Part shown: one piece after another, positions 1 to 64,000 of the stretch
Numbering within the stretch: the first letter of the stretch is position 1
How the letters are laid out: every line of letters begins with the position of its first letter
Source of the DNA: Kiritimatiellia bacterium
GTDB lineage: Bacteria > Verrucomicrobiota > Kiritimatiellia > RFP12 > UBA1067
DNA length: 64,000 nt
NCBI GenBank assembly: GCA_045617985.1
Contig: JAZLJP010000145.1
Location: 1,075 to 65,074 of the forward strand
Reading direction: 5' to 3'
The notes under the pieces: model-generated
Told to the model about the DNA's origin: nothing
What the model saw: the letters and a program-made list of their open reading frames with translations, nothing else
Databases searched by the model: none
Position numbers and translations under genes: made by a program

Positions 1-365
1 GCGTTTCGTGCCATGGGGAAAAGCGTGCGCCCAAGGCGCCCGATCTGCGCCTCGGCAACTGGCGGAAGAACCGGCTCGGCCACGCGACGAGCTGGATGAA
101 CCTCGTTAACCGCACGGCGTATTTCGGATTGAACTGGCGCAATTTCGCCTTCATGGAACCGGCCTACACGGCGCCGGGCGAGTGGCTGGCGATTGCCGCG
201 CCCCTCCGGAAGATGCTTGACGCGGGCCATCACGGCGTGAAGCTCACGCCCGAGGAACGCGAGCGTCTGGTGATCTGGATGGATTCGAACGGCCAATATC
301 TCGGCCATTGCGACGACATCGAAAAGCAGCGCGACGGCAAATGCGTTCCGCCCGTGATGGAGTAG
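1..365 (+). CDS. 3' end of a gene entering from upstream; C-terminal ~120 aa of an uncharacterised protein. The first visible residues VSCHGEK could be the tail of a CxxCH haem-c motif.
   Basis: Frame 3 is open from nt 3 to TAG 363-365. ORF-track entry 96..365 is only an internal Met of that frame. Composition matches neighbouring genes. Confidence 0.6.
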   Translation, partial: VSCHGEKRAPKAPDLRLGNWRKNRLGHATSWMNLVNRTAYFGLNWRNFAFMEPAYTAPGEWLAIAAPLRKMLDAGHHGVKLTPEERERLVIWMDSNGQYLGHCDDIEKQRDGKCVPPVME

Positions 366-367
366 AC

Positions 368-3300
368 ATGTCGATTAAAAGCATATTCTTGTTTCTGTGC
401 GTTGGAGCGGCTCTTGCCGCCTCGGCGGTGACGCGGGCGTTTTCCATCACCTGCGTGGGCGATTCGATTACGGAAGGCGGAGCGTCGTTTACGACGTACC
501 GCATTCCGCTCGCCCGGCAGTGCGCCGCGAAGGGATGGCAGGTGACGTTCCGCGGGTCGCACGCAACCGAGGTTTCGGGCACGCGCCTCCGCCACGAGGG
601 CTACGGCGGCAACTCGGCCGAACAGGTGGCGGCGAAGTTCGTGGCGCATTTCGCAACGAATGTCGCCGACTTCGTCTTCATCCATTCGGGGCACAACCAT
701 TTCGTCGACGAAGGCCCGATTCCCGGCATCCTCGGGGCGTACCGCGCGATGGTCGATGCGGCGCGCGCGGCCAATCCGCGCGTGACGCTCCTCCTGGCGC
801 GGCCGATTACGTCCGGGAAGCTGCCGAAATACGCCTACCTGCCCGCGCTCGGCGAGGCCGTGGCGGCGCTCGCCGCGGAGCTCGATACGCCCGCCTCGCG
901 GGCGCTCGTCGTGGATGCGGCGGACGGGTTCGACTGGCACACGGATACGGTCGCCGACATGGTACACCCAAATGCCGCGGGCGCCGAGAAGATCGCGCGC
1001 AAGATCGTGGGCGCACTTGAGGCGTTCTTCGCGGCGAGGGAGGCCGTTTCCACGGTACCGAAGGGCCTTCTCGTCGAGGCCGAGTCGTTCGCAAATCCGA
1101 TGGGCTGGGTGAACGATACGCAATCGGTCGATCGGATGGGCTCGCCCTATCTGCTCGCGCACGGCCTCGGCGTGCCGGTTGCCGACGCAACGACGAGCGT
1201 TGCGATTCCCGCAGCGGGCGTGTGGCGCGTGTGGGTGAGAACGCGCGATTGGACGCCCGACTGGCGCGGCGAAAAGCCCGGCCGCTTCCGCGTGACGGTG
1301 AACGGCACGCCGCTCGCGCCCGTGTTCGGAACGGCGCCGGCCGACTGGGGCTGGGTGGATGGCGGCACGGTGACGCTGCCGGCCGCGGCGGTGGAACTGC
1401 GCCTCACCGACCTCACGGGCTTCGACGGCCGCTGCGACGCGCTCTATTTGACGCAAGATCTCGCGGCCCCCGCGCCGCCGGAAGATCCCGTAGCGCTTGC
1501 GCGCTGGCGTGCGGCCGCGCGCGGCGAAGGGGGCGTGCCCGAGGCGACCACGCGTGCGGACCTCGTGGTGGTGGGCGGCGGCATTGCGGGCACGTGCGCG
1601 GCGATTGCCGCGGCGGAGAGCGGCCTTTCCGTCGCGCTCGTGCAAGACCGTGCGATGCTCGGCGGCAACGCGAGCGGTGAAATCCGCGTGAAGACGCAGG
1701 GCGAGGTGCGCCACCCGATCGTGCAGGCGGTGGCGAACACGAAGGAGAACACGAACGCGCAGGCGCATGCGGATGACGCTAGGCGCATGGCCCTTGTGGG
1801 CGGCTACACGAACATCGCGGTGTTCACGCTCTGGCGCGCATACGGCGCGGTGACGAATGGTACGCGCGAGATCGTGGGCGTGGATGCGCGCGACGTGGTG
1901 ACGGGCGCGCGGCGGCGGTTCGTGGCGCCGCTCTATGTGGACGCGACGGGCGACGGGTGGCTCGGCTTCTGGGCGGGCGCCGCCTGGCGGATGGGCCGCG
2001 AGGCGAAGAGCGAGTACGACGAGTCGCTCGCGCAGACCCTTGCCGATACGAGCACGATGGGCAATAGCGCGATGTGGACGAGCCGCCTGGCGGAGGGGCC
2101 GCGGCCGTTTCCCGACGTACCGTGGGCGCTTCCGGTCAGCGGCTCGCGGAGCGCCACGAGCGGATCCTGGAAATGGGAGGCGGGCCTCGGCGTAGATGAG
2201 AACACGATCTGGGACGCCGAGACGCTGCGCGATCGCCTGCTGCGCGCCGTCTACGGGAGCTTCTGGCGGGCGAAGCAATCGAGCGCGCAGGCGAACCGCG
2301 AACTCGACTGGGTGCCGTACAACGCCGGCAAGCGCGAGTCGCGCCGGATCATCGGCGACTACGTGGTGCGGCAGGCGGATGTGGAGAAGGCCGTATGGTT
2401 CGAGGACGCGATCGGCACGTCCACGTGGTCCATCGACCTTCACTTCTACGAGGATGCCTCCGGCTTCATCGCCGGCACGAAACAGGTGAGCGTGCCGCGC
2501 TGGTACATGCCCTATCGCGCGCTCTGCTGCCGCGACGTGCCGAACCTCTTTCTTGCGGGGCGGTGCGCGAGCTTCACGCACGTGGCGATGGGGTCGAGCC
2601 GCGTGATGAACACGGGCGGGCAGATGGGCGTGGCGGTGGGCTACGCGGCGGGGCTCTGCCGGAAATACGGTTGCCGGCCGCGCGACATCTACCGCGACCC
2701 GGCGAAGACGGAAGAACTGCAGGCGCTCATCGGCGGTACATGGCCGCAGCGGCCCGATACCGGCCTTGCGGGCTATCGGGCGAGTCAGCTGCAGGAGGTG
2801 ATTGTGGATAATGTCGCCGCCCAGATCTCCGGCACTTGGACCGTGAGCGCGAGCGAAGGCGAGCGCTACGGCGCGAACTACCTCCACAACGGCAAGGCGG
2901 CGAATACGAGCACATGGGTGCGCTACACGGCCGCGTTGCCCGAAGAGGGCGTGTGGCGGCTCTTCCAGTATTGGAACGGCAATTCGAGCCGTTCGAGCGC
3001 CGTGCCGATCCAGGTGGTGACGCGCGAAGGCACGGTGACGGTGTATGACGACATGACGTCGCCCTCGGGCGGCTGGAAGCAGATCGGCGTGTGGCGCTTC
3101 GGGGCGAATCCGGCCGCGACGGTGCGCACGGAGGGGACGACCGGCTTTGTGATTGCGGACGCCTTCAGGTGGGTGCGCGTGGCGGGCGAGACGATCGTCG
3201 ACAATTCCGACCCCGAAGGCGTGGAGGTTTCGGGTGCGTGGGTGACGAGCGCGTACAACGCGAGCCGCTATGGCGCGAACTACCTGCATAGCGACAAGAA

Positions 3301-3991
3301 GGCGGCGGCGAACCTGTGGGTCAAGTATACGCCGAACCTGCCCACGCCCGGCGTCTATCAGGTGAAGGGAATCTGGAACTCGAGCGACGAACGGGCGAAG
3401 GGGGCCGTATATGAAATCACGCACGCGGACGGCGTGACGCGCGTGAAGGCGAACCAGACGGCGAACTCGGGCGTGTGGACGCTTCTCGGCGCGTGGCGCT
3501 TCGAGGCGGGGCGGAAGGGGAGCGTAAGGATCCTCACGGAAGGATCCGACGGCGAGTGGGTCATTGCCGACGCGGTGATGTTCTCGCCCCAGCCGGATCT
3601 CACGGATCTCGACGGCAACGGCCTTCCCGACGCGTGGGAGCGGGCGAACTTCCTCGTTCTCAACGGCGTCGATCCCGCTGCCGATCCCGATGGCGACGGT
3701 TATACGAACCGGGCCGAGTGGTGGGCGGGGAGCGACCCGAACGACGCCGCGAGCGTCTTCCGCATCGATTCGGCCGTTACCGATGCCGCGCGCCGCATCA
3801 CGCTTTCCTGGCCGAGCTGCGAGGGGCGCACCTACACGGTGTGGCGCTCCAGCCGCCTCGGCGATCCTTTCACGCTCTACCGCGACGGCATCGCGGCGAC
3901 GCCGCCTGAAAACGAAATCACCCTCCCCTCCGACGACGTCGATTCCGCCTTCTACCGCATCGGCGTATGCCCAAATCGCATAATTCCCTAA
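368..3991 (+). CDS. Secreted multidomain protein: SGNH/GDSL hydrolase, CBM-like module, FAD-dependent oxidoreductase-like domain, two golvesin-C-like binding repeats, TSP3-type Ca-binding repeats and a C-terminal beta-sandwich
   Basis: ATG 368 (2 nt after the upstream stop) gives the signal peptide MSIKSIFLFLCVGAALAASAVT. Motifs: GDSITEGG and DMVHPNAAG (SGNH blocks); DLVVVGGGIAGTCAAIAAAESG (dinucleotide fold); two modules containing RYGANYLH; DLDGNGLPDAWE and DPDGDGYTNRAEWWAGSDPND. The track start at 308 would add an Arg-rich non-signal N-terminus overlapping the upstream gene. Confidence 0.85.
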   Translation: MSIKSIFLFLCVGAALAASAVTRAFSITCVGDSITEGGASFTTYRIPLARQCAAKGWQVTFRGSHATEVSGTRLRHEGYGGNSAEQVAAKFVAHFATNVADFVFIHSGHNHFVDEGPIPGILGAYRAMVDAARAANPRVTLLLARPITSGKLPKYAYLPALGEAVAALAAELDTPASRALVVDAADGFDWHTDTVADMVHPNAAGAEKIARKIVGALEAFFAAREAVSTVPKGLLVEAESFANPMGWVNDTQSVDRMGSPYLLAHGLGVPVADATTSVAIPAAGVWRVWVRTRDWTPDWRGEKPGRFRVTVNGTPLAPVFGTAPADWGWVDGGTVTLPAAAVELRLTDLTGFDGRCDALYLTQDLAAPAPPEDPVALARWRAAARGEGGVPEATTRADLVVVGGGIAGTCAAIAAAESGLSVALVQDRAMLGGNASGEIRVKTQGEVRHPIVQAVANTKENTNAQAHADDARRMALVGGYTNIAVFTLWRAYGAVTNGTREIVGVDARDVVTGARRRFVAPLYVDATGDGWLGFWAGAAWRMGREAKSEYDESLAQTLADTSTMGNSAMWTSRLAEGPRPFPDVPWALPVSGSRSATSGSWKWEAGLGVDENTIWDAETLRDRLLRAVYGSFWRAKQSSAQANRELDWVPYNAGKRESRRIIGDYVVRQADVEKAVWFEDAIGTSTWSIDLHFYEDASGFIAGTKQVSVPRWYMPYRALCCRDVPNLFLAGRCASFTHVAMGSSRVMNTGGQMGVAVGYAAGLCRKYGCRPRDIYRDPAKTEELQALIGGTWPQRPDTGLAGYRASQLQEVIVDNVAAQISGTWTVSASEGERYGANYLHNGKAANTSTWVRYTAALPEEGVWRLFQYWNGNSSRSSAVPIQVVTREGTVTVYDDMTSPSGGWKQIGVWRFGANPAATVRTEGTTGFVIADAFRWVRVAGETIVDNSDPEGVEVSGAWVTSAYNASRYGANYLHSDKKAAANLWVKYTPNLPTPGVYQVKGIWNSSDERAKGAVYEITHADGVTRVKANQTANSGVWTLLGAWRFEAGRKGSVRILTEGSDGEWVIADAVMFSPQPDLTDLDGNGLPDAWERANFLVLNGVDPAADPDGDGYTNRAEWWAGSDPNDAASVFRIDSAVTDAARRITLSWPSCEGRTYTVWRSSRLGDPFTLYRDGIAATPPENEITLPSDDVDSAFYRIGVCPNRIIP

Positions 3992-3999
3992 CCCTTTAC

Positions 4000-4029
4000 T
4001 TGCGTTTACGGGGTAGGTTTTGATAGAAT
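4000..4029 (+). promoter_or_regulatory. Sigma-70-type promoter for lysC (TTGCGT-N18-TGaTAGAAT)
   Basis: -35 TTGCGT at 4000-4005; extended -10 TGaTAGAAT at 4021-4029; RBS AGGAAAGGA at 4051-4059 lies before ATG 4067. Confidence 0.6.
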
Positions 4030-4066
4030 ATGCAACTTGTTTTCCTCTTCAGGAAAGGATTTCGTG

Positions 4067-5431
4067 ATGAAAGTTTGTAAATTCGGCGGCAGCTCGCTTG
4101 CGGATGCGAAGCAGCTGACCAAGGTGATTGACATTGTGCTCGCGGATCCGCAGCGTCGTATCGTGGTGGTTTCGGCCCCCGGTAAGCGCAACAAGGCGGA
4201 TACGAAAGTGACCGACCTGCTCATCGAGCTGGCCGAGACGGCGCTTGCCAAGAAGGACACGAAGGCGCAGCTCGCCGCCGTGGTGGCCCGCTATGCTTCG
4301 ATTGCGAAGGATCTCGAGCTCGGTACGGACATCGTCGACGAAATCGAGCATGATCTCAAATCCCGTCTTGCAAGTTCCAAACGCGATCAGGGCGTGTTCA
4401 TGGATACGCTCAAGGCCGCCGGCGAGGATAACAGCGCGAAGCTTGCCGCCGTGGCGTTTTCCAGGCGCGGCGTGAAGGTGCGCTACGCGAGCCCCAAGGA
4501 TACCGGCATGGTACTCGAAGGCGAGAGCGGCAACGCCTGCCTTGTGGAGGAAAGCTATCGCAAGCTCGCGCGCGCGTTCGCCGACTTCGAAGGCATTGTG
4601 ATCTATCCCGGCTTCTTCGGCTATCGCAAGGATGGAACGGTGGCGACCTTCCCGCGGGGCGGCAGCGACATCACGGGGTCCATCCTCGCGGCCGCTGTGC
4701 GGGCGGACGTGTATGAGAACTTCACGGACGTCGACAACGTCTATCCCGTCGATCCGCGCATCGTTCCCGAAGTGAGCGAAGGCATCGACACGATGACCTA
4801 CCGCGAAATGCGCGAGCTCGCGTATGCGGGCTTCGGCGTGTTCAACGACGAAGCCGTGCGCCCGGCCGTGCAGGGCCGCATTCCGATCAACGTGCGCAAC
4901 ACGAACCGTCCTTCCGAGCCCGGCACGATGATCGTGCAGAGCCGCCGCGTGATCCCGGGCACCGTGACGGGCATTGCCGCGTCGGACGGGTTCTGCAACA
5001 TCATCATCGATAAATACTGCATGAACCGCGAGGTGGGCTTCACGCACCGCCTTCTCGACATCCTGCAGGACGAAGGCATTTCCTATGAACACCTGCCCTC
5101 GGGCATCGACTCGATCTCCGTGGTGATCCGCGGCGATCGCTTCACGAAGGCGGTGGAAAACCGCGTGGTGGCGCGCATCAAGCGCGAGCTTGCGCCCGAC
5201 TCCGTGTTGGTCACGCGCGACTACGCGGTTCTGATGGTGGTGGGCGAGGGCATGGCCTTTTCGGCCGGCATGCTCGCGAAGGCCACGAACGCGCTCGCTA
5301 CGCACGGCATCAACATCTCGATGGTCAACCAGGGCGCGAGCGAGTTCTCGTTCATGATCAGCATCAAGAGCGCGGATCGGATTCGCGCCGTGCGGGCCCT
5401 CTACGAAGCCTATTTTGGAGAGAAGAAATGA
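4067..5431 (+). CDS. lysC: Aspartate kinase
   Basis: MKVCKFGGSSLADAKQL...VVVSAPGK N-terminal kinase motifs and a C-terminal ACT-like region. ATG 4067 has a good RBS. The stop overlaps the next start (ATGA at 5428-5431). Confidence 0.93.
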   Translation: MKVCKFGGSSLADAKQLTKVIDIVLADPQRRIVVVSAPGKRNKADTKVTDLLIELAETALAKKDTKAQLAAVVARYASIAKDLELGTDIVDEIEHDLKSRLASSKRDQGVFMDTLKAAGEDNSAKLAAVAFSRRGVKVRYASPKDTGMVLEGESGNACLVEESYRKLARAFADFEGIVIYPGFFGYRKDGTVATFPRGGSDITGSILAAAVRADVYENFTDVDNVYPVDPRIVPEVSEGIDTMTYREMRELAYAGFGVFNDEAVRPAVQGRIPINVRNTNRPSEPGTMIVQSRRVIPGTVTGIAASDGFCNIIIDKYCMNREVGFTHRLLDILQDEGISYEHLPSGIDSISVVIRGDRFTKAVENRVVARIKRELAPDSVLVTRDYAVLMVVGEGMAFSAGMLAKATNALATHGINISMVNQGASEFSFMISIKSADRIRAVRALYEAYFGEKK

Positions 5432-6705
5432 ACTTTTGGAATCGTGAGGCGGAAACGATGAGCCGCGACCAGCTCGCGGACGTCCAGCTCAAGGGGCTCA
5501 AGAAGTCCCTTGCGCGCGTGTGGAAGAGCGAGTGGAGCCGCAAGCTCCTCCAGAGCCGCGGCTTCGGCGATCCCGAAGACGTGAAGAGCCTTGACGATCT
5601 GAAGCGCCTTCCGTTTCTCACCAAGGACGATTTCCGCGACGCCTACCCCCTCGAGATGAGCACGGTGCCGCGCACGGAGCTCCTTGAATTCCACCAGTCC
5701 TCCGGCTCCACCGGTACGCCCGTTGTGATGGCCTACACGAAGAACGACCTCAACCAGTGGGCGGACTGCATGGCGCGCTGCTACACGATGGCCGGGCTCG
5801 GGCCGGGCGACGCGTTCCAGATCATGCCCACTTTCGGCCTCTTCAACGGCGGCTTCGGCTGCTATCACGGCTGCCGCAAGGCGGGGCTCTTCTGCGTGCC
5901 GGCGTCGAGCGGCAACACGGAGCGCCAGATCAAGCTGATGCGCGACTTCCGCGTGAAGGGCTTCTGCTCGGTCGTCTCCTACGTGCCGCGGATCATCGAA
6001 AAGCTCGATGCGGAAGAGACGCTCGACCATGACATTCCGTCTTTGCGCGTGGGCATCTTCGGGAGCGAAACGTTCTCCGACGAAATGCGCAGGAAAATCG
6101 AGAAGCGCCTCCACATCGAGTGCTTCGACATCTACGGCATGACCGAGACGGGCGGCATCGGTACGACGGGCATGGACTGTTCGTGCCATTGCGGCCTCCA
6201 TGTGTGGGAAGACCAGTACATCACCGAAATCGTGGATCCCGTGACGGGCGCGCCCGTTCCGGACGGCGAATACGGCGAAATCGTCTTCACCTCCCTCACG
6301 CGCGAGGCGATGCCGATCATCCGCTATCGCACGCACGACATTTCGCGCATCCTCTCGCGCGAGAAGTGCGGCTGCGGGCGCACCTCGCTCCGCATCGATC
6401 GCATCACCGGCCGTACGGACGACATGCTCATCGTCAAGGGCGTCAACTTCTATCCGCGCCAGGTCGAACAGGCGCTCATGGAAATCCCGGGCGTGAAGGA
6501 CGAGTTCCAGATCGTCCTCATCGAACACAACGGCATGACCGATGTCACGGTGAACGTGGAAGCCGAACCGGGCGTGACCGGTCACACGGTCGCCAAGCAT
6601 CTCAAGGAGCGCCTGGGATTCCTGCCGAAGGGCGAAGTGTTCCCCGTCGGCGCTTTGCCCCGCAGCGAAGGCAAGGCCAAGCGCGTCATCCGCCAGACGG
6701 TTTAA
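5428..6705 (+). CDS. paaK: Phenylacetate-CoA ligase family adenylate-forming enzyme (PaaK / F390-synthetase-like)
   Basis: The N-terminus MNFWNREAETMSRDQLADVQLKGLKKSL is typical of PaaK. It also has the SSGSTGTPVV AMP-binding motif and AYTKNDLNQWADCMARCY. Translationally coupled to lysC. Confidence 0.85.
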   Translation: MNFWNREAETMSRDQLADVQLKGLKKSLARVWKSEWSRKLLQSRGFGDPEDVKSLDDLKRLPFLTKDDFRDAYPLEMSTVPRTELLEFHQSSGSTGTPVVMAYTKNDLNQWADCMARCYTMAGLGPGDAFQIMPTFGLFNGGFGCYHGCRKAGLFCVPASSGNTERQIKLMRDFRVKGFCSVVSYVPRIIEKLDAEETLDHDIPSLRVGIFGSETFSDEMRRKIEKRLHIECFDIYGMTETGGIGTTGMDCSCHCGLHVWEDQYITEIVDPVTGAPVPDGEYGEIVFTSLTREAMPIIRYRTHDISRILSREKCGCGRTSLRIDRITGRTDDMLIVKGVNFYPRQVEQALMEIPGVKDEFQIVLIEHNGMTDVTVNVEAEPGVTGHTVAKHLKERLGFLPKGEVFPVGALPRSEGKAKRVIRQTV

Positions 6706-6711
6706 GTTCCC

Positions 6712-6749
6712 CGGCGTCATTTCTCCGCTCACGCTCCGAAATGACGCCG
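6712..6749. repeat. REP-like perfect hairpin (12-bp stem, 14-nt loop) immediately after the paaK stop
   Basis: cggcgtcatttc / tccgctcacgctcc / gaaatgacgccg. It closely resembles the reverse complement of the hairpin at 11623-11672; the loops match at 12 of 14 positions by eye. Confidence 0.7.
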
Positions 6750-6772
6750 CGAAACTTTATTCGGGGCGGAGA

Positions 6773-7548
6773 GTGGAACTCATGAAAAGGTGGAATGAGA
6801 TTCGTAGGGATGCTACCGCATTTGCGAAGCGGTGGAAATCCGCCTATGATGAGAAATCGCAGGCGCAGTCGTTCCTGAAGGAGTTCTTCGAGGTCTTCTG
6901 TGTCGATATTGTGCAGCAGGCCACGTTTGAACATCGGGTCAAATTCGCGGATGGCTCGCAGGGGTTCGTGGATATGTTTTGGCCGGGACAGATCCTCGTC
7001 GAAATGAAATCGAAGGGCAAGGATCTCGATGCGGCCTTCAGTCAGGCGATGGACTATGTTCGCGCCTTGCCCGCGAGCGGCGCGGCCGGAGTCCGCGCCC
7101 TACCGCGCGCCATCGTTGTTTCCGATTTCCAGACTTTCCGATTCTACGATCTCACGAAGGACAACGCGCTCACGTCGTTCAAGCTCTCCGACCTTCGCAA
7201 GTACGTGACGCTCTTCGGGTTCATGATCGGCGGCGAGGCCGATGACATCCGCGAGCAGGATCCCGTGAACCGCCGGGCCGCCGAGAAGATGGCCCGGCTG
7301 CACGATGCCTTGAAGGCGATCGGTTATCGGGGAAAGGAACTCGAAGTCTATCTCGTGCGGCTCCTCTTTTGTCTCTTCGCCGAGGATACCTCGATCTTCA
7401 AGCCCGACCAGTTCTCCAACTTCATCAGAAACTCGATGCCCTTGTCGACAAGGCCTACGGGCGAACCTTCGCGAACGACGCCGAGCGCGTGGCCCACCTC
7501 TTCAACCTCTATGCGCAGTGCGTGGCGGTGCAAAGGGATGCCGGCTAA
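6773..7548 (+). pseudogene. Internally deleted MmeI-family type IIL/IIG restriction-modification gene: N-terminal nuclease region joined out of frame to the last ~40 codons
   Basis: WNEIRRDATAFAKRWKSAYDEKSQAQSFLKEFFEVF...VDMFWPGQILVEMKSKGKDLD...ELEVYLVRLLFCLFAEDTSIF matches the MmeI N-terminal region as I remember it. Near nt 7428 the sequence jumps to KLDALVDKAYGRTFANDAERVAHLFNLYAQCVAVQRDAG* in another frame (stop TAA 7546-7548). The methyltransferase and TRD regions are missing. Confidence 0.8.
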
Positions 7549-10500
7549 ATGATTCCCGAACTTTCCACCATCCAAGTCAATGCCGTCTATGCCTGCGCTG
7601 CGTTTGTCGGAACAGCTGTTGTCGCATTTGGCCTTACGCGTGGAGTAAAATTCCTCTCTGGCGGTGCGAAGAAGAGCCTCGCGGCCGCGTCTCTCGTGGG
7701 GATGGTTCTCATCGGCAGTATGACGGTGACGAGTGTTCGAATCGCGGCCGCCAAGACTAACGACACGCAGCAAGTTGGAGGGGATCTTTCAAGTACAAAC
7801 GATGTCGGACAAATTGAAGGGGGAACGAACGGCATGTCCCAAGTGGGAGGGCCGCGCTCTGTCGCGGCCGGGAGCCAAATGGAAAATGTAAAATTGAAAA
7901 TGGAAAATGAGTGTGGGGAAACCAACATTTTACATTCTCCATTTTACATTTTACATTCGAACGCGGCCCTCCCGGAAAACGCAGTTACAGACGAAGACAT
8001 TGCCCATCGTTGGTACGTCGCTTCGGTGTCGTCCAATTCTCTTGACACATCCATCTTCGCATTTCCCTCGGCTGTAATCGAACAATCCCCTACTGTTTGG
8101 GAAGCCGCTCAACGGCGCGGAGCTGTTTACGGCGCGTGGAACATTCCCCTCAAAGGTTGGAATTTCCCATTTGATGACCATGGTTGGTCGAACGCTTTCA
8201 TGCGCTGTGAGGGCATTTTGCGTGATTCGTTCCGCGATGCATCGGATCAGATTCGCTTCCTTTCTCCGTTTGCGCTTTGCCCGGCGGCGAATTGGGCGCG
8301 CTATAATCTTTCAGCAAGTCGCGCTTGGTGTGCGACTAACGGACTCGGAGGTTTGACTGTTGCCGTTGAGAACGGCGCTCTTGGAAATGATTCTACCAAA
8401 CTTGCAAGTGCGCGCATTGATCTTGATCCATTGCTCGGCGAAATCCGGCTTCGTTATGATCTCTCACACATTGACGATACAACCTTTGATATTGGTCCGA
8501 CGGTGAACGGTACGAACACGTTCGTGATGGTTGGCTCGAATACGAGCGAAGTCGTGTTCCGTCGAGTCCATCCCAACGACTGGGATTACGATGGACTTGC
8601 GAACAGCCTCGATCCGAATCCGCGCGTGCCCGAGAACGGAGCGGGATGGAACCAAAGCGACATCTGGGGAAGTCTCGCCTATCCAAGCAATGCAACCGAA
8701 ATCTCTTCTCTTGGTTATCCCGCATGGGTTACAGGTCGGGCCGCCGATCCGAACCGCCGTCTTGTCAGTTTCACCGTTAACTCGCAACATGGGAACTGGC
8801 CCATCCGTTTGACAGTCGGCGATCTGCCTGTTTTATGCGATGGGAAAGAGAAATTGAAGTTCGCCATCGACTGCGGCGCGAAGTATGCGTTCTCGCTTTC
8901 AGAGGGCCAAATCCCTGAGATTGCTGTACTGACGACGAACGGCGTTGAACATGTGTACGGAGACCCCTATTTCGGCTATCCTGTGGAACGCTCAATTTGG
9001 GATGTGACGATCCATTGGGATTCGCCGCAGAGCGGATGGGTGGGGTGCAAGGCTTCTGTTGACATTAAACTCGATGGCCGTGATGTCTGCGACTTCGGCC
9101 ACGGCGATTCCGACGGCGGAATATTCGGGCACTTCCTGCCTGGTGCGCTGCACGTGTTGACGGGAGAAGTCCACCAGTGCCATTCGAACGCCTTCCTCGG
9201 TTGTACCTGGTCGGGAGGGCCGGGCTTCTCCTTTTCGAATCCGCATCGGCTGTCGACGGATGTCATGTGGATCGCTCCCGACGACACGTCCTGGGCGACG
9301 AACTTCATTTCGCTTGTCACATGGTACAAGGGCGGTTATTCGCTCACGAACACCATCATGGCGTGTGTTGGCCCGGAACATGTGCCGCCGCTTGGTTTTT
9401 CCTTGTCGTGCCAGGATGTCCTCTTCTTGAATGACGAACTCAGACCAGAAAGGATTTATGCGGTGACGGTTGGCCTAACGGCGACGAATGGCGTGGAGGG
9501 CCAGGTCACGTTGGAATGTGATGGAGCCGAATCGACATTGAGTTATTTTCATGATGTTTTCCTGCCCACTCAGGTTCAGGGCATCACCTTTCCATTGGGG
9601 GTTTCTTCCAACGATTGGTTTCACAGTAGCAAAACGGTGTTCATGTCGTGTTCCGCCATTGGAGATGGCGAACTCAGGGCATCGATTTCATTCACTAATG
9701 GGACGAGCTGTGCGACGTCCAAGGTGTTCAGGGTCATTGAACCGATTCGGAAGCTGGTGGATAATGAACGGTATAGCCCGGGGCATTACTACAATCCGTC
9801 ACGCTTGGTCTATGGCGATGTCGCCCATCTGCGCGTCGGCGTGAATGGCACTTTTAATCCCGGAGACGTCGATTGGCGCATCGTATCGGGGCCGGGAAGG
9901 CGCGTCACGTACAGCGGCTTCCTTGCAACCATCGAGGCGACGGCCGAAGAGGGCACGGTCGTCGTCGAGGCCCGCTTCAACGAAGATGAAATCCAGCCGA
10001 CATTCGTCTTGCCCATCGTGAAGCCTAGGGTGATCCCGGCTCGCGCGTTTGTTGCGCCACCACCAAGGGAGTTGAGGAAGAATGCGTGGAGAGAGAGTGA
10101 CATCCGCGCTCGTATCGATATGGCCAACGACATCTTTTCACAGGTTGGTATTTCTTTCAATCTGTTGTCTACTGAGTACAATTTTTGTTCCGAGACAAAT
10201 TGGAACATTCGGGCCATCACCACGCAGAGAGATGAAAATGGAGAATATTACAACGCTACGACCGATCAGTTGGATGCATTACTTGATCATTATCAGGGGG
10301 ATGATTGCATAGAATTGTATTTCCTCGGTGAATTTCGAGACAAGACGACACTTGGCATTCATCATGAAAAGGGGCTTGTGATATCTCGAAGAGCGGATGT
10401 CAATGCTCTTGCGCATGAACTTGGACATCAATTTGGACTAAAGGATTGTTATTCTTTTGTCGAACACGAAGATTCTGGAACGAATGCCTGGACGCTTTTG

Positions 10501-10776
10501 CCGGATTATTATACGCCTGTCAAAAAGGCTTCCCTTGTTGGAAAAAACGATTGGGGAGAAGAAACGGGAAGAGGGTTCTATGAGTTTTGTGACAAGCATG
10601 GTGCCGTATATGGGAGTTTTCTCATGTTCGGATATAACGGATTGTCGCCCAAGGACATACCTGATGGGCAGGTGTTTAGTCTAAAGGAACACGCAACGTC
10701 ATCCAATGAGACATGGTATGTCGAGATTGGAGCAGAAGGAATTAACACAAATAATGTGGAGGTTTATACACAATGA
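7549..10776 (+). CDS. 1075-aa protein with N-terminal TM segments and a C-terminal zincin metallopeptidase-like domain (HExxHxxGxxD)
   Basis: ATG 7549 directly follows the TAA of the R-M remnant. Hydrophobic N-terminus AVYACAAFVGTAVVAFGL / LVGMVLIGSMTV. Zn-binding motif ALAHELGHQFGLKDCY near the C-terminus. G+C is visibly lower than the flanks. Confidence 0.8.
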   Translation: MIPELSTIQVNAVYACAAFVGTAVVAFGLTRGVKFLSGGAKKSLAAASLVGMVLIGSMTVTSVRIAAAKTNDTQQVGGDLSSTNDVGQIEGGTNGMSQVGGPRSVAAGSQMENVKLKMENECGETNILHSPFYILHSNAALPENAVTDEDIAHRWYVASVSSNSLDTSIFAFPSAVIEQSPTVWEAAQRRGAVYGAWNIPLKGWNFPFDDHGWSNAFMRCEGILRDSFRDASDQIRFLSPFALCPAANWARYNLSASRAWCATNGLGGLTVAVENGALGNDSTKLASARIDLDPLLGEIRLRYDLSHIDDTTFDIGPTVNGTNTFVMVGSNTSEVVFRRVHPNDWDYDGLANSLDPNPRVPENGAGWNQSDIWGSLAYPSNATEISSLGYPAWVTGRAADPNRRLVSFTVNSQHGNWPIRLTVGDLPVLCDGKEKLKFAIDCGAKYAFSLSEGQIPEIAVLTTNGVEHVYGDPYFGYPVERSIWDVTIHWDSPQSGWVGCKASVDIKLDGRDVCDFGHGDSDGGIFGHFLPGALHVLTGEVHQCHSNAFLGCTWSGGPGFSFSNPHRLSTDVMWIAPDDTSWATNFISLVTWYKGGYSLTNTIMACVGPEHVPPLGFSLSCQDVLFLNDELRPERIYAVTVGLTATNGVEGQVTLECDGAESTLSYFHDVFLPTQVQGITFPLGVSSNDWFHSSKTVFMSCSAIGDGELRASISFTNGTSCATSKVFRVIEPIRKLVDNERYSPGHYYNPSRLVYGDVAHLRVGVNGTFNPGDVDWRIVSGPGRRVTYSGFLATIEATAEEGTVVVEARFNEDEIQPTFVLPIVKPRVIPARAFVAPPPRELRKNAWRESDIRARIDMANDIFSQVGISFNLLSTEYNFCSETNWNIRAITTQRDENGEYYNATTDQLDALLDHYQGDDCIELYFLGEFRDKTTLGIHHEKGLVISRRADVNALAHELGHQFGLKDCYSFVEHEDSGTNAWTLLPDYYTPVKKASLVGKNDWGEETGRGFYEFCDKHGAVYGSFLMFGYNGLSPKDIPDGQVFSLKEHATSSNETWYVEIGAEGINTNNVEVYTQ
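7870..7961. mobile_element. MITE-like AT-rich palindromic insertion inside the 7549 CDS, flanked by a 7-bp direct repeat
   Basis: The left arm is five tandem heptamers ATGNAAA (7879-7913). The right arm is five heptamers CATTTTA/CATTCNN (7926-7960), its inverse. The direct repeat CGCGGCC sits at 7863-7869 and 7962-7968. Element plus one repeat copy is 99 bp, or 33 codons, so the ORF stays open. Confidence 0.5.
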
Positions 10777-11618
10777 AGTTTATATGGTGGCTCTCGTTGG
10801 TCATGGTTTTGATGGCTCTAGATGCCGTTTGTGCGTATACACCAGCAGAGACGAACGACATGGTTAGAGGAATGCTCTTTCGTGTTGTGGATTTCTATAG
10901 CCATGACAATTTTCCGGCAAATGGAAGAATTGTCGTTCGTGGTGAACCGCCCGACACGTGGGAGCGTTTTCTTGGACAATCGCAGGGTGGGCGATGGACA
11001 ACGGAGGAACGTAAGGCCGCTTTTGATTGGTACCTTTCCACTCTTGGAACGAATGATTGTCGTGCATTGCCTTGGATGGAGCAGAGGTTTGTTCGTGTAG
11101 CGCTGTCGCGTTGCGACGTTTTATGCTATACAAATTCCGTACATTATTTGCGAGCGTTGGCATTGAATCCTAGAGGGATTTGCAGGGATGAAGCCAGCGA
11201 ATTATATTTAAAGCTTTCGCCAGTTTCTGATGTTACCACTTCGTTCGTTGAAACGATCATGACCAACGTGGTCGGTTTTAGTTCTGTTGAGAGAGGAATA
11301 ACGTGTGGTATTTATGCGCGCAAGGCCTGTTTGTTCAATTCGACGAATACGGTTGATGTGGCGGCAAAGGCCCGGGCTGTTCAGATGTTCTATCGGAATC
11401 GTCGTTTTGGTTATGAAGCGGCGTATCTTATTGACGAGCTCTTCGTGTCCTCGATTGCAGGTTATGCGATGAGCTCCAATCGCCTTGATACGGTCCTGGA
11501 CATGTTGTCGAAAATGGATGCCGATGATTTGGATCGACCAGACTTCATCCCTATCACCAACCAGCTCCTCTCGGCGGGCCAGCCGCTGCGGCAGTTGAAC
11601 TTGGATGGGAATGAGTGA
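10773..11618 (+). CDS. Exported 281-aa helical protein of unknown function, translationally coupled to the zincin protein
   Basis: ATGA overlap at 10773-10776; signal peptide MKFIWWLSLVMVLMALDAVCA; low G+C like its partner. Confidence 0.7.
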   Translation: MKFIWWLSLVMVLMALDAVCAYTPAETNDMVRGMLFRVVDFYSHDNFPANGRIVVRGEPPDTWERFLGQSQGGRWTTEERKAAFDWYLSTLGTNDCRALPWMEQRFVRVALSRCDVLCYTNSVHYLRALALNPRGICRDEASELYLKLSPVSDVTTSFVETIMTNVVGFSSVERGITCGIYARKACLFNSTNTVDVAAKARAVQMFYRNRRFGYEAAYLIDELFVSSIAGYAMSSNRLDTVLDMLSKMDADDLDRPDFIPITNQLLSAGQPLRQLNLDGNE

Positions 11619-11622
11619 TTAA

Positions 11623-11672
11623 GGATCAAGAGGTCATTTCGTAGCGTGATCGGAGAAATGGCGTCTTGATCC
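11623..11672. repeat. REP-like hairpin (18-bp imperfect stem, 14-nt loop) between convergent stop codons
   Basis: ggatcaagaggtcatttc / gtagcgtgatcgga / gaaatggcgtcttgatcc. The core is an inverted copy of the 6712-6749 element. Confidence 0.65.
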
Positions 11673-11678
11673 TTTGGC

Positions 11679-14600
11679 TTAGAACAGCGTTTCCGGGATG
11701 AAGCAGGTTGCGAGCACGTGACCCTTCACCACCGTGGACGACACATGGATCGACCGGCCCGTGAACTGCTTGAAGCTTTCAAGCCACTGGCCGGTGAGTT
11801 TGACCGTCATTTCGCCTGTCTCGGCCTGGAAGGTATCCACGATGAGTTCACGCGGCGAATAGCGGATGCCGGTACCGAGGGCTTTCGAAACGGCTTCCTT
11901 CGCGCACCAGAAGCGAATGGCGGCCGAAGGGGCATTTGCGGCGCGCAAGGTGAGGTTGCGCTCTTCATCCGTAAAGACGCCGCGCGTGAATTCCTCGGAG
12001 AGGTCGCGATCGCGCATTTCCACGTCGATGCCCACGCGGGCGTTCGTGCCCACTACGGCCACCACGAACTGGGCGGTGTGGGCGATCGTGAGGTCGAGCG
12101 GGGCGGTGAGATAGTCGCGCCAGCGGCCGATGGCGTGGGGCTTGCCGCTATCGTCGCGCCATACCTGCACGTCGGCATCGCACCAGCGGGCCTGATAGTG
12201 TTCATGGAGGAACCGGCGCACGGCCTCTTTGGCGACGAGACGGCCGAAGAGCCACTCCGTGCGGCGGTTCACCGAGCCGGAAATGCCGGCGAAATCGGCG
12301 AGTTCGGTTTTGCTCAAGACGACGCGGGAGAGCGTGCGTAGCCAGAGTTCCTCGTTGCGTTCGAACACGGGGTAGGGTACGTCGCTCACCATCGCCGAGG
12401 CGATGGGCGTATCCGGCGCGCCGAGGAGTTCGCGCGGAAGCGGCTGCGAGAGGAACGTCATCGCCGGATTGAGAAGCTGCTGGCGGAATTCCTCCGAAAC
12501 GCGCTCGGTGATTTCCTCGTAGCCGCGGAGGGCGAGCACGAGCTGGCCGTTGCCGTCCGAAACGAGAATATCGGTGATAAGCGACTTGGGCGTGACGCCC
12601 GTATTGCGCAGATAGCAATTGAGGTGCATGCCCTTCGCGAGCGGCGCGAAGAACTCGATGCTCCGCACGCGCACGGGGAAGGAGAGCGCGCCCGAAAAGC
12701 GCGATTCATGGCTGCGCCAGAGCTGGAAACCGTCGGCAATCGCCGCGAGGAGCTGCGGGTTGAGCGCCCACACGGGGAATTTCGCGTGTGGCACGGTGCC
12801 TTCGCCGGAGGGCACTTCCACCTCGTAGTCGATACCGGTTTCGCTCCAGCGGTTCGCGGCACGGATGGATTGGAGGGAGGGGCCTGAGTAGAGACGGTCG
12901 GGATAGATGTCGCTTGTGGTCCAGTGGACGTCGCGCGCCTTGGAAAGAGCGGGCGGCACGAACGCGGGGGAGGCCACGGCCTCTTGGGCGAAGATGATCG
13001 TCGCTTCCATGGCGCACCAGGTCCATTGCGCATCGGGATGGTCCTCGCGGATTTGCACATGCACGGCGACGAGCGCGGGGTCGTCGCTTGCCGTGCGCTC
13101 GGCGCGAACGTAGAGGCGCAGGGCGTCTTCGTCGAAGGCGATCGGGCGGCGGCTCTGCAGGCCCTCGACGGCGGCAACGCGGCGGTTGGGCACCATGGCC
13201 TGTGCAACCTCGGCCATGATTTCGGCGGCCACCACGGGATGGAGCAAAACGAGGCCGTGGAGCTTCGCATCGGAGAAGGCCACGTGCTCGGCGGCGCCGA
13301 TGGCGAAGTCCGCAAGGAAGGGGGCATCTTTGAAGGAAAACGTTTTCACCACCTCGCGGATGCCGGGCTGGAGATCCACCTCCTCGGCATCCGCCACGAG
13401 CGGGCTTGTGGTGCCGTAGACGAAAAGGCGGTTCTTCTTCCGCTCGCGGGCGGCCGCGGCGGCGGCGCGCCGTTCGGCGGCCTTCTTGCGGGTGCCGGGG
13501 GTCGAGTCGGCGGAACTGGACATCACCTCGTTGAAGGAGATATCGGCCGAAAGGAGCGAAAGGCGCGGGAAGTCGCGCGAGAGCCGGAGTTCCGTTTCGG
13601 AACGGATTTCGAGCGCGAACGGCGCATCGAAATCGAGAAGGCGCGCGTGCCGGTGAGCGTAGAGGGCTGACGCATCGACGCCGTGGCCAAGGGCGGCGAG
13701 CGCACCGAGCGTGTTCTCAAGCTGCAAGAGGCCGGCGCGATGTACGGTGTCCGCCGCGAGGGCGGCGTGTTCTTCGCCGCGGAGGATGTCGTCGATCATG
13801 CCCGTCAACACGCCGCGCGGCCCCACCTCGAGGAACACGCGGTAGCCATCGCCGTACATGCGGCGGATCGTTTCGTCGAATCGTACGGGCGCCACCCAGT
13901 TATCGGCCGCCTCGTTGCGCGCCTTGCGCGTTTTCGGCGGAAGGGGACTGGCGCTGCCGCACGAATAGACGGGAACGTTCGGCGCCTGGTCTACCCAGCG
14001 CCCCGCGAGTTTGTTGAAAAGGGGCAGGATCTTCTTGCACCAGGGCGTGTTGAAAGGCCGGTCCACATCCAGGCGCATTCCTCTCACACCCACGGCCGAA
14101 AGCGCCTTCATCACCTCGTCGGCCACCTCCGGCGCGAGGGCGAGCGTACTTTGCTTGGGGGAGAAAATGAAGGCCTGTTGCACTTGGTCGGGCGAGAAGG
14201 CCTTGAGCGTTTCTTCGATGAGGCCGGGGTGGGGCGCGATGACGGCCATCAACACGCACGTGGGCAGCCCCTGGTGGGCAACGGCGTTATTGACGACCTT
14301 GTAGGTGTCGCGCAGAAATTCCAGGCGATGCTTGCGGTCGAACTTCTTCCCGAAAACGCCGGCGGCCGCGAGGGCGTTCAAGTCGCCGCCGGCAAAGCCC
14401 GTGGCGCCTTCGGGGCGAATCTCGAGCGTTTCGAAAAGGCGCGCGAGCGCGGCGTTCGCCGTGTAGGTGGAAACGACGGTCTCGGCGTAGGCGCCGCCGG
14501 AGAAGACGTCTGCATCATGGCGGTAGTAGGAGGCGGGCGGGAAAACGAAGTCGGACGGCTGGAACTTGCCCGAGCCGGCGAGCGCCGCTTCGAGCTCGTC

Positions 14601-15020
14601 GAAGGGGAGGCGGCATTCGCGGAACCGTACGGCGAGGTCGCGGAGCATATCCGGGTAGAACGAGGCCGCCCCCGGGAAGACGAACGCGAGTTTGCCCATG
14701 CCTTCGCCGAGCAGATGCTGGCGGAAATAGTAGGTGCCGCTTCGGTCGCGGATGCGGGCGGTGCCCAGGCGGATGCGCTCGGCCGCCGAGACGAGACGCG
14801 AGCGCAAGTCGCCGGCCGAGCGCACGACGAGCGCGAGAACGGCGGTTCGTTCGGCGGGAAAATTCTTCGAGCAGGTGTAGGCGATGTCGCGGAGGGCCAC
14901 GCCCGGGGCCTGGTCGAGGAAGCGCACGAGCCGATCGGCCGCATCGGCGAGCGCGGCGTCGCTCGCGGCGCCGAGAAGGATGAGTTCGCTCCCGAAGGCT
15001 TCGCTGAGATCGGCGATCAT
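11679..15020 (-). CDS. PKS-like multidomain protein: acyltransferase-like domain (Ser/His dyad substituted), Ala/Arg/Lys linker, PS-DH-like hot-dog domain and an Sfp-type 4'-phosphopantetheinyl transferase
   Basis: Start MIADLSEAFG at 15020, with an ATGA overlap on the upstream stop. AT-like blocks: FVFPGAASFYPDML (vs FxFxGQGxQ), GFAGGD (vs GHSxGE) and RPFNTPW (vs AFHS). DH-like block: LADFAIGA. PPTase motifs VGIDVE and FWCAKEAVSKALG are intact. No ACP (GxDSL) or KR Rossmann motif seen. Confidence 0.8.
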   Translation of the reverse strand: MIADLSEAFGSELILLGAASDAALADAADRLVRFLDQAPGVALRDIAYTCSKNFPAERTAVLALVVRSAGDLRSRLVSAAERIRLGTARIRDRSGTYYFRQHLLGEGMGKLAFVFPGAASFYPDMLRDLAVRFRECRLPFDELEAALAGSGKFQPSDFVFPPASYYRHDADVFSGGAYAETVVSTYTANAALARLFETLEIRPEGATGFAGGDLNALAAAGVFGKKFDRKHRLEFLRDTYKVVNNAVAHQGLPTCVLMAVIAPHPGLIEETLKAFSPDQVQQAFIFSPKQSTLALAPEVADEVMKALSAVGVRGMRLDVDRPFNTPWCKKILPLFNKLAGRWVDQAPNVPVYSCGSASPLPPKTRKARNEAADNWVAPVRFDETIRRMYGDGYRVFLEVGPRGVLTGMIDDILRGEEHAALAADTVHRAGLLQLENTLGALAALGHGVDASALYAHRHARLLDFDAPFALEIRSETELRLSRDFPRLSLLSADISFNEVMSSSADSTPGTRKKAAERRAAAAAARERKKNRLFVYGTTSPLVADAEEVDLQPGIREVVKTFSFKDAPFLADFAIGAAEHVAFSDAKLHGLVLLHPVVAAEIMAEVAQAMVPNRRVAAVEGLQSRRPIAFDEDALRLYVRAERTASDDPALVAVHVQIREDHPDAQWTWCAMEATIIFAQEAVASPAFVPPALSKARDVHWTTSDIYPDRLYSGPSLQSIRAANRWSETGIDYEVEVPSGEGTVPHAKFPVWALNPQLLAAIADGFQLWRSHESRFSGALSFPVRVRSIEFFAPLAKGMHLNCYLRNTGVTPKSLITDILVSDGNGQLVLALRGYEEITERVSEEFRQQLLNPAMTFLSQPLPRELLGAPDTPIASAMVSDVPYPVFERNEELWLRTLSRVVLSKTELADFAGISGSVNRRTEWLFGRLVAKEAVRRFLHEHYQARWCDADVQVWRDDSGKPHAIGRWRDYLTAPLDLTIAHTAQFVVAVVGTNARVGIDVEMRDRDLSEEFTRGVFTDEERNLTLRAANAPSAAIRFWCAKEAVSKALGTGIRYSPRELIVDTFQAETGEMTVKLTGQWLESFKQFTGRSIHVSSTVVKGHVLATCFIPETLF

Positions 15021-16417
15021 TGGCGGTCCTCCGTGGTGGGTTCCTCTTCGAGGATGATGGCGGCGCGGCGGCCGCCGAGGTCGTTCACAAGAACGGCGGC
15101 GCGGCGCGGGGAACTCGGGTCGCCCGTGATCCAGGGGCGGGCGTCGTTCAGGAGGTAGACGGAGGAACTCAGGTTCGACAGGGCATCGAGCGGACGCTCC
15201 GCGGGGATCTGCGGCGGCAGCACTTTCCGCCGCAGCGCGAGGGCCGCCTTCAGAATCGACGCAGCCGCCGAGGCGCGGAAACAGTGGCCGATGTTGCCTT
15301 TGACGGATCCGATGCCCACGAGCGGATCGCCTGCGTGGTGTTCGCCCCAGAGCTTCTGAACGGCCGCGATTTGCTCGGCGTCCACATCGGGAATGCCGCA
15401 GCCGTCGCCTTCGATGAGCTGGATCGATTTGAGCGGCGTATCGGCGCGTGCGGCGGCGGTTTCGAGGAGAACTTCGGTAGGCTGTGCGCCGCAGGCGACG
15501 GATCTGACGAGCGCGTAGATGCGATCGTGGGCCGTGAGGGCGTCGGCCTCTCTCTTCAAAACGAAGAGGGCGCCGCCTTCGCCCGGCAAGGTGCCCGAGC
15601 TGTCGCGGGAGAACGGCACGAGGTCGCGCGCGGTGGAAAAGGGAACTTCGCCGGAAAGCCCTTCGAGGAGGGCGCGGTTCAAGGGCGCGGAAATCGAGCC
15701 GGCGAGCGCCACGTCGGCGCGGCCGCTGCGAAGATCGTCCATGGCGGCGCGGAGCGCGGCGATACCCGAGAGGGCGCCGGCGTCGAGCGTCGTTGCGCCG
15801 CCGGTGAAGGCGCACTCACGGGCCATCCAGCCCGCGACGCGGTGGCCGAGCCCGGCGAGAAAGCTTGTGGCATCGGGCGCGGGGAGGGAATCGACGAGGG
15901 CCTCGCGCACCACGCCGAGCGTCTCTTCCGGCGCGTTGCTGAAGAAGCGGCGGATGATATCCATCGTCTGGTCGATGAAGAACGTGTGTTCGAGCCAGTT
16001 CACGGTGGAGGCGCTGAAGGGCGGCGCGTAGCCGAGACGCACGGTGCCGCGGAGGGGTTCGACGGCGTGGGATCTAAGGCCCGCATCGGCGAGGGCGTCG
16101 AAGGCGAGCTGTACGGCGAAGTAGAGATCCTGATTTTCGCCGGCGTTGATCTGGCGGGGAAAGGTGATGTCGCGCGGCACGCAGGCGTAGAGGTCGCCGA
16201 GCTGGCCGCCGCAAACGGGGTAGGGCCGGTCGAAAAGGTTCTTCCCGCCGGGCGGCAGGGCGACGTTCGGCTCCAGCGGCGCGATACCGCTTTCGTGATG
16301 CATGATGAGGCGCCAGAAAGCGCGGGGGTCGGCTGCGGCGGCGAAACGGCACGACATGCCCACGATGGCGATGGGGCTTTTTTCCCGCGCGGCGTTGACC
16401 TGTTCGTTCTTACCCAT
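15017..16417 (-). CDS. Beta-ketoacyl synthase-like protein with substituted active site (KS0/CLF-like)
   Basis: SPIAIVGMSCRFAAAADPRAFW is a typical KS N-terminus. TTLDAGALSGIAALRAAMDDLRSGRADVALAG lines up with the DTACSSS block with Ala (codon 15773-15775) in place of the nucleophilic Cys. IEGDGCGIP replaces EAHGTGT. GSVKGNIGH is retained. Confidence 0.8.
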   Translation of the reverse strand: MGKNEQVNAAREKSPIAIVGMSCRFAAAADPRAFWRLIMHHESGIAPLEPNVALPPGGKNLFDRPYPVCGGQLGDLYACVPRDITFPRQINAGENQDLYFAVQLAFDALADAGLRSHAVEPLRGTVRLGYAPPFSASTVNWLEHTFFIDQTMDIIRRFFSNAPEETLGVVREALVDSLPAPDATSFLAGLGHRVAGWMARECAFTGGATTLDAGALSGIAALRAAMDDLRSGRADVALAGSISAPLNRALLEGLSGEVPFSTARDLVPFSRDSSGTLPGEGGALFVLKREADALTAHDRIYALVRSVACGAQPTEVLLETAAARADTPLKSIQLIEGDGCGIPDVDAEQIAAVQKLWGEHHAGDPLVGIGSVKGNIGHCFRASAAASILKAALALRRKVLPPQIPAERPLDALSNLSSSVYLLNDARPWITGDPSSPRRAAVLVNDLGGRRAAIILEEEPTTEDRQ

Positions 16418-16437
16418 GGCTGGCGGATCCGTTTCGT

Positions 16438-18462
16438 CTACTCCTGGGCCGCACGGGGCTCGCCGTCATCGGTGTAGGTGAGCTCGACGGGGGTTACGTC
16501 ATTCCCGGTGCGGCGGGTGAGATAGCGCACGGAAACGAGCTGTTTGGGCTTGCCGTCGGCGGTGCGGGAAACGATGCGTTCGCCGGTGGGGGTAAAAGAG
16601 GCGGTGGGGGTGCCGTTGCGGGAGCGCGTGAAACCGAGGCAGGTACCGTTCTTGTCGTAGGTGTAGGTGTCGGTCCAGTCGCGGGGCAGAACGAGGTAGG
16701 GGTCGCAATAGTTTTGGGCGGGGTTCGAGTAGTCGATCGCGGCGATTTTGCCGTCGGGCCGGTAGGTTCGTACTTCGAGGGGCACGGGGGTGAACGAGAT
16801 GATCGAAGGGGCGCCCCAGTCGGTGGCGCCGGCGACTTTCGCGAAGCAGGCAACGTCGAGGCGATTCGTAAGGCCGCGGCGGTCGATGGTGATCTGGGCA
16901 AAGCCGCGGCTCGGCGTGTTGAGGGCTTCGCCGGGCGGAGGCTCGATTTTCACGCGCCAGGGCTCGCCATTGACCACATGCCAGGTGAAGACGGCGTTTT
17001 GCAGTTCCTTTTCGGGATAGGTTTGGGCGCGGAACAGGAAGGTCCGTTCGCCGGCAGGCGCGCGGAGCATGAAGGCGATGGCGGAAGGCGAAGCGAAGAT
17101 CAGCTCGGGAAGGAGATCGGGAAAGTCGCGTTTGGCCAGAGGATAGTGAATCGGGAAGCGGCGCGAGTTGATGAAGGCGAGCGAAGTCGCGGGGGGGATC
17201 TGTTCAGGTTTGAGCGCATGGGCCTTTTGCACGAGGCGTGCCGTGTCGAGGCGGGAGGCGGCGAAGACGGTGGGGTGGGCCTTGGCCGAGAGGTAGTCGG
17301 TTTCATTCGTAACGCCTTTCAGGGTGCTGCGCAAAAGCCACTGGAGGGTGGGGCCCATCAAGTGGCGGCCGGTGATGGCGCCTTTCGTGACCTTGTTGAA
17401 GGAGGCCGATGCGGCGAGGGCGGCGCGGAGGAACGGCTGGTCGCTCCACGACGCACCAAGCGAAACGCATTGGAAGGGGGCGTTCGCCGGAAAGAGATCG
17501 CCGATGCCGGGTTTCCCGTAGTCGTTCACGCAGGGGATCACCCAGAACTGGTTGTTGCGGTAGAGGGTGTCCATGCGTTCGGCGAGGTTCGGCTCCGTGA
17601 AGGAATGGCGGGCCATCGAGCGCCAGTAGGGGCCCTTGGTAATGCCGCGGGAGATGTTGCCGAAAACAGGATTGGGAAAGAGGGCGTTCGGATGGTTGAC
17701 ATCGGCCGATACGGCCTGGGCCTCTTTGGGATAGCGAACGGAGGTGAGCTGCGGATAGTCGCCGAGAGCAAGGGCGGAATGGTTCCGGTCGCGGTTCACG
17801 TAGAGGTCGCCCGCATTGCCGGCGCTCGATCCTTCCGAAAGCCAGGCCGCGACGTACGGGACTTCCGGGGCGGTGGGTTTCGACTTCGAGAAGTTCATGG
17901 CCTGGAGGGCCAGCGGGGTTTTGGAGGGTTTCAGCTGGAGGAGGGCGCTGTAGAGCCCTACGTCGAAATTCCACACGAGGTTCGTTTCCGCAAGGGTGAC
18001 CGTGCTGCCGTATGTCGCGGAGCGGGGCACGGGCGTGGGACGCCCCGGGACGGGGGCATCGGCAAGCGCACGGGCCTTTTCCACGAGCTCGGCAAAACGC
18101 GGAAGATCTTTCAGGCGGGTGAAATCGCGATCTTCCGCAATCGCCTTCGCATTGCGGAAGCCGAACGTGATGGCGCGTTCGAGTTCGTCCAGGGCGGCGT
18201 CGGGCGTTGGGCGGTAGGCGAGCGCGCAGGCGAGATTGTAGTGCCAGATGGGGTCTCCGGGCACGACGGCCACTCCCGCGCGGCAGACCTTTTCCATCAT
18301 GTTGAAGTCGCCGCTCCGAACCGCTTTGGCGAGTTCCTGGCGAAGGAAATTGTGGCGGGACAACACCTGGGGCAACGCCCAGATGGAGAGGGGCTTTTCC
18401 TCGTCGGCCCAGAGGGTGAACGAACAAAGGGAGACCAACAGAATGAGACTGAATTTTTTCAT
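16438..18462 (-). CDS. Secreted 674-aa protein of unknown function with a TPR-like N-terminal region; first gene of the PKS-like operon
   Basis: Signal peptide MKKFSLILLVSLCSFTLWA; only a 20-nt gap to the KS-like gene; coding composition throughout. Confidence 0.75.
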   Translation of the reverse strand: MKKFSLILLVSLCSFTLWADEEKPLSIWALPQVLSRHNFLRQELAKAVRSGDFNMMEKVCRAGVAVVPGDPIWHYNLACALAYRPTPDAALDELERAITFGFRNAKAIAEDRDFTRLKDLPRFAELVEKARALADAPVPGRPTPVPRSATYGSTVTLAETNLVWNFDVGLYSALLQLKPSKTPLALQAMNFSKSKPTAPEVPYVAAWLSEGSSAGNAGDLYVNRDRNHSALALGDYPQLTSVRYPKEAQAVSADVNHPNALFPNPVFGNISRGITKGPYWRSMARHSFTEPNLAERMDTLYRNNQFWVIPCVNDYGKPGIGDLFPANAPFQCVSLGASWSDQPFLRAALAASASFNKVTKGAITGRHLMGPTLQWLLRSTLKGVTNETDYLSAKAHPTVFAASRLDTARLVQKAHALKPEQIPPATSLAFINSRRFPIHYPLAKRDFPDLLPELIFASPSAIAFMLRAPAGERTFLFRAQTYPEKELQNAVFTWHVVNGEPWRVKIEPPPGEALNTPSRGFAQITIDRRGLTNRLDVACFAKVAGATDWGAPSIISFTPVPLEVRTYRPDGKIAAIDYSNPAQNYCDPYLVLPRDWTDTYTYDKNGTCLGFTRSRNGTPTASFTPTGERIVSRTADGKPKQLVSVRYLTRRTGNDVTPVELTYTDDGEPRAAQE

Positions 18463-18506
18463 GCGGATATTTTAGCATATTTTACACCTCCGAGCGCGCC
18501 GATTTG

Positions 18507-18515
18507 TGATATAAT
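18507..18515 (+). promoter_or_regulatory. Extended -10 (TGaTATAAT) upstream of valS
   Basis: tgatataat lies ~33 nt before the ATG. It sits in the AT-rich divergent intergenic region between 18462 and 18548. Confidence 0.45.
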
Positions 18516-18547
18516 TTACATTCCTCTTAAAAGAAGGTTGAAGAAAC

Positions 18548-21298
<2,751 letters not shown>

Positions 21299-21353
21299 GA
21301 TGTGGGAGAATCCGCGGTTTTGCCAACAACATCGAAGAACAAGGCGACGAAAC

Positions 21354-22163
21354 ATGTCTAAACCTCTCACGATCGTCGTGTGCGGCTCGCTCGTGCCGGA
21401 TCCGCTCCAAACGCTCGAGCCCGTGGCCACGCCCCAGGGCCCCGGCCTCAAGAACGAACAGATGCTGCCGAGCGTGCTGGACCCCTGGGCCGCGTGCGCG
21501 CTCTACGAGGCGGCCTCGCTCGCAAAGAGCCGCCCCGGCTCGAAGGTGTACCTCGTTTCCCTCGGGCCGAAGGCGAAGCTCCAGCAGCTGATGATGACGG
21601 TGGCGCAGAAGGCGCCGTTCACGCTCGTGGCGGTGAATGCGCCCGCCGGCGGCTTTACCGATGCCGCGCTCACGGCCGCGGAGCTCGCGAAGGCGATCAA
21701 GGGCATCCCGGGGCTCGATCTCGCCTCGACCCTGCTCTTCGGCGGCTGCGCGAGCGCTTCGCGCGATGCGGGCGTCACGCTGCAGTTCGTCGCCGAGGCG
21801 CTCGGCATCACGGAAGCGTTCATGGCCGTTGACGAGCTGAAGCTTGCGGACGACGATTCGTTTACCGTGCTCGAGCGCATCGAGGGCGGCGAGTACCTCT
21901 CCTCCACCTGCCGCGGCTTCCCGGCCGCCATCGGCTGGGCCACGGGCAGCCTGCCCGAGCCGCCGAACAATCCGCAGGTCGGCATGATGAACATGCGCGG
22001 CGTGATGCCGGCGCTCATGAAGGCGCCGGTGGCGAACGTCGGTACGGGCGGCATTTCCTACGTGAAGACGGAGGTACCGAGTGTCAAGCGTGCCACGCGC
22101 ATCGTCAAGGACCTTTCGGCCGACGACATCGCGCGCGAGCTGGTGGACTGGATTCGAAGCTAA
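21354..22163 (+). CDS. etfB: Electron transfer flavoprotein beta-subunit-like protein
   Basis: MSKPLTIVVCGSLVPDP...LDPWAACALYEAASL...VYLVSLGPKAKLQQL follows the EtfB pattern. ATG 21354 is chosen within ORF 20949..22163, whose upstream part is Arg/Ser-rich overlap with valS. Confidence 0.75.
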   Translation: MSKPLTIVVCGSLVPDPLQTLEPVATPQGPGLKNEQMLPSVLDPWAACALYEAASLAKSRPGSKVYLVSLGPKAKLQQLMMTVAQKAPFTLVAVNAPAGGFTDAALTAAELAKAIKGIPGLDLASTLLFGGCASASRDAGVTLQFVAEALGITEAFMAVDELKLADDDSFTVLERIEGGEYLSSTCRGFPAAIGWATGSLPEPPNNPQVGMMNMRGVMPALMKAPVANVGTGGISYVKTEVPSVKRATRIVKDLSADDIARELVDWIRS

Positions 22164-22195
22164 CGGGGCTCAACCCGACATGCGAGGTTTGACTG

Positions 22196-23044
22196 ATGAA
22201 AGTGAAAGCATTTGCCGTTGAAGGCAACGGGATTTTCGCGGCGGACGTGCCGCTCTTCGCCGAAGCGATCAAGGGAGCCGCGGCCGACCTGATTCTCGTT
22301 CAGGGAACATCGCGCGCGAAGCGCTCCTTCCCCGCCGCGGCCTTCCGTGCCGGCGCCGCAATCGATACGAATGTCGTGGAAGTGACGGTCGAAGGTGACG
22401 CTGCCACGATCCAGCGCTGGGCCTACCGCCAGCGGATCCTCACCGCCTTTACGCGTACGGCGAAACCGTGGGTGGTTCTCACCGATCCCTCCCTCTTCGC
22501 CGCCCAATGCGAAAAGCTCGGCGTCGCCCCCGAAACCATCTCTGCGGCTTCGGCCTGTGCGGCCGCAGCGACGCGAACGACCCTCAACGGCGTGGTGGCG
22601 GCTGCAAACGGCGGCGCTTCCACGATCCGCCCCGATGCGCCGCTCCTCTTCGTGGCGGGCGCGGGTTGGACGAAGAAACAGGCCGATGGCGCCCTGCACC
22701 TCGACGAGGCGGCCGCCACGATCACCGGCTTCCTCGCGAAGAGCGGCGCCTCGCTCGGCTCCTCGAAGTCGCTTGTCGACATGCCCGAGGCCGCGCAGGC
22801 GTGTTCGTTCATGAGCCACATGAACCAGGTGGGCCAGACGGGCGCGACGCCGCGCCACGCGAAGGGCCTTTCAACCTGCTGCCACGGCGAAGAGCCGCAT
22901 GTGGTCGGGTGGCGCTTCATCGGCGAACGCCGGGTGGTCAATCTCGATGCGAATTGCGGTTGGGCGCAAGGCAAGGCCGACGTCCTCTATGTTGCGGACG
23001 CATTCGACGTGATGAAGAAGGTCAACGCGCTTTTGACGGTTTAA
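22196..23044 (+). CDS. etfA: Divergent electron transfer flavoprotein alpha-subunit-like protein
   Basis: The C-terminal half, LLFVAGAGW...GASLGSSKSLVD...QVGQTGATPRHAKGLSTCCHGEEPHVVG...VVNLDANCGWAQGKADVLYVAD, follows the EtfA FAD-domain pattern with several substitutions. It lies directly after the etfB-like gene. Confidence 0.65.
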   Translation: MKVKAFAVEGNGIFAADVPLFAEAIKGAAADLILVQGTSRAKRSFPAAAFRAGAAIDTNVVEVTVEGDAATIQRWAYRQRILTAFTRTAKPWVVLTDPSLFAAQCEKLGVAPETISAASACAAAATRTTLNGVVAAANGGASTIRPDAPLLFVAGAGWTKKQADGALHLDEAAATITGFLAKSGASLGSSKSLVDMPEAAQACSFMSHMNQVGQTGATPRHAKGLSTCCHGEEPHVVGWRFIGERRVVNLDANCGWAQGKADVLYVADAFDVMKKVNALLTV

Positions 23045-23066
23045 ACCTAAAGGGAAAAAGGATCAC

Positions 23067-25340
23067 ATGACGCGCTCGGCATTTCTTGGCGGTCTCATTG
23101 CTGCGGGCTTTTTCGGCCTGTTTGGGTGTACCACGAAACCGGAAACGCCGTCGGCGCCGCTCGGGGGGTCGCCCGAGGCCTGGGCGGCGATTTCGAACGG
23201 CGCGCCGGTGCGTACGGCCGTCTTCCTCGATCGCGGCGCGCGTTCGAACGGGGCCTTCCGCTGGCTTGAACTTTCGACTTCGGCCGAAGGGCTCGATGCG
23301 TTCCCCGTCGATGCGGAAATGATCCGCGCGGGCGCGCTCGATCGGGCGGATCTTGTCATCATGCCGGGCGGCTATTCGGTGACGGAGGCGAAGATGCTCG
23401 GCGCGGAAGGGCGCGAGAAGGTGCGTGCGTTCCTGCGGCGCGGCGGATCGTGGATCGGCACGTGCGCAGGCGCGTTCCTCGTGAGCCAGTCCTCGAAGTC
23501 GCATCCCGACATGCTGGATGTTCTCCCCTATACGAGCATCTTTGCGGGCGGCCGCGCGGAAATGATGATCGCCTTCAATGAAGAGGCCGAGAAGCTCTGC
23601 GGCATCAAGCCGAAGGCCTATCGCATCAAGTATTCGGGAGGGCCCGTTCTCGTGCCTTCGAATCGCGTGGACGGCGCCGATTTCAAGGTGATCGCCCGCT
23701 ACAACAGCGACATCAACGTGTTCGGGCCGAAGCCGCGCGAGACGATGGCCGGGAAGGCGGCGGTGATCGCCGGCACCTACGGCCGCGGCCGCGTGTGGGC
23801 GAGCGCCGTCCATCCCGAGGTGGACGTGGCGGACCATCACGTGCTCGAAGGCGCGTTCCGTTTCGTAACGGGTCGCCCGATCACATGGAACCTGCCGCGC
23901 CGCAAGCCCGGCCAGCTCGTCGTGGGCGTGTGTACCGACGATTCGCTCGGCGTCGCATTCGCCCGGAAGCTGCAGGAGCTCATCCGGGCGCGCACGTACG
24001 ATCTCATTCCGATTTGCGGGAGCGACACCAGGGAAGGTGCGCTGCGGCATCTCGATGTGCTTGTGGCGGCGGATGTCGCGGAGACGGGCCGGAACGGGTG
24101 CGTGGGCGCGAAGTTTTCAATCGCGGCGGTTAACGAATTCCGCGCGCGGGGCGGGGCGGTGCTCTCCTGGGGGAAGATGCGTCAGCTCCTTACGAAGAAG
24201 GGTGTGGGAAGCGAAGACGTAGGGAGCCTCGACGGCCTCCTGAGGCGCCTTGCCGCGCTTGCCGCCGAACCGGCCGAGGCGCCGAGCCGGATCGTGCCGA
24301 AGAAGAACGCCAATCCCGTCAAGGTGGCCGCCTACGTCGGCAAGGGCGGCTCCTGCTATCCGATTGCGGAAATGCTCGCCTTCTCGCCCGAATTCGAATT
24401 GAAGGTGGTGAGCCCGGAAGACGTGCAGGCGGGCGCGCTCGCGGGGGCGGATCTTCTCCTGCAGCCGGGCGGCGGCTGCAATTCGCAGATGCTCGCTTTG
24501 GGTGAAAAGGGCCAGGCGGAAGTGCGCGCGTTCGTGGAGGGGGGCGGCAAGTACTATGGCGTGTGTGCGGGCGCGTTTCTCGCCACGCAGTCGGAAGGCA
24601 ACTTCAAGCGGCTCGGGCTCGTTCCCTACAAGCACGATGGCGAGCATGTCTACCGCGGGTGGGCGCCCACGAACATCAAGTTCACGCCCGAGGGATGCGC
24701 GGCGCTGGGGCTTAAGACGAAAGAGCGGATGGTCCTCTACTGGGGCGGCCCCGTGATGGTGCCGGGCGCTCCCGTGCCCGATTCCGATGTGAAGGTGTTC
24801 GGCGCCTACGATGGCCGCATCGTCAATACCTGCCAGCCGAAACCCGTTGCGCCGATGAACGGCAAGGCGGCGTTCCTCGGCGGGCGCGTGGGGAAGGGCA
24901 AGGTGTTCGTGAGCGCGATCCACCCCGAAAAGAGCGAGCACACGTGCGACATCGTGCGCGGCGGCCTCAACTACCTCACGGGCCAGACGCCGCATCCGAT
25001 TGCGCGCAACCGCGCGCGCGGGGCGATGGCGGTGGCGATGAACCTCATCAGCGAAAAGCCGGTTGCCGAATTGATGCTCTCGACGCTCCTCCCCGACCGC
25101 CGGTTCGACTGGCGCATCCGCTATGACGCAACGTCCCTTCAGCATCTCGACGCGGTGGTGCTCCTGAAGGTGCGCCCTGAAGACGTGACGGCCGATTTGG
25201 AGGCGTTCGCGAAGGCGGGCGGCCGCGTGATTGCGGTGGTGGATACTCCCGAGGCTGAAAAGCTCGTCGCCCCGCTTGCAGGCGTAAAGAAGATCCCGTC
25301 GATCAACCAAGTGGTCGCGGCCCTTGTCGAGGGCAAGTGA
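23067..25340 (+). CDS. Lipoprotein with two tandem class-I glutamine-amidotransferase-like (BPL_N-type) domains
   Basis: The signal ends in LFGC (lipobox-like). There are two repeats of the block GG.(W/Y).G.CAGAFL (GGSWIGTCAGAFLVSQ and GGKYYGVCAGAFLATQ), each followed by RV(W/F)(A/V)SA(V/I)HPE. Confidence 0.75.
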   Translation: MTRSAFLGGLIAAGFFGLFGCTTKPETPSAPLGGSPEAWAAISNGAPVRTAVFLDRGARSNGAFRWLELSTSAEGLDAFPVDAEMIRAGALDRADLVIMPGGYSVTEAKMLGAEGREKVRAFLRRGGSWIGTCAGAFLVSQSSKSHPDMLDVLPYTSIFAGGRAEMMIAFNEEAEKLCGIKPKAYRIKYSGGPVLVPSNRVDGADFKVIARYNSDINVFGPKPRETMAGKAAVIAGTYGRGRVWASAVHPEVDVADHHVLEGAFRFVTGRPITWNLPRRKPGQLVVGVCTDDSLGVAFARKLQELIRARTYDLIPICGSDTREGALRHLDVLVAADVAETGRNGCVGAKFSIAAVNEFRARGGAVLSWGKMRQLLTKKGVGSEDVGSLDGLLRRLAALAAEPAEAPSRIVPKKNANPVKVAAYVGKGGSCYPIAEMLAFSPEFELKVVSPEDVQAGALAGADLLLQPGGGCNSQMLALGEKGQAEVRAFVEGGGKYYGVCAGAFLATQSEGNFKRLGLVPYKHDGEHVYRGWAPTNIKFTPEGCAALGLKTKERMVLYWGGPVMVPGAPVPDSDVKVFGAYDGRIVNTCQPKPVAPMNGKAAFLGGRVGKGKVFVSAIHPEKSEHTCDIVRGGLNYLTGQTPHPIARNRARGAMAVAMNLISEKPVAELMLSTLLPDRRFDWRIRYDATSLQHLDAVVLLKVRPEDVTADLEAFAKAGGRVIAVVDTPEAEKLVAPLAGVKKIPSINQVVAALVEGK

Positions 25341-25559
25341 TCGTCCCCTTTCGGGGCTTCTAACCCATTCACCGCGCTCTCCGCGTGAGGAAGATGTCTC
25401 ATGCGGAGAACGCCGAGAGCGCAGAGGGGGTTGGTCTGCCGGTTTATGCGTCACAGAAAAACGCGAAGATGATGCCAAGGATGTCGGTGAGACGCCCTAG
25501 TGTATGCGTTATCTGTATTTTTATGCCACACTTTGATCGTTAATTCAAATTTTTGATGG

Positions 25560-25705
25560 TTGGCGCAAGGTGTGCCTTCATGCGGGCGACGAGAGGCTGG
25601 TAGGCCTTTCGCCGTCCATGGTGCACGGTGCTGTCGTTCTGCAAATCGTGACTTCTATTCGGGGCGCACACCGACAGGTTCTTATGACAACTACGGCTAC
25701 CGCCT
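25560..25705 (+). pseudogene. 3' fragment of a formylglycine-generating-enzyme (SUMF1/FGE) family gene
   Basis: ...CCRSANRDFYSGRTPTGSYDNYGYRLALRP resembles the conserved C-terminal CRSA.R....P.......GFRLA tail of FGE-family proteins. No matching upstream domain is present, and it abuts the 3' end of the RAYT-like gene. Confidence 0.4.
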
Positions 25706-25709
25706 TGCC

Positions 25710-26816
25710 CTACGCCCGGTTTTGCGCCGCTTCGCAGAGCCGGGCCGCCATGTCGTTCATGGCGAGGCAGCGGGCGCGGAAGCCGGTTTCGAGATTGGCG
25801 ACGCCTTCGGGGAAGCCCGAGAGTATGAGCAACCGGTCGGCGGCGAGTTCGCGCGAATCTTCCGCCGACGGATCGTAGCGCGGCGGCAGCGCGTAGGGCA
25901 CCATCTTGATGAAGCGACAGCGCGGCTCGGCCTTGAGGCGGCGCAGCAGCTCCTTTTCACCGGGCGAGATGAAGCCCGAAACCATGATGTGGCCGCTGCG
26001 GGCCTTCTCCATCAGTTCGTCGATGGTCGCGGCGTGTTCCGCGACGGTCTTCTTGAGCGTGAGGCGCACATGGTAGAGAAAGGGCGAGGCGAGCAGCGTG
26101 GGGTCTCCCATGCCTTCCCAGCGGCGAGCCGGGTCGAGCGTGGGGTAGCGTAGATTGGTGAGGCGCAGGAAGCGCTCGGGGTGGCGAAGTTTCCAGAGCG
26201 CGCGCGCCGGGTTGAGCTTGATGTAGCGGCGAATGGCCTTGAGCTGGCGCGAGTCGAAGGAGAGTTCGAGGTAGCAGGAGCGGTCGAAGAGGGGTGGAAG
26301 GGACGGGGGCTCTGGCGCCCCCGAACCCCGCCCGTGGAGGTTGGCGGCTTTCTGTTCTGGCGCCCCCGAACCCCGCCCGTGGAGGTTGGCGGCTTTCTGT
26401 TCTGCCCCCGAACCCCGCCCGTGGAGGTTGGCGGCGTAGTTCCGGGCTTGGGCGATGGCTTTCGCGTACAGGGTGGCGAGCGGGGGTTCGGGGGCTTGCC
26501 CCCGTCCGTTCCACGCCATCTCGACGGCGTCGATCAGCCGGTGAGTCGCCCAGAGCGGGTTGAAGCGCGGGTCGATGGCGTAGTTGGCGATCAGCAGAAA
26601 ATGAACGTGGTCGGGCATGATCACGAAGTCGCTGATCGTCGCCGCCGGGAACGCGCCGTGAAAGGCAACAAGCGCTGCCTTTATCAACTCGCCGAACGGC
26701 AGCAGCTCGGGGCGATGCTTTTCGTCGATCAGTCGCGAGAGCAACTTGCGACGCCCGATCAGGGTGATCGTGATGAAGAAGAACTGCAAGCCGCTGTGAT
26801 GGTAGTCGAGTTTCAT
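25710..26816 (-). CDS. RAYT / IS200-like HUH (Y1) transposase-family protein with an internal repeat insertion and a ~170-aa C-terminal extension
   Basis: IMPDHVHFLLI (HUH motif) and AIRRYIKLNPARA (catalytic-Tyr motif). Between them the peptide (E)QKAANLHGRGSGAP is repeated about three times. The C-terminal region (IMVSGFISPGEKELL...LLILSGFPEG) is not part of the usual ~150-250-aa family. Confidence 0.75.
   Translation of the reverse strand: MKLDYHHSGLQFFFITITLIGRRKLLSRLIDEKHRPELLPFGELIKAALVAFHGAFPAATISDFVIMPDHVHFLLIANYAIDPRFNPLWATHRLIDAVEMAWNGRGQAPEPPLATLYAKAIAQARNYAANLHGRGSGAEQKAANLHGRGSGAPEQKAANLHGRGSGAPEPPSLPPLFDRSCYLELSFDSRQLKAIRRYIKLNPARALWKLRHPERFLRLTNLRYPTLDPARRWEGMGDPTLLASPFLYHVRLTLKKTVAEHAATIDELMEKARSGHIMVSGFISPGEKELLRRLKAEPRCRFIKMVPYALPPRYDPSAEDSRELAADRLLILSGFPEGVANLETGFRARCLAMNDMAARLCEAAQNRA
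26311..26436. repeat. 45-bp tandem repeat, about 2.8 copies, in frame inside the RAYT-like CDS
   Basis: The unit tctggcgcccccgaaccccgcccgtggaggttggcggctttctgt occurs at 26311-26355 and 26356-26400. A third copy starts at 26401 with a 3-bp deletion. Confidence 0.9.
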
Positions 26817-26899
26817 GGCGATAGTAGCGCCGAAAGGCGTGAACGCTGCGGCCGGGGCCTCTTTTGGCGGCGGTCAGAGCGGGTATTCGGAGGTCAGGT

Positions 26900-27145
26900 T
26901 CATGCGACCGCTTCGCACGGACTTGACGCAGCAAACTTCGTCTTCAATAATGACTCCTTCAACCCGTCGAAGTCGGCGATGTCGAGGAGAATCTTCGCGG
27001 CGCGTCCGTTCTGGGTGATGATGAGCGGGCGGTGGGTGCCCGTCGTGCGGGCGAAACAGCTGGAGAGCGTGCGGCGGAACTCGGTGAACGGGATGATGTC
27101 CTCCGAAAGGCGGATGTTTTCAAGCGGATTGCAGACGGTTTTCAT
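26900..27145 (-). CDS. Phd/YefM-family antitoxin, apparently orphan
   Basis: IIPFTEFRRTLSSCFARTTGTHRPLIITQNGRAAKILLDIADFDGLKESL fits the Phd/YefM N-terminal pattern. Its stop overlaps (ATGA, 26900-26903) a residual 9-codon ORF MNLTSEYPL* where a toxin gene would be expected. Confidence 0.65.
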   Translation of the reverse strand: MKTVCNPLENIRLSEDIIPFTEFRRTLSSCFARTTGTHRPLIITQNGRAAKILLDIADFDGLKESLLKTKFAASSPCEAVA

Positions 27146-27274
27146 GGCAGATGCTCCTCGTCATTGTGTTGCGTATAGTGTACGTTATTCGGAGCAGAAT
27201 GTCAAGGGGCGAAGCGGGCCTCGGACGCCAGAGCGCATCAGAGTAATTCACAATTTCCGGGGCGCATCGGGTTT

Positions 27275-27469
27275 TTCACCACGGAAAACGCGGAAACCCG
27301 CTTCGCGGGACACGGAAGGCCGTTTGAAAAATCACCCTTCGGGCCTGGTACTGGGCATCCTCTCGCCTTGCATGGATTTCGGGCTTCCGGCCGATGGATG
27401 TGCGAAGCGTAGATTTCAAATCGCCTTCCGCATCCGGCCGCATCCGGTTTCTGCGCTTTCCGTGGTGAA
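27275..27469. repeat. ~195-bp element bounded by 23-bp imperfect inverted repeats
   Basis: ttcaccacggaaaacgcggaaac (27275-27297) against gtttctgcgctttccgtggtgaa (27447-27469) gives 21 of 23 complementary positions. The interior contains the direct repeat ccgcatccgg twice. Confidence 0.55.
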
Positions 27470-27610
27470 CTCCCCCACCACTGCGCGCTAAGGTGTTGCC
27501 GCGAGCCTTGCGAGGCCGTAGTTCGAACAAGAGGAGATCGCGATGAATGACCCAGATGCTCCCCTTATGCCTGAAGTCTCAAAAATCATCGCTTAAGGGG
27601 GCGAGAAATT

Positions 27611-27619
27611 TGGTATAAT
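27611..27619 (+). promoter_or_regulatory. Extended -10 (TGgTATAAT) upstream of the frameshifted gene
   Basis: tggtataat lies 32 nt before ATG 27651. Confidence 0.4.
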
Positions 27620-27650
27620 ATGCGGCGTCCTCCGAGAAGGGAGAACCAGT

Positions 27651-28287
27651 ATGGAAAGCGAGGCGGGCGATGGCCGAACGAAAACTGAGAATCTACTCGA
27701 GACGTCCTTTTGGAGCTATCTGAACGGACGCCCCCTACTGGGCGGAGTGCAACGTGGGCGCCACCAAGCCGGAGGAGTATGGCTACTACTTCTGGTGGGG
27801 CGATACGGTGGGGTATAAGCGCAATGCCAGCAAGAATGGTTGGGTGTCGGTTGCGAACGGAGCGTCGTTCTCGTTCTTCTCCATTTGCCCGATAGACAAC
27901 ACGGACAAGGCCACCTTGCAGTCTCTGGGCTACATCGATTGGAAGGCGGAGCCGTGGAAGACCGTCGCGAAACCGTTCGCGAAGGCGCCTCAGCTCGTTC
28001 TCCCCGTGGCGGGCGGGCAGCCGGGCGAAATCGCGCTCAAGTTCGCGGCCTCGGGCGCGGTGACGGCGGCCGGCAGGTTCGTTCTCGGAACGGACGCGAA
28101 GGGGAAGGAGATCGTCCATTCGGCCTCTTGCGCGGCGGTGGTCGTGCCCGAGACCGAACCGAATGCCGGGGGCGCCTTCAAGGCGGTCGTCCATCTCTAT
28201 TTCGCGCCGAACGAGAAGAAGGGCTTTGCGGGGCATGTGCGCCTCGTGAAGCTCCGCTGGACGGGGACGGCCTTCGAGGTGGAGTGA
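27651..28287 (+). pseudogene. Frameshifted gene for a protein with the WAECNVGATKPEEYGYYFWWG motif; the C-terminal part resembles the module shared by the giant exoproteins
   Basis: ATG 27651 opens MESEAGDGRTKTENLLETSFWSYLNGRP. Removing one C from the C5 run at 27731-27735 fuses it in frame to YWAECNVGATKPEEYG... (ORF-track 27754..28287). As it stands the two parts are in different frames. Confidence 0.5.
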
Positions 28288-28398
28288 AACGGAGCGAGGC
28301 CGGGGGGGCGGAGGAGGTTCGGTAGGGGAGAATGGCCCCTGCCGAGGTGCCGTTCTCCCCGGCCCTCGAAAAAATCGCACCCATGATGGTTTGTTTTA

Positions 28399-28407
28399 TG
28401 TTATAAT
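28399..28407 (+). promoter_or_regulatory. Extended -10 (TGtTATAAT) upstream of the PPIase operon
   Basis: tgttataat lies 34 nt before ATG 28441, with RBS agagcaggaag. Confidence 0.45.
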
Positions 28408-28440
28408 ACTGGCTTTTGAACAAGAAAAGAGAGCAGGAAG

Positions 28441-29343
28441 ATGAAACAGGCATTTATCAATGGTGAGCCCATTCCCCGCGAAGCGGTGCAGTTCGAGTTG
28501 GATCGTCTGGTGCAGTTCTATGCCCAGCATGGCATGCGCAAGGAAGAGATTCAGGCGAATCTCGAGAAGCTCGCGGAGCGGGCGCAGGAACAGGCGATCG
28601 GCGCGCGGCTTCTCCTGAAGCGGGCGGAAGAGCTTGAAATCCCGGTGACCGATCCGGAACTCGATCGCGAAATCGAGAACGTGGTGCGTCAGGTGGGCGG
28701 GCGCGACAAGTTCGTGCAGATGCTCGCCGCGCAGAAGATGTCCGAAGACGACCTTCGCAAGAACATCTCGAAGGGCGTGCGCGTGAACAAGCTCGTGCAG
28801 CTCACGTGCAAGGAAGTGCCGGAGCCGGAGGAGGCGGACGTGGAGGCCTTCTACAAGGAACACGAGGCGGACTTCGTGGGCGAAGAGCAGGTTTTGGCGC
28901 AGCACATCCTCGTGAAGACCGAAGGCCTCGACGAGGCCGACAAGGCCCAGGCCCTCGAGAAGATCAACCGCATCCGCAAGCGCATCGTCAATGCGGGCGA
29001 CCTCGGCGAAATCGGCCAGGCGTTCTGCAACGAGGCGCGTGAGAACTCGGATTGCCCGAGCGCTCAGCAGGGCGGCTCGCTCGGCTGGTTCGGCCACGGG
29101 CAGATGGTGCCGGAATTCGACAAGGCGGCGTTTGCGCTCAAGTGCGGCGAGGTCTCCGAGGTGGTGGAAACGCAGTTCGGCTACCACATCATCCTCAAGA
29201 CGGATGAAAAGGCCGGCGGCAAGCAGGAGCTTGTGGACGTCGCGCCGCAGATCCGCGATCTCCTCCGCCACCAGGCGCGCGGCCGTGCGATGGATGCGTT
29301 CGTCGTGGAGCTTCGCGAGAAGGCGACGATCGAATACAAGTAA
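28441..29343 (+). CDS. Parvulin-type peptidyl-prolyl cis-trans isomerase (PpiC/PrsA-like)
   Basis: QVLAQHILVKTE...GGSLGWFGHGQMVPEFDKAAFALKCGEVSEVVETQFGYHIILKTDE is a canonical rotamase (parvulin) domain, preceded by a SurA-N-like helical region. Confidence 0.88.
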   Translation: MKQAFINGEPIPREAVQFELDRLVQFYAQHGMRKEEIQANLEKLAERAQEQAIGARLLLKRAEELEIPVTDPELDREIENVVRQVGGRDKFVQMLAAQKMSEDDLRKNISKGVRVNKLVQLTCKEVPEPEEADVEAFYKEHEADFVGEEQVLAQHILVKTEGLDEADKAQALEKINRIRKRIVNAGDLGEIGQAFCNEARENSDCPSAQQGGSLGWFGHGQMVPEFDKAAFALKCGEVSEVVETQFGYHIILKTDEKAGGKQELVDVAPQIRDLLRHQARGRAMDAFVVELREKATIEYK

Positions 29344-29358
29344 GGGCGAGGTGTGTTC

Positions 29359-30411
29359 ATGAAGAGCGCCCCCAGCGCCGTACCCGTGCCGCTTGCCATC
29401 ATCGGCGGCGGCGCGGCCGGCCTCTTCGCGGCCGTCATCGCCGCGGGCCGCGGGGTGGGCACGCTCGTCGTCGAGCGCAAGGCCCGGCTTGGGGCGAAGA
29501 TGCTGATGACGGCGAATGGACGGTGCAATTTCACGAAGGACCTCACGGCGGAGGAGATGCTCGCGGATATCGGCGAGCCTGTGGCGTCCTTCGTGCGCCC
29601 GGCCGTGACGGCGTGCCCGCCCGCGCGCATTCTCGGCGGCTTCCACGCGCTCGGCCTCAAGACGAAGCGGATGACCGACGGCCGCTTCTTCCCGGCGAGC
29701 GAGAAGGCGGCGGACGTCGTACACGTGTTCGGCGACCAGCTGCGCGACCGCGAAGTGCCGCTTCTTCTGAATACGCCCGTGACGGGGCTTGTGCGGGAGG
29801 GGGAGGGCTTTCGCCTCTCGACGAAATCGTTTACGCTTCAGGCGCGGCGCGTTCTTGTGGCGACGGGCGGGCTCTCGTTCCCGAAAACGGGAAGCGTGGG
29901 CGACGGGCAGGCGTTCGCGCGTGCGCTCGGCCACTGTATCGAGCCGTGCCGGGCGGGCCTCACGGGCTTCGACCTCGCGCGGCCGCCGCGGCCGGCGCGC
30001 TACGAAGAGGGAACGGCGCGCGTGTATGTGGATGGCAACGCCGTGTACACGGCGCGCGGCGAAGTGGAGTTCGACCGCACGGGCGTGACCGGTGCTGCCG
30101 TCTACAACTGCCAGCGGTGGGTGGCGCGGCATCTCGCGCCGCAGGCGGCGTGGCAGCTTGCGCTTGCCTATGGTGGCGAGGAGAGGCGGCTTGAGCGCCC
30201 GGCGGCGCATCCGCTCAAGGAGGCGATCGTCACCGTGGGGGGCGTTTCGCGTGAGGACGTAGACCCCGAAACGATGATGTCGCGTAAGGTGCCGGGCCTT
30301 TATTTCGCGGGCGAGGTGTTGGATATCGACGGCCCCACCGGGGGGTATAACCTCTCGCTTGCATTCGCGACGGCGCGGCTTGCGGTGGCGTCGCTCGTAA
30401 AGACGTTGTAG
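29359..30411 (+). CDS. HI0933/BaiN-family FAD-dependent oxidoreductase
   Basis: LAIIGGGAAGLFAAVIAAGRG dinucleotide fold, TANGRCNFTK motif and a C-terminal GLYFAGEVLDIDGPTGGYNL motif, all typical of this family. Confidence 0.8.
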   Translation: MKSAPSAVPVPLAIIGGGAAGLFAAVIAAGRGVGTLVVERKARLGAKMLMTANGRCNFTKDLTAEEMLADIGEPVASFVRPAVTACPPARILGGFHALGLKTKRMTDGRFFPASEKAADVVHVFGDQLRDREVPLLLNTPVTGLVREGEGFRLSTKSFTLQARRVLVATGGLSFPKTGSVGDGQAFARALGHCIEPCRAGLTGFDLARPPRPARYEEGTARVYVDGNAVYTARGEVEFDRTGVTGAAVYNCQRWVARHLAPQAAWQLALAYGGEERRLERPAAHPLKEAIVTVGGVSREDVDPETMMSRKVPGLYFAGEVLDIDGPTGGYNLSLAFATARLAVASLVKTL

Positions 30412-30424
30412 AGGAGGGGGAGAC

Positions 30425-30964
30425 ATGTCACAGGAATGGAACATCAAGAGCCGGGGCCATGTGTGCTCGATTTGCCAGAAGCCGCTCATCGACAAGGCGC
30501 CGGTCGTTTCGGCGCTGAAGGAACTGCCGGGCGGCTATGAGCGGCAGGACTGCCATCCGGAATGCTGGAAAACGGCGCCGCGCGACTGGGCGCCGTTCAG
30601 CCAGTGGGAAGGCGTGTATGTGGCGCCGCCGCCGCCCGACGCGCGCAAGGAGCCGCTTAAGAAGGAGACGGCGGATGAACTTCTGCGCCGCCTCATCTCG
30701 CTCGACGACCCGGCGATGAAGAACGTCGTCTACGTGCTCGCGGTGATGCTCGAGCGCTCGAAGATCCTCGTGGAGCGCGATGCGCGCGAACAGGAGGATA
30801 GCTCCATCATCCGCGTGTACGAACACCGCAAGACGGGCGAAAGCTTTGTCGTGCTCGACCCGCGCCTGCGGCTCGAGAACCTTGCCGAAGTGCAGCAGCA
30901 GGTCGTGGCGCTCCTTTCGGGCACGAAGAGCCTTGGCGAAGTTTCGGCGCAGGAAGAAGGATGA
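30425..30964 (+). CDS. Small conserved hypothetical protein with an N-terminal Cys/His cluster (CSIC...HPEC)
   Basis: Clean ORF. Its stop overlaps the kinase start (ATGA at 30961-30964). Confidence 0.7.
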   Translation: MSQEWNIKSRGHVCSICQKPLIDKAPVVSALKELPGGYERQDCHPECWKTAPRDWAPFSQWEGVYVAPPPPDARKEPLKKETADELLRRLISLDDPAMKNVVYVLAVMLERSKILVERDAREQEDSSIIRVYEHRKTGESFVVLDPRLRLENLAEVQQQVVALLSGTKSLGEVSAQEEG

Positions 30965-32355
30965 AGGAGAAGACGATGGAGACGAAACGGGAAACGGGGG
31001 CGGCCGCCGCAGGCGCAGAGGCGACGCTCGCGGCGGGCACGAAGCTCGGCGGGTGGACGATCGTGAGGCTCTTGGGCAAGGGCGGCATGGCGGAAGTCTA
31101 TGAAGTCGAAGACGCGCGTATCGCCACGCACTACGCGCTCAAGCTCTTCACCTACGCGCGCGGCGAAGCGGCGGCGGCGCGCGCGCGGTTCTTCGACGAG
31201 GCGAAGCTCCTCGCGAGGCTCCATCATCCGCGGCTCGTGCGCGTGTACGATTATGGAGAGGATGACGCGCGGCCCTATTTCGTGATGGATCTCGTTCTCG
31301 ATCCAACGGGCAAGCCGCGCACCTTGGCGGATGCGGGGGCGGTTGGCGTGGACGAAGACCAGGTGGCGATCTGGTACGAAGACCTGCGCGAAGGGCTCGC
31401 GTACATCCATTCGAAGGGGATCCTCCATCGCGACCTCAAGCTGCAGAACGTCTTGGTGGGGCCGGACGGGCATGTGGTCCTTTCCGATTTCGGCGTTGCG
31501 AAGATCTTCAGCCCCGAGCTGCGGGAGAACTTGGGCGTACAGGCCGAGCAGACGCTCCTTGCGGTGCAGAACGGGCGCCGAACGGTGATGGGGAGCGTGG
31601 GGTATCTCGCGCCGGAAGTCGAGATGGGGGTGGCGGCTTCGAAGGAGAGCGACTGGTATGCGCTCGGCGTGACGGTGTTCCGGCTCCTGACGGGCGTGTG
31701 GTGCGATGCGCGCACGGATGTGACGGGCGACCTTGAAACGTACAATCCCGTGTGGACGAAGATTCTGCCGAAGCTCCTCCACCTCAATCCGGCGGGGCGG
31801 GAGTGCCCGTCGTTCCGGGAACTTGCGAAGGCGCATTACGAAGAGGAATCCTATCAGCGCGAGACGATCTACGAAGGGGCGCGCGACAAGCTGCGGCGCG
31901 CGAAGAAGTCGAAGAAGATCCTCGTGGGCGTGATTGCCGCGTGCCTCGTGGGGCTTGCGGCGATGGGCGGGCTCGTGGGGCGGCTCGTCGCGGAGAAGGG
32001 GCGGCTTGAGGCCGAGCTCAGGGGGCGGTTCCCGACATTCGAGGACCTGTGCGTTCTCCCCGAAGGAAACGAAGGGCCGGTGGTCGACGGCGAAAGGGCG
32101 GAGCGTGTGGATCTTGCGCTCGCGCAGGTGGATGCGTGGGTCGTCACGCGCGCGCTCATTGCCTCCGCCACGCGCGGCGACATGACGCGCGCGGAAGTGG
32201 TTTCGCAATTGAGGGACCTCGCGCGCCAGGCCGATGCCGAAGAGGACGAGACCGTTTTCGCGGGGCTCACGGACTACGAGGGCGTGAGCGAGCTGCCGTA
32301 TCTCGCGTGGCTTTTGCGCGACATGGCCAAGCGTTTGGAAGGAGGCGGAAAATGA
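30961..32355 (+). CDS. Membrane-anchored Ser/Thr protein kinase (Hanks type)
   Basis: LGKGGMAEVY, YALKLF, HRDLKLQNVLV, SDFGVAK and GSVGYLAPE motifs. TM helix ILVGVIAACLVGLAAMGGLVG, followed by a ~120-aa C-terminal domain. Confidence 0.9.
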   Translation: MKEKTMETKRETGAAAAGAEATLAAGTKLGGWTIVRLLGKGGMAEVYEVEDARIATHYALKLFTYARGEAAAARARFFDEAKLLARLHHPRLVRVYDYGEDDARPYFVMDLVLDPTGKPRTLADAGAVGVDEDQVAIWYEDLREGLAYIHSKGILHRDLKLQNVLVGPDGHVVLSDFGVAKIFSPELRENLGVQAEQTLLAVQNGRRTVMGSVGYLAPEVEMGVAASKESDWYALGVTVFRLLTGVWCDARTDVTGDLETYNPVWTKILPKLLHLNPAGRECPSFRELAKAHYEEESYQRETIYEGARDKLRRAKKSKKILVGVIAACLVGLAAMGGLVGRLVAEKGRLEAELRGRFPTFEDLCVLPEGNEGPVVDGERAERVDLALAQVDAWVVTRALIASATRGDMTRAEVVSQLRDLARQADAEEDETVFAGLTDYEGVSELPYLAWLLRDMAKRLEGGGK

Positions 32356-32975
32356 GCAGTACATTCCCGGAAACATCGTTCACGCTCATCGCGAAGATCA
32401 AGGACCTCGCGCGCGGGCAGGACTCCGCCGTGTGGAACCGCTTCTGGGATCTCTATGCGCCGGCGATGCGCGCGTTTGCGGTCTTCAAGGGGGGCGAGGC
32501 GAATGCAGACGACATCGTGATGACGGTCTTGGGCAAACTCGTCGACGTGCTGCGCACGGGCCAGTACGATCCCGCGAAGGGAGCGTTCCATTCCTACCTC
32601 GCGACCATGATCTACAACGAGGTGCACATGCAGCATCGGAAGGACGAGGCACGCAAGAGCGACCAGCACGTCCCGCTCGACGAGGCGCTCGTGGAAGCGA
32701 TCCCCGCGCCGCCCACGGGCGGCGAGGCCGATCGCGACTGGCAGCGGGCGATTCTTGCGGCCGCCGTGGAACACGTCCTCACGAAGACGGCGCTTTCCGA
32801 GCGCGATCGCCAGATCTATCGCTTCTACGTGCAAGAGAACCATGCGCTTGATGAAGCCGCGGCCGAGTTCAAACTGCCGCGCAACACGATCAGCCAGATC
32901 AAGACGCGAATCGAAAAGCGCATCGCCGCCATCGGCCGCGAAATGGTGCAGGCCGCCGAGCGCATCGGCCAGTAG
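32352..32975 (+). CDS. ECF-type sigma-70 family RNA polymerase sigma factor, with no adjacent anti-sigma gene
   Basis: ATGA overlap with the kinase stop (32352-32355). Region-2-like block DDIVMTVLGKLVDVL...FHSYLATMIYNEV. Region-4 HTH LSERDRQIYRFYVQENHALDEAAAEFKLPRNTISQIKTRIEKRI. Confidence 0.8.
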   Translation: MSSTFPETSFTLIAKIKDLARGQDSAVWNRFWDLYAPAMRAFAVFKGGEANADDIVMTVLGKLVDVLRTGQYDPAKGAFHSYLATMIYNEVHMQHRKDEARKSDQHVPLDEALVEAIPAPPTGGEADRDWQRAILAAAVEHVLTKTALSERDRQIYRFYVQENHALDEAAAEFKLPRNTISQIKTRIEKRIAAIGREMVQAAERIGQ

Positions 32976-32980
32976 TCAGA

Positions 32981-33009
32981 AGGTGCTTGGCACCAAGTAC
33001 CAGGCACCT
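32981..33009 (+). terminator. Hairpin after the sigma-factor gene (weak terminator candidate, no clear U-tract)
   Basis: aggtgcttgg / 8-nt loop / accaggcacct: 10 bp including one G-U pair. Confidence 0.3.
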
Positions 33010-33067
33010 CCTTATGCGCGTGCGCTTGACCGATGACAAACTTTTTTCATTTTTTTCATTTCACCTC

Positions 33068-33096
33068 TTGCGTATCGGAATCCGTTATGGTACAAT
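33068..33096 (+). promoter_or_regulatory. Near-consensus sigma-70 promoter (TTGCGT-N17-TACAAT with a TGn extension) heading the giant-exoprotein locus
   Basis: -35 at 33068-33073; TGgTACAAT at 33088-33096. This predicts a ~140-nt leader before ATG 33245. Confidence 0.65.
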
Positions 33097-33244
33097 ATGT
33101 GCGCTTTCGAGCACTAGACCTTCGTGCGTTCAGACGTGCCTAGGAACCGGCTGGACAATCAAAAGTCCGAAGGAACGGTGCAAGGAAGTCTAGCCGGATG
33201 TTTCGGTTAGTCAACAAGGTAAAACAAAACAAGGAAGAAACAAA

Positions 33245-34009
33245 ATGAAGAAGCTCATGCTTACGGCCGCTGCTGCGGTCCTCTCGATGGGTGCGTTCGC
33301 TCTCTGCGGCGATGCGGAGCCCGTGGTTGTCGTCGTTCAGAAGACGGTGAAGGTTCAGCGCCAGGTCTACAAGACCACGTTCTGTGGCAAGACCACGACG
33401 GCTCTCCCTGGCAAGTCCGTGGCGAGCGCGTGCGGCGATGTCACGGAAGGCTGCTACGCTCGCGTGCCGGCCAAGCTCAAGATCAAGGGCTGGATCGCTC
33501 TCTGCGACACGGCTTGCACGGCCCTCGTGGGCGGCACGGCCGATGCCGAGAGCTATGCGTTCTGGGCGACGAAGCCGTTCAAGGCCGACCTCACGCCGGA
33601 TGCTGACTTGACGTTCGACTTCATCAACGTCATCGGCAAGAAGCCGAACAAGGCTGAAGCCGCTGGTAAGTTCACGAGCAAGTTCGTGTTCGCGGAAGGC
33701 ACGGAGTGGGATCTCGCCGATGGTCTCGCGTTCGCGGGTCTCGGTTCCTACAAGAAGCCGATCTACAAGAAGATCACGGGCAACTTCGTGGGTCAGCCGG
33801 CCGCTTCGTGGTACATCTCCAACGCGGTCTGCGCGCAGAGCGACGTCTATGATTGCGATACGCTCCAGCTCCTCTGCGGTGAATATCCCAGCACGGTTGC
33901 GTTCGGCAAGTGGACGCTCAAGTACAGCAAGTCCGCCGCCAAGAAGCTTGGCAAGGGCCAGCTCCCGAAGGTCCCGAGCTATGCGACCTACAAGAATGCC
34001 GCTGAATAA
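33245..34009 (+). CDS. Secreted 254-aa Cys-rich protein of unknown function
   Basis: Strong RBS aaggaagaaacaaaATG; signal peptide MKKLMLTAAAAVLSMGAFA; nine Cys residues; followed by an intrinsic terminator. Confidence 0.85.
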   Translation: MKKLMLTAAAAVLSMGAFALCGDAEPVVVVVQKTVKVQRQVYKTTFCGKTTTALPGKSVASACGDVTEGCYARVPAKLKIKGWIALCDTACTALVGGTADAESYAFWATKPFKADLTPDADLTFDFINVIGKKPNKAEAAGKFTSKFVFAEGTEWDLADGLAFAGLGSYKKPIYKKITGNFVGQPAASWYISNAVCAQSDVYDCDTLQLLCGEYPSTVAFGKWTLKYSKSAAKKLGKGQLPKVPSYATYKNAAE

Positions 34010-34036
34010 GCAAGGCATAGCTTGATAAAGCACCGA

Positions 34037-34076
34037 CTGGTGGGGTGGGTTTCCACCTCACCAGTTGTTCGTTTTT
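34037..34076 (+). terminator. Rho-independent terminator after the Cys-rich protein gene
   Basis: ctggtggggt (34037-46) / 8-nt loop / acctcaccag (34055-64), followed by ttgttcgttttt. Confidence 0.75.
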
Positions 34077-34105
34077 AGGGTAGACATCGAGATACAGGTG
34101 GTCAA

Positions 34106-35290
34106 ATGAACCGGTTGGCGATCCTTGGCATTGGCGCGATGCTCGCGCTGTTTTCTGGTTGCTCTGACGCTCGAAAGCCGCAGGCGGCGGCGAAGGCGGC
34201 CGAGCCGAAGATGGCGGACTTGGCGGAGGACGACGTGATTTTGCGCGTGAACGGCGCGGAATTCAAGAAGCACGATTTCACGGTGGCTTCGGCGCTGTTC
34301 GATAAAATGTCTCGGATGCGCGGCAAGGATCCGCTCACGGGGCCGAATGCGAAGGCGGAGCGCTCGAAGCTCCTCTATCGCCCGTATGTGCTTGGCGATA
34401 TCAAAAGGCGTGCGCTCATGGGGCAGTTTGCGCGCGAAAACAAGATCGTGGCGAGCGAGAAGAACGTCAAGGCGGCGGAAGATCTGTTTTTGAAGACGGT
34501 CGATCGGAAGAAATCGACGATTGACGAGGTGGCGACGGAGATCGGCGGAGAGGAAGGCGCCTTGCTGAAGACGTATCTCCAGCAGGATGCGGTAGATTTG
34601 ACGCTCCGCGAGAAGTTCGATACGGAGCATCGTCTTGACATCACGGATGCGGATGTGATGGTCGTTTCAAATCGCATTGAGAAGAGTCGGCAGACGGCGG
34701 CGGCGTCCAATGCGCTGGAGCGGGCGACGCTTGAAAAGGCGCTTGCGGAAATCAAGGCCGGCAAGGATTTCGCGGAAGTCGCGAAGACGTATTCGATCAT
34801 GCCGGGCGAGGCGAAGGAATGGGCGGAGATCGACCAGGACGACGTCGCCGAAGAGCATGTGGCGCTCACGGAGTGGGCGAAGACGGCGCGCACGGGCGCT
34901 GTTTCGGGGATTCTCGAACTGGAGGACGGGCAGGGTATCTGCAAGGTGACGGCCTATACAAAGGAAGAGGACGACGATCCGAATGAAAAGGACCGCGAGC
35001 CGCCGGAAGAGAACTGGACGATCGTGCGCATTGTCCGCAAGTTCTGGGAGCCGTACGAGCCGATGACGCGTAAGGAAATCGTGGAGGAGCTCTTCAAGAT
35101 CAGGAGCCGCGAGGTGCAGAAGAAGATTGGAGATGCGATCATGGCGAAGGCCGTCATTGAATGGCCGAAGGGCACGAACCTCTTCGAACACGTGGAAACG
35201 AAGGCGGAGATGACGAAGAGGGCCGCCGCCGAAAAGAAGGCCGCTGCCGAGAAGGCGAAGGTCCGGAAATCAACTTCAAAAGCGAAATAA
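34106..35290 (+). CDS. SurA/PrsA-like chaperone lipoprotein with a degenerate parvulin region and a Lys/Ala-rich tail
   Basis: The signal ends in LFSGC (lipobox). SurA-N-like helical region; KAGKDFAEVAKTYS block typical of the start of parvulin domains; C-terminal AAEKKAAAEKAKVRK. Confidence 0.75.
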   Translation: MNRLAILGIGAMLALFSGCSDARKPQAAAKAAEPKMADLAEDDVILRVNGAEFKKHDFTVASALFDKMSRMRGKDPLTGPNAKAERSKLLYRPYVLGDIKRRALMGQFARENKIVASEKNVKAAEDLFLKTVDRKKSTIDEVATEIGGEEGALLKTYLQQDAVDLTLREKFDTEHRLDITDADVMVVSNRIEKSRQTAAASNALERATLEKALAEIKAGKDFAEVAKTYSIMPGEAKEWAEIDQDDVAEEHVALTEWAKTARTGAVSGILELEDGQGICKVTAYTKEEDDDPNEKDREPPEENWTIVRIVRKFWEPYEPMTRKEIVEELFKIRSREVQKKIGDAIMAKAVIEWPKGTNLFEHVETKAEMTKRAAAEKKAAAEKAKVRKSTSKAK

Positions 35291-35308
35291 GCGAAAGGGT
35301 AGTCGAAA

Positions 35309-38300
35309 ATGAAATTCAGACAGCTCATGAAGGTCTCGAAGGGCCTTGTTTTGGGGGTCGTGGCGCTTGCCGCATTTGCGGTGCCGCAGGTTGCCGGCGC
35401 GGTTGAATACAGCGATAAGGACCTTGGTTCATTCATTACGGAGGTGCGCGCGCCCTTGGGGTCGCCCGTCGTGGTGGGTGAATGGAATGGCGACTTGGAC
35501 GCCTGCCGTGCGAAGGCCGAGAAGGAAGGCATCCCGATGATTGCCATCTGGAGCTTCCAGGGGTGCGCGCACTGCCACACGCTGGAACGTGCGCTCAAGT
35601 CGGACCGGTTCAAAGAATGGGCGAAGACCTGCGGGTTCATTCTCTGCTTCACCTGTTCGTACGACCCCAAGGGGGCGCGTTCGACGGGCGCCTATTACAG
35701 CTGGTGCGGGCGCAAGGGCCTTTCGGGGTCCTTGAGCGACTATCCCTACGTGCGCTTCTATTGGTACACGAACAACGGCAAGACCGCGAAGGTGGACTAC
35801 GCCGTGGTGGGCGATACGCTCGACAAGCAGCAGGGCATTGCCTATTGGACGAATCCCGACGGTACGCGCGAGAAGAATTTCAACAAGGCCGGTCAGAACT
35901 GCATCGACTACATCATGAATTCGAGCGGCTTTGGCGCCTACGTGCCGAAACCGGCGTTCAACGGCGGCGTGTTCACGGTCACGAACACGGTGGCGACGGC
36001 GTGCTTGCAGGCGGAACCTGCGACGACGTTCGTGAATGTCGAGATGACACGTGAAACGACGGATGCGGCCACGCAGAAAGTCGTTGTGACGCCGAGCGGA
36101 AAGACCGCCAAGACGATCTCGGTGAGTTGGGCGAAGAACGAGACGAACAAGGTGGTGAAGCTCGAGAACTTCAATACGGCCTTCTATACGGCCAATACGA
36201 ACGTCAAGCTGGAGGCGAAGGACGACGAGAACGGCACGATTTCAACGACGATCGTTGCCTGCGTGCCGGCGCAGCCGAATGCGCCGTCGAACCCGTATTG
36301 GATCGGCGAGAAGACGGCGGGCGAGCTTGCGTGGGGCGATTGGACGATGGATCTCGATGCCGCGAAGGCGAAGGTGGCGACCGATCCTGAAGCCGTGATG
36401 GTGGGTTTTGTGGACGGCACGCTCTGGTGCCCCTGGTGCAAGAAGGGCGAGACCTGGCTCACGTCCGAGGCGTTCAAGGCCTGGGCGGCTGAAAAGAAGG
36501 TGATCTTCGTGCAGGTCGATTGCCCGCGGCAGAATGCCGAGCAGAACGGTCCGGCCGAGGGGCCTACGCTCCTCCGCCACACCGTGGCGACGGTGAGCGG
36601 GGCTGCGACGAGCGGCAGCGGCTATCTCTCCCGTAAGATGATCGACCCCGCCGCGGCGGAGGCCGTCTTCGCGCGCAACATCGAACTCGTCACCGCCACC
36701 TGGCGCCGGCCCGAATCGGCGGCGTGGCGCACGGGCATGGGCACGTTCATCCTCTTCGACCATGACGGCACGGCGAAGGGACGCCTCGTGTGGAATCGCG
36801 AGGCCGAAGGCGCGGAAGCGAACATGCTGCGCCTTGCGGAACTTGAAACGCTCCTCGCCGACGCGAATGAAGAGGCGAACCAGGCGTGGCAGACGACGAG
36901 CGCCGAGGTGCCGATGAGCGGCACGGTGACGGGCAACGCGATTTCGCTTTGCGACCTCGTGGACGTCTTCAAGCTTCCGGCGAGCGCGAACGGCTGCTTC
37001 GAAGAATTCACCTACACCTCCGAAAAGGCGGCGGATGTGATTCTTGAAATCGTGAGCGTGAATGGTACCGCCGAGACGGTGGTAGCGACGGCGAGCGGGT
37101 CGAAGACCGTGGCGGTGGGCGGTACGATCACGAGCGAAACGAGCTATCTGCGCGTGCGCGGCAATGCGGAGACGACGTTCAAGGGCGACCACGCGACGTC
37201 GAATCCGAACGACACGCTCACGGCCTATACGCTTGTGAGCGCGGTGGTTTTGGTGCCGCAGGAAAAGATGGGCACCTACGAGCTGCCGGCCGGAGCGACG
37301 GCGGTGACGGTGCAGATCACGCAGGGCGAGCTCTATCGCCTGGATGGCGTCGAGGGCGTTGCCGGGAAGATCGTGGAAGACGAAACCCTCGGGAAGCCCT
37401 ATTTCCGGGCGCTCGTGAGCGAGAATGTGCAGCTTCCGGTGGCGGCTGGGTCGATCGCGGTGAACTTCCAGAATTGGAAGCCCGGCACGGTGGGCTTTGC
37501 GGTTGCGCGTGCGACGGCGAAGGAAAACGCGGGAACGGTGAAGATCACGCTCAAGCGGGTGGGCGGTGCATCCGGTGAAGCGGCGCTTGCCGTGACGCTC
37601 GATGAGACGGCAACGGCGTTCCTCGATTCCGATGGCGAGAAGCGCTATGAGGATTTCGCGGCCACTACGGTGACGTGGGCGGATGGCGACGCGGCCGACA
37701 AGACGGTGGAAGTGAAGCTCCTCTACGCCGGTGCGCGTTTCGACGGCAATGGTACGATCGTCTTGAAGGCCGCCAAGAGCGGGGAGTGCGTGGCGGCGCT
37801 CGGCACGGATTCTTTTGTGCTCGATGTGACGGAAGTCGACCAGGCGGCGCCGGGTGTGATCGGGTTTGTGGAAGCGGGCGCGGCGCTCGTGAAGGAAGGC
37901 CAGGCGCTCACGTTCAATGTGAGCCGTACGGTGGCGTCCGACGGGGCGGTTTCCGCCACGGTGAAGACCACGAAGGGAACGCTTTCGAGCGGAACGGCCA
38001 GCTGGGCGAACCACAAGTTCGACACGTTGCCGATCACGCTCTCGGGCCTTCGCAAGGGTGAGACGGCCACGGTGACCCTGACGGCGCCGCAGGGCGGCGC
38101 GACGCTCGGCGCGAACAAGAAGCTCACGGTGACGGCGGTCGATGCGGCGGGTGCGGAATTCGCGAACCCGAATCAGGCGGAAACGCTCGTTCGCTACGTG
38201 GCGTTCTCGAACGTGTATGCGCTCGCCGAAGCCCCGGCGAAGAAGCCGACGTTCGCAAAGATTTCGGGCACGCTCCCGGCGGGCCTCAAGGTGACATACG

Positions 38301-39655
38301 ATGCGGCGGCGCAGGGCATGGCCGTGTGGGGCATTCCTTCGAAGGCGGGCACGTATGAAGTCGTCTACCAGGTGAAGGTGGGTTCGGCGGCGGGCCTTGC
38401 GCAGCGCATTTCGTTCACGGTTGCCGATGCGACGGTGGCGACGGAAGGCGAGCCGGCGCTGAATCCTGCCGTGGCGGCGGTGAAGAGCCGCACGTTCACG
38501 GATCTCATGGTGATCGATCCCGAGAACAAGGCGCTCCTGGGCGTCATGAAGGTCACGATCCCGGCGACGGGCAAGATGAGCGCGAAGTACACCTGCGCGA
38601 CGGGCAGCGTTTCCTTCACGTCGAAGAGCTGGACCGCGTTCGACCCGGAAACGGGCGCTCTTGCGGCGCGTGCAACGGGCAAGTACGGCTACGCGATCGA
38701 AGTGCAGGCGAATGGCGATGAGAGCGTGGAGGGCAACCTCTACCAGAACGGCGAGCTGATTGCCGCCTTCTCGTCGAACGGCACGGTGTGGAGCAAGACG
38801 AAGCCCGCGACGGCGTTCCAGGGTTACTACACGGTGATCCTTCCCACGGCTGAGGTTGAAGAGGCGACGGCAGGCGTGGCTCCGCGCGGCACGGGCTACC
38901 TCACGTTGAAGATGGATTCGGCTACGACGGCCCAGAAGGGCACCGTCACCTGGGCGGGCATGCTCCCGAACGGGACGGCGGTTTCGGGGAAGAGCGTTCT
39001 CACCGACGGCGGCGAATGGGGCTTCATGCCGTTCTTCAAGGCATCGAAGACGGATGTCTTCGCCGGTGCCTTGAAGATCCTGGCGAATGCCTGCCCGCCC
39101 GCCACGGCGACGGCCGATCAGGTGGCGCAGGCGCAGCACAAGTGCGTCTTCATGATGGACGAAGTGGTGCCCCTGTGGCAGCACATCGAGAAGACGGCGC
39201 CGCTTGCCGACTACGCGGTGCGCTTCAACCTCTATGGCGCCTTCTACCACAAGCAGGATAGCCTCCTCACGTGCTGTAAAAACGCATACGACGTCTCCAC
39301 GCTCGACTTCCTCGTGGACGGCGCCTCCGTGAACAAGGTGAACGTGAAGATGGCGTCGATGGCGCTCGTCAATACGACCACCGCCACGAATCCGCAGAGG
39401 GTCTCGATGACGCTCAAGGATACGACGGGCGTGATTACGGGATCGGTGCGCAATGCCGACGGCACGACCTGCAAGTACGCGGGCGTGGTGCTCCTCGGCT
39501 GGGGCGGCATCGACTGCGGCTGCTTCGATACGCCGGAAGAGTTCCAGCCGTTCGCGGCGGGTTCGTATTACTACACGAAGCGCGAGACGGTGGGCGGGAA
39601 GTCGCTTTCGCTCAAGCGCGGTGGTAATGTGGCCATCGACAACGCGGCCAAGTAA
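35309..39655 (+). CDS. 1448-aa exoprotein: two thioredoxin-fold (Thioredoxin_7-like) CxxC domains, Calx-beta modules, an Ig-like (He_PIG-type) module and the shared C-terminal module
   Basis: Signal peptide ...ALAAFAVPQVAGA. Trx-like blocks GIPMIAIWSFQGCAHCHTLE and AVMVGFVDGTLWCPWCKKGETWL...VIFVQVDCP. Calx-beta block GTVKITLKRVGGASGEAALAVTLDE...TVTWADGDAADKTVEVKL. Ig-like block LPAGLKVTYDAAAQGMAVWGIPSKAGTYEV. Confidence 0.85.
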   Translation: MKFRQLMKVSKGLVLGVVALAAFAVPQVAGAVEYSDKDLGSFITEVRAPLGSPVVVGEWNGDLDACRAKAEKEGIPMIAIWSFQGCAHCHTLERALKSDRFKEWAKTCGFILCFTCSYDPKGARSTGAYYSWCGRKGLSGSLSDYPYVRFYWYTNNGKTAKVDYAVVGDTLDKQQGIAYWTNPDGTREKNFNKAGQNCIDYIMNSSGFGAYVPKPAFNGGVFTVTNTVATACLQAEPATTFVNVEMTRETTDAATQKVVVTPSGKTAKTISVSWAKNETNKVVKLENFNTAFYTANTNVKLEAKDDENGTISTTIVACVPAQPNAPSNPYWIGEKTAGELAWGDWTMDLDAAKAKVATDPEAVMVGFVDGTLWCPWCKKGETWLTSEAFKAWAAEKKVIFVQVDCPRQNAEQNGPAEGPTLLRHTVATVSGAATSGSGYLSRKMIDPAAAEAVFARNIELVTATWRRPESAAWRTGMGTFILFDHDGTAKGRLVWNREAEGAEANMLRLAELETLLADANEEANQAWQTTSAEVPMSGTVTGNAISLCDLVDVFKLPASANGCFEEFTYTSEKAADVILEIVSVNGTAETVVATASGSKTVAVGGTITSETSYLRVRGNAETTFKGDHATSNPNDTLTAYTLVSAVVLVPQEKMGTYELPAGATAVTVQITQGELYRLDGVEGVAGKIVEDETLGKPYFRALVSENVQLPVAAGSIAVNFQNWKPGTVGFAVARATAKENAGTVKITLKRVGGASGEAALAVTLDETATAFLDSDGEKRYEDFAATTVTWADGDAADKTVEVKLLYAGARFDGNGTIVLKAAKSGECVAALGTDSFVLDVTEVDQAAPGVIGFVEAGAALVKEGQALTFNVSRTVASDGAVSATVKTTKGTLSSGTASWANHKFDTLPITLSGLRKGETATVTLTAPQGGATLGANKKLTVTAVDAAGAEFANPNQAETLVRYVAFSNVYALAEAPAKKPTFAKISGTLPAGLKVTYDAAAQGMAVWGIPSKAGTYEVVYQVKVGSAAGLAQRISFTVADATVATEGEPALNPAVAAVKSRTFTDLMVIDPENKALLGVMKVTIPATGKMSAKYTCATGSVSFTSKSWTAFDPETGALAARATGKYGYAIEVQANGDESVEGNLYQNGELIAAFSSNGTVWSKTKPATAFQGYYTVILPTAEVEEATAGVAPRGTGYLTLKMDSATTAQKGTVTWAGMLPNGTAVSGKSVLTDGGEWGFMPFFKASKTDVFAGALKILANACPPATATADQVAQAQHKCVFMMDEVVPLWQHIEKTAPLADYAVRFNLYGAFYHKQDSLLTCCKNAYDVSTLDFLVDGASVNKVNVKMASMALVNTTTATNPQRVSMTLKDTTGVITGSVRNADGTTCKYAGVVLLGWGGIDCGCFDTPEEFQPFAAGSYYYTKRETVGGKSLSLKRGGNVAIDNAAK

Positions 39656-39674
39656 GGAAACGAGAAAGATGATG

Positions 39675-39710
39675 AAACCGTGCAACCCGTTGAACGGGCT
39701 GCACGGTTTT
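39675..39710 (+). terminator. Rho-independent terminator or attenuator after the 1448-aa gene
   Basis: aaaccgtgcaacccg / ttgaa / cgggctgcacggttt (15-bp stem with one mismatch), running into tttt. Confidence 0.6.
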
Positions 39711-39718
39711 CACATTTC

Positions 39719-39751
39719 TTGTCACCCGCGCGCCGTGTGCGCATATATTCA
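39719..39751 (+). promoter_or_regulatory. Promoter candidate TTGTCA-N16-GCATATATTCA upstream of the first ~1375-aa paralogue
   Basis: ttgtca at 39719-39724 and gcatatattca at 39741-39751. The same TGTCA-N16-GCATAT spacing recurs at 52881, 54173 and 54832. Confidence 0.5.
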
Positions 39752-39784
39752 ATGTAAGACTTTTGTTGTTTTTGAGAAGAGGAG

Positions 39785-42700
39785 ATGATGATGATGAGAG
39801 GGATAATCGCCGTGCTGGTGGCACTTGGGCTCATGCGGGGCGTCTGGGCGGCTTCTGCGAACTGCGAGGAGCACGCCGCCGAGGTTTCGTTCAAGAGTGC
39901 GGAACGCACAGTGACGCTTGTTCCTGAATATGACGTGGATTCCGGAACGAGCGACGCGGGGCGGGGCGTCTATTACTTCAAGGCGAAGCTTGAGCGCGGC
40001 ATGGGTTACACCGTGTGGACGACGGGGCTTTCAACGAACGACGACGTATCCGTGATCGCATACGCGAGGGATTCCGACGATGACGACGAGGACGGCCCTT
40101 CCGCCGACTTCGAGGAAATCGAGGAACCCGAGGGCAATACGCGCCTCGTGCTCTATTCGACCGATTGGTATTACGACGCGGAGGATAAGAGCGAGAGCGA
40201 TCCGAAGAGCTGGACCTACATCATCCAGCTCGAAGGCGAGGTTGGCCAGGAGGTGAACATCCACTTCCAGCAGGGCGTGATCATCCCGGCCGGGCGCGAG
40301 GAGAATCCTGTAGCGATTACGCCGTCCGCGACGGGGGTGAAGAAGCACGCCGCCACGCTTCAGCTCGATTCCACGTTCTACTACCGCGTGAATTTCAAGG
40401 AAGGCTACCTCTACTGGTTCGCGACCGGCGGCGGCACCACGAACAGCCTTTTGAGCGTGGATATCGATACGCCGGAAACGGCAGTGGAAAGTGACAATGC
40501 GGAAGAGGAAACGCAGAGCGATTTTGAAATCTATCCCGATGCGAACTACGACGCCGACCCGAGCAATACGGGCATCTGGGTGGTGCCGAACGTTTCGGGC
40601 TACTACAACGTGATCGTTTCGGCGGACGGCGACGATGCCGACGGCGCGGCCTTCTCGCTCTCCTATCGCACCTACAACCAGAAGAAGCCGGCGGACCACG
40701 CCTCGAAGGAACTCAACGCCGCGAACAACTTCACGAGCGACTACGTGGCCGGCCACATGAATTCGGCGGCGAGCTTCGCGGCGGGGTATTACGACAAGGT
40801 GGTGGACGACGCCCTTTTCCGCTTCACGGCTGAAAAGGGGAAGCGCTATCTCGTGGAAACGCTGAACGCGCAAACGAACATGTTCCTCGCCATCTACGAC
40901 CAGAAGGGGACGATCCTCAACTGGAACGTGGGCGACGGGCAAACGCTCAACTCGCGTGCGGCCTTTGCGGCCGATGCGAACGCCGTCTACTACATCGGCG
41001 TGTGCCAGAACATTTCGGACGACTTCACGGAAGAACCCGCCTACACGACCGCGACGGTGCGCGTCACCGATGCGAGCACGCAGGAGGGCGTGCCGGATGC
41101 GTTCGATCCGCTCGACGATACGCCCGCCGGGGCGACGGGGCTTGTGCCCGTGCCGGGCCACGCGGGCGACAGGCCCGAAGAGGTCGATACGGCGGGGAGC
41201 GCCTATCACGAACTCGGAAAGACCGACTGGGACGACGTCTTCATGATCGGCGGCCGCAAGGGCCTCACCTATTCGCTGCGCGTCTCCTACGCCGATCCCG
41301 CGAACGCCTTCAACTATCTGCGGGCGGACGTCTTTACGATGAGCGGCACGAGGGAGAAGGCCTACCCGATCGATGGCGGCGATATCAATGCGGTCTCGCC
41401 GGTGCCGTTCACGTTCACGGCCACGGCAAACGGCACCTACTACGTGAGGATTCACGTGCAGGGCGGCCGGGGCCTTGATTCGCCGAAGTACAAGGTGCAC
41501 GCCATCGCCCATGCGGCGACCGGCGAGGCGCTGGGCATCCTCAAGGTGAATACCTACGGCACGGCGAGCGGCGGCTTCTCGCTCGACAAGGAAACCGTGA
41601 AGTATCCAGGCGGCGTTTCGGTGCTCGTGAGCGGCACGCACACGGTGAAGTATGCGGCCGTGAAGGGCTTTTCCGCGCCTGCCGCGGAAACGGTGGTCGT
41701 ACCCTCGGGCAAGACGCCGAAGGTGCTTGAGCGCTACTACTCCGATACCTTCGATCCGAAGGACGACACGGCGAAGGGCGCGACGGCGCTCGCATTCAAG
41801 AATGTGGAAGCCACGTTCGAGCGGACGTTCTGGAAGGTCGATAAGGAGGATAACTTCGTCATCGCCGGAAAGGACGGCCAGTACTTCGATTTCGCGCTGC
41901 GCAACGTGACGGGCGACGCGGTTCTTTCGGTGACGAATGCCGAGTTCGGCACGCTCGTGAAGAACGTGCCCGGCGTTCAGCACCTGCTTCTGCCCACGTC
42001 GAAGGCGAAATACTACGTTACGGTGACGCACGGCGGCGCGACGCCGGTGGACGGCTCCTATCTGCTCGCCGGGCTCGTTGCGAACGTGGGAACGCTCAAG
42101 CTCGCGAAGAGCGCGCTCAACGTGAAGGAAGATGCGCCGAGCGTGGTCGTCACGGTGAACCGCACGGCGAAAGACGGCGCCGTGCGCGTGAAGTACGGCA
42201 CGGTGGCGGGTACGGCGAAGCCGGGCGAAGACTACGTGCCGCAGACGGGCATCCTCGAATGGGCGAATGGCGATAACAAGGCGAAGACGATTACGGTGAA
42301 ACTCATTCCCGATCTCGTACCCGTCTATGAAGGCGATAAGACATTCGCCGTGGAGCTGAAGGAGCTCACGGAAGGCGAGCGTACGGCCGGGGAATATCCC
42401 GGGCAGGTGGTGGGCGGCACGACCTGCACGATCACCCTCAAGGAAACGGCGAAGCCGGGCGTGACGGCGGCCGATGCGTATGCGAAGGTGCAGCCGAAGC
42501 TTGCGACCACGAAGACGGAGGTGGCGCCGCTCGTTTCGGGATCGTTCTTCGGCGTCTTGGCCGAAACGGATGCGGCGCTCACGAACGGACTTCCCGCGCT
42601 TGCGTCGGTGACGCTCACCGTGGGCGCGGTCGAGCCCGCGAAGCTTTCTGCGAAGGTGGCGCTTGCGGGGAAAACCTACACGTTCACCGGCACGGGCTGG

Positions 42701-43918
42701 GATGCGGCGGCGAGCGATGCGACATGGGCCGTGCAAACGCTTACGCAGGTTCAGAAGGTGAACAACGTCGCCTACACGAACACGCTCACCTTGCGCCTCG
42801 CGCAGGGCGCGACGGATGCCGAGGCCGACTGGGCGCAGGCGCTTGTCACGGCGGAGCTCGTGATGAACGTGCCGGATGCGAAGGGGAAGGGCGTACAGGC
42901 GAACATCCGCTACGCGGGCACGCTCGGGCGCAACAACGCGAAGATCCAGAATTACCTGACGGCCGTCACCAACTTCGCGGGCTACTACACGGTGGCGCTG
43001 GCCTCGCCCGCGGCGGTGGGCGACGGCGTGCCGGCGGGCCACGGGTATCTCACGCTCACGCTCGATAACAAGGGAACGGCGAAGGTGGCGGGCATGCTCG
43101 CGGATGGTTCGACGAAGGTTTCGCTTTCGGTGGCGGCTTGCCCGCTCGTGAAGGACGCATCCTCCGCGAACGGCTATGCCCTTTACGTGCCGCTCTTCAT
43201 GGCGAAGTCGCCGTACTGTTTCGGCGGCACGCTCCGCCTCTTCGCGCGCGCGCTCGATGGCGCCGTGGTGGTGGATTCGAGCGCCCTCCTCCAGTGGAAC
43301 AACGACAACGCCGCGCTCACCTACGCGAACGACGCCGGCTATCGCCTGACGCTTGCTCCGTGCGGCGGCTGGTACGATAAGGTGGTGAACCTGCAGCGCT
43401 ACTACTTGACGCGCGCCTTTGAAGTGGGAGCGCCCGCAGTGGAGGATTTCCCGCCGGAGATGTTCGCGGTGGGCTTCACGCCTGTTTCGGGCATCGGCCC
43501 GAAGGGCGACGCGCTCGATTTGAGCGGCAACGCGCTCACGGCGCCGAAACAGGTCCTTGCGAAAAACGGGAAACTCGTCGACTACGCCGCGAGCGTGAAC
43601 CCCGCCGGCGTGCAGCTCAAGTTCGCGCGTGCGACGGGCCTTGTGACCGGTACGTTCGGCCTCTGGACCGAGAATGGCGACGCCTCCGTGCAGAAGCAGG
43701 TGAAGGGCCTCAAGTTCTTCGGCGCCGCGCTTCTCGTGCGCGATGCCGCCTCGCCCCTCGGCGAGGAGGTGGTGGCGCCCGGCTTCTTCACCCAGGCGGT
43801 GACGCTCACGGAGGGGGCGAAGTCGCGCAAATGGACCTTCTCGGCGCCGTTCAACGTGCTCGGCGTCGATTTGGGCGATGTCAACTGGTGGGCGGATGAC
43901 TGGGGCGTACAGCCCTAA
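39785..43918 (+). CDS. 1377-aa exoprotein: five or six PPC-like beta-sandwich modules, Calx-beta and the shared C-terminal module (paralogue A)
   Basis: Signal peptide MMMMRGIIAVLVALGLMRGVWA. Repeated D..DD...GAT linkers precede PPC-like modules. Calx-beta block VNRTAKDGAVRVKYGTVAGTAKPGEDYVPQTGILEWANGDNKAKTITVKL. Confidence 0.85.
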   Translation: MMMMRGIIAVLVALGLMRGVWAASANCEEHAAEVSFKSAERTVTLVPEYDVDSGTSDAGRGVYYFKAKLERGMGYTVWTTGLSTNDDVSVIAYARDSDDDDEDGPSADFEEIEEPEGNTRLVLYSTDWYYDAEDKSESDPKSWTYIIQLEGEVGQEVNIHFQQGVIIPAGREENPVAITPSATGVKKHAATLQLDSTFYYRVNFKEGYLYWFATGGGTTNSLLSVDIDTPETAVESDNAEEETQSDFEIYPDANYDADPSNTGIWVVPNVSGYYNVIVSADGDDADGAAFSLSYRTYNQKKPADHASKELNAANNFTSDYVAGHMNSAASFAAGYYDKVVDDALFRFTAEKGKRYLVETLNAQTNMFLAIYDQKGTILNWNVGDGQTLNSRAAFAADANAVYYIGVCQNISDDFTEEPAYTTATVRVTDASTQEGVPDAFDPLDDTPAGATGLVPVPGHAGDRPEEVDTAGSAYHELGKTDWDDVFMIGGRKGLTYSLRVSYADPANAFNYLRADVFTMSGTREKAYPIDGGDINAVSPVPFTFTATANGTYYVRIHVQGGRGLDSPKYKVHAIAHAATGEALGILKVNTYGTASGGFSLDKETVKYPGGVSVLVSGTHTVKYAAVKGFSAPAAETVVVPSGKTPKVLERYYSDTFDPKDDTAKGATALAFKNVEATFERTFWKVDKEDNFVIAGKDGQYFDFALRNVTGDAVLSVTNAEFGTLVKNVPGVQHLLLPTSKAKYYVTVTHGGATPVDGSYLLAGLVANVGTLKLAKSALNVKEDAPSVVVTVNRTAKDGAVRVKYGTVAGTAKPGEDYVPQTGILEWANGDNKAKTITVKLIPDLVPVYEGDKTFAVELKELTEGERTAGEYPGQVVGGTTCTITLKETAKPGVTAADAYAKVQPKLATTKTEVAPLVSGSFFGVLAETDAALTNGLPALASVTLTVGAVEPAKLSAKVALAGKTYTFTGTGWDAAASDATWAVQTLTQVQKVNNVAYTNTLTLRLAQGATDAEADWAQALVTAELVMNVPDAKGKGVQANIRYAGTLGRNNAKIQNYLTAVTNFAGYYTVALASPAAVGDGVPAGHGYLTLTLDNKGTAKVAGMLADGSTKVSLSVAACPLVKDASSANGYALYVPLFMAKSPYCFGGTLRLFARALDGAVVVDSSALLQWNNDNAALTYANDAGYRLTLAPCGGWYDKVVNLQRYYLTRAFEVGAPAVEDFPPEMFAVGFTPVSGIGPKGDALDLSGNALTAPKQVLAKNGKLVDYAASVNPAGVQLKFARATGLVTGTFGLWTENGDASVQKQVKGLKFFGAALLVRDAASPLGEEVVAPGFFTQAVTLTEGAKSRKWTFSAPFNVLGVDLGDVNWWADDWGVQP

Positions 43919-43933
43919 AGGAGAGATGGACCG

Positions 43934-46900
43934 ATGAAGAAGATCGTCAGTTTGGCCGTGGGGATTCTCGTTTGGGGGTTTGCCGCCTCGGCGGCGCCGG
44001 CCAACTGCGAGGAACATGCCGATACGGTGAAGATGTCCGCCTCGGGGGCGGTTCGCACGGTGACGCTCGTCCCTGCGTACGACCCTGACGATGAATCCTA
44101 CGACGCGAATCAGGGCGTCTACTTCTTCAAGGCGAAACTCGAACGCGGGAAGGCCTACACCGTGTGGACCGAAGGCGTGGGCACGAACGACAACCTCACG
44201 GTAATGGCCTATGCGGCCGATCCGAGCGACGAGAGCGATGCCGACGGCCCCTCGGCCGACTTCGAAGAAGTGGAAGAGCCCGGCCTCGACCAGCGCCTTA
44301 TCCTCTATGCCGACGATTGGTACATCGATGATGAAAACCCCGAGGAAAGCGATCCGAAGGAATGGACCTACTATTTCGAGGTGAACGGCGAAGTGGGCGA
44401 TCGGCTCACGGTGAATTTCGTTCTCGGCGTGAACATTCCCCAGGGCCGCGAGGATAATCCGCTCGTCCTCACGCCCACGACGACCGGCTCGACGGTGAAG
44501 CGCTCGCTCCAGACGAACAACGAATACTACATGCGTGCGCGCCTGCAGGCGGGGCGGATGTATTGGTTCGCCACGGCGGGCGGCACGACGAACAACGTCT
44601 TGGAAATTTCCGTGGACGGCGAGGACCCGGCGGATGAAACGAAGGACCCCCCCACCTGTTCCGTCATCGACGATCCCGCCTATGAAGAGGACGGCGCGAA
44701 CGCCGGGATCTATGTGGTGCCGGATGAGACGGGCTACTTTACGATCGTCGTGAACGGCGACGATCCGAATACGGATGAAGACGCCGCCTCCGGCGCGCCG
44801 TTCTCGTTCTCCTCGCGACTCTTTGCCGCGGAAACGGTGGCGAACCACACGGCGCAGGATTTGGAAGTCGATGCGCCCCCTGCGGCGTTCACGGCCGGGT
44901 GGGAGAATACGCCAGAGCATTTCGCGAACGGGATCTACGACAACGTCATCGACGAAGCGCTCTTTCGTTTCCCCGTCGCGAAGGGCGAGCGCTATACCGT
45001 GGAGACGACCGGGGCCGCGACGAATCTTCTCCTTCGGCTCTACGACGCCAAGGGGAACGTGCTTGTGGAGAATGCGGGCGATGGCACGAGCCTCAATGTG
45101 CGCGCGGGCGTGACGGCGGCGGCGGATGGCTTCTACTTTGTTGGCGTGTGCCAAAACCTGGAAGATTTGATCAACGACGAACCGGCCCATACGGCGGCGC
45201 GCGTGCAGGTGCGGCGCGTGGTGGCGATGAAGGGTACGCCCGACGCATGGGATGCGGCGGATGATACGCCTTCTGGCGCAACGCCGCTTGCGCCCGTTCC
45301 TTCGGCGGAGGGGATTCCGCCGCGCGAGAGTGACACGGCGGGTCACGGATGGCACCAGTTGGGGCGTACGGACTGGGCGGACGTCTTTCAGATCGCCGGC
45401 CGGAAGGGGCTTGTCTATACGCTTGGCGTGTCGATGGAAAATCCCGAAGCCGCCTTCAATTCACTCCAAGCCGAAGTCTTTACCCTGAGCGGCACCTCCG
45501 AGCGCGCCGTTACGGTGGTGGGCGATGTGAATGCGGGTGCGGCCATGCCGCTCTCCTTCGCGGCGACGGCGAACGCCACCTACTATGTGCGCCTCAAGGT
45601 GGCGGAGGGCGAGGGGCTCGACTTCCCGCCCTACAAGCTCCACGCATCGGCTTCTTCGCCGGAGGGGGCCGCGCTCGGGATTCTCACGGTGAACACCCAT
45701 GGTACGACCGCAGGCACGTTCTCGCTTGGAAGCGAAACGGTGAAATATCCGGGCGGAAGTTCGGTTCTCGCAAGCGGTACGACCACGGTGAAGTTCGGCG
45801 CCGTCGCGGGTTTTTCAACGCCTGCGCCGCAAACCGTGACGGTGGCGGCCGGCGCCACGCCCACGGTTGTGGATGTCTACTATTCCGATACCTTCGACCC
45901 GAAGGACGATGCGCCCGCTACGGCCACGGCCTGGACGCTCAAGAATGTGGAAACGACGTTTGCGCGTACGCTCTGGCCGACCGACGAGGCGGACAACTTT
46001 TCGTTTGCGGGCACCGACGGCTACTACTACGATCTCGCCCTTCGGGACGTGACGGGCGATGCCGTCTTCTCGATTACGAACGCCGAGCTTGGCGTGATGG
46101 CGGAAAACGTGACGAGCGTCCGCGAGCTCGTTCTCCCGAAGACGAAGGCGAAATACATCCTCACGGTGAAGCATGCGACGGCCGAAAAGACGGGCGGCGC
46201 CTATACGCTTGCGGGTTTCTTCGCAAACGTGGGCGCGATCAAGTTCGCGAAAGCCGCAGTGAGCGCGAAGGAGAACGCCGTTTCGGTGGCGCTTGCGGTG
46301 AACCGCACGGCGAAGGACGGCGTGGTGCGCGTGAAGTTTGCGACGGTGGACGGCACGGCGCGTGCGGGCGTTGACTACGTGGGGCAGAGCGGCATCCTCG
46401 AATGGCCGAACGGCGATAACAAGGCGAAGACGATCACGGTGAAGATTCTTCCCGACCTCGTGGCCGAATATGACGGCAACAAGACCTTCACGGTGAAGCT
46501 CGAGCCGCTTCCGGCGGCGGAGCGCGGCGCGAACGAATACGAAGCGGCGTTCCTCGGCGGCGACACCTGCACGGTCACGCTTACGGAAGTCTCGCGCGCC
46601 GGGACGACGGTTGCGACCACCTATGCCGCGAAGGCGCCGAAGCTCGCGACGGTGACAACGGAAAAGGTGCCGCTCTCATCGGGCACGTTCTACGGCGTCA
46701 TCCGGGCGGCCGAGGGTGCGCTCACGAACGGGCTCCCCGCGCTCGCGTCCGTCACGTTCACGGCCTCCACGGCGAAGCCGGCCGCGCTTTCCGCGAAGGT
46801 GGCGCTCGCCGGGAAAACCTATTCGTTCAGCGCGAAGGGCTGGGATGAAGAGAACGGCGCCACCTGTACGAAAACATTCTCGCTCGTTCAGAAGGTGAAC

Positions 46901-48052
46901 AACGTCGCCTACACGAATACGCTCGCGGTGACGGTGGCGGAAGGCTCCACGACGAACGGCGTCGATTGGCTTAAATCCGGCGGCGCGGTCACGCTCGCGA
47001 TGAACGTGCCGGATGCGAATGGGAAGGGTGTTCAGCCGAACATCGCCTACGCGGGCAACATCTACCGTCAGAACGCGAAGATCCAGGACTACCTCGCGGC
47101 GGTGACGAATTTTACGGGCTACTACACGGTGGCGCTCGCAAATCCCTCTCATGTGGGCGAGGGCGTGCCGGCGGGCAACGGCTATCTCACGCTCACGATC
47201 GACAACAAGGGCAAGGTGAAGGTGGCAGGCATGCTTGCCGATGGCACCACGAAGCCCTCGCTTTCCGTTCCGGCGGCGGCACTCGTGCAGGATGCCGCTT
47301 CGGCGAATGGCTACTCGCTTGTTCTGCCGCTCTATTTCGCGAAGGCCCCCACCTGTTTCGGCGGGCTCTTGAAGTTGTCGGCTGCGTCGGCGGCGAATCT
47401 GCCGAACGGTGCGGCCTACGAGGTGGTGGCCGATGCGCGTGAGACGCTCGTGTGGAACAACGACAAGGCCGCGCTCACGTATGCGGGCGACGCGGGCTGG
47501 TCGCTCGCGCTCTCTCCGTGCGGCGGCTGGTACGATACGGTGTTCAATCTCCAAACCTACTATCTGGGTACGACGCTTTCGGTGAATACGGCCGGTATCC
47601 TGTCGTTCCCCGCCGAGGTGCTTCCCGCCGGTTTCGGATTTTCGACGGCGGCCGAGCCGAACGGGTTCGCGCTCGATCTCCAGGGCGACAAGATCGCCTA
47701 CGCGAAGAAGGTGCAGGTGAAGAATGGCGCGCTTGTCGATCTTGAGAAGAGCGAGAACATCTGCAACGTGGCGGTGAAATTCGCCCGTGCAACGGGCCTT
47801 TACTCCGGCACATGCGGCTTCTGGTGCGAGAACGAAACGGGAACGGCGCAAAAGCAGCTTTCGGGCGTGAAGTTCTTCGGCGTTCTCGTCCTCGCGCGCG
47901 ATGTGGCCTCGCCGCTTGCGGCGAGCGAGGCGGGGGCGGGCTTCATGACGCTTCCCGTAAAACTTTCCGAAACCGATGAAGCGACGGGCCGCACCATGAC
48001 GCGCGCCTGGACCTTCTCCGCGCCGTTCAACCTTCACGGCGAAGAGGATTGA
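43934..48052 (+). CDS. 1372-aa exoprotein, tandem paralogue B of 39785..43918
   Basis: Collinear with paralogue A over its whole length, for example ANCEEHA...YFFKAKLERGKAYTVWT and VNRTAKDGVVRVKFATVDGTARAGVDYVGQSGILEWPNGDNKAKTITVKI. Only a 15-nt gap from paralogue A. Confidence 0.85.
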   Translation: MKKIVSLAVGILVWGFAASAAPANCEEHADTVKMSASGAVRTVTLVPAYDPDDESYDANQGVYFFKAKLERGKAYTVWTEGVGTNDNLTVMAYAADPSDESDADGPSADFEEVEEPGLDQRLILYADDWYIDDENPEESDPKEWTYYFEVNGEVGDRLTVNFVLGVNIPQGREDNPLVLTPTTTGSTVKRSLQTNNEYYMRARLQAGRMYWFATAGGTTNNVLEISVDGEDPADETKDPPTCSVIDDPAYEEDGANAGIYVVPDETGYFTIVVNGDDPNTDEDAASGAPFSFSSRLFAAETVANHTAQDLEVDAPPAAFTAGWENTPEHFANGIYDNVIDEALFRFPVAKGERYTVETTGAATNLLLRLYDAKGNVLVENAGDGTSLNVRAGVTAAADGFYFVGVCQNLEDLINDEPAHTAARVQVRRVVAMKGTPDAWDAADDTPSGATPLAPVPSAEGIPPRESDTAGHGWHQLGRTDWADVFQIAGRKGLVYTLGVSMENPEAAFNSLQAEVFTLSGTSERAVTVVGDVNAGAAMPLSFAATANATYYVRLKVAEGEGLDFPPYKLHASASSPEGAALGILTVNTHGTTAGTFSLGSETVKYPGGSSVLASGTTTVKFGAVAGFSTPAPQTVTVAAGATPTVVDVYYSDTFDPKDDAPATATAWTLKNVETTFARTLWPTDEADNFSFAGTDGYYYDLALRDVTGDAVFSITNAELGVMAENVTSVRELVLPKTKAKYILTVKHATAEKTGGAYTLAGFFANVGAIKFAKAAVSAKENAVSVALAVNRTAKDGVVRVKFATVDGTARAGVDYVGQSGILEWPNGDNKAKTITVKILPDLVAEYDGNKTFTVKLEPLPAAERGANEYEAAFLGGDTCTVTLTEVSRAGTTVATTYAAKAPKLATVTTEKVPLSSGTFYGVIRAAEGALTNGLPALASVTFTASTAKPAALSAKVALAGKTYSFSAKGWDEENGATCTKTFSLVQKVNNVAYTNTLAVTVAEGSTTNGVDWLKSGGAVTLAMNVPDANGKGVQPNIAYAGNIYRQNAKIQDYLAAVTNFTGYYTVALANPSHVGEGVPAGNGYLTLTIDNKGKVKVAGMLADGTTKPSLSVPAAALVQDAASANGYSLVLPLYFAKAPTCFGGLLKLSAASAANLPNGAAYEVVADARETLVWNNDKAALTYAGDAGWSLALSPCGGWYDTVFNLQTYYLGTTLSVNTAGILSFPAEVLPAGFGFSTAAEPNGFALDLQGDKIAYAKKVQVKNGALVDLEKSENICNVAVKFARATGLYSGTCGFWCENETGTAQKQLSGVKFFGVLVLARDVASPLAASEAGAGFMTLPVKLSETDEATGRTMTRAWTFSAPFNLHGEED

Positions 48053-48062
48053 GGATTAAGCG

Positions 48063-48251
48063 ATGATGATGAAAGAGGCGTTCTCCTTCCGTGACGGATG
48101 GAACTGGTGGGTGCTTGCGGCAATCGTTCTCGGGGCGATCGTCTTGGGCGCGTTGAACAACCTGCGCGTCTATGAAGAGCAGCGCGTGCCGTGGTTTGGC
48201 GCGGTTGCGCCGGCGGGCAGCGCGGCGGGCGAGAAGGGAGTGCAGGAATGA
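48063..48251 (+). CDS. 62-aa single-TM protein, possibly the membrane-anchor remnant of a rhodanese-like partner of MauE proteins
   Basis: WNWWVLAAIVLGAIVLGALNNLR TM helix. ATGA overlap with the next gene at 48248-48251. Confidence 0.5.
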   Translation: MMMKEAFSFRDGWNWWVLAAIVLGAIVLGALNNLRVYEEQRVPWFGAVAPAGSAAGEKGVQE

Positions 48252-49612
48252 CGGAGAGGGCGAAGCTCGTTTTTGCGGTGGTGGATGACGTCTTCCGTCT
48301 CGTTCTCGGCGGCATCTTCATCTATGCGGGTTGGGAGAAGATTCAGGATCCGGCCTTCTTCGCGACGCAGGTGGCGGCGTATCGGATGCTGCCCGATTTC
48401 TGCGTAGGTCTCTTCGCGCTCATCCTCCCGATGGTGGAAACGCTTGCGGGGCTTGCGCTCGTCGCCACGCGTTGGCCGCGCGAGGCGGCGCTTCTCATTC
48501 TCGGCCTCCTCGGAATGTTCTTCGTGGGGCTTACGCAGGGGATTATCCGCGACCTCAAGATTTCGTGCGGCTGTTTTGGCGATGGCGGGGCTGACGAGGG
48601 AAGTCTCGGTGCGGCGCTCCGGCGCGACCTCGTTCTCCTCGTGCCGGCCGTATGGCTCTCGCTGCGGCCGAATCGGTGGCTCTTTCGGGGCGTACCGTTC
48701 CTTTTGGGTGTGCTCGTCGTGCTTGTTCTCGCCGTCTTCGGCTGGATTTTCACGGTGGGGGTGAACTCTCCGCGGGGCAAGTTGCGGGGCAAGTTCGAAC
48801 GCGCGGCCGCCAAGGATGTTCAGGCGGTGATGACGACGGCGAAGGGGGACGTTTCCCCTGAGCAATGGACGACGAATTTCCCGAGCGCCCTCGCCTCGGC
48901 GCGGGAACACCATCAGCCGCTCATCATGGTGATGGGGGAAAAGAACTGCCATTACTGCCAGCGGCTCGACAGCGTTTTGAAGGGGCCGGCGTTCAAGCGG
49001 TGGCTCAAGGGTACGGGAATCTTCCTTGCCGAGGCGCACCTCAGCGAAACGAATGCCGGCGTTGAGGTGAAACAGATGCAGCTCGACTTCATGCGCGCCA
49101 TCCCTCACACGACCAAGCTCGTCTATCCGATGATGGCCGTCTACTGGCCGCAGGCGAATTCGAATGACAACGTCGAGGCCGTTTTTACGGGGCGGCGCGG
49201 ATTGATGCCCGGGAAGCGTCACGAATCGCTCACGGGGGAACTCGTGAACGTGCTTGATCGGCTATTGAAGGACTATTTGAAGAGCCGGGGGGCGCGCCCC
49301 ACCTTCGAAGAACTGCTCGGTACCGGTACGCGCTTCGTCAAGATTCAGGCTTCGCCGGATGCGAAGGCGTGGATGGAGCCCGCGTCGGGCCTCTTGGAAC
49401 CCGGCGCGAAAGTGACGTTGCGCGTGAAGCCGAAGCGCACGGGCATGCGTTTGACGTGGTATTATCCGGATGGGAAGCCCGTCCCGCATCAGCACGCGAC
49501 GCGTCTCGAGGTGAACGACGACATGCCGGCGGGTACCTACTCGTTCAAATTTAAGGAATGGAAAGCGATTAAACCCACGGCGGCGGGTACGCTCTCCGCC
49601 GGAGGCCGGTGA
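48248..49612 (+). CDS. MauE/DoxX-family membrane domain fused to a thioredoxin-fold CxxC domain and an Ig-like C-terminal domain
   Basis: LGGIFIYAGWEKIQDP...LKISCGCFGDGG is the MauE hallmark. After an extra TM comes HHQPLIMVMGEKNCHYCQRLDSVL...GIFLAEAHL (Thioredoxin_7-like). The C-terminal beta-rich region is KVTLRVKPKRTGMRLTWYYPDG. Confidence 0.8.
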   Translation: MTERAKLVFAVVDDVFRLVLGGIFIYAGWEKIQDPAFFATQVAAYRMLPDFCVGLFALILPMVETLAGLALVATRWPREAALLILGLLGMFFVGLTQGIIRDLKISCGCFGDGGADEGSLGAALRRDLVLLVPAVWLSLRPNRWLFRGVPFLLGVLVVLVLAVFGWIFTVGVNSPRGKLRGKFERAAAKDVQAVMTTAKGDVSPEQWTTNFPSALASAREHHQPLIMVMGEKNCHYCQRLDSVLKGPAFKRWLKGTGIFLAEAHLSETNAGVEVKQMQLDFMRAIPHTTKLVYPMMAVYWPQANSNDNVEAVFTGRRGLMPGKRHESLTGELVNVLDRLLKDYLKSRGARPTFEELLGTGTRFVKIQASPDAKAWMEPASGLLEPGAKVTLRVKPKRTGMRLTWYYPDGKPVPHQHATRLEVNDDMPAGTYSFKFKEWKAIKPTAAGTLSAGGR

Positions 49613-49651
49613 AAAAGACAAGTGGTTTCAAGGGCACAAGGAGGCGCGCGC

Positions 49652-52600
49652 ATGCAGATGAAGGGATTGATTGTTGCCGTGGCGATGGGGGTCGTCGCGC
49701 TCGTTGGCCGAGGGGACGTTCTGCGCGAGCGGTTCGTATCGGCGGCGGCGTGTCCGGCGGCGCGGCTTGTCTCGGGTGCGCGCATCGTGTTGCCCACGTT
49801 CGAAGCGCGGGCGTGCGTGCTGCAGCTTGGGGCGCGGCGGGCCTCCGCAACGGGGCACGCCACGTTCTCGGCGACCGTGGAAGGCGCGGGCGCGGTGAAG
49901 AGCGCCGTCGTGGTGGCGACGGCGGAAGGTTTCACGGCATGCGTGCAGGATTTCTCAACGGGCAATGTCTTTTCGTTTGTTCGTAATCGGGAGGGGCTGC
50001 GCGTGCGGGAACTCGCCGCGCCGCGTGTGCCGCATCGGTGTGTGAAAAAGGCGTTGACGGCGCGTCTGGCGGGTGCGGCCCAGCTGAAGCGGAAGGCGGC
50101 GTATGCGACGGCGCCGGAAAGTTGGTTCACGCGGCCGAAGGCCGCGTGGCTCGCGCGCGGAGAGACGGAAACGAATGTCGTCGATATTCTCGTGGCGTTC
50201 GACGAGTCGGGCGCCCGTTGGGTGCGGAACGAATCGGCGGAAGGCGACCTTGAGGTGTTTGCCGCATCGAACGTGGAGAAGATGAATGCCGCCCTTGCGA
50301 ATACGGGGCTCGACGCCTTCTTCCGGTTCCGGCTGGTGGGCACGGTGGAAGTGGCGGTGGATGTACAGGCGGGTTCGTTCATGTCCACCTACGATGGCGA
50401 AACGATGATCGACTACGATCTCATCCTCAACCAGATGACGGAGAGTGCCGGCGCGCCCTGGAAGGCGCTTCGTGCGGCGCGCGAGGCGACGGCGGCCGAT
50501 GTCGTTTCGTTCCTCGTGGATAATGGCGCGCTCTCGAACGTGGGCATGATCGGCCTTGGCTTTGCGCTTGATCCTGACATGCTTGAAGTGCCGGACCTCT
50601 TCTGCGACTACACCTACAACGTCTGCTCGATTCGCGATGTGGCCGTGAGCCACACGATGACGCATGAAGTGGGGCATAACCTCGGCGCCGGCCATGCCGA
50701 CCGGAGGCAGGTGAATCCGCTTTACATCGATGTGGGCCCGCAGCTGTTCAATTGCTCGTCGGCCTACTACTTCACGGCCGATATCGGGTGGGGACCTCGG
50801 CGCTTCTTTACGATCATGGGCTATAATTGGGACGGCTATGACGACGACGAGGCGATCGAAGCGCCCTATTTCTCATCGCCGCGCCACACGTTCGCCTGGA
50901 CGGAGGAGCGGGGCGGCGCGCTCGTTACGAACGAGACGGGTGTCGCGGTGGGAACGGAATACCGCGACAACACCTGGACGCTCGAGCAGACGTTTGCCAT
51001 CGCGGCGAATTATCGCGTTCACAAACAGCAGCTGGCGCTCGACGTCCCTTCTGGCGGCGGCACGGTGACGGGCGGCGGCGCGTATGCCGCCGGCACGCGC
51101 GTGAAGCTCACGGCCAAACCGCTCGCGGGCTATGTGTTCGCCGGTTGGTATGGCGCGTGGGATGAAGAAACGGGCGCCTATTCCGCGCCGCTCGCAGGCG
51201 AGGCGGACTACCGTGCGACGCCGTTCACCTACGTCGTGGGCGGAGAGAACGCCGTCCTCTACGCGCGCTTCGTGACGAAAGACGAAGCGGCGGTGGCGCC
51301 GATGGCGGTGGCGTGCGTGCCGCCCGCCGAAGGGTATGTGGCGGGGCAGGCGATGGCGGCCTTGGCGCTTGCGGTCGATGCGCTTGCGCTCCCCGCGGTT
51401 GCGGTGAAGAACCTGCCGGCGGGTCTCAAGTTCGATGCAAAAACAGGTTCGATCGTGGGAACGCCCACGCAACCGGGCCTCTACGAGGTCGCGGTCACGG
51501 CAAAGAGCGCGGGCCAGGTGTTCACGAGCGCCGTACAGCTGAAGGTGCAGAATTTCGTCGATCCGCTCCTCACGAAAAGCGCGGCGCTGCCGGATGGCCT
51601 TGTCGATTCGTACGGCCCGTATGTGCCGGGCGTAGCGGTCGATTTCACTATGCCGCGCACGGAAGGCTGGGCGGCGAGCGGTTTCCCGGCCGGGCTCAAG
51701 TTCGATTCGAAAACGGGGCGCATCTTCGGTATCCCCACGAAGCCGGGCACGAACACGGTCGCGTTCAAGAAGACGGTGAAGGACGCGGCGACGGGGAAGA
51801 ACGTGCCGCACACGGCCTCGGCGACGTTTGTGGTGGCCGATTTCCCCGAGATGCCGATTGCCGTCACGTGGGAAACGCAGCCCGGCGCGCCGGCGGCGGT
51901 GGAAAATGCCGCGTCGATCAAGCTGACGGCAGGCGTGGCGCAACGCTTTACGCTCGTAATCGAGGGCCTTGACGGCACGCCCACCACGCTTGCGGCGAAG
52001 AACTTGCCGGCGGGGCTTAAGCTTGTGAAGACGCCGCTCAAGAACGAGAAGAATGCGGTGACCAACTACGCCTACACGATCGAGGGCGTACCCACGGCGG
52101 CATCGAAGGTGAAGAACGGTGCGGTGGTGCCCTCCGCCGTGCAGCTCTCGGCATCGAACAAGTACAAGTGGGCGGGGAAATTCGCCTTCGCAATCGAGGT
52201 GGTGGCACTCCCCGCGTGGGCGCAGGGCTCGTTCGAAGGTTTCGCGGCCGAGATTGCGGCGGCGGGCGCGGCGACGAACGGCGTGGGCGCGGCGAGCCTC
52301 ACCGTAACGGCGGCGGGGAAGATTTCGGGGAAGTACATGTTGTACGGTACGAATTGGACGATCACGGCAACGGGCTACACGGCCCTTGAGGATGCGGCCG
52401 AGGAGACGCAGCGCCGGTTCCGCCTCGCGGCCGTCGCGAAGAGCGGAAAGCTGACGCGCGACGTGGCGTTTGTCGTTGCGCCCGGGTGGGTGACGGACGA
52501 GAAGGATTTCCTCCTTTCGGCATCGGCGACGGGCGAAGGGGAGGGCGTGAGCCTTGCCCTGCGGCGGAATTGCTGGAAGGATAAGCTCTTTACGGCGGCG

Positions 52601-52816
52601 TTTCCGTCCACGGCCCAGGCGGTGAAGGGCCTTGCGAGCGTAAAAGTGAAAGTGGCGGCCTCGGGGAAGGCCACCTGGAGCGGCAAACTCGACGACGGCA
52701 CCAAGGTGAGCGCCTCGATGAGCCTCTTTCTGGATCCTGATGGAATTTTCCGCGCCTGGCTAATCGTGCCCGCTGGGAAGAATTTTGAGGGGTTTATAGC
52801 AAAAGAGTCGTTCTAA
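49652..52816 (+). CDS. 1054-aa reprolysin-like metzincin with an InlB-B-like repeat, He_PIG-type Ig repeats and the shared C-terminal module
   Basis: RBS aaggagg is 7 nt before ATG 49652. Signal-like MQMKGLIVAVAMGVVALVG. Zn motif TMTHEVGHNLGAGHADR (HExxHxxGxxH). GGGTVTGGGAYAAGTRVKLTAKPLAGYVFAGWYG. LPAGLKFD(A/S)KTG.I.G.PT.PG appears twice, with a third related copy, LPAGLKLVKTP. Confidence 0.85.
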   Translation: MQMKGLIVAVAMGVVALVGRGDVLRERFVSAAACPAARLVSGARIVLPTFEARACVLQLGARRASATGHATFSATVEGAGAVKSAVVVATAEGFTACVQDFSTGNVFSFVRNREGLRVRELAAPRVPHRCVKKALTARLAGAAQLKRKAAYATAPESWFTRPKAAWLARGETETNVVDILVAFDESGARWVRNESAEGDLEVFAASNVEKMNAALANTGLDAFFRFRLVGTVEVAVDVQAGSFMSTYDGETMIDYDLILNQMTESAGAPWKALRAAREATAADVVSFLVDNGALSNVGMIGLGFALDPDMLEVPDLFCDYTYNVCSIRDVAVSHTMTHEVGHNLGAGHADRRQVNPLYIDVGPQLFNCSSAYYFTADIGWGPRRFFTIMGYNWDGYDDDEAIEAPYFSSPRHTFAWTEERGGALVTNETGVAVGTEYRDNTWTLEQTFAIAANYRVHKQQLALDVPSGGGTVTGGGAYAAGTRVKLTAKPLAGYVFAGWYGAWDEETGAYSAPLAGEADYRATPFTYVVGGENAVLYARFVTKDEAAVAPMAVACVPPAEGYVAGQAMAALALAVDALALPAVAVKNLPAGLKFDAKTGSIVGTPTQPGLYEVAVTAKSAGQVFTSAVQLKVQNFVDPLLTKSAALPDGLVDSYGPYVPGVAVDFTMPRTEGWAASGFPAGLKFDSKTGRIFGIPTKPGTNTVAFKKTVKDAATGKNVPHTASATFVVADFPEMPIAVTWETQPGAPAAVENAASIKLTAGVAQRFTLVIEGLDGTPTTLAAKNLPAGLKLVKTPLKNEKNAVTNYAYTIEGVPTAASKVKNGAVVPSAVQLSASNKYKWAGKFAFAIEVVALPAWAQGSFEGFAAEIAAAGAATNGVGAASLTVTAAGKISGKYMLYGTNWTITATGYTALEDAAEETQRRFRLAAVAKSGKLTRDVAFVVAPGWVTDEKDFLLSASATGEGEGVSLALRRNCWKDKLFTAAFPSTAQAVKGLASVKVKVAASGKATWSGKLDDGTKVSASMSLFLDPDGIFRAWLIVPAGKNFEGFIAKESF

Positions 52817-52880
52817 TTTGAATTAGAGTGTGTTTCAGGGGGCTTCGCTGACGCATTGCGGCAAGGTCTTTATACTTTTT

Positions 52881-52913
52881 TTGTCATTTTTAAATCCGGC
52901 TTGCATATATTCA
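52881..52913 (+). promoter_or_regulatory. Promoter candidate TTGTCA-N16-GCATATATTCA ending 4 nt before ATG 52917 (possible leaderless mRNA)
   Basis: ttgtca at 52881-52886 and gcatatattca at 52903-52913. There is no Shine-Dalgarno sequence between the -10 region and the ATG. Confidence 0.45.
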
Positions 52914-52916
52914 TAT

Positions 52917-53792
52917 ATGATGAAAAGGAGAATTTTATTTTCAATCGGCTTCGGCGCCCTTCTCTGCGGAGTGGCGGCGCTCGTCTATTTCACCGGTCCT
53001 TCCGTGGAAGACGTTGAAAAGCCGAACAAGCCGGCGAAGGTCACGCAGGGGGGGAAGAAACCGCCGAAGGTGAATCGCCGTCCGCCAACGCGTGAGCATG
53101 AGTTGCTGGTGAAGGTCGGTAACAAGAACGAGGAAAAGGCGTTCAGGGTTGAATTGCCGAAGGATGAAGAGGCGAACCTGACGGATGCGTACAAGAAGCT
53201 CCTTCAGGAATTGCGTGATGTCATCGATCCGCTTGATCGGAAGAAACTGCTCGCCTTGGTCCATCGCATGCAGAGTTCGGAGGAGTGGCCGGACGGGATC
53301 CCTTCGATTCTCCACGAAGCGGCGATCGAAGCGCTTTCCGAGCTCGGGGCGGATGGCGCGAGCGAGCTTGCTGGCTATCTCGAATCGGGCGATGCGGATG
53401 TACGCGAGGATGCGATGGACGCGATTATCGAATCGGTAGACGACGATGCGTTGAGCGATCGCGAAAAGAGCGAGATGATCAAGAGCTTCGCGCGCTGCAT
53501 CAATGACGCGGACGCGCTTGAATCGCTTTTCGATATCATCGATATGGATATGCGCAATTCCGTGCAGATCGATACGATGAAGGTCGTCCTGGTTACTGGA
53601 ACGAGCGCCGCAAAGCAGAAGATTCTTGAAGAGACGCTGCCGGAAGTGATCGATAGCGAAGATCCCATCAAGCTTGAAGATGCGAATCGGCTAATGGATG
53701 AATGGTTCGCGGAAAATCCTGACGGCGAAGACGATGAAACAGACTACGCCGGTACGCCGAAGGATGACGATGACGAAGACGATGATGATTAA
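52917..53792 (+). CDS. Membrane-anchored helical-repeat (HEAT-like) protein with a poly-acidic C-terminus
   Basis: MMKRRILFSIGFGALLCGVAALVYF anchor; helical repeats (AAIEALSELGADGASELAGYLESGDADVREDAMDAI); tail DDDDEDDDD. ATG 52917 is chosen inside ORF-track 52830..53792. Confidence 0.7.
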   Translation: MMKRRILFSIGFGALLCGVAALVYFTGPSVEDVEKPNKPAKVTQGGKKPPKVNRRPPTREHELLVKVGNKNEEKAFRVELPKDEEANLTDAYKKLLQELRDVIDPLDRKKLLALVHRMQSSEEWPDGIPSILHEAAIEALSELGADGASELAGYLESGDADVREDAMDAIIESVDDDALSDREKSEMIKSFARCINDADALESLFDIIDMDMRNSVQIDTMKVVLVTGTSAAKQKILEETLPEVIDSEDPIKLEDANRLMDEWFAENPDGEDDETDYAGTPKDDDDEDDDD

Positions 53793-54206
53793 GGGGGAAA
53801 TCCTTGGTATTGTCGCAGCGTTGGGGATGATGTTCCTGCGGCGGTAGGGTTCGCCGCACCGCGCACGTCGCAATGCCTGGTCGGTGACCATTCAAATGGA
53901 CTGCCCGGTTTTACCTGAACGCCAATTCATTCGTCTGGCTTTGCGGCGCGCTCGGTGAGAGCGCCCTACCATTTCGGGGGCCATCCCCGGCAACGCGGTA
54001 ATACCAAATCCGTTTTTTCTTGCGTGGAAACGGTAAGATGCAAAATTGTTATTTATCTTATTTCTACAGCATGTTTTGCGAGGTATTGGTAAAACGGTAG
54101 GAGCCTTCAGGTTAAGGCAGGGGTATGCGTTGGCATGTTAGCGGAAAAATAATGACGATTTTTTCAAAAAGTCTGTCATCGTCCTACGAAGGGTGCATAT
54201 CATAAG

Positions 54207-54308
54207 GTGTCTGCGGGAGTGAATCTCCCACAACCCAATTTCTAGAAAGTTTCTTTCCAACCTTGTGCAGAAGCCGAACCATCCTAGTGGTTCGGCTTCA
54301 TGGTTTTT
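54207..54308 (+). ncRNA. Candidate ~100-nt sRNA, copy A
   Basis: Promoter-like CTGTCA (54173-78)-N16-GCATATC (54195-201). Internal hairpin gggag/tgaat/ctccc. C/U-rich stretch gtttctttccaaccttgt. Perfect 12-bp terminator stem 54270-54299 followed by ttttt (54304-08). No frame is conserved between the two copies. Confidence 0.5.
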
Positions 54309-54478
54309 AGGGAACGCGTGTAACGCTAACGGATCTGACCCGAATGCCGCCAACTTTTTTTCGGTAAATGATCAACGGGTTATAACGTAACTGTTAAACT
54401 AACAGACTGTCCCTACTGACAAACTGACAAATTACCTGCCGAATATGATCGTATCTTTTTAATTTAATGTTTTTCAAA

Positions 54479-54547
54479 GGGACAGTCCCCACGTACTCCT
54501 TACAGGGACAGTCCCCACGAACTCCCTCAACGGGGACAGTCCTCATG
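54479..54547. repeat. Three direct copies, 26-28 bp apart, of the palindrome GGGACAGTCCC in an AT-rich spacer
   Basis: gggacagtccccacg at 54479 and 54505; gggacagtcctcatg at 54533. Degenerate relatives lie near 54406 (gactgtccc) and 54695 (cctgtcccca). Confidence 0.7.
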
Positions 54548-54865
54548 TCCTCCCTCCCTCCCCCCCTACGCCGCGACAGGATTTCGTCCGCACCATAATC
54601 TCACCAAACAGAAGAAATCCGGCTGCCACCTGATAAAGTGAAGATTTCGGCGCGGAACGGTTCAGAACCGAAATCTTCATTCCTGATACGGGGCCTGTCC
54701 CCATGTGATGACATGATGGGAAGGGGCTTTCTTAAAGTTGTACCGGCGATTTTTTCCTGACTTTTGTTTTCACGAGAGGTGGCGGCACTGACGGGGCTGA
54801 CCGAAAATAATGACGATTTTTTTCAAAAAGTCTGTCATTGCCCCGCGAAGGGTGCATATCATAAG

Positions 54866-54970
54866 GTGTCTGCGGGAGTGAATCTCCCACAACCCGATTT
54901 CTAGAAAGTTTCTTTCTAACCTTGTGCGAAAGCCGAACCATCCTAGTGGTTCGGCTTCGTGGTTTTTTTT
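54866..54970 (+). ncRNA. Candidate ~100-nt sRNA, copy B
   Basis: Same architecture as copy A: CTGTCA (54832-37)-N16-GCATATC (54854-60), an 11-bp terminator stem at 54930-54957 and a T8 run at 54963-70. There are about ten differences from copy A over ~165 nt by eye, four of them in the promoter spacer. Confidence 0.5.
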
Positions 54971-55025
54971 GGGGGGGGAGGTTGGCGCGGCTTGTGGAAA
55001 ATCGGCAAACTTCGGGTTCTGGGTG

Positions 55026-55054
55026 TTGCCGAGGGCGGTTTGATTTGATACAAT
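55026..55054 (+). promoter_or_regulatory. Sigma-70-type promoter (TTGCCG-N17-TACAAT with a TGn extension) for the 55148 gene
   Basis: -35 at 55026-31; TGaTACAAT at 55046-54. Confidence 0.6.
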
Positions 55055-55147
55055 AGTTTTCGAGCGTCGGATTGTGAGGTCGCTTTTCGGAGATGAAAGC
55101 CGAAAGCGGCGAAGGCATGGTCCGTTGGAAACTGCAAAAGGATTGCC

Positions 55148-57787
55148 ATGAAAAAACTATTGAGCGGAATTGTTGGATGTGCGCTTATGAGCGCTGTTGC
55201 TGCGGGCGCGGCCGAGACGGTGGCCTATGTGATTCCCGGGCAAGTTGCGGGAACGAACGTGGGTGCGGCTGCGGAAGAGGCGGTGTTGAAGCTGATGGAG
55301 ACGCCTGTGGCGGCAGAAACGTTCGCTTCGTGGAAGAAGGCGAATCCGGCGCCGTTCCATCTCTTTGGCGAAGAGCGTCGCCTCGCGGTGCGCAATGGCA
55401 TCGTTCCGGCGCATTGGTTTGCAGAGGGCGGCCCCGCGCGCGTGTTCCGGGGGAAGGCCCAGCCGGGCGAGTATTATGTGTTCCAGGTGTGCGTGGCAAG
55501 CGAGAAGGCGCGCGCGCTCGTGTGGGCCGCCTCGCCGGCGGCCGATGCCGTGACGCCGGCGCGGTGCGCGGTGAAGGCGAACGGCGTGAAACCGATTTGG
55601 GTGGGCGTGAACGTGCCATGCGATGCGGCGGGCAAAACGCTCACGGGGGTCGTGGAGGTGAAGGATGCGGCCACGGGCGAGGCGGCGCGCCTCCCCTACG
55701 AACTCGCCGTTTCGGGCGAAGTGTTGAAAGACGGCGGCATCCACGATGCGTGGCGCCTGGCGCGCCTCCAGTGGCTCAATTCGACGGTGGGAACTTCGGA
55801 AACGGAGCCGACGCGTCCCTTTACGCCCGTTGCGGTGAACGAGGCCACGCGTACGCTCTCGATTCTCGGGCGCGATCTCGTGCTCGGCGAGAACGGCCTG
55901 CCGACGCATTATTTTACCCGTTTCAATGGCAGCAATGCGAAGATTCTCGCCGAGGGAACCGATGCCCTTTCGCGTCCATTCGATTTCCGGCTCGATGGTA
56001 AAACGCCGCTTGCGGGGAAGAGCACTTTCACGTTCCTCAAGCGCACGCCCTGTGCGGTGAGCTGGCGTGCGACCACCGAGGCGGGCGAGGCGTGCCTCGA
56101 AGTGGAAGGGCGCCTTGAATTCGACGGTTTTGCCGAGTTCAAGATGAACGTCGTCTCGAAGAAAGAGGCGGTGAGCGTTTCGCCGGTCTTCACTGTGGCG
56201 ATGCCGGCGGCGCGCGGCCGCTTCCAGATGGGCCTCGGCCGCGAGGGCGGGTTCTTCCCGGCGAAGCATGAGTGGACGTGGAATCCCAATCGCCATCAGG
56301 ACGCCACCTGGGTCGGCGATGTAAACGGCGGCATGATGTTCCGTTTCAAAGGGGCGAACTTCTCGCGCCCGCTCATCAATGCCTACTACGCGTGGAAGAA
56401 GCTCAACATGCCCGAAACCTGGGCGGCGGCCGGGGGGGGCATCGTTCTTGAGAAGACCGCCGACGCGGCGACCCTGCGCGCCCATGGCGGCCCGCTCGTT
56501 GTGACGGCGGGCGCGCCCGCGCGCTATGCCTTCGACCTCTACCTCACGCCGTTCAAGCCGGCCAATCTGAAGATGCATCTTGCCGACCGCTACTTCCATT
56601 ACAGCCAGCACGGCACGAAGAACGACTTCAACGTGCGCAAGGACGCGGGCGCGACGGTGATCAATCTCCACCACAATACGATTTGGAACCCCTACATCAA
56701 CTATCCCTACAACGACGACGGCGGCCCGCACCTCAAAGAGGCGTTGAAGGAGATGCATGCGCTCGGGCTGCGCGGCAAGGTGTACTATACAACGCGCGAG
56801 CTCACGCAGAACCTGCCCGAGTTCTTCGCCCTGAAGTCGCTCGACGGCGAAATCTTCATGCCGCGCAATCCCGCCGTGAAGGGGTGGCCGGTGACGAACC
56901 GGAATGGGCCCCACCCCTGGCTCGCGCAGCACGTGGGCACGGACATCATCCCCGCCTGGCGTGAGAACGTGCGCTTCTCCGCCTATCCCAACCGGCTCGA
57001 CCTTGCGGTCATCACCACGCCCGATACGCGCTGGAACAACTTCTATCTCGGCGGGCTCGACTACCTCGTGCGCGAGTTCAAGATCGACGGCCTCTATATC
57101 GACGACACGGCCCTCAACCGCGAGGCGATGATGCGCGCGCGCCGCATTCTCGATGCCGACGGCAACACGGGCCGCCGCATCGACATGCACTCGTGGAACC
57201 ACCGCAGCGGGCTTGCCGGCGGCGGCAATTCGTCGATCGTCTTCATGGAACTCTATCCCTATTATGATCGCCTCTGGCACGGGGAAGGCTTCTCCGCCCA
57301 GAAGCCGCCCGAGTATTGGCTCGTGGAAATGAGCGGCATTCCGTATGGCCTCATGAGCGAAATGCTCCATGGTTTCAACCAGTATCGCGGCATGGTGTTC
57401 GGAATGACCTGCCGTGGCGGCTGGCAGAGGTGGACTCCGTATTCGCTCTGGAAATTCTTCCAGGAGGAATCGCTTGAAGATGCCGAACTCGTGGGCTGGT
57501 GGGACGAGGCGAACCCCGTCGCGCTCGCGGGCCCGGGGGCGGCGCCGATTCGCGCGACCGTCTACAAATTCAAGGATCGCGCGGTGGTGGCGCTTGCGAA
57601 CTTCTCGAACACGCCCCAGCAGGTGACGTGGAATCTCGATTGCGCGAAACTCGGTTGGGCCGGCCGCAAGGTCGCCTGTCGCATCCCCGCCATCGACCGC
57701 TTCCAGGAGAAAGAGGCGACCGCCCCCGGCGGCACGCTCGACATCAACGTGGGCAATGGCCGCCTGATCGTCGTGCGCGCCGAATAA
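55148..57787 (+). CDS. Secreted glycoside-hydrolase-like protein (GH123-like / DUF4091-type TIM-barrel family)
   Basis: Signal peptide MKKLLSGIVGCALMSAVAAGAA. The 879-aa length and blocks such as INLHHNTIWNPYINYPY, KVYYTTRELT, IDGLYIDDTALNREAM and WNHRSG resemble that family as I remember it. The family assignment is from memory only. Confidence 0.6.
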   Translation: MKKLLSGIVGCALMSAVAAGAAETVAYVIPGQVAGTNVGAAAEEAVLKLMETPVAAETFASWKKANPAPFHLFGEERRLAVRNGIVPAHWFAEGGPARVFRGKAQPGEYYVFQVCVASEKARALVWAASPAADAVTPARCAVKANGVKPIWVGVNVPCDAAGKTLTGVVEVKDAATGEAARLPYELAVSGEVLKDGGIHDAWRLARLQWLNSTVGTSETEPTRPFTPVAVNEATRTLSILGRDLVLGENGLPTHYFTRFNGSNAKILAEGTDALSRPFDFRLDGKTPLAGKSTFTFLKRTPCAVSWRATTEAGEACLEVEGRLEFDGFAEFKMNVVSKKEAVSVSPVFTVAMPAARGRFQMGLGREGGFFPAKHEWTWNPNRHQDATWVGDVNGGMMFRFKGANFSRPLINAYYAWKKLNMPETWAAAGGGIVLEKTADAATLRAHGGPLVVTAGAPARYAFDLYLTPFKPANLKMHLADRYFHYSQHGTKNDFNVRKDAGATVINLHHNTIWNPYINYPYNDDGGPHLKEALKEMHALGLRGKVYYTTRELTQNLPEFFALKSLDGEIFMPRNPAVKGWPVTNRNGPHPWLAQHVGTDIIPAWRENVRFSAYPNRLDLAVITTPDTRWNNFYLGGLDYLVREFKIDGLYIDDTALNREAMMRARRILDADGNTGRRIDMHSWNHRSGLAGGGNSSIVFMELYPYYDRLWHGEGFSAQKPPEYWLVEMSGIPYGLMSEMLHGFNQYRGMVFGMTCRGGWQRWTPYSLWKFFQEESLEDAELVGWWDEANPVALAGPGAAPIRATVYKFKDRAVVALANFSNTPQQVTWNLDCAKLGWAGRKVACRIPAIDRFQEKEATAPGGTLDINVGNGRLIVVRAE

Positions 57788-57830
57788 GATTGCATCCGCT
57801 TTACATTTGATAGTGTATTCGCCGTAATTA

Positions 57831-57839
57831 TGATACAAT
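57831..57839 (+). promoter_or_regulatory. Extended -10 (TGaTACAAT) upstream of serA
   Basis: tgatacaat lies 60 nt before ATG 57899. Confidence 0.45.
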
Positions 57840-57898
57840 ATACAACCCTAGGCCGAGTGGCCTTCTTTCAACGATAAACTCTAAACTGAAAGCGAACC

Positions 57899-59065
57899 AT
57901 GAATTATAAGTACAATTGTCTCAATCCCATCGCGGAGGTGGGGTTGAAGAACCTCGACGAGCGCTATCAGCGCACCGAGGATTTTGCCGCGGCGGATGCC
58001 GTCTTCGTGCGATCCGCGAAAATGGACGAGCTCGTTCCCGGCGCCAAGCTTCTTGCGGTGGCGCGTGCGGGCGCGGGCGTGAACAACATCCCCCACGCGG
58101 AGTACGCGAAGAAGGGCATCGTGGTGTTCAATACGCCCGGGGCCAACGCGAACGGCGTGAAGGAACTCGTTTTGGCGGCGATGCTGCTCGCGAGCCGCGA
58201 TATCGTGGGCGGTATCGAATGGGTGAAGGCGAATGCGGCCGACGCCGCGATCAACAAGACGGCCGAAAAGGCGAAGAAGGCCTTTGCCGGAACCGAAATC
58301 ATGGGCCGGAAGCTCGGCGTGATCGGTCTCGGGGCGATCGGCCAGAAGGTGGCGAACGCGGCGGATGCCCTGGGCGTACGCGTCTATGGCTACGACCCCT
58401 ACCTTTCCGTTGAAACGGCGGTGCATCTTTCCACGACCATCACGGTGTGCAAGAACATCGAGACGATCTACAAGGAGTGCGATTTCATTACAATCCACGT
58501 GCCGGCCTTGGAGAACACGAAGGGCATGATCGACGCCGAGGCGATTGCCATGATGAAGACGGGCGTGATCGTGATCAACGCCGCGCGCGACGCGCTCGTG
58601 AACGAGAAGGACATGATCGAGGCGCTTGCGAACGGCAAGGTGCGCAAGTACGTGAGCGACTTCCCGAATGCGACCACGGCGGGCCAGAAGGGGTGCATCG
58701 TCATTCCGCACCTCGGCGCCTCCACGGAAGAGGCCGAGGACAACTGCGCCGTGATGGCCGCGCGGGAACTGCGCGACTATCTCGAGAACGGCAACATCAC
58801 GAACTCGGTGAACTATCCGGCCTGTTCGCTCGGGCCCTGCACGAAGGCGGGGCGCCTGGCGATCTGCCACAAGAACGAAGCGAACATGATCGGCACGTTC
58901 ACCTCGATCCTCGGCAACGCCAAGGTCAACATCGACGCGATCCAGAACAAGAGCCGCGGGTCTTTCGCCTACACGCTCATCGACGTGGATTCGCCGGTGC
59001 CGCCGGCCGTGGTGGAGGCGCTTAAAGCGAGCGATGCCGTCATCCGCGTGCGCGTGATCAAGTAA
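57899..59065 (+). CDS. serA: D-3-phosphoglycerate dehydrogenase (2-hydroxyacid dehydrogenase with a C-terminal ACT domain)
   Basis: GRKLGVIGLGAIGQKVA NAD fold; NAARDALVNE...IPHLGASTEEAEDNCA catalytic region; ACT-like tail IGTFTSILGNAKVNIDAIQNKSRG. Confidence 0.85.
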   Translation: MNYKYNCLNPIAEVGLKNLDERYQRTEDFAAADAVFVRSAKMDELVPGAKLLAVARAGAGVNNIPHAEYAKKGIVVFNTPGANANGVKELVLAAMLLASRDIVGGIEWVKANAADAAINKTAEKAKKAFAGTEIMGRKLGVIGLGAIGQKVANAADALGVRVYGYDPYLSVETAVHLSTTITVCKNIETIYKECDFITIHVPALENTKGMIDAEAIAMMKTGVIVINAARDALVNEKDMIEALANGKVRKYVSDFPNATTAGQKGCIVIPHLGASTEEAEDNCAVMAARELRDYLENGNITNSVNYPACSLGPCTKAGRLAICHKNEANMIGTFTSILGNAKVNIDAIQNKSRGSFAYTLIDVDSPVPPAVVEALKASDAVIRVRVIK

Positions 59066-59100
59066 GGCGCATCCAACGAACGAACAAAGAGGAGCTTCGA

Positions 59101-60375
59101 ATGGCGGCATTCAGCTATAAGGCAATGACCAAAGACGGGCGGCGCGTGGACGGAACGGTTCAGGCGGACGACCGGCGCGGGGCGCTTGCCGCCGTTCGCA
59201 AGCTCGGGCATACGCCGCTCTCGGTTTCGGAAGCCGGCGGTGGCGCCGCCGGAAAGAAGGCGGCAAAACCGGCTGCGGGAAAGAAGAAAAAGAGCGGCGG
59301 CAGCATCTGGGACGTCAAATTCGGCGGCAAGGCCGAGGCGATGACCGAAATGGAAGTGCTGCTCTTCACGAGTGAACTTGCAGACCTCCTTGAAGCGGGC
59401 ATGACGCTCGGGCAGGCGCTCGGGTGCCTCGCCAACCAGGGCGAAGAAGGCAGCGCCCAGCGCGTCGTTTCGCAAGACCTCTGCGCGCGCATCGTGAACG
59501 GCGAATCGTTCTCCGATGCCTTGAGCCACCATCCGAAAACGTTCCAGCCGCTCTATGCGAACATGATCCGCGCCGGTGAAGCCTCCGGCGCGATGGTGAG
59601 CGTGTTGCACCGCCTCGTGGAACACTACGAGCGGTTCGACTCGATGAAGTCGAAGATCAAGGGCGCGATGATGTACCCGGCTTTCGTGATGGTGTTCGGC
59701 GTGGGCGCCGTGATCCTCGCGATGGGCTTCATCATTCCGCGCTTCAAGAAAGTGTTCGATTCGCTGGGCGGCTCGCTCCCCACCCCCACGGCGATTCTCC
59801 TCAACATGAGCGATCTCATGCTCGAATGGGGGTGGCTCGCGGCGCTTGTCATCGCCGCCGGCGTCGTCTGGTTCACCAAGTGGAAGAAGTCGCCGGCGGG
59901 GCGGGCGAAGGTGGATGGCTGGAAGCTGCGCATGCCGCTCATCAAGGGCATCGTGGCGGCGGGCACCTATTCCTCGCTCGCCTTCACCTTGCAGACGCTT
60001 CTCACGAACGGCGTCAACGTGCTGCAGGCACTCAAGATCGCCGAAGAGACGTGCGACAACGCCGTCATCGGCCAGGCGCTCGCGAACGCGCGCCTGCGCG
60101 TGACGGACGGCACCACGATCGCGGGCCCGCTTGCCGCGTCGGGTGCGTTCCCGCGCATGATGACGGATATGCTCGCCGTGGGCGAACAGGCCGGCAACAT
60201 GGCCTCCTCCCTCGGCCACATCGGCATGCGCTACCAGCGCGACATGGACCGCAACATCGGCAAATTCACGAACGCGCTCGGGCCGCTGCTCATCGGCATC
60301 ATCTCCATCGGCGTCGGCTTCGTGGCCTACGCGATCGTGAGCGCGGTGTTCGCCGTGTCGAGCGCCATCGGCTGA
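59101..60375 (+). CDS. gspF: Type II secretion / type IV pilus platform protein (GspF/PilC family)
   Basis: FSYKAMTKDGRRVDGTVQADDRRGALAAVRKLGHTPLSV N-terminus, a duplicated T2SSF domain (LADLLEAGMTLGQAL and LQTLLTNGVNVLQAL) and three TM segments. Confidence 0.9.
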   Translation: MAAFSYKAMTKDGRRVDGTVQADDRRGALAAVRKLGHTPLSVSEAGGGAAGKKAAKPAAGKKKKSGGSIWDVKFGGKAEAMTEMEVLLFTSELADLLEAGMTLGQALGCLANQGEEGSAQRVVSQDLCARIVNGESFSDALSHHPKTFQPLYANMIRAGEASGAMVSVLHRLVEHYERFDSMKSKIKGAMMYPAFVMVFGVGAVILAMGFIIPRFKKVFDSLGGSLPTPTAILLNMSDLMLEWGWLAALVIAAGVVWFTKWKKSPAGRAKVDGWKLRMPLIKGIVAAGTYSSLAFTLQTLLTNGVNVLQALKIAEETCDNAVIGQALANARLRVTDGTTIAGPLAASGAFPRMMTDMLAVGEQAGNMASSLGHIGMRYQRDMDRNIGKFTNALGPLLIGIISIGVGFVAYAIVSAVFAVSSAIG

Positions 60376-60408
60376 GGGATTCATTTCAAGAAAGCAAAGG
60401 AGTCAAAC

Positions 60409-60837
60409 ATGAACGAAGAAACGAAAATGGTCGAGCAGTCGGTGCGTGCCGGCTTCACGCTCGTGGAAATCATCATCGCCGTCTCGATCGTGGGCATCAT
60501 GGCGGGCGTCGCGGCCGTGAACATCCCGAAGATGCTCAACCGTGCGCGCGTCACCTCCACCCGCGAAATCATCGCGGCGGCGGATACGGCCACGAAGACG
60601 TATCAGACCGACCACAGCGGCAAGGTGCCGGAGTCGCAGGACGCCTGGGTGGAAGCGCTCACGGGCGGCGACGATCCGGAAATCGAAGGCGGCCCTGACG
60701 CACTCAACGACGCGTGGGGCAATCAGCTCCACTACGAGCGCGTGGGCAAGAGCGGCCGCTTCAAAATCACGTCGGACGGGCCGGACGGCGAACCCGGTAC
60801 GGACGACGATCTGACGAACATCGCCACCAAGAAGTAA
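60409..60837 (+). CDS. gspG: Major pseudopilin GspG
   Basis: Prepilin leader ...RAGFTLVEIIIAVSIVGIMAGVA with G/FTLVE cleavage-methylation motif. C-terminal DAWGNQLHYE...SDGPDGEPGTDDD is typical of GspG. Confidence 0.88.
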   Translation: MNEETKMVEQSVRAGFTLVEIIIAVSIVGIMAGVAAVNIPKMLNRARVTSTREIIAAADTATKTYQTDHSGKVPESQDAWVEALTGGDDPEIEGGPDALNDAWGNQLHYERVGKSGRFKITSDGPDGEPGTDDDLTNIATKK

Positions 60838-60865
60838 GGCAAGACGCCGAAGGCGGGGTTCCCCT

Positions 60866-61672
60866 GTGCTGAAAAAAGGCTTCACGCTCGTCGAAATCGT
60901 CATCATCCTCCTGATCATGGCCATCATTACCGGAGGGGCCGTGATGAACGTGGGGGCGGGGATGAAATCGGCACGTCTTCGCGATGCCGCGCGTACGGTT
61001 CAGCTGTACACGCGGCACGCGAAGGCCGTGGCGTTGCTCAAGCAACGTCCCGTGGTGCTGCAGTTCGAGGAAATCTGCGAGAACGGCGAGTTCGTGAAAA
61101 GCCGCATGTCGATTTCCTCCTCCGGCGACGCGACAAGCGGCGGCGGGGGGATCGGCGTGGGGCATAACGGAAGCGGGGCTTCGGATGGCCTCACGCGCAC
61201 GATTTCCGGTCTCGCCGTGGGGCAGGACGGCGGCGCGCAGGAGGTCGCTCCCGTTGCCGATGGCCCGGAGAACGAAGTCGATCCGCTCATGGCCCAGCCG
61301 CGCGAGTTCGAGGGCATCCGCATCGTCGCCAAGCTGAAGGAACAGGTGGAGGAGCGCCCGCGCATTTCCGTGTTCAGCAATGTGGATGTGCTCTTGAAGA
61401 GGAAGGCCGCCGAACAGGCGAAGGCGCGCGAAGAGGCCGCGGCGCGGGAGGCGGCCGCGCGGGAGGCGGAACGCAAGGCCGGCAAGGGCCGGGATGACGA
61501 CATGACGGATGAAAAGGAAGAAGAGGAGAAAGAGTCTTCCTTCTCCGTCGTCTACGAGGCGAACGGCCGATGCGAGCCGTTCATCGTGACGGTGTACAAG
61601 GACGGCACCGACGAGCGCGACGGCCTCATGGTGAGCATCGGCCGCTTCGGCCGCACGGTCACGGGGGATTAA
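60866..61672 (+). CDS. Minor pseudopilin in the GspH position, with a long Glu/Lys/Ala-rich insertion
   Basis: GTG 60866 gives MLKKGFTLVEIVIILLIMAIITGG. Insertion KRKAAEQAKAREEAAAREAAAREAERKAGKGRDDDMTDEKEEEEKE. Confidence 0.7.
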   Translation: MLKKGFTLVEIVIILLIMAIITGGAVMNVGAGMKSARLRDAARTVQLYTRHAKAVALLKQRPVVLQFEEICENGEFVKSRMSISSSGDATSGGGGIGVGHNGSGASDGLTRTISGLAVGQDGGAQEVAPVADGPENEVDPLMAQPREFEGIRIVAKLKEQVEERPRISVFSNVDVLLKRKAAEQAKAREEAAAREAAAREAERKAGKGRDDDMTDEKEEEEKESSFSVVYEANGRCEPFIVTVYKDGTDERDGLMVSIGRFGRTVTGD

Positions 61673-61676
61673 CCGA

Positions 61677-62150
61677 ATGAAAAAACGCGGCTTTACCCTC
61701 ATCGAAGTGCTCATCGCAAGCGTGATTCTCATGCTGGGGCTCCTCTCCTCGCTCGCCCTTTTCGTGCAGAGCCAGCGCATGATGATGTCGTCGGTGCGTT
61801 TTGAAACGGCCCAGCGCGTGCTGAACTATTTCGAAATGGTCTACCCGATTCCGCCGCCGGATCAGGTAACGAGCGATCCCCTGGAGGATGACAAGCTCAA
61901 CATCGAGGAAGTGCGCGCGGAGGATCTGTGCGACGATCTCGAACTCGAACTCGGGCCGAAGGACCGCGAACTCATCGCCGGTTACACCGTTTCGCGCGAA
62001 GTGGACGACATCGACGACGAGGAAATCGAGCGCAACGGCGGCATCTACACGATTCGCACGACCGTGAAGTGGGGCGGAACCCTGCGGGGCGTCGAGCCCG
62101 AAGAGGAGACGGTCGTCAAGCTGTGGTGGAAGGGAGCGGGCGGCAAATGA
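61677..62150 (+). CDS. Minor pseudopilin in the GspI position
   Basis: MKKRGFTLIEVLIASVILMLGLLS prepilin motif; 157 aa. Confidence 0.72.
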   Translation: MKKRGFTLIEVLIASVILMLGLLSSLALFVQSQRMMMSSVRFETAQRVLNYFEMVYPIPPPDQVTSDPLEDDKLNIEEVRAEDLCDDLELELGPKDRELIAGYTVSREVDDIDDEEIERNGGIYTIRTTVKWGGTLRGVEPEEETVVKLWWKGAGGK

Positions 62151-63076
62151 AACGCGCGGGCTTCACTCTCATTGAAATTCTGGTGGCGGTCACGATCCTC
62201 GCGATGATGACCGTGGTGACCTCGGTCGTCTTTTCCAGCATCACGAATTCGTGGAAGAAGTCCACGATGGTGGCCGAACGGATGCAGACTGCCGACTACG
62301 CGCTCAACCAGATCGTGGCGGGCCTTCGCAGCGCCTACTATCCGATGGACGGCAACCAGAAGGACGAATGGGGCTTTGCCCTCTACGATAACGGCGAGGG
62401 CGAAGATCCTTCCGAAAGCGACATCATCGAGTGGACGAAGCTCGGCAACTCCATCATCGGCGACAAGTCCGTGTTGACGGAAACCGCCCACCGCGTGCGC
62501 CTTTGGGTGGAAGAGGCTCCGCGCACGCGTATCGGCACGAACATCGAGGAGCCGGGCGGGCTCTGGGCCCGCGTGTGGAACCCCGATCTCTTCTCGGTGG
62601 AGGGCAACGACAATTTCGACGACGACGAATACGGCGAAGAGTTCCTGCTCGTGGAGGACGTCATCGGTTTCGACTGCGTGGTGCAGAAAGACGAGAAGGA
62701 AGTGGAGGAAGACGGCCAGCCGAAGTGGGCCGAAACCTGGGATACCTCCAACTGCGTGCCGTGGCGCGTGAAGATCACGTTTCGCATGAAGCCGCCGGAA
62801 AAGGGCGATGAACCCCTGCCGATTCTGCGCGTAGTGGAAATTCCCGTGGCACCCTTTTCGCAAAAGCCGTTTTCGCTTGATTCGAACGGCAAGGGGAAGA
62901 ACGATAAGAGAGATAACAAGAATGGCGGCAACTCCGGCGGCAACTCCGGCGGCGGTGCGGGCGGCAATCGCGGTGGTGGTACGCCGACGGGCGGCGGCGG
63001 CCGTGGCGGCGGCATGCCCGGGGCCGGGGGCGGCATGCCCGGCGGCGGCATGATGCCGGGAGGGCCGATGCGATGA
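62147..63076 (+). CDS. Minor pseudopilin in the GspJ position, with a Gly/Met/Pro-rich C-terminal tail
   Basis: ATGA overlap at 62147-62150. MKRAGFTLIEILVAVTILAMM prepilin motif. Tail GGNSGGNSGGGAGGNRGGGTPTGGGGRGGGMPGAGGGMPGGGMMPGGPMR. Confidence 0.72.
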   Translation: MKRAGFTLIEILVAVTILAMMTVVTSVVFSSITNSWKKSTMVAERMQTADYALNQIVAGLRSAYYPMDGNQKDEWGFALYDNGEGEDPSESDIIEWTKLGNSIIGDKSVLTETAHRVRLWVEEAPRTRIGTNIEEPGGLWARVWNPDLFSVEGNDNFDDDEYGEEFLLVEDVIGFDCVVQKDEKEVEEDGQPKWAETWDTSNCVPWRVKITFRMKPPEKGDEPLPILRVVEIPVAPFSQKPFSLDSNGKGKNDKRDNKNGGNSGGNSGGGAGGNRGGGTPTGGGGRGGGMPGAGGGMPGGGMMPGGPMR

Positions 63077-64000
63077 GGTGCGGGGTGAACAAGAAGGGCA
63101 GCGCGCTCATCATGGCGATCTGGACGATTGCGGTTGTTTCCGTCTTGGTCATCAGTTTTGCCATGGAGGCGAAACTGCAGAGCGCGGCAAACGTGTACAT
63201 GCGCGAGCGCGTGCACATGGACCACCTCATCGATGCCGGGCGCGTGCTCGCCGAAATGGTGATCGCCAACCACCAGAAGGTGACGGACTATTCGGAAGAC
63301 GAAGACCTCGACGAGCTCCTCGAAGACGACCGCTGGATTCTCGAAAAGCGCCAGCTCAAGCAAACCGGCTCTTCGGCCACGATCGGGCCGATCGTGGTGG
63401 ACGAGAAGATCAAGGGCCGCGAAGGCTACCATAGCGGGCCCGTGGATACGTCGACGGACGAGCTTGTGGGCCGCGGCACGGTGACGGTGGAGATCGAGAG
63501 CGTGGGCGGCGGCGAAGGCGGCGGCCCGAAGTTCAACATCAACAACCTCTATCCTAAAGGGAACCCCCATTATGCGGAAATCTGGGAGAACATCCTCTAC
63601 TGGGCGGGCGTGCCGGAAGAGGATCATGAGTATTTCATGAACGCGTGGATCGACTGGCGCGACGACGACGACGTGAAGATGGGCGACTATGGCGATACGA
63701 ACAAGGACGGCAACGAGACGGAATACTACAAAGACCTCTGCGAGAAAAACGAAGAGGAAGTGTATAAGCCGCGCAACGGGCCGATTCCCGATTTGAAGGA
63801 ACTCGCGAAGATCGGCCCGTTCCGCGAACACCCGGGCCTTCTGACGGGCGGCGTGTACAACCCCGAGGCGAAGGAAGAGGACCAGATTGTGGTGTCGAAC
63901 ATCACCGAGGTGCTCACCGTGTTCGGCGGCGACAAGATCAACGTGAACCTCGCCTCGAAGGACGTGTTGATGTGCATCCCCGGCATCCGCTCGACGGATG
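63073..64000 (+). CDS. gspK: GspK-like minor pseudopilin, 5' part; the ORF runs off the window
   Basis: It is not in the ORF track because no stop falls in the window. ATG 63073 overlaps the stop of the previous gene. GSALIMAIWTIAVVSVLVISF; AWIDWRDDDD (GspK-type DW.D.D motif); INVNLASKDVLMCIPGI (HhH-like). Confidence 0.75.
   Translation, partial: MRCGVNKKGSALIMAIWTIAVVSVLVISFAMEAKLQSAANVYMRERVHMDHLIDAGRVLAEMVIANHQKVTDYSEDEDLDELLEDDRWILEKRQLKQTGSSATIGPIVVDEKIKGREGYHSGPVDTSTDELVGRGTVTVEIESVGGGEGGGPKFNINNLYPKGNPHYAEIWENILYWAGVPEEDHEYFMNAWIDWRDDDDVKMGDYGDTNKDGNETEYYKDLCEKNEEEVYKPRNGPIPDLKELAKIGPFREHPGLLTGGVYNPEAKEEDQIVVSNITEVLTVFGGDKINVNLASKDVLMCIPGIRSTD

Follow-up and report, generated by a model that had tools for sequence, protein, structure and literature searches.

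A predicted phosphopantetheinyl transferase on a putative pseudo-enzyme scaffold, probably derived from a Pfa-like synthase subunit, in Kiritimatiellia

Genes and domains at the locus

The window, the whole stretch of 64,000 nucleotides that was analysed, carries on its minus strand an ORF of 674 aa, a KS-like ORF of 466 aa and an ORF of 1113 aa (11679-15020), the last of which starts with an ATG at 15020 that overlaps the KS stop codon (ATGA). These ORFs and positions bear out those of the earlier note. The KS-like protein has the N and C domains of Pfam ketoacyl-synt, and the 1113-aa protein has Pfam domains for a KS-AT linker, Acyl_transf_1, PS-DH and ACPS (Table 1). The earlier note had seen no ACP and no KR in this pair, and the Pfam search of the two proteins agrees, with no PP-binding (ACP) or KR domain found. 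The AF2 models of the pair are of moderate confidence overall (pLDDT 73 and 64).

Table 1. Features of the locus, with positions in the window
Feature	Positions	Strand	Basis
Pseudo-ketosynthase, 466 aa	15017..16417	-	Pfam KS N + C domains, PDB ketosynthase alignment
KS-AT linker, residues 13-105 of the 1113-aa protein	14706..14984	-	Pfam CurL-like_PKS_C + RhiE-like_linker
Pseudo-acyltransferase, residues 106-465	13626..14705	-	Pfam Acyl_transf_1
Post-AT linker + basic helix, residues 466-545, TRKKAAERRAAAAAARERKK	13386..13625	-	AF2
Pseudo-dehydratase, double hotdog, residues 546-880	12381..13385	-	Pfam PS-DH
Sfp-type (W/KEA) PPTase domain, residues 881-1113	11682..12380	-	Pfam ACPS, TIGR00556
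Stop codon of the 1113-aa ORF	11679-11681	-	
Adjacent 674-aa ORF	16438..18462	-	NCBIfam TPR_END_plus

The active-site columns were checked in phmmer alignments to solved structures and with family profiles. In the KS-like protein LDAGALSG stands against lDaaCaSs, placing Ala215 (codon 15773-15775) at the catalytic Cys in the profile and PDB alignments, and IEGDGCG stands against iEcHatG, placing Asp338 (codon 15404-15406) at the first His, while the second His (His378) and Lys373 are kept in KGNIGH. Among 70 orthologues the Cys column holds M, A, I, L, V or S and never Cys, the first His column holds D in 53, H in 10 and E in 4, and the second His is present in 67. Foldseek with the AF2 model leads to type I PKS KS folds (TM 0.61-0.68), and the best PDB sequence match is 6riw, which we take to be a PUFA-synthase KS-CLF didomain. 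With Ala215, Asp338 and His378 in place of the Cys-His-His triad, we rejected the protein as a condensing beta-ketoacyl synthase.

In the AT-like domain GAASF stands at the position of GQGSQ, GFAGGD replaces GHSxGE and turns the nucleophile Ser into Ala210 (codon 14391-14393), and RPFNT replaces AFHS and turns the dyad His into Asn324 (codon 14049-14051). Of 84 orthologues, 69 share RPFNT and not one has the dyad His; a Ser at the nucleophile position is found in 19 of the 84, and the His preceding it in none. The corresponding motifs of the active relatives described below are PGEGSQ, GHS[ST]GE and R[PA]YHT. Residues 166-173 form a motif, YRHDADVF, that is specific to the clade and mostly invariant, and the same residues are variable and acidic in the active relatives; the loop at 159-175 is modelled by AF2 with low confidence. 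As the motifs of the Ser and the dyad His are replaced by GFAGGD and RPFNT, the domain was rejected as a malonyl/acyl-CoA:ACP transacylase. The KS-AT linker domain that precedes it reaches a pLDDT of about 90 in AF2 and is matched by Foldseek to KS-AT didomains; in fused synthases this linker docks the AT onto the KS. Between AT and DH the AF2 model has a disordered linker and one helix at 511-534. The basic helix after the AT is limited to the inner clade, and some active relatives (P0264, P0267, P0282, P0300) have an ACP at the equivalent of residues 466-545.

The DH-like domain has FLADFAIG against FLxDHTLG and LLA against LLD, which puts Phe572 (codon 13305-13307) at the catalytic His and Ala759 (codon 12744-12746) at the catalytic Asp, and for these two residues we rejected it as a working PKS-type dehydratase (PS-DH). 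Of 138 active representatives 128 have the Asp, and the His is missing throughout the degenerate clade. The earlier note had read the substitutions by eye (KS Cys to Ala and His to Asp; GAASF, GFAGGD and PFNT in the AT; DH His to Phe), and the HMM alignments bear this reading out, with non-catalytic residues at every KS, AT and DH column that it named. They add the retained second His and Lys of the KS, the Ser kept by part of the AT orthologues and the loss of the second catalytic residue of the DH.

The C-terminus of the 1113-aa protein, judged by its lobes and motifs, is a Sfp-type (group II, W/KEA) PPTase for which phosphopantetheine transfer is predicted. The motifs, of which the earlier note had already found two preserved, VGIDVE among them, are all present: GRLVAKEA, GKPH, IAHT, VGIDVE (Asp999, Glu1001) and FWCAKEAVSK (Lys1041, Glu1042, Lys1046). 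Across 25 orthologues there is no change at these five residues or at K960 and H981, and all 84 orthologues retain the two main motifs. ACPS (Pfam, 1e-16) and TIGR00556 both score above their cut-offs. AcpS structures can be aligned to residues 899-990 and again to residues 1000-1108, giving two AcpS-like lobes in about 230 aa. The fungal FAS PPT domain is likewise matched by both halves (C-lobe against 4v58, E=5e-5); the N-lobe is poorly modelled by AF2.

The 674-aa ORF ends 20 bp upstream of the KS-like gene. Its product has a hydrophobic N-terminus, signal-peptide-like by eye, and a TPR end-of-group domain, with NCBIfam TPR_END_plus as the sole match. Its co-transcription with the KS-like gene, as proposed in the earlier note, is probable in the window; membership of a conserved unit is not borne out, since a homologue adjoins the pair in only one of 83 related loci (L004, the closest relative).

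Relatives, selection and gene neighbourhood

Relatives of the pair occur in at least 248 species-representative genomes, and the best 80 loci are mostly labelled as Kiritimatiellia, Verrucomicrobia or Lentisphaerae MAGs. The usual overlap of the KS-like and AT-DH-PPT genes across loci is 4 nt (ATGA), and in about 8 loci the AT-DH-PPT gene stands without an adjoining KS-like gene. A profile search returned 2638 representatives at E<=1e-30, most of which keep GHS[ST]GE, YHT and the DH His and Asp. The family profile matches, of 400-700 bits over AT and DH-PPT in proteins of 1100-1990 aa, also place the pair by homology with the Pfa-like PPTase-bearing subunits. The active relatives have Cys-His-His in the KS in 53 of 54 cases, are preceded by a megasynthase that passes the PfaA model (1098.9 bits, with a cut-off of 1010.1 bits) and are followed by an ACP of 99-108 aa. 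In the NJ tree the degenerate forms make up one clade (13 of the 139 representatives) with stepwise losses, and in the intermediate forms the loss of catalytic residues is mosaic. Judged from these comparisons, the pair belongs to a degenerate monophyletic group that branched off from a large family of KS-AT-(ACP)-DH-PPTase subunits with intact catalytic residues.

Across the three closest pairs of orthologues dN/dS is 0.10-0.25 for KS, AT, DH and PPT. It is lowest in the PPTase domain (0.10-0.19), with the AT-like domain equally constrained (0.11-0.23); in a fourth pair it goes up to 0.37 in the DH and 0.52 in the linker. By these values the assembly as a whole is under purifying selection. 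Two simpler accounts of the missing residues have to be considered. That the pair is an ordinary active PKS/FAS module, its catalytic residues overlooked through a wrong by-eye register, is a negligible prospect, refuted by the phmmer and HMM column alignments, which independently give Ala, Asp, Ala, Asn, Phe and Ala at the catalytic columns of the pair and Cys, His, Ser, His, His and Asp in its active relatives. Plain pseudogenes in decay would agree with KS, AT and DH active sites that are all gone. However, full-length frames are the rule among several hundred homologues, many positions are invariant and dN/dS is well below 1 in every domain, which refutes decay as the earlier note had argued and leaves it hardly any probability at all. 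In the orthologues, which that note proposed as a check, neither the KS Cys (70 orthologues) nor the AT dyad His (84) ever occurs. The combination of substituted catalytic residues, an intact PPTase and purifying selection excludes decay and upholds the pseudo-enzyme reading of the earlier note, in which such a scaffold might deliver or regulate the PPTase.

In its neighbourhood (up to 10 kb) the gene pair is an orphan. No megasynthase, KR, ER, ACP or AcpS was found within 10 kb in the window and 83 loci (1.36 Mb in total), which sets aside a position next to a PfaA-like megasynthase and carrier protein within that distance. Gene calls, available for two loci, show housekeeping genes around the pair, and these are not the same in the two genomes.

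Comparison with known synthases

Pfa-like 'secondary lipid' synthases have been described previously (Shulse & Allen 2011, PMC3098273), and our examples of active subunits, from plasmids of Streptomyces sp. NBC_00984 and Rhodobacteraceae SC52, would belong to their types M-O. These subunits resemble the pair in full-length homology, domain order, a W/KEA PPTase and a KS that is often a separate overlapping gene. Unlike the pair they keep the KS Cys-His-His, the AT GHSxGE and YHT and the DH His and Asp, and they are flanked by a PfaA-like megasynthase, a discrete ACP and tailoring genes. The DH-PPTase didomain is shared with ArsD of the alkylresorcinol (ars) cluster, a type P secondary lipid synthase, in which ArsD is described as the PPTase that activates ArsA (PMC4824345). 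The ArsD homologue on Beijerinckia indica pBIND02 aligns to residues 568-1113 of our protein (27% identity, E=1e-32); unlike the pair it is without the KS/AT part, keeps the DH His (YLADHAF aligned) and adjoins ArsA and two type III PKS genes.

The enediyne PKSE, the model proposed in the earlier note, is a type I synthase that works iteratively, has its PPTase in cis at the C-terminus and resembles the pair in domain order. However, its domains are active and include an ACP and a KR, neither of which has a match in the pair, where the interval from AT to DH is a disordered linker and a helix, so that we rejected this identity. The Pfa-like KS-AT-(ACP)-DH-PPTase subunits, which have no KR in that subunit, and the ArsD-type DH-PPTases are nearer models. 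No PKSE structure was recognised by entry name among the PDB sequence matches listed. A KS fold without the catalytic Cys is kept for a structural or partner role in CLF, KSQ and KS0, and inactive AT and DH domains are likewise known from modular PKSs. In CLF and KSQ the Cys is typically replaced by Gln, and their partner in the same system is an active KS or ACP. In contrast, the KS-like protein has a variable hydrophobic residue there, has also lost the first His and has no active partner nearby, and with M/A/I/L/V/S in the column and no second KS within 10 kb in 83 loci it was not assigned to CLF/KSQ. Integrated PPTases as such have been noted before (PMC3909215). The alpha subunit of fungal type I FAS carries one on the synthase polypeptide. 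However, that enzyme is fully active and modifies its own ACP, whereas the pair has no in-cis ACP or synthase chemistry.

Proposed function of the pair

The most likely reading of the sequences is a PPTase that stands alone, carried on a pseudo-enzyme scaffold; the pair almost certainly yields no polyketide. On balance we favor, with some reserve, a vestigial second subunit of Pfa-like type that has lost its catalysis and partners and kept the PPTase, with the dead domains as a chassis and the ACP encoded elsewhere. The origin would be the second subunit (KS + AT-DH-PPTase) of a Pfa-like (PUFA-synthase-type) 'secondary lipid' synthase, the DH-PPTase half of which is of the ArsD kind. In a lineage that includes Kiritimatiellia the partner megasynthase and the dedicated ACP would have been lost, and the catalytic residues would have gone first from the DH and then from the AT and KS, with the in-cis Sfp-type PPTase retained throughout. 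The KS-like protein and the linker-AT-DH part may retain the assembly of a type I synthase's condensing region and serve as a structural or carrier-protein-docking chassis. The sole chemistry left would be that of the PPTase, moving phosphopantetheine from CoA onto a carrier protein whose gene lies elsewhere; the primary fatty-acid ACP is the most plausible candidate. In some bacteria, such as Pseudomonas with PcpS, a single Sfp-type PPTase serves the primary ACP. Since the catalytic residues were lost while the fused PPTase stayed intact, a biosynthetic machine appears to have been turned into a conserved scaffold for one activity.

A chassis role does not obviously account for the invariant new residues of the AT-like domain (YRHDADVF, GGD and RPFNT). 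They are invariant or nearly so over 25-84 orthologues and missing from the active relatives, and together with a constraint at the level of the PPTase they could speak for a new function in a 'dead' domain. The AT-like domain might, for instance, be an enzyme or a sensor of CoA, malonyl-CoA or acyl-ACP, making the protein bifunctional or its PPTase regulated. We consider this rather unlikely, as no known catalytic arrangement is recognisable, the motif YRHDADVF falls in the poorly modelled loop and the conservation might equally come from packing or docking surfaces. A similarly low probability goes to a dispersed Pfa-like synthase, with the megasynthase and ACP elsewhere in the genome and the pair as a dedicated subunit that supplies the PPTase and a CLF-like structural partner. 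The active relatives all adjoin a PfaA-like megasynthase, ArsD serves ArsA (PMC4824345), and Pfa systems ordinarily have inactive KS partners such as CLF; the best PDB match also appears to come from such a system. Against this, the 10 kb around the pair are free of type I synthase genes in all 83 loci, the called neighbours are differing housekeeping genes, and such a synthase would have to work without the KS, AT and DH chemistry of this subunit.

Returning to the stand-alone PPTase, we suggest tentatively, and as something short of an even chance, that in Kiritimatiellia a type I synthase subunit has become the heteromeric chassis of the main, possibly the only, PPTase, whose substrate would be recruited or gated by docking surfaces of the dead domains or by the YRHDADVF/GGD/RPFNT site. 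If true, an essential housekeeping enzyme would here have a regulated architecture of a new kind. The pair offers an unusually clean natural case of pseudo-enzyme evolution in a megasynthase, with stepwise silencing of the DH and then of the AT and KS next to a living PPTase, and with purifying selection still acting on the silenced domains throughout a bacterial class. Should the PPTase act in primary metabolism, an accessory biosynthetic subunit would have been captured for housekeeping, which would hint at a non-catalytic value of the KS, AT and DH folds in docking, dimerisation or regulation. Additionally, these genes go under the annotations 'polyketide synthase' and 'PPTase superfamily protein', and may be counted towards biosynthetic potential when genomes of gut and rumen Kiritimatiellia are mined.

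Gene order and catalytic columns

The minus strand carries three consecutive open reading frames arranged head to tail, and two of them, a KS-like gene and an AT-DH-PPTase gene, form the pair considered here. In Pfam the 466-aa protein is matched by both ketosynthase halves and the 1113-aa protein by the KS-AT linker, Acyl_transf_1, PS-DH and ACPS, with no PP-binding or KR match on either. With the NCBIfam models, the PPTase domain scores above cut-off, while similarity of the pair to the PfaA and type I PKS models is sub-threshold only.

Table. Coordinates of the pair and of other features of the window
Feature	Position	Strand	Remarks
674-aa protein	16438-18462	-	ORF
KS-like protein, 466 aa	15017-16417	-	ORF, 20 bp downstream of the 674-aa gene
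1113-aa protein	ATG at 15020, end at 11679	-	start overlaps the KS stop codon (caATGAtc)
Low-GC stretch	6773-11618		GC 0.49-0.55 vs about 0.65; convergent, directly downstream of the PPTase gene
Multidomain ORF, 1227 aa	308-3991		GDSL lipase, FAD-dependent oxidoreductase, Golvesin_C and bacterial TSP3 repeat
First tandem ORF	39785-43918		about 1375 aa
Second tandem ORF	43934-48052		about 1375 aa

The three genes are flanked on one side by a divergent valyl-tRNA synthetase gene and on the other by the low-GC stretch. This opens with a truncated MmeI-type (type IIG) restriction-methylase gene, an N-terminal fragment of 259 aa (PADLOC REase_MTase_IIG, 1.7e-56), followed by a 1075-aa and then a 281-aa ORF, both without family matches, and looks like what is left of a mobile or defence island. 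A scan for promoters and terminators gave nothing above chance.

The KS and AT motif columns were read from phmmer alignments to solved structures, and the DH columns from an alignment to active family members and an ArsD homologue. Since these alignments put the window residues opposite the canonical motifs, the substitutions that the earlier note had listed by eye are right: the register is confirmed and the columns hold no catalytic Cys, Ser or DH His. We add to that list that the second KS His is kept and that the DH Asp is also lost. The DH-His column is unreliable in global hmmalign for ACP-containing relatives because of insertions, and ACP-less relatives and the Asp column were used instead. 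By sequence the DH region finds no match in the PDB even at E<=10, and its assignment is based on Pfam PS-DH, the family alignment and Foldseek.

Table. Catalytic motifs of the pair (KS residues numbered on the 466-aa protein, AT and DH residues on the 1113-aa protein)
Domain	Canonical	Window	Outcome
KS	lDaaCaSs	LDAGALSG	Cys to Ala215
KS	iEcHatGtp	IEGDGCGIP	His to Asp338
KS	KsNiGH	KGNIGH	second His and Lys kept
AT	GQGSQ	GAASF	motif lost
AT	GHSvGE	GFAGGD	Ser to Ala210
AT	AFHS	PFNT	His to Asn324
DH	FLxDHTLG	FLADFAIG	His to Phe572
DH	LLD	LLA	Asp to Ala759

The PPTase domain is of the two-lobed Sfp type: both lobes can be aligned to AcpS, and the C-lobe matches the PPT domain of fungal FAS too. 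Its motifs are all present (GRLVAKEA, GKPH, IAHT, VGIDVE and FWCAKEAVSK), and with the synthase residues substituted the reading as a pseudo-enzyme carrying an intact fused PPTase stands. Foldseek searches with the AF2 models (pLDDT 73 and 64) matched type I PKS/FAS KS-AT-DH structures and KS domains. In these models the AT and DH domains are joined by a stretch that shows disorder except for one basic helix (residues 511-534), and this stretch therefore holds no cryptic ACP.

Conservation and selection

Homologues number more than 500 for the 1113-aa protein and more than 600 for the KS-like protein; of those listed, 120 for each, the former are full-length at 51-82% identity and the latter are 59-86% identical. 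These come from Kiritimatiellia MAGs and are annotated only as 'PPTase superfamily protein' and 'polyketide synthase'. With each GTDB species represented by one genome, a relative was present in at least 248 species; most of the best 80 carry the label of a Kiritimatiellia, Verrucomicrobia or Lentisphaerae MAG and a few carry other bin labels, and their sources are mostly gut and rumen, also groundwater and biofilm. The KS-like gene directly precedes the AT-DH-PPTase gene in most loci, with an overlap of 4 nt in both loci that have gene calls. About eight Kiritimatiellia loci (L009, L012, L019, L020, L029, L030, L049 and L082) lack it despite sufficient upstream DNA, and these genomes may encode the KS-like partner at another place or do without it.

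The earlier note had argued against simple decay, and the substitutions do persist in orthologues. The PPTase motifs are intact in 84 of 84, the AT dyad His and the DH His are each found in none of the 84, and RPFNT occurs in 69. A Ser at the AT nucleophile position is seen in 19 of the 84, without the GH context, and the KS Cys column, read in 70 orthologues, holds a variable hydrophobic residue and never Cys. Nei-Gojobori dN/dS between the window and its four closest relatives is below 1 in the KS, AT, DH and PPT domains (0.10-0.37): for three of them it is 0.10-0.17 in KS, 0.11-0.23 in AT, 0.17-0.23 in DH and 0.10-0.12 in PPT, and for the fourth (L010) it is higher, at 0.25, 0.22, 0.37 and 0.19. 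The dead domains also have clade-specific invariant or near-invariant residues (Y166, R167, D169, A170, D171, F173; G211, G212, D213; R321-T325). Judged from these sequences, the pair is not in decay.

The upstream 674-aa protein, which the earlier note had described as secreted and co-transcribed, has a hydrophobic N-terminus that is signal-peptide-like by eye, and apart from an N-terminal TPR end-of-group domain nothing in it is recognisable. We rule it out as a component of the system because a homologue adjoins the module in only one of 83 loci, that of the closest relative (L004, 62% identity).

Active relatives and the order of losses

Searching the family profile against 1.84 billion representative proteins gave 2638 matches at E<=1e-30. 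Past the first dozen, the matched proteins are 1100-1990 aa long and have intact motifs in the AT (PGEGSQ, GHS[ST]GE and R[PA]YHT) and in the PPTase as well as the catalytic His and Asp of the DH. Many of them are KS-AT-(ACP)-DH-PPTase fusions, and their KS has Cys-His-His in 53 of 54. Their context is conserved: an upstream megasynthase of 2300-2860 aa (ER-KS-AT-KR-DH), the PPTase-bearing subunit, a 99-108-aa protein, and then hydrolase, methyltransferase, glycosyltransferase or phosphodiesterase genes. The one megasynthase tested, from the active locus L085, passes the PfaA cut-off (1098.9 vs 1010.1 bits). The small protein has an ACP-like DLxxES motif; in Streptomyces it is an acyl carrier protein in RefSeq and matches Pfam PP-binding, which the Rhodobacteraceae one matches only weakly and its L085 counterpart does not match. 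These clusters belong to the Pfa-like 'secondary lipid synthases' described by Shulse and Allen, in whose types M-T a PPTase with an hShxH motif lies nearby (Shulse and Allen, PMC3098273).

Four of the active loci (L084-L086 and L092) look like an uncharacterised Pfa-like lipid cluster type from metagenomes. Downstream of the subunit they have conserved 99-107-aa ORFs with an ACP-like DLxFES(I/V)D motif, unrecognised by Pfam at L085, then genes for a Phosphodiest (PF01663) protein and an alpha/beta hydrolase. The opposite pattern, AT motifs intact with degenerate PPTase metal and KEA motifs (for example FGLGVD, NGFVLG and CARKS), is seen in representatives P0253, P0270, P0306, P0342, P0362, P0370 and P0374, where the in-cis PPTase has apparently decayed in active synthases.

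The pair had been modelled on the enediyne PKSE. This analogy is superficial, since the pair has no ACP or KR, its best KS structure match is 6riw rather than a PKSE, and its nearest relatives are of Pfa and Ars type; we therefore rule out PKSE as the closest family. ArsD, described as a PPTase modifying ArsA (PMC4824345), was compared through its homologue in the ars-type cluster (type P) of Beijerinckia indica, from which its domain content is taken. This homologue, a DH-PPTase of 629 aa, matches residues 568-1113 of the 1113-aa protein at 27% identity (E=1e-32) and has the DH histidine that the latter lacks.

In an NJ tree of 139 representatives all proteins without an AT catalytic residue fall within one clade of 13, and the DH His is absent from all 13. 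In one branch of this clade the AT Ser is lost and the AT His kept, and the only KS inspected from it (L090) still has its full triad. Both AT residues persist in two members, and the KS adjoining one of these (L091) has Cys to Ala. In the inner branch, which includes the window, everything is lost. L090 is the sole intermediate with enough flanking DNA, and it is already an orphan pair amid unrelated genes with no ACP downstream, which suggests that separation from the megasynthase preceded the stepwise loss of catalytic residues.

Possible function of the pair

Within 10 kb of the pair in 83 Kiritimatiellia loci and the window (1.36 Mb) there is no other type I synthase gene, KR, ER, small ACP, AcpP or AcpS; the sole match to the AcpS, AcpP and small-ACP search is the pair's own PPTase domain. 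The scanned ORFs of the window include none recognisable as a lipid or carrier-protein gene. Where genes have been called, at two of the loci, the pair sits among unrelated housekeeping genes, a different set in each genome. By its motifs, phosphopantetheinyl transfer would be the only chemistry left in the pair, and we therefore read it as most likely a stand-alone Sfp-type PPTase on a conserved pseudo-synthase chassis. The probable substrate of the PPTase would be a carrier protein from elsewhere in the genome, with the primary ACP as the most plausible candidate, and the dead domains may be retained for assembly, dimerisation or carrier docking. Given its invariant new residues, the AT-like domain could have a new function in ligand binding or catalysis.

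Inactive domains of the KS, AT or DH kind are already known, and so are PPTases in cis. The novelty here is an orphan subunit in which KS, AT and DH are all silenced while the PPTase is live, and which is conserved across a bacterial class; the searchable literature on Kiritimatiellia PPTases, pseudo-enzyme KS with PPTase and integrated PPTases gave no description of the family.

Elsewhere in the window, the two tandem ORFs have a Calx-beta domain at the same position and are apparently paralogues; a 1448-aa ORF with a thioredoxin-like domain precedes them.

Follow-up and report, generated by a model that had tools for sequence, protein, structure and literature searches.

A 20-kb Kiritimatiellia gene row that may join a conserved exoprotein cassette to a MauE-thioredoxin module

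Nine genes lying in a row in a Kiritimatiellia bacterium encode a Cys-rich secreted protein, a lipoprotein, several giant exoproteins, a membrane protein fused to thioredoxin and a metzincin-like protease, which raises the question of whether they form a single machine. An earlier note on this DNA had proposed that all nine are one dedicated maturation apparatus, with methylamine dehydrogenase maturation (mau) as the precedent. Here, we report an analysis of the row (positions 33068-53792) in a window of 64,000 nt, by which we mean the whole stretch of DNA analysed (GCA_045617985.1 JAZLJP010000145.1:1075-65074), and its comparison with 73 related loci (numbered with the prefix L), 55 centred on the third gene (g3) and 18 on the seventh (g7).

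The nine co-directional ORFs were found where the earlier note had placed them (Table 1), along with nearly all of the domains claimed. Spacers between g1 and g6 measured 96, 18, 129, 15 and 10 nt, g6 and g7 overlapped at an ATGA, and the remaining gaps were 39 and about 100 nt, in line with the spacing described before. The row was flanked, as had been claimed, by Ser/Thr kinase and sigma factor genes on its upstream side and by genes for the F, G and pseudopilin components of type II secretion (T2SS) on its downstream side; the exporter role suggested for the T2SS drew no support from the compared loci. The ATG of the sigma gene overlaps the kinase stop (ATGA) and follows a GGAGG Shine-Dalgarno sequence; the two genes move together in related loci, and in L092 a 189-aa gene adjoins the pair. 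Curated Pfam and NCBIfam models name no described system for this locus, and on this point, too, the note was right.

Table 1. Coordinates of the nine genes (g1 to g9), nearby signals and upstream genes, counted from the first letter of the window.
Feature	Position	Strand	Remarks
ORF, 179 aa	30425..30964	+	No Pfam match; 4-nt (ATGA) stop overlap with kinase start
Ser/Thr protein kinase	30961..32355	+	Pkinase E 1.7e-37
Sigma-70-family factor, 207 aa, ECF size	32352..32975	+	Sigma70_r4 E 6.6e-5
Promoter-like site of g1	33068..33100	+	TTGCGT, 17 nt, TGgTACAAT; extended -10 (TGn)
g1, 254-aa secreted protein	33245..34009	+	AxA signal-peptidase site
Intrinsic-terminator-like hairpin 3' of g1	34034..34067	+	15-bp stem, 9 GC pairs, T-rich tail
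g2, divergent PrsA/SurA-like PPIase	34106..35290	+	Rotamase 24.2 bits (cut-off 21.7)
g3, 1448-aa secreted protein	35309..39655	+	Thioredoxin_7 E 3e-12
Hairpin, 16 bp, GC-rich	39675..39709	.	Within 129-nt g3-g4 gap
g4, 1377-aa secreted protein	39785..43918	+	PPC, Calx-beta and ~470-aa C-terminal module
g5, tandem paralogue of g4	43934..48052	+	54% identity to g4
g6, 62-aa single-pass membrane protein	48063..48251	+	Motif LGxLNNxRVxEExRVxWFG
g7, MauE-TM5-thioredoxin-Ig fusion	48248..49612	+	MauE E 1.9e-24
g8, secreted metzincin-like protease	49652..52816 (ORF from 49622)	+	HEVGHNLGAGH, Flg_new_2, He_PIG
g9, membrane-anchored acidic protein	52917..53792	+	ORF open from 52830; likely start MMKRR

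The order g1-g2-g3(-g4) recurs in L086, L090, L092, L093 and 51 loci from metagenomes, and it is kept across Kiritimatiellia down to about 31% g1 identity (31-34% in the most divergent). In 40/45 loci the gene immediately 5' of g3 is g2, in 32/35 g1 is found upstream of g3, and in 20/28 the gene immediately 3' of g3 is of the g4 type. The kinase-sigma pair often stands 5' of this set (kinase homologues precede g1 in L112, L116 and L128), and g9 or a metzincin is sometimes found 3' of it, gene content 3' of g4 differing among lineages. MauE and g6 occurred in none of the 55 g3-centred loci, 12 of which extended at least 8.5 kb beyond g3. Among the 18 g7-centred loci, g2 was found in none and g1 in one, with g1 and g2 out of view in L001 and L006, whose sequence starts inside g3. 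The settings of g7 homologues included a T3SS cluster (L003), kinase-sigma pairs (L004, L008 and L009) and He_PIG arrays (L008). Judged by gene order, the row appears to split into two separable units, A (g1-g2-g3-g4) and B (g6-g7).

A single apparatus, in which g7 would specifically oxidise g1 and the giants as MauE and MauD do for methylamine dehydrogenase, draws on the closest relatives, L001 and L006, in which the synteny looked for was present: both keep the g3-to-g9 order in full (51-67% identity), including the g4/g5 duplication. Giants with the C-terminal module also lie within 10 kb of the MauE module in six of the 18 g7-centred loci (L001, L002, L004, L006, L012 and L017), in differing arrangements; this exceeds the level for random genes, so some functional coupling is possible. 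L012 unites g1-like, g3-like and g8-like genes with a split MauE module, and the thioredoxin domains of g3 and g7 are related (see below). We nevertheless regard one nine-gene apparatus as unlikely, because MauE and g6 are missing from every g3-centred locus, the MauE module also adjoins unrelated genes, a 129-nt gap with a hairpin that may end a transcription unit stands between g3 and g4, and MauE has been reported as a generalist (Gonzalez et al., bioRxiv 10.64898/2026.03.05.709764). The co-localisation foreseen in the earlier note held for g1-g2-g3, which are tightly linked across Kiritimatiellia, and failed for the MauE-thioredoxin module; the tight linkage of g1 with a PPIase (g2) and a double thioredoxin (g3) fits its idea that a Cys-rich client has folding catalysts reserved for it.

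We favour, at a probability of roughly 55%, a reading in which two separable units have come together in this lineage and B would be an oxidative-folding module. Unit A, with g5 as a duplicate of g4, would be a widely conserved cassette that encodes a set of secreted or envelope proteins and brings folding catalysts of its own. Its first protein, g1, had 32 homologues (identity up to 82%) with five invariant Cys; eight of the nine Cys counted previously were conserved within the close family, and C47 was not. An even set of eight fits the expectation for structural disulfides, and g1 probably carries four. Its predicted fold was all-beta and barrel-like (AF2 pLDDT 82), a fold search of the PDB gave weak barrel-type matches (TM-scores <0.3), and Pfam and NCBIfam gave no match. 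The terminator previously ascribed to g1 is present as a hairpin. The "near-consensus" promoter was overstated: the site, read from the sequence, has 8/12 consensus positions and scores under the threshold of the consensus scan, which did not list it.

In g2, Rotamase passed its cut-off and SurA_N_3 fell under its own; orthologues matched Rotamase, Rotamase_2 and SurA_N_3. With an LFSGC lipobox, read from the sequence, g2 is probably a lipoprotein, as proposed. Because a canonical SurA-like PPIase stands apart in the window (28441-29343), g2 can be read as an extra, cassette-specific copy, and it would be the dedicated PrsA/SurA-like PPIase lipoprotein of unit A.

The giant g3 consists of two thioredoxin-like domains, Ig/Calx-like repeats and a C-terminal all-beta module. 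Thioredoxin_7 (PF13899) matched it over two stretches (46.9 bits; cut-off, 27), and CAHC (residues 86-89), CPWC (374-377) and, near the C-terminus, CGC (1403-1405) were located. C86/C89, C374/C377 and the CGC were invariant in five orthologues (34-50% identity), which bears out the two thioredoxin-fold domains claimed; Calx-beta was visible just indirectly, as BLAST similarity to the part of g5 that holds Calx-beta (E about 1e-7). A weak NCBIfam DsbH match was also found. The g3 and g7 thioredoxin domains matched each other's profiles (E 1e-11 and 4e-12) and appear to be paralogues. In unit A, g3 would be a giant whose two thioredoxin domains are of the redox type and which also carries the C-terminal CGC.

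The tandem paralogues g4 and g5 carry Calx-beta (PF03160; 59.8 bits, E 3e-16, in g4 and 59.2 bits in g5; both E about 1e-16) and PPC as described, the former clear and the latter weak in both. Both end, as g3 does, in a full copy of a C-terminal module (E 6e-210 in g4) that the earlier note had extended to g8; there, a truncated copy covers just the first ~210 of ~473 positions (hhalign probability against g3/g4/g5, 97%). About 1,560 protein clusters contain the ~470-aa module, which invariably forms the very C-terminal end of its host proteins (about 700-3400 aa long) and follows passenger regions that vary (LRR_5, He_PIG and Calx-beta among them). It had no match among PDB sequences and none at threshold among Pfam and NCBIfam models, including Por_Secre_tail, whose sub-threshold match (E 0.057) sits in the PPC region, away from the C-terminus. 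A fold search returned weak matches to BFA1, DUF3598 and TbpB (TM-scores <0.3). Its terminal position on giant proteins with varied passengers resembles that of the T9SS CTD and the autotransporter beta-domain; the T9SS CTD is, however, much smaller, and the autotransporter beta-domain is a membrane barrel, whereas the predicted model of the module resembles tandem soluble beta-barrels. The module is undescribed and new, and a sorting role for it is speculation.

The protease motif HExxHxxGxxH reported for g8 is present, and the He_PIG and Flg_new_2 repeats were matched. g8 shares this motif with Mep72/reprolysin-like metzincins, but its profile scores lie under the curated cut-offs (Reprolysin_5, 26.2 bits against 27; NCBIfam Mep72, 38 bits against 645), and it adds Flg_new_2, He_PIG repeats and the truncated C-terminal module. 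In L012, L115 and L143, genes of this type have g3- or g4-type genes in their neighbourhood. The membrane anchor claimed for g9 was seen (hydropathy; residues 35-53 of the long ORF); its "HEAT-like" character found no support, g9 having no Pfam match. Homologues of g9 are found in L001, L004, L006, L007, L092, L097 and other loci.

Common adhesin-type modules (Calx-beta, PPC, He_PIG and Flg_new_2), a C-terminal module shared by many passengers and lineage-variable content 3' of g4 are all features of an ordinary variable adhesin and protease island, in which the g3 thioredoxins would be non-catalytic binding modules and the adjacency of MauE incidental. We consider this less likely again than a single apparatus, since the g1-g2-g3-g4 order persists at such low g1 identity and since CxxC and CGC sites invariant at 34-50% identity would be unexpected in non-catalytic relics.

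For the joining of two units, unit B supplies the redox evidence. g7 runs from a MauE domain with four TM helices and an SCGCFG loop through a fifth TM helix to a thioredoxin domain (CHYC) and an Ig-like tail, and the 62-aa stub g6 is ATGA-coupled to it, as previously reported. MauE (PF07291) matched residues 14-138 with 86.9 bits (cut-off, 27), and DoxX matched as well. By hydropathy, the SCGCFG loop follows the third hydrophobic segment, between TM3 and TM4. Across the 19 members of the family, S106-C107-G108-C109-F110 was invariant and G111 was kept in at least 90%; K31 on TM1, E64 on TM2, C234 and C237 were likewise invariant. Thioredoxin_7 (PF13899) reached 25.4 bits in g7, just under its cut-off of 27, and a precomputed match exists in 7 of 21 family members; the nearest solved relative was DsbH 2ju5 (E 8.8e-5, family profile). 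The CHYC region is very probably a thioredoxin fold, and the invariance of the CxxC sites in the g3 and g7 families agrees with the earlier assignment. Chlamydial DsbH, this nearest solved relative, is named a disulfide reductase by NCBIfam, which speaks against a disulfide-generator reading.

g6 (conserved part, ~55 aa) occurs in 16 of the 18 g7-centred loci. Domain fission and fusion were seen in L013, L015, L016, L018 and L019, where the thioredoxin-Ig protein starts with the g6 helix as an N-terminal fusion and MauE has a gene of its own. Neither g6 nor a g7-type thioredoxin-Ig protein was found at 66 MauE loci from other phyla. By this distribution, g6 is the conserved partner of the MauE/thioredoxin module.

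MauE was recently reported to replace DsbB, complementing an Escherichia coli dsbB deletion via its CXC site, the complementing proteins having a CXC-Phe-Gly loop between TM3 and TM4, a Lys on TM1 and a Glu on TM2 (bioRxiv 10.64898/2026.03.05.709764). Thioredoxin fusions make up about 8% of MauE entries, and of the species that bear MauE just about 10% have MauA (Gonzalez et al., bioRxiv 10.64898/2026.03.05.709764); the text of this preprint does not mention Kiritimatiellia. K31 and E64 of g7 were equated, by position alone, with the Lys and Glu near the proposed quinone site. Since g7 carries the MauE CXC site, it is by analogy most likely a quinone-linked disulfide generator, for which we infer general use, and not a dedicated mau-like maturase. 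Menaquinone and ETF-QO genes beside MauE in L004 are the sole hint of a quinone link. g7 shares with MauE/DsbB-like proteins the Pfam match, four-helix core, CGC-F-G loop, Lys/Glu pair and thioredoxin fusion, and differs in its Ig-like tail and conserved g6 partner, which in sister lineages anchors a separate thioredoxin-Ig protein in the membrane.

The mau precedent is outdated, MauE being now reported as a general DsbB-like disulfide generator that is often thioredoxin-fused. The mau cluster and this row have in common MauE and a thioredoxin-like CxxC protein acting on a disulfide-rich secreted client (in this row, a presumed one), but MauD is separate from MauE where the two domains are fused in g7, and a Pfam scan of the nine proteins and of 30 ORFs flanking them in the window gave no match to MauA, MauB or MauG. 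VKOR-thioredoxin fusions combine a four-helix quinone-linked module, a fifth TM helix and a periplasmic thioredoxin domain. They and the DsbB/DsbA pair follow the same logic and layout as g7, although VKOR and DsbB belong to other membrane protein families with a CXXC rather than a CXC active site, and DsbA has a helical insert whereas the g7 thioredoxin domain is of the Thioredoxin_7/DsbH/AGR type, without DsbA likeness. The VKOR fusions are cited in the MauE preprint (bioRxiv 10.64898/2026.03.05.709764).

A reductive or isomerase pathway (DsbD/DsbC/DsbH-like), in which the g7 module and g3 thioredoxins keep Cys reduced or reshuffle disulfides without introducing them, is improbable: the DsbH matches (2ju5 from Chlamydia, also a PVC lineage, and the weak one in g3), an earlier proposal, cited in the preprint, that MauE may be a reductase, and the largely gut and rumen origin of the organisms (record titles) speak for it, while dsbB complementation via CXC (bioRxiv 10.64898/2026.03.05.709764), the lack in g7 of a DsbD-like cytoplasmic electron-input domain and the even set of eight conserved Cys in g1 speak against it.

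If two units have been joined, the direction of electron flow, the clients and the location of the products would be as follows. A disulfide would form at the periplasmic CGC loop of the MauE domain, with electrons passing to the quinone pool in a DsbB-like manner, and would be handed to the g7 thioredoxin domain, held in the periplasm by the fifth TM helix, which would in turn oxidise secreted client proteins; g6 would act in unit B either as a small membrane subunit or as a docking helix. Because they are paralogous to that of g7, the g3 thioredoxin domains are plausible further acceptors, and the clients could plausibly include g1, g3 and other exoproteins that contain Cys. The MauE module is most likely in use across the entire cell envelope, not for unit A alone. 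It is of a kind already known, MauE-thioredoxin fusions having recently been shown to form disulfide bonds like DsbB; what the row adds is the unit A cassette, the thioredoxin-bearing giant g3, the g6 partner and the ~470-aa C-terminal module.

The MauE module (g6, a 62-aa single-pass protein, and g7, a MauE-thioredoxin-Ig fusion) and the cassette (the Cys-rich g1, the PPIase g2, the double-thioredoxin giant g3, and the giant g4) are neighbors in the window, but they do not form a single obligate system. All nine plus-strand open reading frames (ORFs), g1 to g9, lie where the earlier note placed them, with the spacing it described and with g6 and g7 overlapping at ATGA, and profile searches bore out most of its domain calls. 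The Rotamase match of g2 exceeded the cutoff, Thioredoxin_7 was found in two stretches of g3 (E value, 3e-12), and g4 and its tandem paralogue g5 (54% identical) matched Calx-beta (E value, about 1e-16) and, weakly, PPC. In g7, MauE (E value, 1.9e-24) and DoxX were matched, with Thioredoxin_7 scoring slightly under the cutoff; g8, the metzincin, has the site HEVGHNLGAGH, with Reprolysin_5 near threshold plus Flg_new_2 and He_PIG. The basis for Calx-beta in g3 was indirect only, and the profile search gave no support to the "HEAT-like" label of g9, a membrane-anchored acidic protein. A C-terminal module attributed to four proteins is shared by g3, g4, and g5, but g8 has its first ~210 positions only. 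The strong hairpin 3' of g1 is real; the g1 promoter, described as near consensus, is weaker than that (8/12 consensus positions, plus a TGn extension) and was not listed by the promoter scan. The flanks match their description, with kinase/sigma genes upstream (a 179-aa ORF, then genes for a Ser/Thr kinase and for a sigma factor of 207 aa, ATGA-coupled one to the next) and T2SS genes downstream (F, G, and pseudopilin genes, along with a GH123-like gene and a 2-hydroxyacid dehydrogenase). An Rfam scan of the whole window returned no family at gathering score.

Window coordinates of features discussed in the text
Feature	Position	Strand
1,227-aa fusion ORF	308-3991	+
Segment of lower GC content	6773-11618	
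1,378-aa PKS- or PUFA-synthase-like ORF	11679-15815	-
Canonical SurA-like PPIase gene	28441-29343	+
Kinase-sigma pair	30425-32975	
Sigma factor gene	32352-32975	+
g3 C-terminal module with CGC (residues 1403-1405)	38333-39652	+
~165-nt direct repeat, first copy	54146-54308	+
Three tandem 27-nt repeats	54476-54556	
~165-nt direct repeat, second copy	54804-54967	+

The 1.3-kb gap 3' of g9 holds the ~165-nt direct repeat (94% identity). Both copies have a GC-rich hairpin plus a T run at the end, and their final ~106 nt fold much better than shuffled sequence does (z, -4.9 and -5.6); no Rfam match was found for the repeat. Between the two copies are the tandem 27-nt repeats (GGGACAGTCCCCACGNACTCC). 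The arrangement may reflect duplication of small-RNA genes or an att-like duplication. The segment of lower GC content (49 to 58% versus about 64%) contains an N-terminal MmeI fragment (truncated, 259 aa), a 1,075-aa ORF weakly matching Reprolysin_5, and a 281-aa ORF without a match, and is possibly acquired DNA. The 1,227-aa ORF is an unusual fusion of GDSL lipase, FAD_oxidored, two Golvesin_C, and TSP3 repeat domains, and the 1,378-aa ORF carries acyltransferase, PKS dehydratase, and 4'-phosphopantetheinyl transferase domains.

Where the DNA suffices, the gene after g1 is rotamase-like (~400 aa) and the one after that is thioredoxin-bearing (~1,500 aa); this order is kept even where g1 identity is 31 to 34%, usually with a g4-type gene next. 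A scan of metagenome contigs for the g3 family gave 51 further loci. When custom profiles were run across all loci (MAG or metagenome contigs only, many short, with counts that are phylogenetically nonindependent), g2 was directly upstream of g3 in 40/45, g1 upstream of g3 in 32/35, a g4-type gene directly downstream of g3 in 20/28, and the kinase-sigma pair upstream in 4/15. g9 was found in 8 loci, and a g8-type metzincin in two g3-centered loci (L115 and L143; L numbers denote related loci on other genomes or metagenome contigs) and in L012. Neither MauE nor g6 was present in the g3-centered loci (0/55, 12 of these with at least 8.5 kb after g3). These counts define (kinase-sigma)-g1-g2-g3-g4(-g9) as the conserved unit; in the lineage of the window, g4 is duplicated, and the MauE module and a metzincin stand ahead of g9. 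The 129-nt gap 3' of g3 contains a 16-bp hairpin, which fits a unit boundary at that point.

Close relatives of g7 number only about 20 among 5.8 billion proteins (best, 54% identical; one carries the name Kiritimatiellae). When one genome per species was scanned, full-length relatives were found only in MAGs labeled Kiritimatiellia/Kiritimatiellae, Lentisphaerae, or Verrucomicrobia and in other, largely rumen RUG-series, MAGs, and other phyla matched the MauE domain only. Colocalization in relatives held for L001 and L006, the closest loci and the only ones retaining the order g3-g4-g5-g6-g7-g8-g9, but elsewhere the MauE module keeps other company. It sits 3' of a T3SS cluster in L003, follows two kinases and a sigma gene and precedes menaquinone and ETF-QO genes in L004, lies between a He_PIG protein array and a kinase-sigma pair in L008, and is directly 3' of a kinase-sigma pair in L009. 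The L003 cluster (positions 1-8817; GCA_045640385.1) is a full T3SS set (SctJ, SctL, ATPase, YscO, SctR, SctS, SctT, and SctU) directly upstream of the g6/MauE-thioredoxin pair; most g7 relatives are from Kiritimatiellia. The genes 3' of MauE in L004 (positions 11158-16687) encode polyprenyl synthase, a UbiE-type methyltransferase, a UbiA-type prenyltransferase, ETF, and ETF-quinone oxidoreductase, a neighborhood that fits a quinone-linked role. The translationally coupled kinase-sigma pair is seen repeatedly (window, L004, L008, L009, L092, L112, L116, and L128), adjoining the g1 cassette in some lineages and the MauE module in others, and may regulate the two.

g6 accompanies the MauE module in 16/18 loci. 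Its helix, with the g6 motif LGxLNNxRVxEExRVxWFG, forms the N terminus of a separate thioredoxin-Ig protein in L013, L015, L016, L018, and L019, where MauE is a gene of its own, and in L010 and L012 g6, thioredoxin-Ig, and MauE are three separate genes. This fission/fusion series joins the three parts into one functional module; 66 MauE loci of other phyla yielded neither g6 nor a thioredoxin-Ig protein of this type. A single dedicated apparatus made by all the genes, which the order in L001 and L006 would suit and the lack of MauE from g3-centered loci would not, is unlikely.

g1 has 32 relatives (identity up to 82%) and no family assignment among Pfam/NCBIfam models. Five Cys residues are invariant, with eight conserved in the close family. 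Its signal peptide ends with AxA and is of the signal-peptidase I type because the AxA-to-Cys spacing varies; a lipoprotein was rejected on the same ground. The AF2 model (pLDDT, 82) has a beta-barrel-like fold and resembled OmpA, PsbO, and MppR weakly in the PDB (all TM-scores <0.3), with no function transferable, and the family profile matched no PDB sequence. g2 is an extra, divergent PPIase. The canonical SurA-like gene 5 kb upstream of g2 (Rotamase E value, 2.7e-26; SurA_N_3) therefore gives the cell a housekeeping PPIase besides the cassette-specific g2. Among five g3 orthologues (34 to 50% identity), the Cys residues kept without exception are those of both thioredoxin CxxC motifs, C1096, and those of a CGC near the C terminus, within the Gly-rich loop GWGGIDCGCF of the C-terminal module. 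The motif is of the CXC type, as is that of the MauE active site, and g4 and g5 are without the insertion. The first g3 thioredoxin domain and that of g7 gave reciprocal profile matches, and small proteins with a g3-type thioredoxin domain adjoin MauE in L002, L007, and L012.

The last ~470 residues of g3, g4, and g5 are one family, which no Pfam or NCBIfam model matches. The AF2 model is confident and all-beta (pLDDT, 86.5), with weak resemblance to BFA1, DUF3598, and TbpB in the PDB (all TM-scores <0.3; no function transferable), and no PDB sequence matched the family profile. A word-indexed search with the g4 C terminus gave only 10 matches; the family is visible through exhaustive profile search (1,561 cluster representatives at E values of ≤0.001 and 262 at ≤1e-30). 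The match reaches the extreme C terminus in nearly all of the best 150 of 1,561 matches; among these 150, full-length proteins are about 700 to 3,400 aa long. What precedes the module differs among proteins (passenger regions with LRR_5, He_PIG, PPC, or Calx-beta), and ten module-bearing clusters that were looked up returned no names. T9SS cargo was rejected (no CTD match). An incidental adhesin island with noncatalytic thioredoxin relics, which such varied passengers would suit and the CxxC pairs invariant among g3 orthologues would not, is less likely still than a single dedicated apparatus.

A March 2026 preprint on MauE (bioRxiv 10.64898/2026.03.05.709764) reports that MauE of two phyla restored motility and PhoA activity to Escherichia coli lacking dsbB, that activity depends on a periplasmic CXC between TM3 and TM4 (usually CGC, then Phe-Gly), that the predicted quinone site is lined by a conserved TM1 Lys and TM2 Glu, that thioredoxin-superfamily fusions make up about 8% of MauE entries, and that MauA occurs in only about 10% of MauE-bearing species. 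In the g7 family, S-C-G-C-F is invariant and the next Gly nearly so, K31 and E64 are invariant, and g7 agrees with MauE in every testable membership feature. Hydropathy gives four hydrophobic segments and then a fifth, by which the thioredoxin domain and the CGC loop would both lie on the periplasmic side, the layout of VKOR-thioredoxin fusions. The CxxC of this domain is invariant in the family, and its closest solved structure is chlamydial DsbH, followed by AGR2/3. Together, the preprint features, layout, and invariant CxxC argue for g6-g7 as a disulfide-generating and -donating DsbB/DsbA-like unit, with the presumed direction of electron flow taken over from the preprint. MauE-thioredoxin fusions as a class are already recognized. 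The mau cluster, which the earlier note named as the nearest precedent, was rejected as an identity for the locus (MauA, MauB, and MauG are all absent from the nine proteins and 30 flanking ORFs), and a literature search on disulfide pathways in Kiritimatiellota found nothing relevant. Beside the complementation of the dsbB strain, a reductive or isomerase pathway is very improbable.

Oxidation of the tethered thioredoxin domain by the MauE domain, with the quinone pool as acceptor, is the most likely mechanism (probability, about 0.55). The oxidized domain would put disulfides into exported proteins, with g6 as a putative membrane subunit or docking element. The cassette products would be a secreted or surface protein set, in which g1 would be an abundant small member needing four disulfides and g2 and g3 may help folding or assembly. 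MauE-derived disulfides could plausibly pass to the g3 thioredoxin domains as well.

A wider reading is doubtful when all its parts are taken together. Kinase-sigma-g1-g2-g3-g4(-g9) would encode an undescribed Kiritimatiellia-specific envelope or surface machine, with oxidative-folding catalysis built in via the g3 scaffold (two thioredoxin domains and CGC). The ~470-aa double-barrel module (about 1,560 protein clusters) would represent a new kind of domain for sorting or anchoring, g1, as an abundant disulfide-rich barrel, would be a core or receptor for assembly of the module-bearing giants, and MauE, g6, and thioredoxin-Ig would together make up a three-part variant of the newly recognized MauE pathway.

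Among bacterial disulfide-forming proteins, MauE has very recently been proposed to rank second in frequency. New here are the g6 partner and fission/fusion series, the Ig tail, the conserved cassette, the two-thioredoxin CGC giant, and the C-terminal module family. The natural series of g6 anchor, thioredoxin-Ig, and MauE suggests a third, small membrane subunit, and concrete candidate clients are named. If the cautious reading is right, the gain would be annotation: g7 would be labeled a DsbB/DsbA-like fusion and g2 a dedicated PPIase, and three new families would be added. For PVC envelopes, the loci define a conserved cassette that lacks all annotation and, at the C termini of giant exoproteins, a large domain family not described before; both belong to a gut- and rumen-associated lineage.
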